A stretch of DNA of 46,131 bases from an uncultured Sulfurimonas sp. (lineage in GTDB: Bacteria > Campylobacterota > Campylobacteria > Campylobacterales > Sulfurimonadaceae), in contig CAZPRE010000001.1 of NCBI GenBank assembly GCA_964588875.1, forward strand, positions 1-46,131, written 5' to 3'. The notes beneath the pieces are model-generated. The model worked only from the letters and a program-made list of their open reading frames with translations. It had not been told where the DNA came from and did not search any database. Positions 1 to 46,131 of this stretch are shown here, piece after piece. Each line of letters starts with the position of its first letter. Positions within the stretch are counted from its first letter, which is position 1. The position numbers were made by a program, and so were the translations under genes.

Positions 1-439
1 CAGAATAACAAGAGTTATAAATAGCTTTGTTTCCATTTTTCTTTTGTGCTTTTTTTATAGCTTTAGTTGCTAAATCTAAGGCTGTGTCCCAAGAAACTCT
101 TACAAACTCTTCTTTACCTCTTAAATCGCCTCTGTCTTTTCCTTCTAAATAACTTTTTCTAACACAAGGATATTTAACTCTAGAGTCAGTCATTACTCTA
201 TCAGTAATACCTTTCATCATAGCAGTTGGGTTAGCATCTGAATCAAGTTGAGGAGTTATATCTACAATTTTACCTTCCCTTACATGTGCAAAAAATGGTC
301 CAAAATGCGACGCATGCGGAATCTTAACCGTTCTAACTGCAAACTCTTTTGCCATAGCACCACTCATAGTTCCACTACCTATAATTGCCGCTGCACCTAC
401 TGCACTAGTTTTTAAAAAACCTCTTCTTGAAGTATCCAT
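1..439 (-). CDS. Tat-exported molybdopterin oxidoreductase, TMAO/DMSO/biotin-sulfoxide reductase (TorA/TorZ/BisC) type; 5' part only, runs off the window
   Basis: Not in the ORF track. Hand translation from ATG 439 (AAGGA RBS upstream): MDTSRRGFLKTSAVG...HASHFGPF...SRVKYPCVRKSYL...RGKEEFVRVSWDTAL. Twin-arginine signal; no N-terminal Fe-S cysteines, as in TorA/DorA/BisC. Confidence 0.88.
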   Translation of the reverse strand, partial: MDTSRRGFLKTSAVGAAAIIGSGTMSGAMAKEFAVRTVKIPHASHFGPFFAHVREGKIVDITPQLDSDANPTAMMKGITDRVMTDSRVKYPCVRKSYLEGKDRGDLRGKEEFVRVSWDTALDLATKAIKKAQKKNGNKAIYNSCYS

Positions 440-479
440 AATATCATTCCTTGCTATTGATTTTAAAAATAGTATCAAG

Positions 480-502
480 AATAAGTAGCAAATAAATCGA
501 AT
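480..502 (-). promoter_or_regulatory. 23-bp regulatory box, copy 1, upstream of the molybdoenzyme
   Basis: ATTCGATTTATTTGCTACTTATT on the minus strand, followed 5 nt later by -10-like TACTAT. Exact inverted copy at 608-630. Confidence 0.7.
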
Positions 503-577
503 AAACAATATTGTTCAATTTTTCAATAAAATAATGAATGAAAACATTTATGCATACTATATATAAGGGATTAATAA

Positions 578-598
578 TTATAGATAAATCATCTATAA
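578..598. promoter_or_regulatory. Palindromic operator-like site TTATAGAT-N5-ATCTATAA
   Basis: Perfect 8-5-8 dyad between the divergent genes. Confidence 0.45.
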
Positions 599-607
599 GT
601 TTAAATC

Positions 608-630
608 ATTCGATTTATTTGCTACTTATT
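608..630 (+). promoter_or_regulatory. 23-bp regulatory box, copy 2, upstream of the porin
   Basis: ATTCGATTTATTTGCTACTTATT followed 5 nt later by -10-like TAAGAT. Identical to copy 1 in gene-relative orientation. Confidence 0.7.
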
Positions 631-707
631 TCTAATAAGATTTGAGAATGAAATACAAACTAATAATCTTTATTAGTTCAAAATTCAATTTAAATAAGGA
701 TGAGATT

Positions 708-1943
708 ATGAAAAATTCGAAACTAAGTATTGTAGCTACAGTAGCTATTTTAGGAATATTTTCTGGAGTAAACGCGGGTGAGTTTGACGAGGCATTTAAA
801 AATGGTACTGTTACTGGAGATGCAACTGCTACTTATGAAATGAGAGATCAAGATAAACCGAATCCTGAGGCCATTTACTACAGTGATAGTGCATATGCAG
901 TCGGTTCTGCCGAATTGATTTACAAGACTGCCGATTTTCATAATTTCAGTCTTGCATACGGTCTAAGAGGTTACAAAGTACTTTGGGAAGATGATAAAAA
1001 GTCCATAAGTGGATATGGTGCTTCAGAAGGTACTGGTGATGCTAGTTCAAGATTTTTTAGAATTAATGGTGGTGAACTTGCAGTAACGACTAATGCTTAT
1101 CTAGCATACGATACAGACAAAACTCATGTCAAAGCCGGTCGTCAAGAGCTTAATACAGAATGGATGGATGAACATCATGATGCAGTTAGTATCTATGCTA
1201 ATCCAACTGAAAATCTTGAAGTTGAACTTATCTGGTCAGAAAGCCATTATAGAATGTGGGCAAGAGAGCTATTTTACGGTGGTACAATGGATGGGGTTAT
1301 GGGTAAGATTAACAGTCAAGGAGGCGGACTTTATAAAGCGGGTTTAACTTATAAAATTACAGATTCTCTAAAAGCTAAAGCTTATGCACTTACAGCACCT
1401 GATAACTACTCTGTTTATGGTGGTAAAGTTACTGTTGACACAAAAATAAACGATATTAGCCTCGGTGGTTTTGCTCACTACATGCAAACAGATGAACAAC
1501 TTACTGGTAATGAAGATGGTGAGTTAATAGATGCTAAAGTTTATGTAGGATACTCAGGTTTTACAACAGCATTAGGATACATCCAGACTGGTAAAGATGG
1601 TGGTTGGGGTTCTGCTTATAAAGGTGGCGAAAATGTTGATCCATTTGAAGAAGGTGATGAACTGTATAATTATGTTGCGATAGATTCCCGTACTAGTTAT
1701 ATTACTCTTTCTAAAAGTATTGCAGGTCTAAGTCTAAGCGGTATTTACGGTTTGACGGACTATCGTAGTGTAACAAATAACAAGGACTACTCAAAAAGCG
1801 AATTTTGTGTATGGGCTGGTTACGATATAACAAAAACACTAAATTTAAGTGCAATTCTAACTCTTAACGATGTAGAAAATAATCCTGATTCTAACGAAAG
1901 AGATATGACTCAAGTGAGTACAACACTAGTTTATAATTTCTAA
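708..1943 (+). CDS. Outer-membrane porin, OprD/Campylobacterota major-porin type
   Basis: Start moved to ATG 708 (AAGGA RBS; signal peptide MKNSKLSIVATVAILGIFSGVNA). 'FDEAFKNG', 'KAGRQEL.T.W', amphipathic beta strands, C-terminal YNF. Confidence 0.8.
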   Translation: MKNSKLSIVATVAILGIFSGVNAGEFDEAFKNGTVTGDATATYEMRDQDKPNPEAIYYSDSAYAVGSAELIYKTADFHNFSLAYGLRGYKVLWEDDKKSISGYGASEGTGDASSRFFRINGGELAVTTNAYLAYDTDKTHVKAGRQELNTEWMDEHHDAVSIYANPTENLEVELIWSESHYRMWARELFYGGTMDGVMGKINSQGGGLYKAGLTYKITDSLKAKAYALTAPDNYSVYGGKVTVDTKINDISLGGFAHYMQTDEQLTGNEDGELIDAKVYVGYSGFTTALGYIQTGKDGGWGSAYKGGENVDPFEEGDELYNYVAIDSRTSYITLSKSIAGLSLSGIYGLTDYRSVTNNKDYSKSEFCVWAGYDITKTLNLSAILTLNDVENNPDSNERDMTQVSTTLVYNF

Positions 1944-1958
1944 AAAAAATTAAGAATG

Positions 1959-1990
1959 CAACAGAGATGCTAAGACAGCTCTGTTGTTAT
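1959..1990 (+). terminator. Probable intrinsic terminator after the porin
   Basis: CAACAGAG...CTCTGTTG 8-bp stem with a short T-rich tail. Confidence 0.45.
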
Positions 1991-1998
1991 CAAAAGAC

Positions 1999-2119
1999 TA
2001 TATAGAAATACGGTCTAAGTAGCATAAGTAAATAGAAAAAATTAATACAAACATTCTCTTCTCCTAAATTGGTATGATAATTTAATTCATCTTTTTTGCT
2101 TAGACCGTATCTCTATGTA
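1999..2119. mobile_element. MITE-like or collapsed IS remnant bounded by ~20-bp terminal inverted repeats
   Basis: ATAGAAATACGGTCTAAGTA (2002-2021) vs TGCTTAGACCGTATCTCTAT (2097-2116): 18/20, 12-bp perfect core. Interior has an orphan AGGAG RBS + ATG TTT GTA on the minus strand. No clear target-site duplication. Confidence 0.45.
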
Positions 2120-2282
2120 ATCACTTTAAGAAAAAGACTCCTAGCTAAAAAGTATAAAGCATTCGGACACTTTATGCTAAAATACTGTCACCTAAACGAA
2201 TCAATTATAAGGCTTACTCATACTAGAAGAGAGTTTTAGGGAAGATAGATGTAGAATTGTACAAATATCTGTAGGAGATTTA

Positions 2283-3608
2283 ATGGAGATTATTATTGCG
2301 GGTGCAGGTATGGTTGGTTTTAGACTTGCAACAACACTTAGTGTTAAACATAATGTTACCGTTATCGATAAAAATGTAGATGCAATCCATATGCTTCAAG
2401 AACAGATAGATATTTTTTCTGTAGTCGGGAATGTGGAAGATCCTTCAACTTACAATTCTATTTTAGGAAAGAATGTTGATTTATTTATTGCCGTTACAGA
2501 CAGCGATGAGACCAATATTATTTCGTGTATTATAATAGATGAAGGCCTACAAGTAAAAGACAAAATAGTAAGGCTTAGAAATTCTTTTTTCGCTAAAAGT
2601 TCAATCGCGAGTAAAGTCGGGATTACGGAAGCTGTTTTTCCAATTGCACGAACTGCAAACGCGGTGAAGTCACTCCTTGATTTTCCTAAAGCAACTAGTG
2701 TAAAAAAACTAAATAAAAGTAATTTTCGCCTTATTTCTATACGGGCACAGCATAAGAATCAAGATTATATTCTTGCCCGATCACTCAATTCAAATCACTT
2801 CTCAGTTATTGGTATTGAAAGGAATAAAGAATTTTTTATTCCAAAGTTGAATGATGTACTAAAGCCAAATGATCTTGTTTACTTTTATGGCAGTCCAAAT
2901 GAAATTCAAACTATGTGCTCAAACATGGACACTAAAATGCCAAAAGCAATCAAGAAAATTGTAATTTTTGGTGCTGATCTTCTAGGTATTGAGATTGCAA
3001 AAAAACTTGTAGCTCAGGGTGTAAGCATAAAACTAATAGAAAAAAATCTTGAAAAATGTAAAATAGCTACAGAAATTTTACAAAATGATGTGACAATAAT
3101 AAACAGTCAATATGGAAATGACCGCTTAATTAAAGAAGAGGGTTTGCACAATGCAGATATGATTATTGCAAGTTCTAAAAATGATGAAGAAAATATCGTA
3201 AAATGTATAGAAGCAAAAGAATATGGGGTAGAAAAAGTTGTTGCTATTAACAACGATCCACAAAAGTATGCACTAATGCATAAGTTAGGTATAGTAGTTG
3301 TGAGAGGACAAAAGAATAATGCTTATTATTCAATTATTGAAAAAATAGATTCGAGTTCAATTATTCATGGACGATTGTTTTGTGGAGGAAGTGCCGTGGC
3401 TTTAACAAGAATAATTTATCCAGGTTCAAGATTAATTGAAAAAGTCATTAGCCCGTATGCAGCTAATAAAGTGTATTGTATTTATATTCGTGCAGGTAAA
3501 ATTTCTGCTTTTGATGAACCTTTAATCGTTCAAGTGGACGATTATATTATGTCTTTTTGTACAGCTGATGAGGAAACAAAGGTGAGAAAGTGGATACACA
3601 CTCTATAA
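2283..3608 (+). CDS. trkA: Trk potassium uptake NAD-binding subunit
   Basis: Two RCK/Rossmann domains (IIIAGAGMVG; IVIFGADLLG), 441 aa, overlaps trkH. Confidence 0.9.
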   Translation: MEIIIAGAGMVGFRLATTLSVKHNVTVIDKNVDAIHMLQEQIDIFSVVGNVEDPSTYNSILGKNVDLFIAVTDSDETNIISCIIIDEGLQVKDKIVRLRNSFFAKSSIASKVGITEAVFPIARTANAVKSLLDFPKATSVKKLNKSNFRLISIRAQHKNQDYILARSLNSNHFSVIGIERNKEFFIPKLNDVLKPNDLVYFYGSPNEIQTMCSNMDTKMPKAIKKIVIFGADLLGIEIAKKLVAQGVSIKLIEKNLEKCKIATEILQNDVTIINSQYGNDRLIKEEGLHNADMIIASSKNDEENIVKCIEAKEYGVEKVVAINNDPQKYALMHKLGIVVVRGQKNNAYYSIIEKIDSSSIIHGRLFCGGSAVALTRIIYPGSRLIEKVISPYAANKVYCIYIRAGKISAFDEPLIVQVDDYIMSFCTADEETKVRKWIHTL

Positions 3609-5041
3609 AAAATATTTTTAAATTATTGTCAGTTATTGGTTTGTCACTTTCTGGCTTTTTTTTACTTCCAATTCTATCTGGAGTTATCTCAGGGGAAGAC
3701 TATAGTAAATTTTTACTTTTTGACTCTCTTCTATTTTTTATAAATTTATTTTTCTATCTAATTTTATTAAATCACACAGTTGAACTGAGTATTAAACAGG
3801 GAATTATATTTGTAAATATTGTCTGGGTTTTACTTGCTATTGCAGGATCTATACCGTTTGTGTTATACAGTGATGTAACTACAGCTCAGGCTATATTTGA
3901 ATCAGTGAGTGGTTTTACGACAACCGGTTCTACAATATATGCTGATGTAGAAGTGTTGCCAAAAATGATTTTAATGCATCGAAGTCTTATACAGTGGCTT
4001 GGAGGAATGGGAATTATTGTACTTGGTGTCGGACTTTTTTCTCTTATTAACCCAAGTGGTTCTCTTGCTCTTTTTAAAGCTGAATCGACAGGTGTTAAAA
4101 TGGAAAAGATGACACCCAAAATTAAAGATACCGCCTTACGAATTTGGGGTGTGTATCTCTTACTAACTACACTCGATGCAATTTTGCTAAAACTAGAAGG
4201 AATGACTACATTTGATGCTATAAATCATGCATTTACAACAATTGCTACAGCCGGATTTTCAACAAAGAATGCATCTTTAGGCTTTTATGACAGTCCGTTA
4301 ATACTTTGGACAACAACAGTGTTTATGATAATCTCAGGCATAAATTTTTTAGCACACCTTAGACTCTTTTCGGGAGATTTGCGTGTTTATAAGTCTGAAG
4401 AAGTTAAATGGTATTTTATAGTTTTTATGATTTTATCTGCAATGTTGTCGCTTCATCATATTATGCATAGTTCCGACACTACCATGTATACATTAACTCA
4501 TGCATTCTTTACCGTAGCATCTATTTTAACTACAACAGGGTATGTTGCACTTGATTACTCATTATGGGGACAAGGAGCAACAGCAGTCATTATAATTGCA
4601 ATGCTAGTCGGTGGAAATGCCGGTTCAACAGCAGGAGGAGTTAAAGTCATTCGTTATGTTGTTATTATAAAATCAATTATGGCAGATATCAAGCAAATTA
4701 TTCATCCCAATGCTATTGTAAATATTTTTATTGATAGAAATATGATTCAGAACAAAGTACTGCATTCTACTTATGCCCTTGTTTTTTTATATGTACTGAC
4801 TGTATTTATAGTTATGCTATATCTCTTTGCAAGCGGGTATAACATAATGACTTCATTAAGTACTGCACTTTCAGCCGTTGGGAATATAGGACCTGCTTTT
4901 TCCCTCACAGGACCAGCTCAAAATTATGCTTTTTTTAATAGTGAAGATTTAGCTGTTTTGTCAGTAGCAATGATTATAGGAAGATTAGAATTTTTTACTG
5001 TGCTTTTACTCTTTAGTAGAAGTTTCTGGAAACAATTTTAA
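3590..5041 (+). CDS. trkH: Trk potassium uptake membrane protein
   Basis: FESVSGFTTTG, QWLGGMG, TAGFST, TTTGY, GSTAGGVK, GNIGP and GRLE motifs. Confidence 0.93.
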   Translation: MDTHSIKNIFKLLSVIGLSLSGFFLLPILSGVISGEDYSKFLLFDSLLFFINLFFYLILLNHTVELSIKQGIIFVNIVWVLLAIAGSIPFVLYSDVTTAQAIFESVSGFTTTGSTIYADVEVLPKMILMHRSLIQWLGGMGIIVLGVGLFSLINPSGSLALFKAESTGVKMEKMTPKIKDTALRIWGVYLLLTTLDAILLKLEGMTTFDAINHAFTTIATAGFSTKNASLGFYDSPLILWTTTVFMIISGINFLAHLRLFSGDLRVYKSEEVKWYFIVFMILSAMLSLHHIMHSSDTTMYTLTHAFFTVASILTTTGYVALDYSLWGQGATAVIIIAMLVGGNAGSTAGGVKVIRYVVIIKSIMADIKQIIHPNAIVNIFIDRNMIQNKVLHSTYALVFLYVLTVFIVMLYLFASGYNIMTSLSTALSAVGNIGPAFSLTGPAQNYAFFNSEDLAVLSVAMIIGRLEFFTVLLLFSRSFWKQF

Positions 5042-5123
5042 AATAAGCCCCAAATCCAATACCACTCTGAGGGTTCACACTTCCATCTGTAAATAAAAAG
5101 ATTTTTGGTTTAGTTTTATTCAC
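5041..5123 (-). pseudogene. N-terminal fragment of an RNase H family protein, cut off at the trkH stop
   Basis: GTG 5123: MNKTKPKIFLFTDGSVNPQSGIGFGAYF, matching the RNase H first-strand motif (FTDGS..P..G.G.GAY), then runs antisense into trkH. Confidence 0.65.
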
Positions 5124-5136
5124 AGTTTATTGTGGG

Positions 5137-5292
5137 TTATGTTTCTGTATTTGGAGCCTCTGGAGGTGTAGCTGCATCTTCTTCTGCCCCATCATTCTTT
5201 TTAGCTAGCTTTTTTTTAAGCTTTTCTTCTTTTTTCTTCTTTTTCTCAATCTCACGACCATGTTTCTCATAACTGTAGTTTGTTTTAGCCAT
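5137..5292 (-). CDS. Small Lys/Glu-rich hypothetical protein (51 aa)
   Basis: Not in the ORF track. AGGA RBS; MAKTNYSYEKHGREIEKKKKKEEKLKKKLAKKNDGAEEDAATPPEAPNTET. Resembles small 'MAKPNYSFEKRQRE..KKKK' proteins (from recollection). Confidence 0.7.
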   Translation of the reverse strand: MAKTNYSYEKHGREIEKKKKKEEKLKKKLAKKNDGAEEDAATPPEAPNTET

Positions 5293-5370
5293 TAGTAATC
5301 CTATTTTAATATTTGATAAGTTATAGAGTATAGCGAAGTTTATATCATCTTTGTTGTTGAATTGTCAACT

Positions 5371-5493
5371 TTAGCATATATTAGACAATATATCATACTT
5401 TGATATAAGTGGTAAACCCTCAACTAAAGATTTTTTATCTAATAATTCTCGTCCAAATTCAGCTAATTTGGAATATGTGCTTGCATATTTCAT
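5371..5493 (-). pseudogene. Truncated N-terminus, probably of a GAF-domain protein
   Basis: AAGG RBS + MKYASTYSKLAEFGRELLDKKSLVEGLPLISKY, then an abrupt stop after 40 aa. Recognised from memory as the start of Sulfurimonas-type GAF proteins; unverified. Confidence 0.55.
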
Positions 5494-5558
5494 AATTAAT
5501 AGCCTTTTAGTTTCATTTGTAAATATTATAGTGTAAAATATCGGTAAAAAGGTAAAAG

Positions 5559-5909
5559 ATGCAAGAAGTAATAATATGGCATAACCCACGATGTTCAAAA
5601 TCTCGCGAAGCGATAAGTATTTTAGAAGAAAATGGCTGTAAAAGTGAAGTTATAAAGTACCTCGACACTAAACCAAACGAGAGTGAAATAAAAAATATTT
5701 TAAATATGTTGGGTTTGAGTGCTAGAGAACTTATGCGCACAAAAGAAGCTATTTATAAAGAGTTAAATCTTAAAGAAGAAAAGGATGAAACCAAACTTAT
5801 ACAAGCAATGGCTCAACATCAAAAGCTTATTGAACGCCCTATTATCATTAAAAATGGCAAAGCAATTATTGGTAGACCTAGCTCTATCATCGTAGATTTT
5901 ATCAGCTAA
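5559..5909 (+). CDS. arsC: Arsenate reductase (glutaredoxin), ArsC/Spx family
   Basis: HNPRCSKSR and LIERPII motifs. Confidence 0.85.
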   Translation: MQEVIIWHNPRCSKSREAISILEENGCKSEVIKYLDTKPNESEIKNILNMLGLSARELMRTKEAIYKELNLKEEKDETKLIQAMAQHQKLIERPIIIKNGKAIIGRPSSIIVDFIS

Positions 5910-5910
5910 T

Positions 5911-6348
5911 CTAAACCTTGAGCTTTTCTATACTCACACCATTATCTTTGATGAACTTTGAGATAATTTCGGAGTGAGTATACTCATACTCTTTTGCATA
6001 AACAATTCTTTTTATTCCACTAGCAATTAAATTTTTACTACATTCGCTACAAGGTTCAAGTGTCACATAAATGGTAGCATCTTCTATAGAGATTCCCTTG
6101 CGAGCGGCCCAAATAATAGCATTCATCTCTGCATGTATCTCATAAGTTTTTGACCATTCGTGATGATCGGCTGTATATTCATCATTCCAATGATCACAAC
6201 AGTTTGTAAAACCTGCGGGTGTGCCGTTATAGCCTGTACTAAGAATGCGTCCATCTTTTACAATCACTGCACCAACTTGCTTTGAAACACACTTTGAAGC
6301 AGTAGCTAGCTCTGTAGCTATGTTTATAAAATTTGCATCGCTTAACAT
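5911..6348 (-). CDS. dCMP deaminase family protein (ComEB-like)
   Basis: GYNG, HAEMNA and PCSEC zinc motifs. Confidence 0.9.
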   Translation of the reverse strand: MLSDANFINIATELATASKCVSKQVGAVIVKDGRILSTGYNGTPAGFTNCCDHWNDEYTADHHEWSKTYEIHAEMNAIIWAARKGISIEDATIYVTLEPCSECSKNLIASGIKRIVYAKEYEYTHSEIISKFIKDNGVSIEKLKV

Positions 6349-7185
6349 CTACTCAACCGTTCTTATCATCTTAATACCAGCATTATGACGAAGTCTTGCG
6401 AAGTAATCACCTAAAACCTGTTCGCGTTTACCTGCTTGGATTTGAGAAATGATTTGAGAACGAACACTCTCTATTCCACCCTCTGAAGCTGACTCTATCG
6501 CTTTAATATAAAAGCTCATATACCCGCCCTTTCCATCAGGAACAATTGAAGTAAAACTATTGAGTGGAGTTTTCTCTAAAAGTTTCGCTAACTCTGGTGA
6601 AATTCTATCGTATGGTAGGACCTGCTCATTTGTTTGAATATCTGGAGAATAAAACATCGGATTATCAATTTTTTCTTGAAGTCTTGCCTGCTCTTTTGAT
6701 TGATATATCACAGCAGTAAAAGCACTAGGATGAGCAAAATCATCTTTATGAAGCTCAAAATATTCTTGAATATCGTCTTCACTTGGCTCTGACATTGCCG
6801 CATATGCTATTGCTGAGTAGAGCTTTTGACTCAGTATCTTATATTTGACTTTTGCTTTTAAGTCGGATGAACCCATACCATTTGAATTTCTTACCGCCTC
6901 ATAAAAGTCACTTACACTCATGTTGTTTCTAGCTGCTGTTTTTTTGATGTCATCATACACTTCACCACTGCTTACCGTGATTTTTCTCTCTTTAGTCTCA
7001 GACTGTTCTAGAGATTTACGAATCAATATATCAGAAGCTTTTTTAGCATCAACTTTTGAGACTTCCATCTCTTTTTTAATATCATAAAGAGTTATGGCAT
7101 CACCTTTGACGACAATAGCCACACCATCAACTATACCCGCGTTTAAGGTTACTACAAAAAGAAGAGTTAAGAATATTTTATACAT
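6349..7185 (-). CDS. SurA-like periplasmic chaperone / peptidyl-prolyl isomerase
   Basis: Signal peptide; 'VDGVAIVVKGDAITLYDI' SurA N-terminus; divergent from gltX. Confidence 0.78.
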   Translation of the reverse strand: MYKIFLTLLFVVTLNAGIVDGVAIVVKGDAITLYDIKKEMEVSKVDAKKASDILIRKSLEQSETKERKITVSSGEVYDDIKKTAARNNMSVSDFYEAVRNSNGMGSSDLKAKVKYKILSQKLYSAIAYAAMSEPSEDDIQEYFELHKDDFAHPSAFTAVIYQSKEQARLQEKIDNPMFYSPDIQTNEQVLPYDRISPELAKLLEKTPLNSFTSIVPDGKGGYMSFYIKAIESASEGGIESVRSQIISQIQAGKREQVLGDYFARLRHNAGIKMIRTVE

Positions 7186-7278
7186 ATATGTTCACTTTGA
7201 TTAAAATTTAAAAAGTATTTTACCCCTTTTTAACCAACAATTGCCTAAAATTCCATTATTAAAACTAAAGGCTTTTAC

Positions 7279-8667
7279 ATGGTTGTTACTCGTTTCGCTC
7301 CTTCTCCTACTGGATACTTACATATCGGTGGTCTTCGTACTGCACTTTTTTCATACCTTTGGGCTAAAAAAAATGGTGGTAAATTTGTTCTTCGTATCGA
7401 AGATACTGATAAGGCTCGTAACTCAGAGGAAGCAACTCAAGCTATTTTAGAAGCTTTTGAATGGTTAGGTCTTGAAGCTGATGGTGAGATCACTTATCAA
7501 AGCCAACGCGATGAGATATATGCTAAATACATTAAACAACTTCTTGATGAAGGTAAAGCTTACAAATGTTACATGAGCAAAGAAGAGCTTACCGAGCTTC
7601 GTGAAACTCAAATGGCAAATAAAGAGCGTACTATGTACGATGGTCGTTACCGTGATTTTACTGGAACGCCACCTGAAGGTGTAGAGCCTGTTATCCGTAT
7701 AAAGTCTCCTAAAACTGGTGAGATTATTGTAAAAGATGGTGTTAAGGGTGACATCTCTTTTCAAGCAGAAGATATCTTAGATGATTTTGTAATCGCTAGA
7801 GCTGATGGAGCTCCGACTTATAATTTTGTTGTTGCCATAGATGATCACCTGATGGGAATCAACCAAGTTATCCGTGGAGATGACCATCTCTCAAACACAC
7901 CTAAACAAATAATCGTTTATGAAGCTTTAGGCTTTGATTTGCCAATGTTTAACCATGTACCTATGATTCATAATGCTGCTGGAAAGAAACTTTCTAAACG
8001 CGATGGTGCAACTGATGTTATGGCTTATAAAGAGATGGGTTACACACCACAAGCACTTCTAAACTTTCTTATACGTTTAGGCTGGTCACATGGAGATCAA
8101 GAAATTTTTTCTTTTGATGAAATGATAGAACTTTTCAATCCTAAAGATATTAATAAATCAGCGTCTATCTATAACACTGAAAAGCTTGACTGGTTAAATT
8201 CTCACTACATCAAAAACACTTCAAACACAGAGCTTGCAGAGCTCTTAACACCTTATGATGTTATACTCACTTCACATGACAAAAAAGAGATTTTACTTGA
8301 TGCTTTAAAAGAGAGAGCCAAAACATTAAAAGAACTAGCAGCACTAGTTACTGAGATAGTAACAACTCCTGATTCTTATGATGCAAAAGCAATTAAAAAA
8401 GCTTTTAAAGAAGACACTATTGGAATTTTAAATAGTTTTGGAGCAAAAATATCAGCAGCAGATGAACTACACCTTCCAGGTGATTACCATCATCTTATGG
8501 AAGAAGTTGTTAATGAAATGGAGATTGGTTTTGGAAAGATTGGTATGCCTCTTCGTGTAGCACTTCTTGGAAAAATGGGTGGACCAAGTGTAGATGTTGT
8601 TATGTCCGTTATTGGTCGCGAAGAGACTATGCTTCGTATTGCAAACGCAATAACTGCTAACACTTAA
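7279..8667 (+). CDS. gltX: Glutamate--tRNA ligase
   Basis: RFAPSPTGYLHIGG, RIEDTD, IRGDDH, KLSKR. Confidence 0.97.
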   Translation: MVVTRFAPSPTGYLHIGGLRTALFSYLWAKKNGGKFVLRIEDTDKARNSEEATQAILEAFEWLGLEADGEITYQSQRDEIYAKYIKQLLDEGKAYKCYMSKEELTELRETQMANKERTMYDGRYRDFTGTPPEGVEPVIRIKSPKTGEIIVKDGVKGDISFQAEDILDDFVIARADGAPTYNFVVAIDDHLMGINQVIRGDDHLSNTPKQIIVYEALGFDLPMFNHVPMIHNAAGKKLSKRDGATDVMAYKEMGYTPQALLNFLIRLGWSHGDQEIFSFDEMIELFNPKDINKSASIYNTEKLDWLNSHYIKNTSNTELAELLTPYDVILTSHDKKEILLDALKERAKTLKELAALVTEIVTTPDSYDAKAIKKAFKEDTIGILNSFGAKISAADELHLPGDYHHLMEEVVNEMEIGFGKIGMPLRVALLGKMGGPSVDVVMSVIGREETMLRIANAITANT

Positions 8668-8676
8668 AATCTAATC

Positions 8677-8710
8677 ACAGAGTGTTTAACTTACAATCAC
8701 TCTGTTTTTT
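8677..8710 (+). terminator. Intrinsic terminator of gltX
   Basis: ACAGAGTG-N13-CACTCTGT followed by a T tract. Confidence 0.7.
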
Positions 8711-8802
8711 ACCTTATGGCAATCGCTATTGCAGTACCAATGTATGTTTGTGCCACAGCCTCTCTTCCAATTGCGGCCGCATTAATGGTTGCAGGAGTAT
8801 AA
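8710..8802 (+). pseudogene. Internal sliver of an ArsP_1/SO_0444-family metal permease
   Basis: Reads YLMAIAIAVPMYVCATASLPIAAALMVAGV*. PMYVCATAS.PIAA is the signature of this permease family. Confidence 0.75.
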
Positions 8803-8873
8803 TTATATTTTTGACATCAACTCAATCTTAATGATATACTACATCACAAAACCGTACCTATCAAAAGAGAGAC

Positions 8874-10643
8874 ATGAACACTAAACCCATCACATTTAAG
8901 AGTATTTATGCTCTTATTTTACACCAAAAGCCTGCACTCATTTATGGGCAAATTATTACACTCTTAGCTATTTTAGTTAGTGTTCCAATTCCTCTACTTC
9001 TTCCTATAATGGTAGATGAAGTTCTATTAGATAAACCTGCAAACATTGTAAACGCGATTGACTACTTTTTAGATGGAGCCACTGCATTTTATTATATTGC
9101 TATTGTAACTTTTGGTGTTATCTTTTTGAGATTTCTCTACTATTTTTTAACTGTTGTTATTACTAAAGTTTTTACTAAAATCTCCAAATATGTAACCTTT
9201 ATGATTAGAAAAAAATTGCTTGATCATCTTCGTATAGCTTCTATGAACGAGTATGAAACACTTGGAAGCGGAGCAATCACTTCTAATCTTGTCACAGATG
9301 TAAATACTCTAGATGCCTTTATTATTACAGGTATTAGCAAACTAGTCTCCTCTGTTTTAACCCTTGTTGCTGTAGCCATCGTCATGATAGCCATAGACCC
9401 AATTTTAGGTATTTTAATCCTTGTAGTTCAACCCGTAATTATGCTTATGAGTAAAAGAATGTCTAGTATTGTCGGTAAATTAAAAGCTGAAGAAAATGCA
9501 GCAATATCTGATTTTCAAGAAGATGTTGGTGAGACCCTAGAGCTGTTTGGTCAGATTAAAGCGAGTAATCAAGAGAAATATTTCTTCTCACAAGCAACAA
9601 AACTTGCACAGAACATTCAAACTACTTCAAATCAATACAGCTATAAAAATGTAGCCTATGAACGCCTCTCCTACACCATATTTTTAGTAATGTTCGAATT
9701 CATTCGTGCTGCGGGTTTGGTTTTAGTTGCCTATAGTGATTTGAGTATAGGAATGATGTTTGCGATGTTTGGATATATCTGGTTCATTATGACTCCTGTT
9801 CAAGATATGCTCTCTATGCAATATAGTTACTCAGCGGCCAAAGCAGCACTAGAGAGAATAAATAAAATTCTTTTACTTAAAACTGAGAGTAGTGGTACAA
9901 AATGCTTAGAGGAAAAGGAGATAAATATCTCTTTAGAAAATCTCAATTTCTCTTATGTCCAAGGCAAAAAAATACTCAAAGGTATAAGTTTAAATATTTT
10001 CTCTGGATGTAAAATTGCACTTATTGGAGCAAGTGGAAGTGGTAAAACAACTCTAGCACAAGTGATTGCAGGGTTTTATGAAAAATGTGATGGAGATCTC
10101 TTCTTTAATGGTATCAAAACAGAAGAATTAGATAAAGCCACCTTAAGAGCAAAGGTTTTTTTAGTCTTACAAATGCCTATACTTTTTAACTCTAGCCTGC
10201 GTTTTAATATTACTATGGGGGATGAGAGCATTAATGATGAGACTATATATAAAGCACTAAGTATTGCACAACTAGATGATATGGTTGATAACATGGAGAA
10301 TAAACTCGACACCATAGTTGGACATCATGGTATAAGACTCTCAGGTGGTCAACGCCAACGTCTTAGCATAGCTAGAATGATTATCGCAAATCCTAGTGTA
10401 GTCATCTTTGATGAATCGACTTCCGCGCTTGATGTTCATACAGAAGCAAAACTTCAAGCTGAACTTCTACCACTTCTTAAAGAAAAAACAGTTATTACTA
10501 TAGCCCATAGACTTAGTACTGTTAAAAATGCTGATACGATTTATGTACTTGAGGAAGGAAAAATTGTTCAAAGTGGGACACATGAAGAACTCGAAGATGA
10601 AGAGGGACACTATAATGAGTTTGTCAAAAGACAACTGATTTAA
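8874..10643 (+). CDS. ABC exporter, fused permease/ATP-binding protein (MsbA/MdlB-like)
   Basis: N-terminal TM domain; GASGSGKT, LSGGQRQR, IFDES, IAHR. Confidence 0.92.
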   Translation: MNTKPITFKSIYALILHQKPALIYGQIITLLAILVSVPIPLLLPIMVDEVLLDKPANIVNAIDYFLDGATAFYYIAIVTFGVIFLRFLYYFLTVVITKVFTKISKYVTFMIRKKLLDHLRIASMNEYETLGSGAITSNLVTDVNTLDAFIITGISKLVSSVLTLVAVAIVMIAIDPILGILILVVQPVIMLMSKRMSSIVGKLKAEENAAISDFQEDVGETLELFGQIKASNQEKYFFSQATKLAQNIQTTSNQYSYKNVAYERLSYTIFLVMFEFIRAAGLVLVAYSDLSIGMMFAMFGYIWFIMTPVQDMLSMQYSYSAAKAALERINKILLLKTESSGTKCLEEKEINISLENLNFSYVQGKKILKGISLNIFSGCKIALIGASGSGKTTLAQVIAGFYEKCDGDLFFNGIKTEELDKATLRAKVFLVLQMPILFNSSLRFNITMGDESINDETIYKALSIAQLDDMVDNMENKLDTIVGHHGIRLSGGQRQRLSIARMIIANPSVVIFDESTSALDVHTEAKLQAELLPLLKEKTVITIAHRLSTVKNADTIYVLEEGKIVQSGTHEELEDEEGHYNEFVKRQLI

Positions 10644-10648
10644 AAAAG

Positions 10649-10680
10649 AGAGTAAAAACTAAAGATATAGTTTTTACTCT
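10649..10680. terminator. Bidirectional terminator hairpin between convergent genes
   Basis: AGAGTAAAAACTA-N6-TAGTTTTTACTCT, 13-bp perfect stem. Confidence 0.65.
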
Positions 10681-10695
10681 AAAAACATAGAGAAT

Positions 10696-10836
10696 TTATT
10701 TAGTATATAAACCAGTAGTAGGATGATTAGGTTTCGTAATGCTTGGTTTTTTAGTCTCTCTAATATCGTATTGAACGACATCTGCTACTAGAGATGCACT
10801 AAATAATATACCTGCTGTTAAAATGATTTTTTTCAT
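10696..10836 (-). CDS. Small secreted peptide (46 aa)
   Basis: Not in the ORF track. AAGGGA RBS; MKKIILTAGILFSASLVA|DVVQYDIRETKKPSITKPNHPTTGLYTK with a Sec signal. Own promoter elements upstream and a terminator downstream. Confidence 0.7.
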   Translation of the reverse strand: MKKIILTAGILFSASLVADVVQYDIRETKKPSITKPNHPTTGLYTK

Positions 10837-10923
10837 GTTGTTCCCTTTGCTAAGATAGTCTTAGACTTTAAAAATTTTAAATCGGACAATTTTTGTCCTG
10901 TTTAAATATAGTTGCAGTATAAC

Positions 10924-10938
10924 TGATAATCATAATCA
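10924..10938. promoter_or_regulatory. Fur/PerR-like box
   Basis: TGATAATCATAATCA is the 7-1-7 TGATAAT-N-ATTATCA with one mismatch, next to minus-strand -10 TATACT (10921-10916). Confidence 0.55.
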
Positions 10939-10943
10939 TTAAC

Positions 10944-10957
10944 TTGACATATGTCAA
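10944..10957. promoter_or_regulatory. Crp/Fnr-family box
   Basis: Perfect palindrome TTGAC-ATAT-GTCAA, 22 nt from the -10 of the small-peptide gene (class II spacing). Confidence 0.6.
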
Positions 10958-11034
10958 TAAAAATATTACTTTGATTTCCACGATAAAAGTATAGAAAATC
11001 CTCTATTATAAACTAAATAAATTTTGAAATATCA

Positions 11035-11053
11035 CATGAGTTTCAAACTCATG
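11035..11053. promoter_or_regulatory. Palindrome upstream of the ADP-ribosylglycohydrolase gene
   Basis: CATGAGTTT-C-AAACTCATG, perfect 9-1-9. Confidence 0.45.
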
Positions 11054-11101
11054 ATGCCCAGCTAATCTTGACTTAGATACAATCAACAAAAAAGGCTCAC
11101 T

Positions 11102-12169
11102 ATGTCAACAGTTACAAAAGATGAAGCTATAAAAGGCGCCTTTTTTGGCGCTTTAGTCGGAGACGCTCTTTGTCTTGGTTCTCACTACGAATATGACGCT
11201 CATAAAATTTATAAGGCTTATGGCAATAAACCTATAGAGAAGTTTATGTCTCCGGGTGAGATGATGGGTGGTCAAACGCACGGTATTGGTTGGGGTGAGA
11301 GAAACTATCATCCAGGAAAAACCGCTGGTGGAACTACTGATTATGGCGACTATAATATAGTAATACTCGAACACCTAGCGGCTACCGCTAACCCTCCAAG
11401 AGATTTTGACGTTGCCTCACTACTTCCACACTGGATGAACCGCTTAGAAAATGGTTGGGGCTCATGGATATGCACTATGACTAAAGAGACTTACGCGCAA
11501 GTCAAACAGGGAGTTGCCGTACAAAACCTAGGTGGTATCTCAAACGCCACTGCTATTCGTCATGTGGCTGCACATGCATACTATGATGATGAAGAGACTT
11601 TGGCAAAAGTTTCACGTCAAGCTATGTTTACACACAGAGATGCTGATGCACTTGCTGGTGGAGAGTTCTTCGCTCGCGTTACTCATAGAGTTATAAATGG
11701 CCAAAACCCTCAAGATGCTATCGAGATGGTAGCTGTACAAATGGGCGGATTTATTGAGGGTAAGGTTGCACAGGCAATTGCAAAGTATCAAGAAGCCAGT
11801 GATGAAAACTCACAACTCTATAAAGAACAATTCTGTGATGATTTAGCACTTACTTCTATGGCTAAACTTTGGGATGTTGGAAGAAGCGAGCCTATCAAAG
11901 TAGGTAAAGCGTCTCCAACGCAAGGAACCCTACCGGGTTCCGTCTATTTTATACTAAAATACATGAATGAAGAAGATGGACTAAACAAAGCGCTTGGGGC
12001 AAACGCCATGGTAGGTGGAGACAATGCTTCACGTGCCATTGCCATAGGAATGGTTTTAGGCGCTTACTTTGGAGTAAACGCCATCAAACCACTTTGGAAG
12101 GAGACACTAACACAGTGGGATTATTGCGAGGAACTATTAGATACACTCCCTCTTTTAAAGGATAAGTAA
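11102..12169 (+). CDS. ADP-ribosylglycohydrolase family protein (atypical, J1-crystallin/SelJ-like motifs)
   Basis: GALVGDAL, TTDYGD, FTH and GGDNASRA...GMVLGA in ARH-fold order. Confidence 0.85.
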   Translation: MSTVTKDEAIKGAFFGALVGDALCLGSHYEYDAHKIYKAYGNKPIEKFMSPGEMMGGQTHGIGWGERNYHPGKTAGGTTDYGDYNIVILEHLAATANPPRDFDVASLLPHWMNRLENGWGSWICTMTKETYAQVKQGVAVQNLGGISNATAIRHVAAHAYYDDEETLAKVSRQAMFTHRDADALAGGEFFARVTHRVINGQNPQDAIEMVAVQMGGFIEGKVAQAIAKYQEASDENSQLYKEQFCDDLALTSMAKLWDVGRSEPIKVGKASPTQGTLPGSVYFILKYMNEEDGLNKALGANAMVGGDNASRAIAIGMVLGAYFGVNAIKPLWKETLTQWDYCEELLDTLPLLKDK

Positions 12170-12170
12170 T

Positions 12171-12362
12171 ATGAATGAACAGATAGAGAAATCAATACTT
12201 AGTAGGTTCACACTGGGTCTATGATGAAGAGGAGTTTTTGTAAGCATCACACACAACTCTGAACTTACTCTAAACGCCAGCGTATTTTTCGCAGAGCTTC
12301 TTTGGTTTTCACAAAAGAATGAAGATATAAAAGCACTTATATATGTATTAAAATCTGATTAA
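12171..12362 (+). pseudogene. Collapsed second ADP-ribosylglycohydrolase gene
   Basis: AAGGA RBS + MNEQIEKSILS / frameshift / GSHWVYDEEE / frameshift / FVSITHNSELTLNASVFFAELL. The pieces match the GSHYEYD and THR...FFA motifs of the upstream gene, with the intervening sequence missing. Confidence 0.7.
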
Positions 12363-12444
12363 CTAAGAAAATATTCGTCCTGAAAATTATGCTTTTTTGA
12401 GTGAAATGGGACTTTAATTTGCTACAATTTCACAAAGGGAAATA

Positions 12445-13245
12445 ATGCAAATAGTTACAGATACTTTACTAGAATTAGGTATGAATGAAAATGAAGAGAT
12501 AAATGAGCAGCAACTTATTTTACTTGGCGTTGAAGAGAGCGACAAAGCAGACTGGATTGCTCTTTCCTTAGGTAAACAACTTTCAGACGCAAGGGCAGAA
12601 CTTTTTGTGTTGATTGGTGGTATAAAAGCAAAAGTAGCTCGCCAAAGAATCATTAAAAACTATAAAGCCTTACAAAAATTTAGACTAGGCCCACAGCCAT
12701 TAAGAGAAGAGACTCTGTCTCCTCAGAGTGGCGATGTAACTATATACTGTGATGGTGGCTGTACTCCAAATCCTGGAAAAGCTGGGTCTGGTGTAGCTAT
12801 TTATCGAAATGATAAACTTTCAGAACTTTGGTACGGACTTTATGAGACTATGGGAACAAATAATACTGCCGAACTCGGAGCACTTTATCAGTCTCTACTT
12901 TTAGCTCAAAAAGAGTCTAAAGACGGAAATGGCGTTGAGATAAAATGTGACTCAATGTACTCAATAAACTGTATACAAACATGGGCTATCTCATGGGAAA
13001 AAAAGAACTGGACGAAAAAAGGTGGAGAGATTAAAAATCTTGAAATCATTAAACAAGCTTACTATCTCTACGGTGAGATAAAACAAGATGTAAAACTCTC
13101 TCATATCAAAGCACATGCTGGTTTTGAAGGAAATGAGTTAGCAGACAGAATGACAATGTATACTATTGAAGAAAAAAGTGAAGAGTTTGTTAAATACACC
13201 AAAAAAATAGATATTCCTGCTATTTTAAAAATGAGAACTGGCTAA
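12445..13245 (+). CDS. Ribonuclease HI with an unusual ~95-aa N-terminal domain
   Basis: IYCDGG..PNPG, TNNTAE, CDS.Y, HIKAH, GNELAD catalytic motifs. Confidence 0.9.
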   Translation: MQIVTDTLLELGMNENEEINEQQLILLGVEESDKADWIALSLGKQLSDARAELFVLIGGIKAKVARQRIIKNYKALQKFRLGPQPLREETLSPQSGDVTIYCDGGCTPNPGKAGSGVAIYRNDKLSELWYGLYETMGTNNTAELGALYQSLLLAQKESKDGNGVEIKCDSMYSINCIQTWAISWEKKNWTKKGGEIKNLEIIKQAYYLYGEIKQDVKLSHIKAHAGFEGNELADRMTMYTIEEKSEEFVKYTKKIDIPAILKMRTG

Positions 13246-13246
13246 G

Positions 13247-13471
13247 ATGATACCTTCTAAATACCTCCAACTAGTTCAATCATTTTTACTCTCTGGTTTT
13301 ATGAGTTTCATCATGTCGGGAATAATTACTTTTATTAATCTCGGACTAATAGATGGGTTTGTTTTGATATGGCTTCATGCTTGGATATATGCTTATATTA
13401 TCGCGTTTCCTACAATTTTACTGGTTTTTCCTTTTGCTAGAAAACTAGCAATGAAGATAGCATCAAAATAG
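13247..13471 (+). CDS. DUF2798 family small membrane protein
   Basis: LSGFMSFIMSG...WLHAW...AFP pattern. Confidence 0.75.
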   Translation: MIPSKYLQLVQSFLLSGFMSFIMSGIITFINLGLIDGFVLIWLHAWIYAYIIAFPTILLVFPFARKLAMKIASK

Positions 13472-13501
13472 AGTCAGATATAAAAAATAAAGGATAAAAC
13501 T

Positions 13502-14035
13502 ATGGGCAAACAATACAAACAACTTACTCAAAATGATATTGCATTTATAAAAGAGCAAAAACTCTTTTATCTTGCTAGTGCTTCTCTTGGAGAGGTGAAT
13601 CTTTCGCCAAAAGGTTACGATAGTATTCGTGTGCTAAACGAAAGTACAATTATATTTATGAATTATGCAGGAAGTGGTAACCGAACACATAGAGATGCTG
13701 CGAATAATGGGGAGTTTACTTTGGTGTTTAACGCCTTTAGCGGAAAGGCAAATATAATCAGACTCTTTTGTAAAGCTGAGATAATAAATGACGACTCCTC
13801 TGAATATAAAGAATATTTAGAATCATTTAACGAGAAAAAAGAATTAGTAAGAAACTTTTTCAAATTCAACATCTATGCTGTAGAGTCAAGTTGTGGAGAA
13901 TCTGTACCCTATATGGACTACATAAGAGACAGAACAACTATTAAAGAGTGGGTTGTTAAGATGGACAAGAGTGACAAACTTGAAAAGTATAAAGAAAAGC
14001 ATTTTACCCCACCTGATTTAAACAAGCTTACATAA
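13502..14035 (+). CDS. Pyridoxamine 5'-phosphate oxidase family FMN-binding protein
   Basis: MGKQY...FI.EQKLFY.AS, VNLSPKG, GSGN.T, SCG..VP motifs. Confidence 0.8.
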   Translation: MGKQYKQLTQNDIAFIKEQKLFYLASASLGEVNLSPKGYDSIRVLNESTIIFMNYAGSGNRTHRDAANNGEFTLVFNAFSGKANIIRLFCKAEIINDDSSEYKEYLESFNEKKELVRNFFKFNIYAVESSCGESVPYMDYIRDRTTIKEWVVKMDKSDKLEKYKEKHFTPPDLNKLT

Positions 14036-14044
14036 GTCTCTTGG

Positions 14045-14803
14045 ATGAAAAAATTTAAACTGTTTCTTTTTCTCTTTTTAACTATGCCCTTATTAGTTAT
14101 TGCAGACAACAGCATTGCTCAACTTTATAAACAACATAAAGCTCAAGGGAGTTTAATCATTAGCTCTCTTGATGGCACTTCTATTTATGTCCATAATCAA
14201 ATACTCTCAGAAAAAAGATTTGTACCCGCTTCAACTTTCAAAATATTAAATACTCTCATAGCACTACAAGAAAATGTAATCGATGAAAAGCAGATAATAA
14301 AATGGGATGAGGAGAATAGAGTTTATCAATCTTGGAACAGAGACCAGACTTTAGAGAGTGCATTTAAGGTCTCTTGTGTTTGGTGTTATCAAGAATTTGC
14401 AAAACAAATAGGTAATGAACGCTATCTAAAATATCTCAAAGAAACACACTATGGAAATGAGAAAACAGGAAAAGACTTAAGCCGTTTCTGGCTTGATGGC
14501 GATTTGAAAATATCGGCACAAGAACAGATAGCCTTTTTGAAAAAAGTTTACTTAGAAGAGTTGAATTTTAAAAGTAAAAATATTAAATTGCTTAAAAAGA
14601 TTATGCTTGAAAAAGAGACTCCTAAGTATTCGTTAAGTGCAAAGACTGGCTGGTCAAATAAGGTTGGTTGGTATGTTGGTTACATAGAAGTAAATGATAA
14701 GGTTTGGCTCTTTGCGAGTAACCTAGAAATCAATTCTAAAGAAGATTTGAAACTAAGAAAATCATTGGTGATTGAAGCATTTAAACTAAAGAAGATTTTA
14801 TGA
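14045..14803 (+). CDS. blaOXA: Class D (OXA-type) beta-lactamase / penicillin-binding serine hydrolase
   Basis: Signal peptide; PASTFK, SCV (SxV), YGN, FWLDG and KTG motifs all intact. Confidence 0.88.
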   Translation: MKKFKLFLFLFLTMPLLVIADNSIAQLYKQHKAQGSLIISSLDGTSIYVHNQILSEKRFVPASTFKILNTLIALQENVIDEKQIIKWDEENRVYQSWNRDQTLESAFKVSCVWCYQEFAKQIGNERYLKYLKETHYGNEKTGKDLSRFWLDGDLKISAQEQIAFLKKVYLEELNFKSKNIKLLKKIMLEKETPKYSLSAKTGWSNKVGWYVGYIEVNDKVWLFASNLEINSKEDLKLRKSLVIEAFKLKKIL

Positions 14804-15228
14804 GAAAACTACAATGGAAACATGAGAGCGACAGTGTAGATTGGGATGAGCTTTCAAACCTTTACAAGATTGCTCCACTTGGTGATAAAAAAGCGGATAA
14901 TTTAAAAACGGTTTTTTCAAATAGTATGTACAAATGTTTTGTGTATTCTGATGACTCTCTTGTTGGCGTTGGTAGAGCTTTGGCTGATGGTGTTGACTGC
15001 TCATATATTTGTGATGTAGCGATTCACCCTGATTTTCAAGGGCAAGGAATGGGTAAAGAGATAGTCTTGAAACTTGTCGCGTTTAGTAAAGAACATAACA
15101 AAATCATTTTATATGCCAACCCTGGGAAAGAGCCTTTTTACTCTAAACTTGGCTTTGCTAAAATGAACACAGCGATGGCCATTTTTAAAAATCAAGAACA
15201 AGCTAGAGAAGTTGGTTTAGTCACTTGA
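14800..15228 (+). CDS. GNAT family N-acetyltransferase
   Basis: VAIHPDFQGQGMG acetyl-CoA motif; FYSKLGF. Confidence 0.88.
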   Translation: MRKLQWKHESDSVDWDELSNLYKIAPLGDKKADNLKTVFSNSMYKCFVYSDDSLVGVGRALADGVDCSYICDVAIHPDFQGQGMGKEIVLKLVAFSKEHNKIILYANPGKEPFYSKLGFAKMNTAMAIFKNQEQAREVGLVT

Positions 15229-16151
15229 TAAAAGCACATAAAAAACTTCTGTCATGGTATGAAACGCAGGGACGTCATGATCTCCCTTGGCGAAATACCG
15301 ATGACATGTATCATATATATTTGAGTGAAATAATGCTCCAACAAACACAGGTCAATCGTGTAAGAGATGAGTACTATCCTCAGTTTTTAGAGAAGTTCCC
15401 AACTCTACAAGCACTAGCAAACGCCACTCAAGATGATGTGCTTGCAGCTTGGAGCGGGCTTGGGTATTACTCTCGTGCAAGAAACCTTCAAAAGACAGCT
15501 ATAACTGTTGGGAATTCCCTTCCAAACACAGAGGAAGAGCTTATAACACTTCCCGGAATTGGTCGCTATACTGCAAGTGCAATCTGTAGTTTTGGACACA
15601 ATCAAAACATACCAGTAGTCGATACAAATATAGCAAGAGTCATTAAACGCTACTTTGCACTTTTAAACCCTAAAGACGCAACTATTTGGACAAACGCGGA
15701 GGAGTTCGTAAACGCCAAAGACCCACGACATCATAATCTAGCCCTTATGGATTTAGGCTCATTGGTTTGTTTGCCAAAAAATCCAAAGTGTAATGAGTGT
15801 CCCTTAGAAAAAGAGTGTTTAGGAAAAGCAGAGCCTGAAATATACACTCAAACTAAGAAAAAAGAGTATCTCGCCCTTGAACTTTTCTATGGCGTTTACA
15901 TCAAAGAAAATAAGATAGCACTACAAGTCTCAAAAGAGAGGATGTACAAAGACATGCTCATTCTCCCGACTACCGACCCTATAGAAGAGCAGTTTTTAGG
16001 AAGTTTCAAACACTCCTACACAAAGTACAGACTCAGTGTAAATCTCTATGCCATTGATGAGTTAGAAGAAGAGATGGTTTGGGTAGATTTAAATGGACTA
16101 GTAAATGCACCTATATCTTCCCTTACAAAAAAGGCACAGAAGTTTTTCTAA
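15225..16151 (+). CDS. mutY: A/G-specific adenine glycosylase
   Basis: LPWR, SEIMLQQTQV, GLGYYSRARNL, HhH LPGIGRYTA, VDTN, C-x6-C-x2-C-x5-C Fe-S motif. TTG start overlaps the upstream stop. Confidence 0.93.
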   Translation: MIKAHKKLLSWYETQGRHDLPWRNTDDMYHIYLSEIMLQQTQVNRVRDEYYPQFLEKFPTLQALANATQDDVLAAWSGLGYYSRARNLQKTAITVGNSLPNTEEELITLPGIGRYTASAICSFGHNQNIPVVDTNIARVIKRYFALLNPKDATIWTNAEEFVNAKDPRHHNLALMDLGSLVCLPKNPKCNECPLEKECLGKAEPEIYTQTKKKEYLALELFYGVYIKENKIALQVSKERMYKDMLILPTTDPIEEQFLGSFKHSYTKYRLSVNLYAIDELEEEMVWVDLNGLVNAPISSLTKKAQKFF

Positions 16152-16156
16152 GTTTT

Positions 16157-16657
16157 CTATTGCATAATAAGTAATAGATTATAAAATTGCAAGATTATCA
16201 GAAATGCCAATGGGAACATGCTGTTCGTTGTAAGTCTCATTAGTGAAAGTGCATTTTTAGAATTATCAAGTGAAATAGAATAGCTGGCGAGCTTGTCTTG
16301 GTCTTCTTGATTTAGATTATTAAATATAACATTCAGTTGCTCTGTTTCATATAGTGATATCCACTCTTTTACTTGCTCGCTGTACTGACTCGCTATCTTA
16401 TCATTTTTCATAAATAGCTTCCAGTAAAAATCTTTGAGAAAGAAACTGGTTGTTCCAAACATTATCATAGTTGATATCATCAAAGCAATGCTGTCTCCTG
16501 AAGTTGGAGTCTCCCCAGTCGAGAACAAGTATGTTAAGTATGCTAAAAGTGCCGTAGGTATAAATATGACTAAAGTGTGTTGATATTTTTTCACCATTCC
16601 AAACCCCTCAATATCAAGTTCTCTTTTCTCGTCCACTTCTGTATTTGCTTTGCTCAT
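16157..16657 (-). CDS. Hypothetical membrane protein (about 3 TM segments)
   Basis: Long ORF with hydrophobic segments. Start placed at MSKAN after a GGAG RBS. No family recognised. Confidence 0.65.
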   Translation of the reverse strand: MSKANTEVDEKRELDIEGFGMVKKYQHTLVIFIPTALLAYLTYLFSTGETPTSGDSIALMISTMIMFGTTSFFLKDFYWKLFMKNDKIASQYSEQVKEWISLYETEQLNVIFNNLNQEDQDKLASYSISLDNSKNALSLMRLTTNSMFPLAFLIILQFYNLLLIMQ

Positions 16658-16812
16658 CTGCTTCTCCAATATAATTTATGTATTTTACAGAGTTTTTTAA
16701 CTTCTGTCCAAGAAAATGATAAATTTACATAAATAGTAGAATATTATTAGGCTACTTCTAAAAAATTACTAGAAAACTTTCGTTATACTTTCTCAAACAA
16801 AGGCCTTAATCA

Positions 16813-18303
16813 ATGCAATACTTAACCATCAAAGATTTACATTTTAAATATCCCCGCTCTTCAATGCCTATTTTTGAAAATCTTAGCATAGAGTTTGAAG
16901 AAGGCTGGAGCTGTATAGTTGGGGCAAATGGTTCTGGTAAAAGTACTCTTTTAAAAATTATATCTAAAGAGATGAAACATCAAAGTGGAACTGTTAAAGG
17001 GAATGATTTAAGCTATTATTGTGCTCAAAGTACTGAGACTATGCCAGAGAATCTTGAAGATTTCATGTTCACTTACACGAGTAAGTCTTTTAAAATTCGA
17101 GACCTTTTAGGCATTCAAGATTCATGGGGTTATTCATGGAACACTCTTTCACATGGTGAGAGAAAAAGAGTTCAGTTAGCTCTTGCTCTGTTTGAAGAAC
17201 CTGATGTTTTACTCATAGACGAACCCACAAATCACCTAGACAACAAAAGTAAAAACATTGTAATAGAAGCACTCAAAAGCTTTAAGGGTATTGGTATTTT
17301 AGTAAGTCACGATAGAGAGCTACTAGACACTCTCTCGCGTTCAACGATAATACTTAAAAATCAAGAAATAAGAAGTTTTAAAACTTCTTACTCAAATGCC
17401 ATAAATGAGTACTATAAAAATATAGAGCATGTACAAGATAATAAACTTAAACAAAATAGTGAACTCAAAAAAATTAAGAAATCAATTCAAACACAGAACG
17501 AGAAGGTTAGTCAGTCAAAAAAAAGAATGTCCAAAAAAAATGTCAAGGACAATAGTACTAAAGTTAAAATCGACCAAGCAAGATTTACCGGTAAAGATAA
17601 AAATGATGGTCAACTAGTCGCAAAACTCAAAGCCAAAGAGAGCAAGATTCTTGATAATAATATAAAAGTAGAAAAGACTTACAAGACAGGGATCACTGTA
17701 AATGTACAAAGAAATAGAAATATTTTTCCTATAGTCTTAGAAAAAAATATTTTGAAAATATCAGAAGAAAAAACGCTCGTCTCCCCTATCCTCTCAATCA
17801 ACGAGCACGACAAAATAGCCATTGTAGGTGAAAATGGTGCAGGAAAGAGTAGTTTTATTGAGTATATTTTATCTGTTACGGATTTAGAAGGTGAGTACCT
17901 ATACATTCCTCAAGAAATTAACGAAGAGAAAAGTAAAAAGATTTTTGATGATATAAATGACTTACCTCGCGAGATAAAAGGTGAAATATATACAATTATA
18001 CAAAGACTTTCATCTGATTCTAAAAAACTCCAAGATAGTTATGCACCAAGTCCGGGTGAACTTAGAAAGCTCATGATAGCACAAGGACTACTACAAAATC
18101 CATCTCTAATCATTTTAGATGAACCTACAAATCATATGGACTTAGACTCTATCATCTCACTCGAAGCTGCCCTAAGAGAATACAATGGAGCAATGCTAAT
18201 CATCTCTCACGACAAGGTATTTTTAGACGCAATCGTGACGGGTGTTTGGGAGTTGGAGGAAGAGAGTGAAAATTCCTACCTCATTAAAGAGACAAGTCTA
18301 TAA
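16813..18303 (+). CDS. ABC-F family ATP-binding protein
   Basis: Two NBDs (GANGSGKS/LSHGE/DEPTNHLD; GENGAGKS/PSPGE/DEPTNHMD), basic linker, no TM domain. Confidence 0.88.
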   Translation: MQYLTIKDLHFKYPRSSMPIFENLSIEFEEGWSCIVGANGSGKSTLLKIISKEMKHQSGTVKGNDLSYYCAQSTETMPENLEDFMFTYTSKSFKIRDLLGIQDSWGYSWNTLSHGERKRVQLALALFEEPDVLLIDEPTNHLDNKSKNIVIEALKSFKGIGILVSHDRELLDTLSRSTIILKNQEIRSFKTSYSNAINEYYKNIEHVQDNKLKQNSELKKIKKSIQTQNEKVSQSKKRMSKKNVKDNSTKVKIDQARFTGKDKNDGQLVAKLKAKESKILDNNIKVEKTYKTGITVNVQRNRNIFPIVLEKNILKISEEKTLVSPILSINEHDKIAIVGENGAGKSSFIEYILSVTDLEGEYLYIPQEINEEKSKKIFDDINDLPREIKGEIYTIIQRLSSDSKKLQDSYAPSPGELRKLMIAQGLLQNPSLIILDEPTNHMDLDSIISLEAALREYNGAMLIISHDKVFLDAIVTGVWELEEESENSYLIKETSL

Positions 18304-18378
18304 AATTTTACTATGGATATATCAGTTTATTATTTTTGAGTTAAGTTTACATATATAAATGATATAATTTACTCCCAA

Positions 18379-18657
18379 CTAATCTACTAACATAATTTTT
18401 ATAATACTCTTTACCTCTTTAATGTGTTTAGGCGAAAGTTTAATATCGAGTTTTTTCACAACTCGTTTTACTGAGATTGTTCTTATTTGGTCGAGTACCA
18501 CAAAACTATCATTTTTAAGTTTAACTCTTGTTGGATAGTCTTTATTTGTTGAAGTCATTGGAGCAACTATAAGGTTGTCAAAATTCATCTCTTTTGGGGA
18601 AATGATAAGACAAGGACGAGTATTTACAAGGACTACTTCATATTGACTATAATTCAT
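18379..18657 (-). pseudogene. mazF: PemK/MazF toxin with an in-frame internal deletion (possibly inactive)
   Basis: MNYSQYEVVLVN|TRPCLIISP...VAPMTS...YPTRV...VLDQIRTI. The LDP..GSE..K loop usually found between VN and TRP is absent. Confidence 0.7.
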
Positions 18658-18805
18658 CCCAGTCCTTAGCATCTAGTGTGTCGTCTATAAGTAATTCTGA
18701 AGAGTTCTTAAACTTATCTTCCCAGCCTTTTCGAGGTGCTTCAATAGTATCTAAAACAATCTGATTTCCTTTACTTGTTCCAATATCAATAAGAGAAACT
18801 TGCAT
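18647..18805 (-). pseudogene. mazE: AbrB/MazE antitoxin with an in-frame internal deletion (52 aa)
   Basis: Not in the ORF track. AAGGA RBS; MQVSLIDIGTSKG|NQIVLDTIEAPRKGWEDKFKNSSELLIDDTLDAKDWDEL. The IR.PK...V.LE core is absent. Overlaps the mazF start. Confidence 0.7.
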
Positions 18806-18820
18806 AATAAATCCTTTTAT

Positions 18821-18839
18821 ATAATTAAAATATAATTAT
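18821..18839. promoter_or_regulatory. Possible toxin-antitoxin operator palindrome
   Basis: ATAATTA-N5-TAATTAT directly upstream of mazE. AT-only, so weak evidence. Confidence 0.35.
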
Positions 18840-19100
18840 GTTTTTATGTCAAATTTGCATTTAAAAGATAAATGCTACTTTAAGCGCATTGACACTCTTG
18901 CAAAAAAGTATGGGATTAAAATATTTATTATAGAGAAATAAAAGGAAAAAATGATGGAAGATTTTGAAGTAACACAAAGCTTGGATAGTTGAAACTTACC
19001 ACTACCATTCCTATGTTTATATAATGAAGAACCTTAGGGAGACAAGAAAAATTGTTCAGAGTATTAGAGAATCAGACCCAATTAAAAGGTATAATAATCC

Positions 19101-20024
19101 ATGAAAACAACTAAACTTTTATGGATTATAGTATTTAATCTTCTCATCATTGTAAGTGAGATAGTTTTTGGACTTATCTCTAACTCTTTTGCTCTTATAG
19201 CAGATGCTCTTCACAATACTGGTGATGTTATAGCCGTTATCATTACCTACCTAGCAATCAAACTAGCTGCAAAAAAGGCAAGTTTTTCACATACTTTTGG
19301 CTACCTAAGAGCTGAGATGATGGCTGCGTTTGTTAACACTCTCTTTTTATTTATAACGATGCTTTATATGATTTATGAGGCTATAAATAGATTTTATAAT
19401 CCTGAGATTATTGAACCAATCTACATGATAATAGTCGGTCTCATAGCCGTTATTGCAAATGGAGTAAGTGCTTATATTTTAAATAATATGGGTGTTGCAA
19501 CTTGTTCACATAATCACTCAGACCATGGACATCATCATCACGACCATGAAGATGCAAACATAAAATCAGCCTACTTGCATATGCTTTTAGATGCTCTTAT
19601 TTCTGTTGGAGTTGTGATTGCGGGTATATTTATTTACTACTTTAAAATCTACTATATAGACTCTATTTTAACAATTGTATTTTCACTCTATATTTTAAAA
19701 CATTCATACCCATTACTTAAAAAAAGTTTTTTATCTCTTATGGATATAAACATAGTTGAAATAGACGAGAAGACACTTTGTGAGTTAATTATAAGTGATG
19801 AGAGAGTGCTTGAGTACCATGACTTACACATAAGTAAGCCAAACTCAAAGTACAACTTTATATCTTTTCACATCGTTTTAAATGATGAAAAGCTAAGCTT
19901 AGTAGAGTGTGAAAGTATTACAGATATCATTCGAAAGAAGTTAAAGCATAATGGTTTTAACCACATACTCATTCAAGTTGATACGGACAAAAATCTCAAG
20001 AACCATACCAACTGTAGTATCTAA
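19101..20024 (+). CDS. czcD: Cation diffusion facilitator (Zn/Cd/Co efflux)
   Basis: ADALHNTGD (HxxxD), TFGYLRAE, His-rich loop HNHSDHGHHHHDHE, NIKSAYLHMLLD. Confidence 0.9.
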   Translation: MKTTKLLWIIVFNLLIIVSEIVFGLISNSFALIADALHNTGDVIAVIITYLAIKLAAKKASFSHTFGYLRAEMMAAFVNTLFLFITMLYMIYEAINRFYNPEIIEPIYMIIVGLIAVIANGVSAYILNNMGVATCSHNHSDHGHHHHDHEDANIKSAYLHMLLDALISVGVVIAGIFIYYFKIYYIDSILTIVFSLYILKHSYPLLKKSFLSLMDINIVEIDEKTLCELIISDERVLEYHDLHISKPNSKYNFISFHIVLNDEKLSLVECESITDIIRKKLKHNGFNHILIQVDTDKNLKNHTNCSI

Positions 20025-20036
20025 GATTTTAACTCT

Positions 20037-20423
20037 TTACAAGTCTATAGCTAAGCCTTTTAAAGTCTCTAAATCCACAAGATTTAAAATTGCTTGATGT
20101 GTTGAGTGTATAAAAATTGGTGGTGCGTTCCCATCTTTTACAGATTGGGCGAAACGCAGACCTGAGAGACACCAAGATTCTCCCGGCTTTACACCTTTAA
20201 ACCCATGCTCAGGCATTGGAGTTGAGAGATCATTTCCGGTGCGTTTAGAGTACTCCAAAAATTCTTCTGTGGCATAAATACAAATAGCATGCATTCCTTT
20301 GTTTTCTGGTGTCACCTTACATGAGCCATCTCTAAAAAATCCTGTTAGTGGGTCAAGAGAACAAGGTTCAAGTGGCTCTCCTAAAACATTTAACTGACCA
20401 AATATATGTAACGGTTTTGGCAT
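20037..20423 (-). CDS. DUF2237 family protein
   Basis: NVLGEPLEPCSLDPLTGFFRDG, GNDLSTP.P...F.G.KPG..WCL. Confidence 0.85.
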   Translation of the reverse strand: MPKPLHIFGQLNVLGEPLEPCSLDPLTGFFRDGSCKVTPENKGMHAICIYATEEFLEYSKRTGNDLSTPMPEHGFKGVKPGESWCLSGLRFAQSVKDGNAPPIFIHSTHQAILNLVDLETLKGLAIDL

Positions 20424-20540
20424 AATCTACACCCTTATAATTTTTAAAGAGATTGTATCTCATAAATAGAAAAGTTCTTTTTTAACTCAAAACTAATTCT
20501 AACACTTAATAAAGTGCTAATAATTTACTCTCTTTAATCA

Positions 20541-20590
20541 ATCAAAATACATTCCATACCCAATCACTAGAGCCTCGTCTTTATTCTAAA
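20541..20590 (-). pseudogene. Possible C-terminal sliver of a Cache-domain protein
   Basis: Reads NKDEALVIGYGMYFD*, resembling the Cache terminal 'xIGxGxY' strand. Very short. Confidence 0.3.
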
Positions 20591-20595
20591 CACAT

Positions 20596-20627
20596 TACAC
20601 ACTCCCTACACGCTATATGGCTACAAT
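20596..20627 (+). promoter_or_regulatory. cus operon promoter: TACAC direct-repeat activator box plus -10
   Basis: TACACACTCCCTACACGCTA-N6-TACAAT. TACAC repeats at an 11-bp period. Same module at 34814-34845. Confidence 0.75.
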
Positions 20628-20652
20628 CTCTTTAATAAATGAAGGATATTTA

Positions 20653-21831
20653 ATGCGAACCATATTACTGGGCTTTTTCTTACTAGCCTCATCTCTCTAC
20701 TCTATTACATTAGATGAACTAATAGACTCCTCACTCTCTAAAAGTCCATCCTTAGAAACCATCCAAGCGAGGATCCAAGCAAACAAACAAAATATAAACA
20801 TATCAAACCAATTCTCAAACCCCCAACTACTTTTGAGTACAAACACACTTGACTCTTCCCAAGCTATGAGCAAAACTACCCTTAGTATAAAACAGAAACT
20901 TCCATACTATGGTAAACGCGACTCAAACGAGAAAGTAGCTCAAGCGAGTGGTGGCGTTCTTGAGCAAAAACTCCAGAGCGCAAAAGTTACACTTATAGAG
21001 AGAATCAAGAATGAAGCCTACACTATCTGGGAGCTCCAAGAGCTTTATAAAATTACTGATGAGTATGTTAGACTTACAAAAAGAAATATTGAGCTTTACG
21101 AGTCATACACAAGCATAAGTGATAATCAACACATGGGAATAATGAAAGCCTCACTCTCACTCTCAGAACTTAAAATCGAGAAAAACAGTATTAAGGCAAA
21201 AATATACTCTGCTTACTCTAGACTCTCTTATCTTGGGGCACTTGAGGTGCAGGAGTTGGATATCTCCTTAGAAATCGGAGAAAAGCCAAACTTAACTCAA
21301 CTACAAAACTCACTCAGTTCAAACCCAGAAATTCTTCTGTCAGAAAAAGAGCTTCAAAAACAAAATGCCAAGGTTGAAATGGCAAGTATAAGCAACTATC
21401 CAGATGTTAACCTCATTGCGGGCTACTCTTATAGAGAAAATTTTGATGATTTTTTAAACATTGGGATTGGTCTTTCTCTACCTATCTATTCAAGAGAAGA
21501 CTACAAAGAAGAAGAGGCTCGATCACTCCTTTTATCGGCTGTAAGCAAAAAAGAAGATACAAAAATAGCAGTTGATTCTACTCTAAAAGTTTACTACTCT
21601 GAAATCTTGTCATATTATGAAATCTACCATATCATCCAAGATGATGCACTTCCAAAACTGTCTCATATGTTTGAACTTTCAAACTCTTCCATTTCAACAG
21701 GAAGCGACCTTTTTAAATATACAGATGTACTCTTCTCAAAACTAAAACTAGAGAAAAAAAGCATAAACGCGGTAGCTAATTATAATCGAGTACAAGCAAA
21801 AATATCACAACTACGAGGAGAAACAAAATGA
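20653..21831 (+). CDS. TolC-family outer-membrane efflux protein (CusC/CrdB-like)
   Basis: Start moved to ATG 20653 (AAGGA RBS, signal peptide). QKLPYYGKR and YPDV...Y..R...LSLPIY repeats. First gene of the RND operon. Confidence 0.85.
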   Translation: MRTILLGFFLLASSLYSITLDELIDSSLSKSPSLETIQARIQANKQNINISNQFSNPQLLLSTNTLDSSQAMSKTTLSIKQKLPYYGKRDSNEKVAQASGGVLEQKLQSAKVTLIERIKNEAYTIWELQELYKITDEYVRLTKRNIELYESYTSISDNQHMGIMKASLSLSELKIEKNSIKAKIYSAYSRLSYLGALEVQELDISLEIGEKPNLTQLQNSLSSNPEILLSEKELQKQNAKVEMASISNYPDVNLIAGYSYRENFDDFLNIGIGLSLPIYSREDYKEEEARSLLLSAVSKKEDTKIAVDSTLKVYYSEILSYYEIYHIIQDDALPKLSHMFELSNSSISTGSDLFKYTDVLFSKLKLEKKSINAVANYNRVQAKISQLRGETK

Positions 21832-22817
21832 AATTATTACTCTTAATTTTACCCCTAATACTATTTGCCAAAGATGCAAGTATTACACAACACTTCAGTG
21901 TACAAACACTTAAGGTCCAAGAGGTAAACGCGGCTAAAAGCAAAAAGAACTACGGTTATGTTAAAGCTGATGAAGCAAGAACTTACTCTCTCTCGCCGCG
22001 TTTTGGTGGTTATGTGGTAAAACTTCAAGCAAATAAAACATATAAGTATGTAAAAAAAGGTGAGCCACTTGTAACACTCTATTCTCCCGAAGTATACAAG
22101 GCAAAAGAAGATTACCTCAACTCATACAACTATACAAAAGGCAAAGCTAACAAGGGAATGCTAAAAAGTACAAAACTAAAACTCTCTCTTTTAGGAGTAA
22201 GCCAAGGCGAGATAAACGCGGTCATAAAAAATAAAAAAGTTTCTCAAAACACAACAATTTACTCTCCAAAAAATGGTTATATTTTTACTAAAAATATAAC
22301 TGAAGGCTCCGCATTTAACGCAAAAACAAAACTCTTTGAGATAGTAAACCTTGATGAAGTTTGGGTTGAGATGAAAGTCCTTGAAGAGGATTTGACTCAT
22401 TTAGAAAATGCAGAAAGTTTTGATGTTAGTTTTAAGAGCAGCGAGGAAATATACACAGCTACCAGGGCACTACTCTATCCAAACCTAGACCCTAAAGAAG
22501 CTACTCTTACATTGAGACTGCGTTTAGCAAATACAGAGACTAAACTCTTCCCTGGAATGTATGCGAGTATTGTTTCCAAGGCAACAACTCAAAAGTATTT
22601 GACTCTTCCTCAAAGTTCGGTTATTCGTAAAGATAGTAGGTTTTATGTTTTTATAGTTGGAGAGTTTAAAGGCGAATATGAACCAAGAGAAGTATCAGTA
22701 AAGCCTTTAAACAACGACACGTATATAGTCCAGAGTGGTTTAAACGCGGATGATGAAGTAGTAGACAATGCCCTCTTTATGATGGACAGTGATGCTCAGA
22801 TAAATGGTTTATATTAG
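21828..22817 (+). CDS. cusB: RND periplasmic adaptor subunit
   Basis: PRFGGYVVKL, VKKGEPL.TLYSPE, LFPGMY, ALFMMDSD. ATGA overlap with the upstream gene. Confidence 0.85.
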   Translation: MKLLLLILPLILFAKDASITQHFSVQTLKVQEVNAAKSKKNYGYVKADEARTYSLSPRFGGYVVKLQANKTYKYVKKGEPLVTLYSPEVYKAKEDYLNSYNYTKGKANKGMLKSTKLKLSLLGVSQGEINAVIKNKKVSQNTTIYSPKNGYIFTKNITEGSAFNAKTKLFEIVNLDEVWVEMKVLEEDLTHLENAESFDVSFKSSEEIYTATRALLYPNLDPKEATLTLRLRLANTETKLFPGMYASIVSKATTQKYLTLPQSSVIRKDSRFYVFIVGEFKGEYEPREVSVKPLNNDTYIVQSGLNADDEVVDNALFMMDSDAQINGLY

Positions 22818-22826
22818 GAATTTATT

Positions 22827-25800
22827 ATGATAGAAAAACTCATCGCGTTTAGCATAAAAAACAAATTTTTAGTCCTTATGGCTACTCTCTTTTTGATAGC
22901 TGGAAGTATTTGGAGTATAAGAAATACTCCTCTTGATGCTCTACCAGATTTGTCTCCGCCTCAGGTTATAGTTCAAATTAACTGGGCTGGACAATCTCCC
23001 CAAATCATTGAAGATCAGGGAACTTATCCTCTTGTTTCGCAGTTTTTAGCCATTGCAAACATTGACAGTGTTCGTGGATATTCTACTTATGAAAATGGAC
23101 TTATCTACATAATCTTTAAAGACAACACTGATCTCTACTGGGCAAGAAGCCGCGTTTTAGAACAGCTCTCTTCTATATCTTCACAACTTCCAGCTTCAAT
23201 GAATGTGGCTCTTGGTCCAGATGCTAGTGGCGTTGGTTGGGTTTATGAGTATGCTCTCTCCTCAAAGACGAAAAATCTCTCTGAGCTTAGAACGATTCAA
23301 GACTACTACTATAAATACGCTCTCATGGGTGTTGATGGAGTTAGTGAAGTTGCAAGTATTGGTGGTTTTGTGCCAACTTATCAGGTGACTGTCAACAACG
23401 ACAATCTCATTCGATACAACCTCAGCATTAAAGATATTGCCAAAGTATTAAAATTAAACAACAACGATACAGGTGGACGAATTGTCATAGAGAATGGTTT
23501 TGAGTGGATGGTTCAAGCCAAGGGTTACATAAAAGATTTAGACGATATTCGCTCTCTTGTAGTTACAACAAAGGGTGGCACTCCTATAACCATAGCCGAT
23601 ATCGCAAGAGTAGAACTCACTCCTGCACCTCGTCGTGGTATGGCTGACTTAAATGGAGAGGGAGAAGTTGTCGGAGGCATCGTAATGGTGCGCTACGGAG
23701 AAGATGTTTACTCAGCCATAAAACGCATAGATGCTAAGATGAAATCTCTTAAAATTGATGATGTTGAAGTTCATGTAGTTTATGACCGTTCAGGGCTTAT
23801 TGATTCTGCAATAGATACACTCAAAAGCACACTCATTGAAGAGAGTCTTATCGTTGTATTTATTATTGGTCTATTTTTAGCGCATCTTCGTTCAGCTCTT
23901 ATAGTACTTATTGTCCTGCCTTTAACAGTGGGAATCACCTTCTTACTCATGAAACTCTTTGGCATAGGCTCAAATATTATGAGTCTTGGTGGTATTGCCA
24001 TCGCCATTGGTGCGATGGTTGATGCATCTATTGTTATGATAGAAAATGCCCACAAGTCTCTGCATAAGTTTGAGCTTCAAGAGGGCCGCGTTCCAAATGA
24101 TAAAGAGAGAATAGAAGTTATTTTAAAATCCTCTCAACTCGTTGGTCGTCCTATCTTTTTTGCTCTCTCTCTCATTGTTGTGTCATTTTTACCTATCTTT
24201 GCTCTAAGTGGTCAAGAGGGCTTGCTCTTTACTCCCCTCGCCTTTACTAAAACATTTGCTATGGCCGCAGGTGCTATTATAAGTATAACTCTTGTTCCCG
24301 TACTAATGGTCTTTTTTGTAAAAGGTAAAATCATACATGAGCATCAAAATCCACTCAACAGATTTTTTATCTGGCTCTATCATCCAGTTATTGTTTATGG
24401 GTTGAAACTCAAATACATTGTAATCATTTTAGTACTTGTCTCTCTGTCTTATATGTATCCACTCTACAAGGGTCTAAAATGGGAATTTATGCCAATGCTC
24501 AACGAGCAGACTTTTATGTATATGCCCGTAACGCCATATGGTATTTCAGTTGACCAATCCAAAGCATTAACTCAAAAAACAGATGCCATTATAAAGTCCT
24601 TTCCTGAAGTCAAGTCTGTATTTGGTAAGGGAGGTCGAGCGAGTTCGGCAACTGACCCTGCACCACTTGGAATGATAGAGAGCATCATCACATTCAAACC
24701 TCAAGATGAGTGGAGAGAGGGAGTAACATTCGAATCTCTCAAACAAGAGATGGAAGATGCCTTGCAAGTTCCAGGACTAATAAACTCATGGACCTACCCA
24801 ATTCGCGGTCGAATAGATATGCTCTTAAGTGGAATAAAAACACCATTAGGAATTAAACTTTACGGAAAAACTCCAGAGGGTCTTCAAAAATTTGCTAAAG
24901 TCATAGAGTCGAAACTTCGTGGATACGAGAAGACTCTCTCTGTTGTTGCTGACCAAGCTAGTGCAGGATATTACCTTGATATTAAACTAAACACAGAGGC
25001 TCTTGCTAGGTATGAAATGAGTAAAGAAACTATTTTAGAGTATGTATCTCTAGCTATTGGAGGAATGAGAGTTTCAACCATCTACAAAGGGCTTGAACGC
25101 TATCCTATTTCACTGCGTTTAGAGGATGATGAAAGAAGAAGTCTCGACTCTATAAAAAACATACAAATTAAGACTAATCTTGGCTTTGTTCCTCTGAGTA
25201 TCTTTGGAGATATTGAGTACAGAGAAAGTGCTTCGGTCATAAAAAGTGAGATGGCTTCACCCGTAACCTTTGTATACATTACACCAAATGAGGGAGTCAG
25301 TACTACCGCTTATAAACAAGAAGCACAGAAGCTTATAGATGAAATTGATTTTGAAGCTGGTTACTATATAGAATGGGCTGGACAGTCTGAGTATTTAGAG
25401 TCAGCCATGAGTAAAATAGTTTGGATTATTCCAGCAGTACTTCTTAGTATCTTAGTACTTATATTTTTAGCCCTAAAACAGATGATACCTACTCTGATAG
25501 TGTTTTTTACTCTACCATTTGCACTTCTTGGTGGTTTGATTTACATCGACATGCTTGGCTTTGCTATGAGTATAGCGGTTATCGTAGGGTTCTTGGCTCT
25601 ACTAGGAGTTGCCGCTGAGACTGCAATCGTTATGATAGTGTATCTTCAAGAGAGTGTCGATGAAGCTAAAGCCAAACATACTACCGTGTTTAACAAAGAG
25701 CATCTAAATGCGGCCATATATGAGGGTGCTGTTCAGAGAGTTCGTCCAAAACTAATGACAGTATTTGCCATTCTTGCTGGTCTTGCACCTATTATGTATA

Positions 25801-25979
25801 TAACTGGAGTTGGTAGTGAAGTGATGCAGAGAATCGCAGCGCCAATGCTTGGCGGGGTGATAAGTTCGGCTATACTTAGTCTGATTATCATACCTATACT
25901 ATTTGAGATATTTCAGATGAGAGAATTAAAGGAGAAAGAGAATGATAAGAACTCAAAATTCAATACAGGGAGGCACTAA
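22827..25979 (+). CDS. cusA: Cu(I)/Ag(I) heavy-metal RND efflux pump
   Basis: LDALPDLS, GPDASGVGW, AIGAMVDA, RVRPKLMT. CusA methionine-triad contexts present (FMYMP, APLGMIES, RIDML). Confidence 0.93.
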   Translation: MIEKLIAFSIKNKFLVLMATLFLIAGSIWSIRNTPLDALPDLSPPQVIVQINWAGQSPQIIEDQGTYPLVSQFLAIANIDSVRGYSTYENGLIYIIFKDNTDLYWARSRVLEQLSSISSQLPASMNVALGPDASGVGWVYEYALSSKTKNLSELRTIQDYYYKYALMGVDGVSEVASIGGFVPTYQVTVNNDNLIRYNLSIKDIAKVLKLNNNDTGGRIVIENGFEWMVQAKGYIKDLDDIRSLVVTTKGGTPITIADIARVELTPAPRRGMADLNGEGEVVGGIVMVRYGEDVYSAIKRIDAKMKSLKIDDVEVHVVYDRSGLIDSAIDTLKSTLIEESLIVVFIIGLFLAHLRSALIVLIVLPLTVGITFLLMKLFGIGSNIMSLGGIAIAIGAMVDASIVMIENAHKSLHKFELQEGRVPNDKERIEVILKSSQLVGRPIFFALSLIVVSFLPIFALSGQEGLLFTPLAFTKTFAMAAGAIISITLVPVLMVFFVKGKIIHEHQNPLNRFFIWLYHPVIVYGLKLKYIVIILVLVSLSYMYPLYKGLKWEFMPMLNEQTFMYMPVTPYGISVDQSKALTQKTDAIIKSFPEVKSVFGKGGRASSATDPAPLGMIESIITFKPQDEWREGVTFESLKQEMEDALQVPGLINSWTYPIRGRIDMLLSGIKTPLGIKLYGKTPEGLQKFAKVIESKLRGYEKTLSVVADQASAGYYLDIKLNTEALARYEMSKETILEYVSLAIGGMRVSTIYKGLERYPISLRLEDDERRSLDSIKNIQIKTNLGFVPLSIFGDIEYRESASVIKSEMASPVTFVYITPNEGVSTTAYKQEAQKLIDEIDFEAGYYIEWAGQSEYLESAMSKIVWIIPAVLLSILVLIFLALKQMIPTLIVFFTLPFALLGGLIYIDMLGFAMSIAVIVGFLALLGVAAETAIVMIVYLQESVDEAKAKHTTVFNKEHLNAAIYEGAVQRVRPKLMTVFAILAGLAPIMYITGVGSEVMQRIAAPMLGGVISSAILSLIIIPILFEIFQMRELKEKENDKNSKFNTGRH

Positions 25980-26348
25980 ATGCCGAGTCTTACTAAATTA
26001 CTATTAGCAATTTTTTTGTTGCTCGCACTTAGTGGATGTGAAGATAAAAAAGAGCCACCAAAAACACTTGGGAGTGGAATGAAGTGTGGAGCTGGAAAAT
26101 GTGGTGCGAATATGTTTGATGGAAACTCCGCATTAGCTAAAAAGAAAAAAAACATACTCTCTCAAATGGGTAAAGATGATAAAAGAAAAAAGTGTGTTAT
26201 CGCAGCACTTAGCACAAAAGAAGTTTACGACTGTGTTCGCAACCCAGAGACTAAAAAACTCTCTTTGAAATGTGGTGATGGTAAAAGTAATGCAAAAGAA
26301 CCAGCAATGAAATGTGGTGCGGGGAAATGTGGAGATTCTATGAAATAA
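25980..26348 (+). CDS. Lipoprotein with MKCGAGKCG motifs (HvfA-like KCG repeats), probably metal-binding
   Basis: Lipobox LSGC; MKCGAGKCG twice, KCGDGK once, plus a C-x12-C pair. Starts on the base after the cusA stop. Confidence 0.75.
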   Translation: MPSLTKLLLAIFLLLALSGCEDKKEPPKTLGSGMKCGAGKCGANMFDGNSALAKKKKNILSQMGKDDKRKKCVIAALSTKEVYDCVRNPETKKLSLKCGDGKSNAKEPAMKCGAGKCGDSMK

Positions 26349-26398
26349 ATGGCGAATAAATTTAGCTATGCTTATTTACAGCTTTTTTTAAAACTACT

Positions 26399-27517
26399 CT
26401 AAAACTTCCATGTCAAACGCAGCCATAAAAAGTCTTCAACCGCTTTTTTTCCAAATTCACTAAGAGTGTCTCCACTATTAATATTGTAAGATAAATCAAT
26501 GTTAATATTGTTTTTAAAGAGATAGCCAAAGCCTATTTTATTTTGCATAGAGTAGTCTTGCAGGTTGAGCATATTTTTATAATAGAGACTAAAGTATAAA
26601 ATATCAAAAGGCTCTTTTTGCGTAAAAAGAGAGATGGCGTAATCTTTTGCTAAAAATGGAAGATTTAAATTACTGCTCTGTATCTGCTCTTTATTAAGAG
26701 CGTCTGAGCGGTAGATATATTCACTTATGATTGTAAGTTCAAAGTCACTTAGATAACGAAGACCTAAGAGATACCTATCTCCTTCATCTAAAATATTTGC
26801 ATACTCCCCATGAATCTCAAAGTTTGTTTGTAGGTTTTTAGAGAAGTCTATCCCTATCTTATTACTAGCCTCATCAGAGTAGTTATATATAATATCTATA
26901 TCGGTATCATACAAGAGCATATATAAACGCAATGCTGCATTATTGGAGTCCTTAGCTGGTGTAACTACATCATAGTAGTCACTGTTGATATCTTGACTAG
27001 ATGGCAGATAAACAAGGTCTAAACTTAGGTTTTTAAGAACAGAGCTAAAACTTTTGTTATAGCTATACTTCGTTATAACGAAACCCTCTCTCGCCTTTGT
27101 TGGGTCATTTGGGTCTTTGGGTCTATCAAAAAATGCAACTGGGTTAAAAAAATACCCTTTTCCCCACATCAAGGACTCTTTGCCAATTAAAACTGAGTGG
27201 TTTACGTTAAGTTGCGCTTCAAGATAGAGGTCATTTACAGAGAATTTATTCTCTTTCAAAGTATTTTCTACATAGTCATAAGTAGTAATAAATGAAGAGT
27301 AAACTTTAAACGCCTCATAGCTGTAAGAGAAATCAAAAAGAGCCTCTAAATGAAGATAGTTTTGATACTCATCTGCGTTTAAATGTTGCGCCTTATCATC
27401 CAAACGCAGGTAACCTCTATATTCATAAGGCTTTTGTTCTATTGCACTCATATCAAAATCGTACTCATCCGCGTTTAAGGCAATTACAAAGAGAAGAAGA
27501 AGTGCTATTTTTTTCAT
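26399..27517 (-). CDS. Probable outer-membrane beta-barrel protein (DUF1302-like)
   Basis: Signal peptide; GK....WGKGYFFNP; aromatic-rich strands; C-terminal LTWKF. Confidence 0.65.
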   Translation of the reverse strand: MKKIALLLLFVIALNADEYDFDMSAIEQKPYEYRGYLRLDDKAQHLNADEYQNYLHLEALFDFSYSYEAFKVYSSFITTYDYVENTLKENKFSVNDLYLEAQLNVNHSVLIGKESLMWGKGYFFNPVAFFDRPKDPNDPTKAREGFVITKYSYNKSFSSVLKNLSLDLVYLPSSQDINSDYYDVVTPAKDSNNAALRLYMLLYDTDIDIIYNYSDEASNKIGIDFSKNLQTNFEIHGEYANILDEGDRYLLGLRYLSDFELTIISEYIYRSDALNKEQIQSSNLNLPFLAKDYAISLFTQKEPFDILYFSLYYKNMLNLQDYSMQNKIGFGYLFKNNINIDLSYNINSGDTLSEFGKKAVEDFLWLRLTWKF

Positions 27518-27522
27518 GAAAA

Positions 27523-28236
27523 TTAGCGTCTTAAATCTGAAGCTTTTTCAAGATTATCAAGAGTAAAATCCTCATCTACAAACTCTTTTTTAGTAATCTT
27601 TGCATAAATCATAATCGACTTATAGCCCTTATACATAGGTGAATTCGTCTCAATTACTGATGGACGAATTATCCCATCGCCAAAATCTTTTGGCTTTTTA
27701 TAATAAAGTGTTTTAATAAGCATCTGAGTTGAAGTATAACACTCTATCTGTATAGGCGAGAGACTCTTTTTATCTACTTGCATAAGGAGTTTGTCATAAG
27801 ATACCGTCTCATTTTTAGCTTTTAATTCTAAAAGCAGGTATTCACCCTTGTCTTCTTCTTTTACAACGCCATACTCTGTAGAAAAATCGAGTCTCATAAT
27901 GTCCGCATTGTTAAATACTCCACCAACAACGGACTGCATTGAGGTGATACGCAAAGGACGACCTACATTTGGAATGTAAAGCCACATATTATCGCCTAAA
28001 CGCAGTGTCGCTCTTCCTTTTTCGCTGTCGGGTTCTAAAAAAAGAGAGACCATCTTGTCCTTGTCTTTTTTTGCTTGAAAAAGTAAGAACTCTTTTTTTT
28101 CTCCATCGGGTTCTATGTTTATAAGTTTTTTGTACATCACGGCAGAGACAGGAGTTAGTTTTCTATCTATCTCTTGGAGTATGTTCGCCGCGTTTAAAAG
28201 TACTCCAAACACAAGTAACAGGGTAAATATTTTCAT
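27523..28236 (-). CDS. Outer-membrane lipoprotein-sorting (LolA-like) protein
   Basis: F.EP.SEKGRATLR.GDNMWLYIP, GGVFNNAD. Confidence 0.8.
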   Translation of the reverse strand: MKIFTLLLVFGVLLNAANILQEIDRKLTPVSAVMYKKLINIEPDGEKKEFLLFQAKKDKDKMVSLFLEPDSEKGRATLRLGDNMWLYIPNVGRPLRITSMQSVVGGVFNNADIMRLDFSTEYGVVKEEDKGEYLLLELKAKNETVSYDKLLMQVDKKSLSPIQIECYTSTQMLIKTLYYKKPKDFGDGIIRPSVIETNSPMYKGYKSIMIYAKITKKEFVDEDFTLDNLEKASDLRR

Positions 28237-28245
28237 TTCTTTCTC

Positions 28246-29484
28246 CTAGTTTTGTCTTAGTGCATCGACAGGGTTCAGTTTTGCCGCTTTTCTCGCTGGT
28301 GAGATAGAGGCTATTAAAGATATTAAAATTACTATCACTCCAACAACTAAGACCTCATTGAAACTCAAAGTAGGATTAAGAGTCAAGCTAGCTTGTCTAC
28401 CAAAGGAGAAACTAATACCGACCGCGTTTATAACGAAAATCACAATAAAAGAGAGTATGCTTCCCACTATTGCACCAAAGACACCTAGCATCAAACCCTC
28501 TGTTAAAAAAAGCTTTGTAATCGTTGATGGAGTAGTACCCATTGCCGCAATAGTTCCAATCTCCTTAATGCGCTCATAAACACTCATTACCATTACATTT
28601 AAGATGGAAATCAGAACTATTGATATTAGAATAATTTTAATAGATATGTCCATAATATTTAACATCTTTACTATGTTATAAAAAGGGCTTAGCTTCTGCC
28701 AAGTGTGTACTTCAAAAACTGGCTTATCCTTTTGGTTTTTCATCTGAGCGAGTGGTTTTAGTAAGCCCATCGCTTTTTGCAGATTTACTACATCTTTTAA
28801 ACGAATCACCACTTCACTCACTTCTGGTTTTTTCAAACGTAGTAGCTTTTTAACATCCTTTATATGAATATAACTATCTCGTCCACCCGGTCCCGATATT
28901 GGCTCTATAGTTCCAGCCACCTTGAAGTTCATACCATTGACTGAACCCTTTTGGTTTGTTGCGACAAGGACTACCGTATCATCTTTTTTAACTTTCATAC
29001 CCTTGGCAACTAATGCAGGAACTAATATTTCACCCTCTTTGAGTGAATCCGTATCTCCACCTGAGAGACGAGAAGAAAATAAAGGCAGAGTTTGAGACTC
29101 TTTTTGTGGATCAATTCCATTTAATCTTATCCCTGTCGAGGCTACATAGTTTGAGAACATTGAGCCGAGTTTAAGACGAAAAGTATAAGACTCTATGTAT
29201 GGGTTTTCATCAAGTAACTGAGTAATTTTTTCTATCTGTTTGGCATTAAGATTTTTATCAAGTGGAAGATTATCAACCGAGGCTATATAACCCTTTTTAT
29301 GAATTTGGATATGCCCAAGCATTGAGTCTGTAACTTGACCAACCATATATGCTTTAAAGCTTCCAGAAAGAGCTGCATAAATTAAAACGAACATAACCCC
29401 TATGGTGATAAGGCTCGCTGTTAAAACCGTTCTACGACCACTTCTAAGTAGGTTTCTAAATGACATTTTAATTATATTTTTCAT
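28246..29484 (-). CDS. ABC transporter permease, LolE/FtsX/MacB family
   Basis: FRNLLRSGRRT.LT, SVYERIKEIGT..AMG, PARKAAKLNPVDALR. Confidence 0.9.
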   Translation of the reverse strand: MKNIIKMSFRNLLRSGRRTVLTASLITIGVMFVLIYAALSGSFKAYMVGQVTDSMLGHIQIHKKGYIASVDNLPLDKNLNAKQIEKITQLLDENPYIESYTFRLKLGSMFSNYVASTGIRLNGIDPQKESQTLPLFSSRLSGGDTDSLKEGEILVPALVAKGMKVKKDDTVVLVATNQKGSVNGMNFKVAGTIEPISGPGGRDSYIHIKDVKKLLRLKKPEVSEVVIRLKDVVNLQKAMGLLKPLAQMKNQKDKPVFEVHTWQKLSPFYNIVKMLNIMDISIKIILISIVLISILNVMVMSVYERIKEIGTIAAMGTTPSTITKLFLTEGLMLGVFGAIVGSILSFIVIFVINAVGISFSFGRQASLTLNPTLSFNEVLVVGVIVILISLIASISPARKAAKLNPVDALRQN

Positions 29485-30167
29485 GACGCGACCCTTCTGT
29501 CATCAATTATCACCCCATCAACGATTGTTATTATTCTATCAACTGCGGTTACAATATTTTCATCATGCGTTGCAAAAATAAAAGTAGTGTTAAACTCCTG
29601 CTGAATACTACGCATAAGAGTAATGATTTGATTTGAAGTTTTAGTATCTAAGTTTGCTGTTGGCTCATCCGCAAAAACAATTTTTGGTTTTGTTACAAGT
29701 GCTCGTGCAATTGCAACACGTTGGCGTTGACCGCCTGAGAGTTGATCTGGAAACTTATCTTTTTGATCAAGCATATCTACATCTTTAAGAAGTTGCATTA
29801 TGCGAGTATCTCGCTCCTCTTTTGGAAGATTTTGAATCATTATGAGAGGGTATTCTATGTTTTCATACACGTTTAAAACAGGTATGAGGTTAAAGCTTTG
29901 AAATATAAAGCCAATATTTTTTCCTCTAAAGTTTGCAAGTGCAGTAGTGTCAAGTTGTGTTACATCCGTACCCTCAACGACAATTTTTCCGCTACTTGGT
30001 TTATCAAGACAACCAAGTAGATTTAAAACGGTACTTTTCCCGCTTCCACTTGGTCCCACTATGGCTACAAACTCACCATGAGATATTTCTAGGTTTAAAT
30101 CTTTAATAACCCTTAGGTCAACCTCACCCATCTTATAGACTTTTGTCACATGTTCGTTTGTAATCAT
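29481..30167 (-). CDS. ABC transporter ATP-binding protein, LolD/MacB-type
   Basis: GPSGSGKST, LSGGQRQRVAIARAL, ADEPTANLD. Start probably MITNEH (AAGG RBS); alternative 30185. Confidence 0.92.
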   Translation of the reverse strand: MITNEHVTKVYKMGEVDLRVIKDLNLEISHGEFVAIVGPSGSGKSTVLNLLGCLDKPSSGKIVVEGTDVTQLDTTALANFRGKNIGFIFQSFNLIPVLNVYENIEYPLIMIQNLPKEERDTRIMQLLKDVDMLDQKDKFPDQLSGGQRQRVAIARALVTKPKIVFADEPTANLDTKTSNQIITLMRSIQQEFNTTFIFATHDENIVTAVDRIITIVDGVIIDDRRVAS

Positions 30168-30224
30168 AGTAGAAGCCTTTTTCATAAACCTATCTTACAA
30201 TCATTCTACACCTTCAAGATTAAA

Positions 30225-30465
30225 TAAGCGTTAACCTCCTAAGAATCATGTCTGCAACAGTTGGGCAAGAGGCTCCTCTTTTAGGGAAAAAATTTTTATA
30301 GTTTTCTCCCTTTGATTCACTCGTGAACTCTAAAACGGCAGCAAAGTCTTCCTGGTCAAGCTTTTCAATAATACTGGTTGATTTATTCTTCTCATAATCA
30401 AAACGCTTAGTAATATATGCATACTTAAATGCTCATTCGCTGATATATCTTGAAGAAAAAAGGGA
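30225..30465 (-). pseudogene. hipA: HipA-family kinase toxin remnant with an internal deletion
   Basis: ISANEHLSM joined out of frame to YAYITKRFD...KLDQEDFAAVL...KGENYK. NEHL.M, YITKRFD and QEDF are HipA motifs. Confidence 0.75.
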
Positions 30466-30595
30466 AGAGATATTGAGAATGAAAAGGCTTACTTCTTAGA
30501 GGAAGAGTTACAGAAATATTTTTTGAAGATGGAGATTCAATATAGGATTGAATATATGTAAAGCTATATGTTAAATTATCATTCTTAATATTAAC

Positions 30596-32335
30596 TTAAT
30601 AGCTTATTTGATCTCTGCCATTCTCTTTTGACTTATACAATAGATTATCAACTCTTTTAAAAATACCATCAATTTTTTCATCGTTTTGCATCTCTACTAC
30701 TCCAAGACTTATTGTCAACTTTGATACATGCTCAAAAGAGTGTTCTCCAACTTCTGCTTTGAGTCTGTTTGCAAAATATTTTGCATCTTCGAGTGCTGTA
30801 TTTGGAAGTATAATTAAAAACTCCTCCCCTCCATATCTACCTACTATATCTGTCTCCCTAAGACTGTTTTTTACAAGAGAGGAGAGTGTAGCCAAAATTA
30901 CATCTCCTACATCATGTCCGTGAACATCGTTAACCTTTTTAAAAAAATCAATATCGTACATTATCACACTAAGAGGAGTCTTATACCTCTTCGCCCTACT
31001 CATTTCTATAGACAAAAGCTTCATCAAGGAGTATCTGTTATGCAGGCCCGTAAGTGCATCGGTAGTTGCTAAAACCTCGAGATCATCTTTTATTTTTTCA
31101 AGCTCTGCCGTTCTTTGTATAACTTTGAGCTCCAATGTTTCATTTAAATTACTCAACTCATCACTTTTTTGCTTGAGGTTTTTTTCATAACCAGAAAAAC
31201 TCTTTCTTAACTTTTTTGTAATGTAGTAAGAGAGGAGTAATGCAAAAAATATACTAAAAATGGCCAAATAAACAATATTTTTAGACTTTGCATAAAAAAT
31301 ATCATATATATCAACTTTCTCTTGTGAAAGTTTTGCCTCTATATCTGAGAGATAAAATCCACTTCCAACTATCCAATCACTATTCTTCACTCTTTGGATA
31401 TAGGAGTATTTTTCTTCCATAATATTAGTTTCAATATTTTTCCATTTATATGTTAAAGAGCTACTCTTTTTATCTTTTATCAACTTCGAAATATCATTTA
31501 TAGTATCTTCAAAAGCTTGATTGTCTATTTCAGAGATATTTTTTCCTACCAAAGTTGGAATAGACCTATTTAATAATATATCTCCATTTTCATTAAAGAT
31601 AAAGACATAGTGACTGTCTATCATATCTATTTTTTTAATAGTTGAAAGAAGTGCTTTGTTTGTTTTTTTAGTTGCCGTATCTAAATACTCGGCAGAACCA
31701 AAATACCAATTGTAATGTCCAAATGCTTTGACAAAAGCAACCTGTTCATACTGCTCATTAGTCTCTTCATTAGGCTTAGTAAATGTATCCCACAAGAAAC
31801 CTTCACCTTTTTCTTTTGTTATGGCTATCTCTTCTTGTATAATATAACGTCCTGTTGCATCTTGAAGATTCATAATAGATGACCCCTCTAGCTTTTTCAA
31901 ATATACTGGTGCAAGCTGAAATACTCCATCAAAATTTACTATCCATATAAAACTCTCTGAATCGTTCCAAACTAAAGGTTGCAATGAGGTTTTAATAAGC
32001 TCTTTAATCTCTTTTGGTGATTTAGAGTCTTTGTATTTTTCATATAAGCTATTTGCTATTTTATATGCTTCTTCAACACGACTACGTACACGATATTTTA
32101 AATCTTTTTTAATAATTGATTTTTTATACTCTATAAGATCTGCAATATTTTCTATTTTATGTCGGAGCATCTCTTTTTCAATCTTGAAAATATTTTCTTC
32201 TGTAATTTTAAGACTTTCTTCCAAACTCTGAGTGTAGGTTTGTATTGTTATGAGTAGGATAATACCTATGAGAAGAGGGATAAATACAAGTGGTCCATAT
32301 GTAATAGTTTTAAGAAATAAATTTTCTTTATACAA
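30596..32335 (-). CDS. Cache-domain sensor diguanylate cyclase
   Basis: TM - two Cache repeats - TM - coiled coil - DALTGL.NR, DID.FK.VND.HGH..GD, I-site RETD, GGEEF. Confidence 0.92.
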   Translation of the reverse strand: MYKENLFLKTITYGPLVFIPLLIGIILLITIQTYTQSLEESLKITEENIFKIEKEMLRHKIENIADLIEYKKSIIKKDLKYRVRSRVEEAYKIANSLYEKYKDSKSPKEIKELIKTSLQPLVWNDSESFIWIVNFDGVFQLAPVYLKKLEGSSIMNLQDATGRYIIQEEIAITKEKGEGFLWDTFTKPNEETNEQYEQVAFVKAFGHYNWYFGSAEYLDTATKKTNKALLSTIKKIDMIDSHYVFIFNENGDILLNRSIPTLVGKNISEIDNQAFEDTINDISKLIKDKKSSSLTYKWKNIETNIMEEKYSYIQRVKNSDWIVGSGFYLSDIEAKLSQEKVDIYDIFYAKSKNIVYLAIFSIFFALLLSYYITKKLRKSFSGYEKNLKQKSDELSNLNETLELKVIQRTAELEKIKDDLEVLATTDALTGLHNRYSLMKLLSIEMSRAKRYKTPLSVIMYDIDFFKKVNDVHGHDVGDVILATLSSLVKNSLRETDIVGRYGGEEFLIILPNTALEDAKYFANRLKAEVGEHSFEHVSKLTISLGVVEMQNDEKIDGIFKRVDNLLYKSKENGRDQISY

Positions 32336-32377
32336 AATAAATCCTATAATACTTTCTTATATTATAACTTATTAATG

Positions 32378-34039
32378 TCAGATTTTTGTAAGATTACTCT
32401 TGATAACATCAGCCACCCTAAATGAGTTAGCATAAATCGTCCAAGTGTAAGGGACACTTCCTCCCGTAGGCATAAAGGAAGCATCGCTAATATAGAGGTT
32501 TTCTAGGTCATGTGCCTTACAGTTTTTATCTAGTACGGAGGTTTTTGGATTCTCTCCAAACCTACACCCTCCAGCAACTAAATTTGGTGGAGGGGAAGCT
32601 GAAATACTCATGCTAATATCCTCTGCTCCCATCTCTTCTAAAACCTTCACAGCATTTTTTGCTAAGTGCGTTCCAACTTTCACATCTTGTGGATGTCCCC
32701 AAAGATTAATCGCTCCTACGCTCACTCCAAACTTATCTTTTGAGTCTTTATCTATACTTATAAAACACTCATCAGTTGGTAACCAATCATTAAAGACCTC
32801 AAAACTCAGCACTCTTGAAGTAGTAAGGCTCTTGTGAATTTTGTTTTTTAACTCTTCACCCCAAATAATCTCACCCTCATCATTGTAAAACTCTCTTGTA
32901 GCTCGACTTATGATGTTGGCATGCTCAAATAAGAAGTCTATCGTTCCACCTTTATAGCGTTTACCTTTGTCTTCATAGTCATACCAATCTTGCAGACTTC
33001 TATTAAAGAAGAGTCCGGGTTGCATAAGTTGTTCTTGTTGCACTTTTGTAAGCGTGTTGAAGTTAAATCTTCCCTGACCTGAACCACCAGCAGAGAAGAT
33101 AAGATTTTTACCAACTTCTCCACTAGAATTTGCCATACCATTTGGGAAAAACTTATTACTAGAGTTGAGGAGTAGACGCGATGTCTCAATGGCTTGAGCT
33201 GATAATACAAATATATTAGCTTCAATAGTTTGAGTTTTCAAATCTTTATCATAATAATACACTTTAGTTATCTTACTTTTATCGCTGTCTATCTTATATA
33301 CAAAAGCCTCTGTAATGATTTTAGCCGAGCATTTTTGAAGTAGTGCAGCTCTCGCACTTCCCTTTGCTCCGGTTGCACATCCATAAGATCCACAGAAGTT
33401 TGAATATGCACAGCCCTTTCTGCCAAGAGCATTAACAGGTAGAACTGCTCGCGGTGTTTGAATAGACTCAAAGCCTAACTTTTTACAAGAAGCATCAAAC
33501 CAAGATGTCACCGCGTTTACTTCTAGTGCAGAGTAAGGAAACGATGGAGTTGAACGAGGTTCCGCAAACTTATGTTTACTTACAACGCCACTTACTCCAA
33601 CAACCCTTTCAACTTGTTCATAGTAAGGTTCTAAATCTTCATAGCTAATAGCCCAGTCGATAACATTTGCACCCTCGACCTTGCCGTAAGTAGAGAGAAG
33701 TTTAAAATCATTTGGCTTCATTCTATGAAAGTATCCACTCATAAGATTTGATGAACCGCCTACCATGGAACCGTTCCAAAAATTCCAAGAGTACTCAGCT
33801 CCATCGTAACGAGTAGTACTTCCATCTTTTTCTCTATCGTAAATGATATGGCGTTCATCTTTTAAAAGTGGTGTAAATTTCTCATGTCGTGAGACTGCGA
33901 GTTCATCTTTTGAAAAATCTTTCTCAGAGTAGTTTTTTCCCTTTTCTAAAACAACTACGTTAAACCCTGCGTTTGAGAGCTCATAAGCGATAGGTGAACC
34001 ACCTGCTCCACTTCCAACTATGCATACATCATATTTCAT
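32378..34039 (-). CDS. GMC-family FAD oxidoreductase (gluconate/glucose dehydrogenase alpha-subunit-like) with an Fe-S cysteine motif
   Basis: True start MKYDVCIVGSGAGG at 34039 (ATGA overlap). VGGSS, C-x5-C-x4-C, AIETSRLLL.S, G.CRFG..P..SV.D, NLY.SDAS.MP. Confidence 0.9.
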   Translation of the reverse strand: MKYDVCIVGSGAGGSPIAYELSNAGFNVVVLEKGKNYSEKDFSKDELAVSRHEKFTPLLKDERHIIYDREKDGSTTRYDGAEYSWNFWNGSMVGGSSNLMSGYFHRMKPNDFKLLSTYGKVEGANVIDWAISYEDLEPYYEQVERVVGVSGVVSKHKFAEPRSTPSFPYSALEVNAVTSWFDASCKKLGFESIQTPRAVLPVNALGRKGCAYSNFCGSYGCATGAKGSARAALLQKCSAKIITEAFVYKIDSDKSKITKVYYYDKDLKTQTIEANIFVLSAQAIETSRLLLNSSNKFFPNGMANSSGEVGKNLIFSAGGSGQGRFNFNTLTKVQQEQLMQPGLFFNRSLQDWYDYEDKGKRYKGGTIDFLFEHANIISRATREFYNDEGEIIWGEELKNKIHKSLTTSRVLSFEVFNDWLPTDECFISIDKDSKDKFGVSVGAINLWGHPQDVKVGTHLAKNAVKVLEEMGAEDISMSISASPPPNLVAGGCRFGENPKTSVLDKNCKAHDLENLYISDASFMPTGGSVPYTWTIYANSFRVADVIKSNLTKI

Positions 34040-34524
34040 AAAAGTGCCTTTGTTGGTCTTGGTTCGCCCATAGAAAACTCTAGCCATTTATGTGCTTTTT
34101 CTTCAGAGTTTACTCCATATACTTTATCACTGAAAATGGCTTCCATTGTATATGTTAAGAGAGCAGATATCCATGATTCTCCCCAGTTTTCCCCAGAGAT
34201 GATTTTAAGTACGCTCTGTCTTTGTTTTGAATTTAGCTTTGAGTAAACGCGGTCATATTTTAAAACAGCCTCTTCATTAAGCCACTGCACTCCATTTCTT
34301 AAAAATTGTTTATCTTCATCACTAATTCGAGAGTGTTGTTGCACGATTGTAAGGTAAGCTGAGAGATTTACACCAAGTTCATTGGCAAAAGGAAAAAGAT
34401 CAGTTTGAACCAAGTCGAGTGTTTGGGATGGAGATACTGCTCCAAAAACATTACAACCCGACATAATTAAAACAGCACTACTTAAAAAAGAAGCTTTTAA
34501 GAAAGTTCTACGAGAATTTAACAT
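34036..34524 (-). CDS. Tat-signal small subunit, gluconate 2-dehydrogenase subunit 3 family
   Basis: True start MLNSRRTFLK at 34524; possible lipobox MSGC. '..L...QRQ.VL', 'EA.FSD.VYG.N.....W' motifs. Confidence 0.82.
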   Translation of the reverse strand: MLNSRRTFLKASFLSSAVLIMSGCNVFGAVSPSQTLDLVQTDLFPFANELGVNLSAYLTIVQQHSRISDEDKQFLRNGVQWLNEEAVLKYDRVYSKLNSKQRQSVLKIISGENWGESWISALLTYTMEAIFSDKVYGVNSEEKAHKWLEFSMGEPRPTKALL

Positions 34525-34525
34525 A

Positions 34526-34786
34526 TCAATTACACTTACCAGCACCACATTTTGACGATTTTTTCGGAGCTTTTTTATCATCACCACATTTTGAAGCAGC
34601 TTTTTTATCATCACCACATTTAGTAGCCGCTTTTTTACTAGCTCCACATTTACTTGCTGTCTTTTTCATAGAGCTTCCACATTTACCAGCTCCACATTTC
34701 ATATCTGATGCACTAAGAGCAGTCGTTCCCATAGCTACAAACAGTCCTGCACCTAGTAAAAGTGCCGCTAAATTTAACTTTTTCAT
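34526..34786 (-). CDS. Secreted KCG-repeat peptide (HvfA-like low-complexity Cys/Lys protein)
   Basis: AAGGA RBS, Sec signal, then six KCG and a terminal KCN in about 60 residues. Stop lies 1 nt before the next start. Confidence 0.82.
   Translation of the reverse strand: MKKLNLAALLLGAGLFVAMGTTALSASDMKCGAGKCGSSMKKTASKCGASKKAATKCGDDKKAASKCGDDKKAPKKSSKCGAGKCN
34568..34651. repeat. 30-bp-period tandem repeat encoding KCGDDKKA units
   Basis: AGCTTTTTTATCATCACCACATTT exact at 34568 and 34598; degenerate third copy at 34628. Confidence 0.85.
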
Positions 34787-34813
34787 CGTATATCCTTTTG
34801 TTATGTTAAAAGT

Positions 34814-34845
34814 ATTATACGAACTTAGCGTGTAGTCTTTGTGTA
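34814..34845 (-). promoter_or_regulatory. KCG-peptide/GMC operon promoter: same module as the cus promoter
   Basis: Minus strand TACACAAAGACTACACGCTA-N6-TATAAT. 16/20 identical to 20596-20615, with identical spacing to the -10. Confidence 0.75.
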
Positions 34846-34852
34846 TTAGATA

Positions 34853-35047
34853 TTAATAGATCTCTTTTACTCGACCAACTTCTCCACTCATTAAGCGAAC
34901 TTTGATTCCATGTGGATGTTTTTGCGAATTTGTAAGAATATCACGAACAATTCCATCCGTTAAATAACCTGTATCTTGGTCTTGTTTTAAGACTATTGCC
35001 ACGCTCTGTCCATGTTTTATATTTTTTCTCTGAGTAGAATCTAACAT
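34853..35047 (-). CDS. YwbE (DUF2196) family protein
   Basis: IVLKQDQ.TG.LT.G.V.DILTNS..HPHGIKVRL..G.VGRV. Start moved to ATG 35047 (AAGGA RBS). Confidence 0.88.
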   Translation of the reverse strand: MLDSTQRKNIKHGQSVAIVLKQDQDTGYLTDGIVRDILTNSQKHPHGIKVRLMSGEVGRVKEIY

Positions 35048-35099
35048 AATTATTTTCCTTTTAGTGTATAATTCTATCATATAAACAAAAGGCTCTATC

Positions 35100-35981
35100 A
35101 TCATATTAAGTAAACATACCCTCCTAGAACAATTTCGCGAATTTTATAAAGAACATAATCCTAAAAACTTTGAAGAGGCGATTGAAAAATTTGCCGTCTT
35201 TGGTGGCGTTGGTTGGGGCGGTATGGATACATCAAAACCTAACTTAGAACTTATAGAGTCTCTCGTTCTTCCTGGCTTTAGATTCATCCGTAACGATGTT
35301 ACTGAAGTAACAACAGGTATGCCACTATACCACTCTATTCTAAGTGGTATAGCTATGGGTGATGGAAAAACATCTACTACTTTTAAACGTGCAAACACTT
35401 CGCAAGAAGTCGGCCTAAATGCCATAAGTGAACTTTGCGACACAGGTGTTATAAAACTTCAAAAAGGAAGTAAGCACTTTACTACTTGGGCAGAAAATGA
35501 ATCTGTTTCAAACAAACTCTTTTTCACTTCACCTTTTTTAAGATTTTGGTTTGCATTTGTTTCACCAATTTTTAAAGGTATTCGCGATGGTGATTATAAA
35601 GAGCTTCGTGAAAGATTTGTAAATCGTGAGAGTGAATTTATTCAACTTCCATTTGTAGAGCTTTCGCACGAGCTCTTAAAACTCTCATTTAAAGATGATA
35701 AAATAGTTGAAATAGGAACTTACTGGGATAATAAAATAGACCTCGATATCTATGCAAAAACTGCATCTGGAAAGATTGTTGTAGGCTCTTGTAAATATAC
35801 AAACTCTAAGGTCAAAAAAAGCGAACTTACAAGACTTCAAGCAGCTTGTAAAGAGTCAAATATCGAAGCAGATATCTTTGTACTTGTATCAAAAAGCGGT
35901 TACACTAACGAGCTTAAGTCACTCAAGGGTGAAAACCTTAAACTTTACACTCTTAAAAACTTCAAAACGCTAGTAGAATAA
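35100..35981 (+). CDS. DUF234-domain protein (archaeal-ATPase-like C-terminus, PD-(D/E)xK fold); start uncertain, possibly non-AUG
   Basis: PFLRFWF.FV.P, G.YWD...D.D, G.CKY motifs. The frame is open and protein-like back to the stop at 35082 (LLEQFREFY...AIEKFAVFGG); the first in-frame ATG is 35223. Confidence 0.8.
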   Translation: MILSKHTLLEQFREFYKEHNPKNFEEAIEKFAVFGGVGWGGMDTSKPNLELIESLVLPGFRFIRNDVTEVTTGMPLYHSILSGIAMGDGKTSTTFKRANTSQEVGLNAISELCDTGVIKLQKGSKHFTTWAENESVSNKLFFTSPFLRFWFAFVSPIFKGIRDGDYKELRERFVNRESEFIQLPFVELSHELLKLSFKDDKIVEIGTYWDNKIDLDIYAKTASGKIVVGSCKYTNSKVKKSELTRLQAACKESNIEADIFVLVSKSGYTNELKSLKGENLKLYTLKNFKTLVE

Positions 35982-37292
35982 CTAGCGTTTATCCCAACCG
36001 ACCATTCCCCAACTTTCTAAATCTTTTTGAAGAGTATCTAAGCCTCTTTCCTTATGACAAGCATAACATGCATTTGTCTCTTTTGGCATTTTGTAAGCAA
36101 TAGTCTCTTTAGGAGTTACAAAACCAAAAGAGTGCGTTCTTACCGTAATAGGAGATTTACCTGTATGCTTACCAACTTTAGGCATATGACACTCAACACA
36201 AAGTGAACCTTTTGAGTCTGCCTTATGCTTAGTATGTTTTTCTAACGAACTCTGATGTGGACCTATTGGTGAGCCAAAAGTATGGCATTTCATACAGAGG
36301 TCATTTCCAGTATTTTTTTCAGCTGTTGGTTCTAATGTATGTGGGTTATGACAGTTTATACAGGTAACTCCATGTTTTGCCTTCATAGAGTGAACAAACT
36401 CATTTCCCTGCATACGATTTTTCTTACCCATCCCATTTGCATAAAACTCTTTCGTCTCTTGACCTAAAATAAATGGAGCTACCATTTTATACTCACTTAG
36501 AGGTTTTCCAGCCTCATAACCCAATGGATAATCTCTTGCATCCCCATAAATAGCACTCATATTTTGATCTTCTAAACGTTTATCACGATTTCGCATATGA
36601 CACTGAAGGCAGATCTCATTTTGACGAATAGGATCACTCAGTGAAGCGAGGTAGAGCTTTGATTCTGGATTTTGTACATGGTTTGAAGCTGGTCCATGAC
36701 AAGACTCACAAGCGATACCAACATCAACTCGTTTCTGTGTTGACATATATCCACTAAAGTGACAACCATCACAAACTCTTGAGGTTGGTAACTGCGCATT
36801 ATCATGTGGATATGCATCTTTATACCAATATTTCCAAGGTTTAAAGCCCTGCCATTTTTGTGTTTGAACATTCCATTGGTAGTTTCCTAAGACATAATCT
36901 TCACTACCATTGATATCTTTTCTCATCATAAAGCGCTGTTTAAACTTTCCGCCAACAGTATAGACTGCATCTTTAAGAACAAAGTTAGCATCACTAGGAA
37001 GTTTTGAGAAATCAGCCACCATAGTCTCAGGGTTTGTATGTGGGTCTTGTATCATATGAGGATGGCGAGAATGACTCCATGCCTTATGGTTATCTTCGTG
37101 GCACTCTTTACACTTTGAAGCACCAACAAAATGAGCTTTTTCTTGTCCTTTTTCTTGAAGGTTTACCTCTGTACCAACCCTCTCCTGTGCAAGCTGTTTA
37201 TAAAAAGGTAGAATCTTATAACTCTTATCATAAGCTATATATCCACCAACTACGAAAACCGCTACAACTATATATACTAAAACTTTTTTCAT
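35982..37292 (-). CDS. Membrane-anchored octaheme c-type cytochrome
   Basis: Eight CxxCH (CKECH, CDGCH, CESCH, CLQCH, CINCH, CMKCH, CVECH, CYACH); N-terminal hydrophobic anchor. Start moved to MKKVLV. Confidence 0.88.
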   Translation of the reverse strand: MKKVLVYIVVAVFVVGGYIAYDKSYKILPFYKQLAQERVGTEVNLQEKGQEKAHFVGASKCKECHEDNHKAWSHSRHPHMIQDPHTNPETMVADFSKLPSDANFVLKDAVYTVGGKFKQRFMMRKDINGSEDYVLGNYQWNVQTQKWQGFKPWKYWYKDAYPHDNAQLPTSRVCDGCHFSGYMSTQKRVDVGIACESCHGPASNHVQNPESKLYLASLSDPIRQNEICLQCHMRNRDKRLEDQNMSAIYGDARDYPLGYEAGKPLSEYKMVAPFILGQETKEFYANGMGKKNRMQGNEFVHSMKAKHGVTCINCHNPHTLEPTAEKNTGNDLCMKCHTFGSPIGPHQSSLEKHTKHKADSKGSLCVECHMPKVGKHTGKSPITVRTHSFGFVTPKETIAYKMPKETNACYACHKERGLDTLQKDLESWGMVGWDKR

Positions 37293-37392
37293 ATTACTTC
37301 TTCTTATTTTATTTAAACACAAAATTTCTTCTGAATTTCTCTTATTGTAACTAGAATTATACTATACTCTACATAAAAAAATAGAGCAAAAA

Positions 37393-37944
37393 ATGAGCAA
37401 AAAAGTTTTACTTTTACATGGCTGGGGTGGAAGTGATTCTCCCCATTGGCAGAGTTGGTTAGCAGGTGAAATTGCTAAAGATTATGGAAAAGTGAGCTTT
37501 TTGAAGTTTAGCGATTTTGATACTCCTAAAATAGATGTTTGGAAAGAAGAGTTACTTGAGGAGTTGGCTAAATTTAAACCAGACATTGTAATCTGTCACT
37601 CTCTTGCAAACATCCTCTGGTTTCATCTATGTAACGATAAAGCTATTAAGAGTGAGGTAGCAAAACTATTTCTTGTAGCCCCTCCGAGTATAAACTCAGA
37701 TATAGAAGAGTTAAAAAGTTTTTTTCCTCTTCAAACACCATCAAATTTATATGCAAAAAAGGCTCTACTAATCGCCTCAACAAATGATCCATATATGACT
37801 ACCGATGAAGCAATAAAGCTAAAAGAGTCCCTGCATATAGAGATGATAATACTTCAAAATGCTGGACATATAAATGCGGACAGCGGTTATGGAAAGTGGG
37901 AGTGGATATTTAAAGAGTTAAAAAAAGATCTAAAATATTTTTAG
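37393..37944 (+). CDS. RBBP9/YdeN family alpha/beta hydrolase
   Basis: LHGWGGS..PHWQ.WL, HSL, LVAPP, S.NDPY, AGHIN..SGYG.W. Confidence 0.9.
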   Translation: MSKKVLLLHGWGGSDSPHWQSWLAGEIAKDYGKVSFLKFSDFDTPKIDVWKEELLEELAKFKPDIVICHSLANILWFHLCNDKAIKSEVAKLFLVAPPSINSDIEELKSFFPLQTPSNLYAKKALLIASTNDPYMTTDEAIKLKESLHIEMIILQNAGHINADSGYGKWEWIFKELKKDLKYF

Positions 37945-38071
37945 ACTCTACACTAGGAGCTAGATCACTCGTTTGATGAGAACTTGTGTCAAGTGACTCA
38001 TAAATTTATATTTAATAACTTTGTGATAAAATATAGAAAATAAATAGAAAATAATAAGTATAAGGACAACC

Positions 38072-39268
38072 ATGAAAAGAAGAGATTTTCTAAAAGCTTC
38101 TGTCGTCGCTTCTGCGGCTTTAGCTGGTACTTCTGTATCTGCTGGTGTAACAACTCAACCAAAAGATGCTCAAAAAGTTTCCAAAATTGCATTTCCAGAA
38201 AAAAGACCATTGATTACTTACTCTGATAGACCACCTCTTCTTGAGACACCAAGAGAGAGTTTCTCAAAAGCGATAACTCCAAATGATGAGTTTTTCGTTA
38301 GATGGCACATGCCAGATATTCCAACACATATTGACCTAGAGAAGTTTAAAATCGTAATTGACGGTTTAGTTGAGAGAGAATTATCTATCTCTATAGCTGA
38401 GCTCAAAAGTGATTATGAGCAAGTTGAAGTAACTGCTGTTCTTCAGTGTGGTGGTAATTCACGTTCTGCATTTAAACCTATCGCTGGTGGTATCCAGTGG
38501 GGAAGTGGAGCTATGGGTTGTGCTAAATGGAAAGGTGTTCGTTTAAGTGACCTTCTATCTCGTGCTGGAATGAAAAAAGATGCTAAGTGGATAGGCTTTA
38601 ACGGTAGTGAAACGGCAGCTTATTATGAGACTCCAAACTTTGTTAGAGAGATGGAATTAACTGATCTTGATGATCACGTTATTGTAGCTTATGAGATGAA
38701 TGGTGAAGATTTACCATACCTAAATGGTTATCCAGTTCGTCTTATTATCCCTGGTCACTACTCTGATAGTTGGATTAAAATGCTAAGCAAGATTACTGTT
38801 GGGGAGAAGTATCGTTCTCTTTTCTTTATGGATGTTGCTTACCGTATTCCAGATAATGAGTGTGAGTGTGAAACACCGCAAGATAGATTTAAACAAACAA
38901 AACCTATTACTCTTATGAATGTTAAGTCGGTTATAGGTTATCCAACAAACTCTACTAAAGTTTATCACAACTCCCATGTAGTTGTTCGTGGTGTGGCATT
39001 TGATGATGGTCATGGAATTAAAGATGTTTTTGTATCTATAGATGGTGGAAAAACTTGGGAAAAATCAATCTTAGAAAAAGATGTTGATAGATATGCGTTT
39101 GTTGCTTACAGATACACTTTTAAACCAGAGACTTATGGAAAAGTTACAATCATGGCAAAAGCAGTAAATCGTTTAGGCGATGAACAACCATTTGCCAAAG
39201 ACATCCAATGGAATCACGGTGGATACAAATATAATGGAATCGATACAGTTACTATCGATGTGGTGTAA
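38072..39268 (+). CDS. sorA: Sulfite:cytochrome c oxidoreductase molybdoprotein subunit (sulfite oxidase family)
   Basis: Tat signal KRRDFLK; RPPLLETP, FFVRWH, LQCGGN (Mo-ligand Cys), AYEMNGE.LP.LNGYP.RL, WN.GGY. Confidence 0.88.
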   Translation: MKRRDFLKASVVASAALAGTSVSAGVTTQPKDAQKVSKIAFPEKRPLITYSDRPPLLETPRESFSKAITPNDEFFVRWHMPDIPTHIDLEKFKIVIDGLVERELSISIAELKSDYEQVEVTAVLQCGGNSRSAFKPIAGGIQWGSGAMGCAKWKGVRLSDLLSRAGMKKDAKWIGFNGSETAAYYETPNFVREMELTDLDDHVIVAYEMNGEDLPYLNGYPVRLIIPGHYSDSWIKMLSKITVGEKYRSLFFMDVAYRIPDNECECETPQDRFKQTKPITLMNVKSVIGYPTNSTKVYHNSHVVVRGVAFDDGHGIKDVFVSIDGGKTWEKSILEKDVDRYAFVAYRYTFKPETYGKVTIMAKAVNRLGDEQPFAKDIQWNHGGYKYNGIDTVTIDVV

Positions 39269-39274
39269 GGAGCT

Positions 39275-39589
39275 ATGTTAATGAAAAAAATAATATTACT
39301 ATGTCTACTCACGTTCGCAAGCCTTCAAGCTCAAATAAAAGAAGATGTTCAAGTTCCTTATATCTCTTATGAGATTAAAATGGGTCAAGGCTTTGATGCT
39401 ATTCAGGCTAACTGTTTAATGTGTCACTCATTTGGTTATATAATCAACCAAGGAGCTCAATCTAAAGAGTTCTGGCATAAAAAAGTTGTGAAAATGATTA
39501 CTCACTTCAAAGCACCTATTGATGAACAAGCAGTTAAAGATACGACTAACTATCTTTTTGAGCATTATGGGAATGGTAAGTTAAAATAA
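39275..39589 (+). CDS. sorB: Monoheme cytochrome c partner of SorA
   Basis: Signal peptide; NCLMCHS..YI, W...V.KM...FKAPI. Directly downstream of sorA. Confidence 0.85.
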   Translation: MLMKKIILLCLLTFASLQAQIKEDVQVPYISYEIKMGQGFDAIQANCLMCHSFGYIINQGAQSKEFWHKKVVKMITHFKAPIDEQAVKDTTNYLFEHYGNGKLK

Positions 39590-39727
39590 GGGGTATCTAA
39601 AGGGTATCCCATCTTCTGTAAACATATTTTTTGAAGATAATTTCTTGTAGGTTTTTTACAGCTCATTATTTCCTCTTGCTTATATACGATATAATACTGC
39701 TACTAATAAACATCAAAAAAGAGTCTC

Positions 39728-41557
39728 ATGATACAACTTACAAACATCATAAAAAATTTCGCTTCCCAAGAGCTATTTAACAATCTCAATCTTAAACTAA
39801 ATGCAGGCAACCGTGCAGGTTTAGTGGGTAGAAATGGTAGTGGAAAATCTACTCTTTTTAAGATTATTTTAGGTGAAGAGTCTACTGATGGTGGGGATGT
39901 AATCATCCCTAAAAACTATAAGATTGGAACGCTCAAACAGCACCTTACCTTTTCGGAGTCAACTCTTAGAGAAGAGGCTGCCTTAGCTTTAGAAGATGAG
40001 ATGAAGTATGATGTTTACAGAGTAGAAAAAATCCTTTTTGGTCTTGGTTTTTCACAAGAAGATTTAGACAAAGATCCTCTCTCATTTTCTGGTGGATTTC
40101 AGATTCGCATTAACTTAGCCAAACTACTTGTGACTGAACCAAATCTTCTTCTACTCGATGAACCAACCAACTACCTTGATATTGTCTCTCTTCGTTGGTT
40201 AAAAAACTTTTTACGAGCATTTGAAGGTGAAGTGATTCTTATCACCCACAACCGTGACTTTATGGATAGTGTCTGTACTCACACTATGGGTCTTGTACGT
40301 AAAAACATAGAGATGATTGCGGGCGACACTCATAAGTTTTATGAACAACTCTCTTCTAATGATGAACTTTATGGCAAACAAAAAGTAGCACAAGACAAAA
40401 AGGTAAAAGAGCTTGAAGAATTTATAGCTAGAAACAAGGCAAGAGCTTCAACTGCAGCCCTTGCACAATCTAAAGTAAAACAGTTAGAAAAAATGGACTT
40501 GATGGACTCGCTAGCACTTGATAATGCCTTGGACTTTAACTTCAACTTCAAAGAGACAACCTCAAAAGTAATACTTGAAGTTGAGAACCTTAGCTTTGGA
40601 TACACTCCTGAAAACTTACTCTTTAAAGATATGTCTTTTAACATCAAACGCGGTGAATGCATAGGAATAATTGGTAAAAACGGTAAGGGTAAATCAACGC
40701 TTCTAAACACTCTAGCCCACGAGCTAAAAGCACTCAGTGGAGAAATCCACTCACATCCATCCGTAGAGTTTGCACACTTTGGCCAAACAAACATAGCAAG
40801 ACTTCACGAGAAGTCAACTGTAACAGATGAGATTCACTCTGCAAATACGAAGCTATCAACACAGGTCATAAGAAGTATCTGTGGTGCGATGATGTTTAGT
40901 GGAGATGCAGCTGATAAAAAAGTATCTCTTCTCTCTGGTGGAGAAAAATCTCGTGTTATGCTTGGTCAAATTTTAGCAAGACAAGTAAATCTTCTTTTTC
41001 TTGATGAGCCTACAAACCACCTTGATATGGACTCGATAGAGGCACTAACAAATGCCATACAAATGTTTGAGGGTAGTGTTATAATCGTTACTCACTCCGA
41101 AGAGTTACTTCGAAGAGTTTGCGATAGACTTATCATTTTTGCTAAAGATGGGGCTGAGTATTTCGATGGTGGCTACGATCTATTTTTAGAGAAAATTGGT
41201 TGGGAAGATGAAGAGAAAGAAGAGAGACTCAAAGTCGCTCCAAAATCAAACAACAAAGAGAACAAAAAACTCAAAGCAGAGTTAGTTCGTGAGCGAAATA
41301 AAATAACTTCACCTCTAAAGAAAAAAGTTGATAAACTTGAAAACAGTATTATGAAGCTTGAAGCATCTCTTGAGGTTCACCATCAAGAACTTATAGAGGC
41401 TTCAAATGCCGGAGATAGTGCTTCACTTATGGAACTCTCTAAAACTGTGTCAGATCAAGAGAAAAAAGTTGAAGAAGCATTCGGGGAGTTTGAAGAACTC
41501 TCAACCCAACTTGAAGAAATAAACGAAGATTATGAGACAAAAATAGGAGAGTTATAA
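39728..41557 (+). CDS. ABC-F family ATP-binding protein (YheS/Uup-like, C-terminal coiled coil)
   Basis: GRNGSGKST/FSGG/DEPTNYLD and GKNGKGKST/LSGGEK/DEPTNHLD. Confidence 0.92.
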   Translation: MIQLTNIIKNFASQELFNNLNLKLNAGNRAGLVGRNGSGKSTLFKIILGEESTDGGDVIIPKNYKIGTLKQHLTFSESTLREEAALALEDEMKYDVYRVEKILFGLGFSQEDLDKDPLSFSGGFQIRINLAKLLVTEPNLLLLDEPTNYLDIVSLRWLKNFLRAFEGEVILITHNRDFMDSVCTHTMGLVRKNIEMIAGDTHKFYEQLSSNDELYGKQKVAQDKKVKELEEFIARNKARASTAALAQSKVKQLEKMDLMDSLALDNALDFNFNFKETTSKVILEVENLSFGYTPENLLFKDMSFNIKRGECIGIIGKNGKGKSTLLNTLAHELKALSGEIHSHPSVEFAHFGQTNIARLHEKSTVTDEIHSANTKLSTQVIRSICGAMMFSGDAADKKVSLLSGGEKSRVMLGQILARQVNLLFLDEPTNHLDMDSIEALTNAIQMFEGSVIIVTHSEELLRRVCDRLIIFAKDGAEYFDGGYDLFLEKIGWEDEEKEERLKVAPKSNNKENKKLKAELVRERNKITSPLKKKVDKLENSIMKLEASLEVHHQELIEASNAGDSASLMELSKTVSDQEKKVEEAFGEFEELSTQLEEINEDYETKIGEL

Positions 41558-42018
41558 TGAATAAAGAGTTATATTTTTTACGCTCAAGTGAGCAGAAGAT
41601 AGTTAAAGATATGTTTAAATTAGCACATCCAACCGGCAGTGATGAGTTGCTAAAATATACAGAGTATTATGGACTAACAACAAAAGATTTAGGACTTTAT
41701 GCTCTTGTAGACAATGAAATAGCGGGAGCAATTTGGAGTAGAGTATTAAATCCAGGTGAGCCACCGCGTTTGAGTCTTGCAGTAGTTGCTAAGTTTAAAA
41801 AAACGGGTATAGGTTCATTTATGATGGATCAATTTTTACAAGAGGCTGCAGCTTTATATGAAGAGATTTGTATAGATATCTCTCATAAACCAAAGGCGAT
41901 AAAGTTTTATGAAAAATATGGTTTTGAAAACAATAACTTACTTCTAAGTAAAAAATTAGAAAAGAAAGAAGTGTCTCGTCCTAGTGACGGTTACGACCCT
42001 AACAGGTGGATGGATTAA
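41557..42018 (+). CDS. GNAT family N-acetyltransferase
   Basis: GAIW.R, LAV...FKKTGIGS, A.KFYEKYGF. Confidence 0.8.
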   Translation: MNKELYFLRSSEQKIVKDMFKLAHPTGSDELLKYTEYYGLTTKDLGLYALVDNEIAGAIWSRVLNPGEPPRLSLAVVAKFKKTGIGSFMMDQFLQEAAALYEEICIDISHKPKAIKFYEKYGFENNNLLLSKKLEKKEVSRPSDGYDPNRWMD

Positions 42019-42046
42019 ATAAACTATGACTTGCTAGAGTGAAAGA

Positions 42047-42060
42047 TTGACATATATCAA
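42047..42060. promoter_or_regulatory. Crp/Fnr-family box upstream of the pentaheme cytochrome
   Basis: TTGAC-ATAT-ATCAA, 21 nt before -10-like TAAAAT (42082-42087). Confidence 0.6.
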
Positions 42061-42119
42061 ACCTATTTAAATATTTTTAGATAAAATATCAACTTATAAT
42101 AATTAAAAGGATTCTTTAT

Positions 42120-43223
42120 ATGAAAACCCTACTCTACATCTTAGCCCTCAGTAGTATTCTCTTTGCAAATCAAGCGGATACTGCCTCTTGTAACAAATGC
42201 CATCCTACAATTACACAAGAGTTCCAAAGTTCTATGCATAAAAAATCCTCCATCTATGAAGATAAAGTTCATGCTGCTGTATGGGACAAACACCCAGAAA
42301 AAGCAAAAGGCAACTATAACTGTGCAGAGTGTCATACACCAAATGTGACTTCAGAAGAAGCTGCTCATGAGGGTATTACATGTATCTCTTGTCACACTAT
42401 AAAAAGTGTCACAAAACATGCTGCAAGAAACAAAAATGTTTACGCTAAAGATAAACATACACTATACTCAGCAGAAGCAAGTAGAGAAACAGAAATAGTA
42501 AAATACAAAACAACTACAACTTGGTGGGGAAACAAAACAACTACCGGTTCAGCATATCACGATATAGACTACACAAACAAAGACTACTACACAGGTGAAA
42601 TGTGTATGGGTTGTCACTCTCATAAGCAAAACACACATCAGTTTGATGTATGTAGAACTGAAGATGCTGGTGCAAAAAATGTTAAAAAGAACTGTATCAC
42701 TTGTCATATGCCAAAGATTCCAGGAACTGCTACAACAGTAAGACTGAGTGATACACATGCTTACCACGGTTTTGCAGGGGCAAGAGTAGAACCAAGAATG
42801 TTGGCAAAACATGTTGGTCTCTCACTAGAAAATAAAGATACTAATTTTAATATAATTCTTGATAACCAAGCTCCACATGACCTTATGAGTCACCCTCTAA
42901 GAGTAGTGCAACTTAGAGCTACACTTGTAAGAGCTAATACACATATAGCACTTAAGACTCACTCATTTGTAAAAACTATCGGTCATCAAGGCAAACCTAC
43001 TATGCCATGGTTAGCTACTGAGGTTGTTAAAAATAGTATGATTAAAGCTGATGAAAAACGCAGTGTAGCATTTGAGAGAGAGCTTCAAAGTGGAGATAGA
43101 GTTGAAGTAGTTCTAGGTTTTTATGTTGTGAATCCAAAAGTTCTTAAAAAACTCAATCTTGATGGCGATAAAGAATTAAGCAAGTTTACAGTTCTAAAGA
43201 GTCAAAACTTTACTATAGAGTAG
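42120..43223 (+). CDS. Periplasmic pentaheme c-type cytochrome
   Basis: Signal peptide; five CxxCH (CNKCH, CAECH, CISCH, CMGCH, CITCH); heme-free beta-rich C-terminus. Confidence 0.88.
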   Translation: MKTLLYILALSSILFANQADTASCNKCHPTITQEFQSSMHKKSSIYEDKVHAAVWDKHPEKAKGNYNCAECHTPNVTSEEAAHEGITCISCHTIKSVTKHAARNKNVYAKDKHTLYSAEASRETEIVKYKTTTTWWGNKTTTGSAYHDIDYTNKDYYTGEMCMGCHSHKQNTHQFDVCRTEDAGAKNVKKNCITCHMPKIPGTATTVRLSDTHAYHGFAGARVEPRMLAKHVGLSLENKDTNFNIILDNQAPHDLMSHPLRVVQLRATLVRANTHIALKTHSFVKTIGHQGKPTMPWLATEVVKNSMIKADEKRSVAFERELQSGDRVEVVLGFYVVNPKVLKKLNLDGDKELSKFTVLKSQNFTIE

Positions 43224-43226
43224 AAA

Positions 43227-43730
43227 CTACAACCACTCTTCAAGCTTTCCTTGCATATCTACATGTGTAAGGTAAAGTCTTAAATCAAACTCTACTTGAT
43301 GATAAGAAGGCTGCATATATTCACAAAGTTTGTAAAAAGCTTTGTTATGCTCTTTTTCTTTAAAATGGGCTAATTCATGCACCACTATCATTTCTAAAAA
43401 CTCTTCTGGAACACTCTTAAACATTGAAGCGATTCTAATCTCATTTTTTGCTTTTAACTTACTTCCTTGAACTCTAGAGATAAAATGATGTGTACCAAGT
43501 GCATTATGAATAACATTTATCTTGCCATCATATATAGTTTTACTCAGCGGCGGTGACTTTCTGAGATATTCATTTTTAATATCCATCGCATAGGAAAAAA
43601 GAGCTTTATCATTTTTCTTTGTATGAGATTTAGGGTATTTTTTTAGTAAATGTGATGAGAGTTTATCCGCGTTTATAAGTTTTTGCACCTGTTCTACCAC
43701 TGAGGGTGGATAGTGATTTAGATACTTCAT
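43227..43730 (-). CDS. YgjP-like metal-dependent hydrolase (HExxH)
   Basis: SRVQG.KLKAK.EIR.AS.FK..P..FL.MIVVHELAH.KEK.H.KAFY.LC. Confidence 0.85.
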   Translation of the reverse strand: MKYLNHYPPSVVEQVQKLINADKLSSHLLKKYPKSHTKKNDKALFSYAMDIKNEYLRKSPPLSKTIYDGKINVIHNALGTHHFISRVQGSKLKAKNEIRIASMFKSVPEEFLEMIVVHELAHFKEKEHNKAFYKLCEYMQPSYHQVEFDLRLYLTHVDMQGKLEEWL

Positions 43731-43785
43731 TACAGGGCCTCCACTCTATTTCTACCATTTACTTTGGCTATTATCTCGCTAAATC

Positions 43786-45153
43786 CTATAAAATCCAGGC
43801 AGAGAACTTTTTAGACTTAATCTTACCCTGTGAGATGCTCTTTTGTGCTTCATCTATAAATCTTCTTTGTATCGCCACATAAGCCTGTCTATCATAGATA
43901 TCTATCTTGCCTATATCACTCCCTTTAAGACCAGCATCACCGGTTAGCGCACCCAAAATATCACCAGCTCTGAGTTTGTCTTTTTTACCACCCTCTATGA
44001 CAAGTGTTACATAGTCTGGTTTCATTTCAAAACCATTTTGTGCTTTTAAATCAGCTGCATTTTCAAAAAGTCGTATACCATTTTTATACTCTTCTACCTT
44101 CTCATCTTCATAATGTGTATAAAGAGTAAACGCCATACCCTCAGCTCCCGCACGACCTGTTCGTCCTATTCGGTGAGTATATGTCTCACTAGAATGAGGA
44201 AGGTCATAGTTTACAACCATTGCAAGCTCTTTTATATCAAGTCCACGTGCCGCTACATCTGTTGCCACTAAAACTCTTGCAGACTTATTTGAAAACTGAA
44301 CTAAGACATCATTTCTATCATACTGCTCCATATCTCCATGAAGGGCAAGTGCATCTATTTTCATCTTTTGAAGTGTTTGTGCCACCTCATCACACTCCAC
44401 CTTTGTGTTACAAAATACAATGGCATTTGATGGGTTAAAGCTACTAAAAATATTTACCATAATTTGAAGTTTATTATTCTCTACTTCGTAAAAGTGCTCT
44501 GTAATCTTGTTTGTAGATTCAACTGCTGTAGTTTTGACATTAATAGCATCGTTTTGAAGCTTCTTACTCATACTCATAATCTCATTAGGATAGGTAGCTG
44601 AGAAAAGTAGTGTTTGTCTCTCTTTAGGAGCATAAGCTATTACCTTTTCTATCTCCTCAATAAAGCCCATATCTAACATTCTATCTGCTTCATCAAGAAC
44701 TAAAGTGTCCATATTATCAAGATTTAAAGTCTCTTTATCAAGGTGCTTTAAAATTCGTCCTGGAGTTCCGACAATGATATGCGCGCCATGACGAAGAGAA
44801 CCTAGTTGTGGGCCAAACGCGGCTCCACCTACAAGAGTAAGAATTTTTATATTGTGTGCAAATTTAGCTATCACTCTTAACTCTTTTGCAACCTGATCAG
44901 CTAACTCACGAGTAGGACAGAGTATAAGTGTCTGAACACGGAACTTCTTAACCTGAAGTTTACAGAGCAGACCTATACCAAACGCGGCAGTCTTTCCACT
45001 CCCTGTTTTTGCCTGTGCAATAACATCTTTACCTTCAAGAATAAGAGGAAGTGCCTCTGCTTGAATAGGTGTCATCTGTGTATAGCCTATCTTATCTAGA
45101 TTTTGTAACATCTCCGGTGAGAGATTAAGGGATGTGAAGTTTGTTTGATTCAT
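43786..45153 (-). CDS. dbpA: ATP-dependent RNA helicase DbpA
   Basis: AKTGSGKT, PTRELA, DEAD, SAT, HRIGRTGRAG, and the C-terminal GGKKDKLRAGDILGAL RNA-binding domain. Confidence 0.95.
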   Translation of the reverse strand: MNQTNFTSLNLSPEMLQNLDKIGYTQMTPIQAEALPLILEGKDVIAQAKTGSGKTAAFGIGLLCKLQVKKFRVQTLILCPTRELADQVAKELRVIAKFAHNIKILTLVGGAAFGPQLGSLRHGAHIIVGTPGRILKHLDKETLNLDNMDTLVLDEADRMLDMGFIEEIEKVIAYAPKERQTLLFSATYPNEIMSMSKKLQNDAINVKTTAVESTNKITEHFYEVENNKLQIMVNIFSSFNPSNAIVFCNTKVECDEVAQTLQKMKIDALALHGDMEQYDRNDVLVQFSNKSARVLVATDVAARGLDIKELAMVVNYDLPHSSETYTHRIGRTGRAGAEGMAFTLYTHYEDEKVEEYKNGIRLFENAADLKAQNGFEMKPDYVTLVIEGGKKDKLRAGDILGALTGDAGLKGSDIGKIDIYDRQAYVAIQRRFIDEAQKSISQGKIKSKKFSAWIL

Positions 45154-45248
45154 TTATATATTTCCTATTTTATATGTTTTCTATTTGAGAGACTGCACTA
45201 TTCTCTAAGTCTATAGGCTCTTTTGCTATGTCTAGCAGTTTTAGATCT

Positions 45249-45399
45249 TTATGGTAATTTTATCGTAAACTGAGCGCCATCGTTTATATTTTGCACATAA
45301 ATTTGACCATTCATATGTGTTTGGATTATTATTCTGCTCATATAAAGCCCCAAACCTGTACCATTTTTCTCACCCTTAGTGCTAAAGGTCTTCGAATAT
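45249..45399 (-). pseudogene. C-terminal sliver of a sensor histidine kinase (HATPase_c)
   Basis: IFE / frameshift / [45 protein letters not shown]. These are the F and G2 boxes; there is no upstream gene body. Confidence 0.8.
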
Positions 45400-45415
45400 A
45401 ACCATTCTTTATGAG

Positions 45416-46131
45416 TTATTTGTTAATTTTAAATTGGTACATTAAAATCGAAGCGGCTACTCCAACGTTAAAACTCCTAACCTCTCCACTCATCTCAATC
45501 TCAACGCATGCATCACAAACATCTATAATCTCTTTAGAGAGCCCTTTACCCTCATGTCCCATCAATACAACCCATTTTTTTGGTACAACAATATCTTTAA
45601 GTTTAATGGCATTTGAATCAACTTCCGCTGCAAAAATCTTGTATCCTGTTTTTTGCAGTAATTTGATTGTAGTAACAATATCTTTGTATATATTATATTT
45701 TAGCTTTGAGATATGCCCCATTGAAACGCGAAGAGACCTACGAGAGTATGGATGTGGTGCATCAGTTGGCACAAGATAAGAGTTTACACCAAGTGCAGCT
45801 GCACTTCTTGCGATAGAACCAATATTTTCAGTCGAAGTAATCGAATCTAGCATAATTATATTATCATCTAATTCTTCAAGAAGTGTCTCCTTTGGACGAA
45901 TACCATGAAGCATACAGTTATGATGGATTTTATGACCTACAATATTTTGCATCTCCTGTTTATCCACCACATAAAGATTCTCAATCTCTCTTTTACTTAC
46001 TAAGTCTTTAAACTCTTCATAGTACTCTTTGGTAGCTAAGATACTTTTTACCTCTATATCACTCTCTAGAATGATGTTAACTACCTTTGGACTGTCGGCT
46101 ATAAAACTACCATCTTCTTTAAACGCGGTGT
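45416..46131 (-). CDS. TrmH/SpoU family RNA 2'-O-methyltransferase; 5' end outside the window
   Basis: [31 protein letters not shown]. The frame stays open from 45970 to the window edge. Confidence 0.9.

What the first reader, a model, noticed from the sequence alone, without database searches (positions are those of the whole stretch)
770..46128. AAACGCGG occurs about once per 2.2 kb: a DNA-uptake-sequence-like or HIP1-like signal
Seen: at least 21 exact copies (12 plus, 9 minus), and 19 of 21 are YAAACGCGG. Further AAACGCG[A] relatives lie near 6423, 7996, 9050, 13403, 15078, 20915, 22844 and 45724. Assuming roughly one-third GC (estimated by eye), a zero-order expectation is below one copy in 46 kb. 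All copies are in coding sequence but in five frame/strand contexts: Asn-Ala 13, Ala-Phe 3, Pro-Arg 2, Arg-Val 2, Lys-Arg 1, using GC-rich codons. Known: Pasteurellaceae uptake sequences (AAGTGCGGT, ACAAGCGGT) share the GCGG core and are similarly dispersed and non-polar, whereas Chi and KOPS are strand-biased. Inference: the word is enriched at the DNA level, by uptake bias in natural transformation or by a CGCG-methylation/repair process. I know of no description for this lineage.
Basis: partly seen in the sequence, partly recalled or inferred. Interest (0 to 1): 0.8.

Follow-up and report, generated by a model that had tools for sequence, protein, structure and literature searches.

The report
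Sulfurimonas genome-wide DNA word with dialects
This Sulfurimonas bacterium carries one nine-letter DNA word about once every two kilobases, mostly inside its genes, and related species carry their own spellings of it; the word is likely a self-DNA tag for natural transformation, which would add a third family of such tags to those of Neisseria and Haemophilus, but its reader is unidentified.

Summary
Confirmed, and larger than reported. The window is from a Sulfurimonas genome (G000, 1.95 Mb, 34% GC). AAACGCGG occurs 21 times in the window (0.22 expected) and 637 times genome-wide; the consensus YAAACGCGR occurs 877 times. It survives synonymous-codon and codon-pair nulls (617 vs 42 and 123), is enriched in all six frames and in spacers, and is not replichore-polar. 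It fills 32% of the sites where codons allow it and has reshaped the proteome (LNA, NAV, TAF). Other Sulfurimonas carry aligned dialects (YAAACGCCA, YAAACGCAG, CTCACGCAG, CACATGCC, TACATGTAR, YAGATGCCA). In a closed relative the word is absent from 60 kb of plasmid and weak in unshared genes. Competence genes are present. These are hallmarks of uptake sequences, but terminator pairs and AT flanks are missing, and no pilin, ComEC, AddB or MutS tracks the dialects better than housekeeping genes do. CGCG methylation is rejected. A LlaJI-like C5 methylase accompanies most AAACGC-type genomes (13 of 18, against 1 of 27 others) but is neither necessary nor sufficient. Best reading: transformation-coupled drive (about 45%). 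I found no description in the papers searched.

The parts
770..777 (+). AAACGCGG copy, Asn-Ala frame, Opr-family porin gene
2657..2664 (+). AAACGCGG copy, Asn-Ala frame, trkA-like gene
6422..6429 (-). AAACGCGA variant (second commonest spelling, 358 genome-wide)
7137..7144 (-). AAACGCGG copy, Asn-Ala frame, ORF 6349-7185(-); relatives mostly read LNAE/LSAE here
7996..8003 (+). AAACGCGA variant in gltX, invariant SKRD peptide; exact 9-mer in 17 of 80 relatives
9050..9057 (+). AAACGCGA variant, ABC transporter gene (VNAI; relatives VNSI/VETI/VDAI)
13401..13408 (-). AAACGCGA variant
15077..15084 (-). AAACGCGA variant
15692..15699 (+). AAACGCGG copy, Asn-Ala frame, mutY-like gene
20914..20921 (+). 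AAACGCGA variant
21765..21772 (+). AAACGCGG copy, Asn-Ala frame
21926..21933 (+). AAACGCGG copy, Asn-Ala frame, RND adaptor gene
21996..22003 (-). AAACGCGG copy, antisense Pro-Arg frame (no 5' pyrimidine)
22214..22221 (+). AAACGCGG copy, Asn-Ala frame
22742..22749 (+). AAACGCGG copy, Asn-Ala frame
22843..22850 (-). AAACGCGA variant
23150..23157 (-). AAACGCGG copy, antisense Arg-Val frame, CusA/CzcA gene (no 5' pyrimidine)
27469..27476 (-). AAACGCGG copy, Asn-Ala frame
28188..28195 (-). AAACGCGG copy, Asn-Ala frame
28422..28429 (-). AAACGCGG copy, Asn-Ala frame
33511..33518 (-). AAACGCGG copy, Asn-Ala frame
34245..34252 (+). AAACGCGG copy, antisense Arg-Val frame of ORF 34036-34647(-)
   Evidence: frame by arithmetic
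40646..40653 (+). AAACGCGG copy, Lys-Arg-Gly frame, ABC-F gene (IKRG where 6 of 8 relatives have LEKG)
41764..41771 (-). AAACGCGG copy, antisense Pro-Arg frame
43667..43674 (-). AAACGCGG copy, Asn-Ala frame (INAD where relatives have IKED/IKQD)
44815..44822 (+). AAACGCGG copy, antisense Ala-Phe frame, dbpA
44980..44987 (+). AAACGCGG copy, antisense Ala-Phe frame, dbpA
45724..45731 (+). AAACGCGA variant
46121..46128 (+). AAACGCGG copy, antisense Ala-Phe frame

Best explanation
YAAACGCGR is a non-palindromic, non-polar DNA word written 877 times through this Sulfurimonas genome, with species-specific spellings across the genus, and it is likely a recognition tag for the natural-transformation machinery that would accumulate by molecular drive. 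SHOWN: DNA-level enrichment in all frames and in spacers; graded specificity (Y-R-A-A-Y-G-C-V-R, with positions 3, 4, 6 and 7 strict); point-mutation origin and turnover at permissive protein positions; no replichore polarity; absence from plasmid DNA and weakness in unshared genes; one aligned family of dialects; competence genes present. INFERRED: a protein of the MSHA/Cts-like uptake pilus, or a later transformation step, prefers DNA carrying the word.
For: 617 vs 42 (synonymous shuffle), enriched in 6 of 6 frames; 617 vs 123 and 25 under codon-pair nulls; 845 of 2629 synonymous opportunities realised, and intergenic 23 vs 1.2. LNA, NAV and TAF are 3 of the 5 most over-represented tripeptides; amino-acid identity to orthologues is 67% at motif codons vs 76% elsewhere; only 35 of 649 orthologous positions carry the same 9-mer. 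PMC2817400 (passages) reports tripeptide enrichment and rarity in transferred genes for uptake sequences. No polarity: 435 vs 442 on inferred leading/lagging strands; closed G012, 78 of 144 forward copies in the first half; closed G231, 35 vs 38. G012 plasmid 0 copies in 60 of 82 kb (1.5 expected by shuffle, about 18 at the chromosomal rate); shared genes 8.4x, no-hit genes 2.5x. Dialects. ComEC in G000 and in 45 of 50 relatives, DprA 5 of 5, ComE, MshEN-type ATPase, two pilins directly upstream of priA. That is the position of Cj0683, needed to start DNA uptake in C. jejuni, whose uptake is sequence-selective (PMC10046745, passages). 98% of 10-kb stretches carry a site (113 of 115).
Against: No intergenic or terminator bias (16 of 637 intergenic; one intergenic hairpin among 17 close opposite pairs), whereas about half of DUS/USS lie in predicted terminators (10.1101/2025.10.24.684340, passages). 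No AT-rich flanks. No receptor: priA-adjacent, MshD/MshO-like and T2SS pilins and ComEC do not track dialects better than housekeeping proteins. Competence genes also persist where no word was found (G239: none in 83 kb, yet ComEC and pilins present). The test for gene flow between same-dialect genomes was inconclusive (Z from -1.7 to +2.4). Plasmid and accessory depletion is also expected for Chi. Earlier scan notes describe similar words with dialects in phages and giant viruses, which have no uptake machinery (unchecked), so the pattern does not name the mechanism. I found no report of natural transformation in Sulfurimonas.
Confidence: 0.45

Rival explanations
1. Methylation-linked creation or maintenance, as modelled for HIP1. 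A LlaJI/HgaI-like C5 methylase marks the ACGC/GCGT core, and a methylation-dependent repair or selection step (for example the MutS with a C-terminal HNH-like domain) favours sites in one flanking context.
For: The G000 C5 methylase has 64-73% identical homologues in 13 of 18 AAACGC-type genomes and in 1 of 27 others. It is 43% identical to the first methylase of the LlaJI cassette on pNP40 (that LlaJI and HgaI read GACGC is recalled). Genomes with it deplete CACGC, TACGC and GCGC (pooled 0.47-0.68 vs 0.78-1.07 in AAACGC genomes without it), which points to an RCGY-like target inside the word. Alternate HIPs come with matching methylases (PMC4390886, passages). MutS-HNH is present in 49 of 53 genomes.
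Against: Not found in G215, G216, G217 and G237, which have strong YAAACGCAG and no CACGC or GCGC depletion; present in G239, which has no word. Its general effect is depletion, not enrichment. Its target-recognition region is nearly the same in genomes with different tails. Most other dialects lack ACGC, and other methylases are not dialect-specific in the samples taken. No D12 or N6_N4 methylase found in G000 (86.5% complete). No Vsr in 5 of 5. The MutS HNH region is near-invariant across dialects. No GC3 halo around sites. Methylase carriers are mostly one clade, so shared ancestry can explain the association.
Confidence: 0.2
2. A non-polar Chi-like site read by AddAB: the word switches the helicase-nuclease from degrading to recombining, protects self DNA, and is selected in the core genome.
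For: AddAB is present (AddB in 41 of 41; AddA NCBIfam PRK13909; AddB model matches solved AddB). Density and depletion in plasmid and accessory genes fit Chi. Non-polarised Chi candidates are reported for Vibrio (10.1101/2020.08.13.249359, passages). AddB residue 477 (Arg/His vs Ser/Ala/Asn) separates dialects with C at position 3 from the rest in 28 of 28 genomes when the two AGATT genomes are left out; it is one of 2 such columns among 8583 and is not a footprint of the word.
Against: No replichore polarity in three genomes, and polarity is the usual Chi criterion. The AddB tree needs at least 4 changes for AAACGC and 3 for ACATG. Both AGATT genomes break the residue-477 rule. The residue ends the helix 460-477, where helicase motif VI lies (recalled), not the Chi tunnel. 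Housekeeping columns separate other positions equally well (MltG 152). Chi is reported to evolve slowly (same preprint, passages), while these dialects switch within one genus.
Confidence: 0.15
3. Binding site of an unidentified chromosomal or defence protein (nucleoid, segregation, or a self/non-self sensor) that needs roughly one site every few kilobases, wherever they lie.
For: Graded specificity, no orientation rule, and position-free turnover. Plasmid DNA lacks it. Similar words are noted in viruses and other bacteria with unknown readers (unchecked notes).
Against: Spacing is random to clumped (CV 1.11-1.12), not regular. Sister species differ sharply (G214 has the word, G239 does not), and no family word was significant in 43 of 77 samples (many short), which is hard to square with an essential chromosome function. 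Selection on one site among hundreds would have to be strong enough to change amino acids. No candidate protein was identified.
Confidence: 0.17
4. Codon or codon-pair usage, peptide motifs, or a binning artefact.
For: Two frames (Asn-Ala and Ala-Phe) hold about 75% of coding copies; the realised fraction rises with gene GC3.
Against: All six frames and spacers are enriched; 5x above a codon-pair null that has itself learnt from the word, 25x when masked; spread over the contigs (chi2 368 on 241 df); repeated in two closed genomes.
Confidence: 0.03

Closest known systems
DNA uptake sequences: Neisseriaceae DUS (receptor ComP) and Pasteurellaceae USS, with dialects (passages of PMC7811141, PMC2817400, 10.1101/2025.10.24.684340)
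   Same: Short non-palindromic word in hundreds of copies; both strands; arises by point mutation; raises the tripeptides it encodes; sits in less conserved protein positions; rare in recently acquired DNA; lineage dialects; competence genes present.
   Different: Unrelated sequence; about 1 per 2.2 kb; no terminator pairs or intergenic bias; no AT-rich flanks; dialects differ more and switch within one genus; some species show none; no receptor identified; uptake untested.
Methylated RAATTY uptake signal of Campylobacter jejuni (PMC10046745, passages; methylase name CtsM recalled)
   Same: Same order and the same kind of uptake machine (MshEN-type ATPase, pilins upstream of priA, ComEC, ComE); sequence-selective uptake; a methylase with a likely target inside the word accompanies one dialect group.
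   Different: RAATTY is under-represented in G000 (0.73); no D12 or N6_N4 methylase found in G000; the word here is asymmetric, 9 bp, and occurs without the methylase in at least four genomes.
HIP1 (GCGATCGC) and alternate HIPs of cyanobacteria (PMC4390886, passages)
   Same: Highly iterated GC-rich word in coding DNA, with lineage replacements, and a C5 methylase associated with one group.
   Different: Not palindromic; the methylase is neither necessary nor sufficient and depletes its target elsewhere; no dialect-specific methylase found for the other spellings.
Chi sites of RecBCD/AddAB (10.1101/2020.08.13.249359, passages)
   Same: Asymmetric 8-9-mer at one per few kb, core-genome biased; AddAB present.
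   Different: No leading-strand polarity; rapid dialect change; strong imprint on protein sequence; AddB does not follow the dialects.

Membership tests
DNA uptake sequences (DUS/USS) | Strong genome-wide over-representation of one short non-palindromic word | tested here: met
DNA uptake sequences (DUS/USS) | No orientation bias relative to replication | tested here: met
   435 vs 442 (strand inferred from skew); closed genomes
DNA uptake sequences (DUS/USS) | Tripeptide enrichment and location in less conserved protein positions | tested here: met
DNA uptake sequences (DUS/USS) | Rare in recently acquired or mobile DNA | tested here: met
   G012 plasmid 0 in 60 kb; no-hit genes 2.5x vs shared 8.4x; one genome, regions chosen partly for gaps
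DNA uptake sequences (DUS/USS) | Lineage dialects | tested here: met
DNA uptake sequences (DUS/USS) | Competence genes present | tested here: met
DNA uptake sequences (DUS/USS) | Inverted pairs in terminators, intergenic excess | tested here: not met
   16 of 637 intergenic; 1 intergenic hairpin; fold enrichment in spacers about equal to that in genes
DNA uptake sequences (DUS/USS) | AT-rich flanking segments (USS only) | tested here: not met
DNA uptake sequences (DUS/USS) | A pilin receptor whose sequence follows the dialect | tested here: inconclusive
   no candidate above housekeeping background among 31 protein families
DNA uptake sequences (DUS/USS) | Word-dependent DNA uptake | not testable with these tools
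   needs an uptake assay
Chi (RecBCD/AddAB) | Polarised on the leading strand | tested here: not met
Chi (RecBCD/AddAB) | Core-genome over-representation with AddAB present | tested here: met
Chi (RecBCD/AddAB) | Modulates the helicase-nuclease | not testable with these tools
   needs biochemistry
HIP1 / alternate HIPs | Palindromic | tested here: not met
   the sequence; only the TACATGTA dialect is palindromic
HIP1 / alternate HIPs | Cognate methylase present wherever the word is abundant | tested here: not met
   13 of 18 AAACGC-type genomes, not found in G207, G215-G217 and G237, present in G239; none specific to other dialects in limited samples; most genomes are incomplete
HIP1 / alternate HIPs | Word is methylated in vivo | not testable with these tools
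   needs a methylome
KOPS (FtsK) | Strongly polarised from origin to terminus | tested here: not met

The most novel reading that the evidence does not exclude
Sulfurimonas evolved a third, independent family of DNA uptake sequences with a fast-switching reader. Coexisting species tag their chromosomes with different spellings of one 9-bp scaffold, rewrite their proteins to fit it, and use it as a species barrier for gene exchange; in one clade the tag carries a methyl mark, linking it to the methylation-dependent uptake of Campylobacter.
Probability: 0.4. Interest if true: 0.88.

Novelty: new variant of a known kind. Interest (0 to 1): 0.74.

Why it matters
In the papers I read, uptake tags of this abundant, dialect-forming kind are described only for Neisseriaceae and Pasteurellaceae. 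A third family in free-living Campylobacterota would show that the tags are not tied to mucosal life. In practice the word marks resident against acquired DNA in these genomes, and it may matter for making Sulfurimonas genetically tractable.

Tried and rejected
(1) CGCG methylation or Vsr repair: CGCG not touching A or T on either side is depleted, 0.44-0.49; Vsr 0 of 5. (2) RAATTY enrichment: 0.73. (3) GAATCACGAAT in L069/G230 and AACGGCAG in G022 looked like dialects but are local repeats; an ACGAC candidate was not significant. (4) Convergent pairs 25-50 bp apart are in excess in G000 (10 vs 2.2) but not in relatives (2 convergent vs 3 divergent among 404 sites). (5) Reader search by co-variation across 31 protein families, including pilins, ComEC, PriA, DnaB, MutS-HNH, AddA (partial) and AddB: no candidate above housekeeping background. 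The AddB profile found no PDB sequence; the fold search found AddB but gave no residue mapping. (6) Gene flow between same-dialect genomes: 8 quartet sets scored (a ninth had too few genes), Z from -1.7 to +2.4, no consistent sign. (7) GC3 halo or 5'/3' asymmetry around sites: none within genes. (8) Population polymorphism at sites: only two low-depth contig sets were available and one 19.9-kb stretch was laid; uninformative. (9) De novo word search in 11 other families of the order, 17-38 kb each: nothing comparable except AAATTT-type words in G029 and unexamined words in G027; too little sequence to exclude other words. (10) One-clade AU tests were not obtained (script error). (11) A paper on the LlaJI site was not held, so that site is recalled. 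No complex prediction was run.

Full report
1. Observation. The window holds 21 exact AAACGCGG, 12 on the plus strand and 9 on the minus, against 0.22 expected. The window is contig C1 of G000 (1.95 Mb, 242 contigs, 34% GC, 86.5% complete). The best 80 gltX relatives are titled mostly Sulfurimonas, so I treat G000 as a Sulfurimonas. The window genes are ordinary.

2. Genome-wide anatomy. AAACGCGG occurs 637 times and its family heads the Markov ranking at k=6 to 10. YAAACGCGR occurs 877 times, one per 2.2 kb. Flanks carry information only from about -3 to +2, with no distal AT tracts. Against synonymous shuffles, single changes at positions 3, 4, 6 and 7 of TAAACGCGG fall to chance. C or G at 1, G at 2, T at 5, A or C at 8 and A at 9 stay 2- to 28-fold enriched. 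YAAACGCCA (111 vs 24) and YAAACGCAG (141 vs 52) are also enriched, while YAAACGCAA is not (54 vs 58). Gene calls are my own ORF caller (2052 genes). In genes the word stands at 617 vs 42 under synonymous shuffling, enriched in 6 of 6 frames: 275/15.9, 189/5.2, 93/17.5, 36/1.8, 16/1.9 and 8/0.2. A codon-pair null gives 123, or 25 when motif sites are masked in training. Of 2629 places where the protein allows YAAACGCGR, 845 carry it; spacers hold 23 against 1.2. The realised fraction rises with gene GC3 (0.17 to 0.42), as composition predicts. Spacing is random to clumped (CV 1.11-1.12). There is no terminator use: 16 of 637 copies are intergenic, and 1 of 17 close opposite pairs is an intergenic hairpin.

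3. Imprint on proteins. LNA, NAV and TAF are among the five most over-represented tripeptides. In 223 genes with orthologues in fetched loci (135 sites covered), identity at motif codons is 67% against 76% elsewhere, and only 35 of 649 orthologous positions have the same 9-mer. Examples: TAFR where relatives have TASR or TALR, and IKRG where they have LEKG. Sites therefore arise by point mutation, turn over, and can change amino acids. PMC2817400 (passages) reports tripeptide enrichment and rarity in transferred genes for uptake sequences.

4. Polarity. With the leading strand inferred from third-position skew, G000 has 435 copies on the leading and 442 on the lagging strand (the inference is noisy). 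In closed G012, 78 of 144 forward TAAACGCCA lie in the first half of the chromosome (counted by hand; skew signs). In closed G231, forward TAGATGCCA split 35 and 38 (counted by hand). Sampled regions of G231 gave a mild 82 vs 60 for the broader pattern. Chi is normally defined by polarity, although non-polar candidates are reported in Vibrio (10.1101/2020.08.13.249359, passages).

5. Distribution and dialects. YAAACGCGG is highest in G000 among 194 genomes of the genus (578 copies; next 297, 225 and 151). YAAACGCVR exceeds its reversed control more than 3-fold in only 2 of 221 genomes drawn across the order, both of this genus (33x and 12x). Other Sulfurimonas samples have other top words, confirmed against codon shuffles with added regions: YAAACGCCA (G207), YAAACGCAG (G215), CTCACGCAG (G206, the genome of L046, S. 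indica), CACATGCC (G221), TACATGTAR (G225), YAGATGCCA (G231, the genome of L019), AGATTCYA (G228), and also YAAACGCGA, YAAACGCYA and TCACGTGA. Genome-wide, G012 has 266 TAAACGCCA against 2 controls, and G231 has 142 TAGATGCCA against 15. By eye these align on one scaffold, Y-W-N-A-Y-G-Y-N-R; AGATTCYA departs at one core position. A family word reached p<1e-4 in 34 of 77 samples of 8 kb or more. The patterns were chosen from partly the same loci and many negatives are short, so this is a rough figure; G212 and G236 were labelled only. G239 shows none in 83 kb while its sister G214 has AAACGCAG. Dialects cluster on trees but are not single clades: the AddB tree forces at least 4 changes for AAACGC and 3 for ACATG, and the gltX and concatenated trees agree in placing G215-G217 among ACATG genomes and G226 beside G206 (backbones poorly resolved). 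A CCACATGCC copy inside addB encodes Thr-Cys in ACATG genomes, and the Cys persists in AGATG and AGATT genomes. I read this as a fossil of an earlier dialect (inference).

6. Resident against mobile DNA. In G012, 60 of 82 kb of the second replicon (resolvase, transposase and partition-like ORFs by eye) hold 0 copies. Chromosomal genes shared with G000 are 8.4-fold enriched, weak-hit genes 7.2-fold, and no-hit genes 2.5-fold. Twenty chromosomal regions were sampled, some chosen for gaps in the site list.

7. Candidate readers. G000 has ComEC, ComE, DprA, GspE-, MshE- and PilT-sized ATPases and seven prepilin genes near or above the cut-off. Two pilins lie just upstream of priA, where C. jejuni has cj0683, needed to start DNA uptake; C. 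jejuni uptake depends on methylated RAATTY (PMC10046745, passages). I did not test orthology by sequence. ComEC was found in 45 of 50 relatives. None of 31 protein families tracked dialects above the housekeeping background. The MutS with a C-terminal HNH-like domain (49 of 53 genomes) is near-invariant in that domain. AddB residue 477 is the one lead: Arg/His in 9 of 9 genomes with C at position 3 and Ser/Ala/Asn in 19 of 19 others when the two AGATT genomes, which break the rule, are left out. It ends the helix where helicase motif VI lies (motif recalled), so I weigh it lightly. The model matches solved AddB.

8. Methylases. G000's one C5 methylase lies beside an HNH nuclease. It is 43% identical to the first methylase of the LlaJI cassette of pNP40; the GACGC site of LlaJI and HgaI is recalled. 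Close homologues occur in 13 of 18 AAACGC-type genomes and 1 of 27 others. Carriers deplete CACGC, TACGC and GCGC, so the target is likely RCGY-like and the word is likely methylated in G000 (inference). But G215-G217 and G237 have the word without this enzyme or the CACGC/GCGC depletion, G239 has the enzyme without the word, and other methylases do not sort by dialect (33 genomes for C5, 5 for N6). CGCG not touching A or T on either side is depleted, and no Vsr was found. S. denitrificans has m5C in CGCG, CCNGG, GATC and CCGG (PMC8112702, passages), none specific to this word. G000 also holds an MmeI-type enzyme, cut by a contig end, which I did not follow up.

9. Mechanism. Every distributional step is shown; uptake and reader are inferred. 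Rivals: methylation-linked creation as for HIP1 (0.2; PMC4390886, passages), an unknown chromosomal or defence protein (0.17), non-polar Chi (0.15), codon artefact (0.03). It works like an uptake sequence in distribution. It cannot be filed as a DUS/USS member, since terminator pairs and AT flanks were tested and not met and uptake is untested.

10. Novelty. Searches pairing Sulfurimonas or Campylobacterota with uptake sequences or Chi found no paper. Six broader searches listed nothing on this word (listings and abstract starts only, apart from the papers named; one search was for Cj0683). The library holds open-access papers only, and I read no supplements, so k-mer tables in supplements or subscription papers could hold it. 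A 2025 review names Neisseria as the exception that needs an uptake sequence (PMC12236230, passages). The scan's own notes have nothing on this genome or genus but list similar words with dialects in other bacteria, phages and giant viruses.

11. Verdict. Real, genome-wide and genus-structured, and not described in the papers searched. New variant of a known kind. Interest 0.74.

Noticed in passing
window 14045-14803 (+): Intact chromosomal class D beta-lactamase (NCBIfam bla_class_D_main above its cut-off; nearest named model OXA-198-like, below its cut-off), upstream of a mutY-like gene.
   Followed up: no
L087:5209-7348 (G000:C15:8208-10347): C5 methylase plus HNH nuclease; homologues sit at different loci in relatives, with the nuclease in G012 and without it in L088. 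Likely RCGY-like target, with strong depletion of GCGC, CACGC and TACGC in carriers.
   Followed up: partly
L095:4038-7001 (G000:C25:9037-12078): MutS with a C-terminal HNH-like domain next to comE; found in 49 of 53 relatives at 72-89% identity. The name MutS7 for this type is recalled.
   Followed up: partly
L266:1064-3409 (addB), residues 309-310 and 477: A CCACATGCC/TACATGT copy encodes Thr-Cys in ACATG-dialect genomes and the Cys persists in other dialects (possible fossil); residue 477 switches Arg/Ser with the dialect's third base, with two exceptions.
   Followed up: partly
L094:1907-3185 (G000:C172): ORF with a ComEA-like helix-hairpin-helix followed by a short ZorA-like segment, upstream of an ORF that looks ZorB/MotB-like by eye; possibly a Zorya remnant.
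   Followed up: no
L097:4351-6549 (G000:C108): MmeI-type Type IIG enzyme in two ORFs, cut by the contig end.
   Followed up: no
L137-L166 (priA loci of relatives): Up to three hypervariable pilin genes lie upstream of priA in most loci; G214 and G239 have a different upstream gene there.
   Followed up: partly
L047, L048, L051, L053, L055, L059: A clade without a family word but with strong AAAAGAG (287 vs 92) and CTTCAAGC (34 vs 5.9) excess against codon shuffles; AAAAGAG is raised in most samples of the genus and may be codon-pair bias.
   Followed up: no
L198 (G027:C1:1-20000): Several 8-mers 6- to 30-fold over shuffle in 19 kb of a genome from another family; probably a repeat protein, not checked.
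   Followed up: no
window 35982-39589: Multiheme cytochrome-like gene and a SorA/SorB-like sulfite dehydrogenase pair, all below their model cut-offs.
   Followed up: no
G000, whole genome: Convergent YAAACGCGR pairs 25-50 bp apart are in excess (10 vs 2.2) inside genes; not seen in relatives; unexplained.
   Followed up: yes
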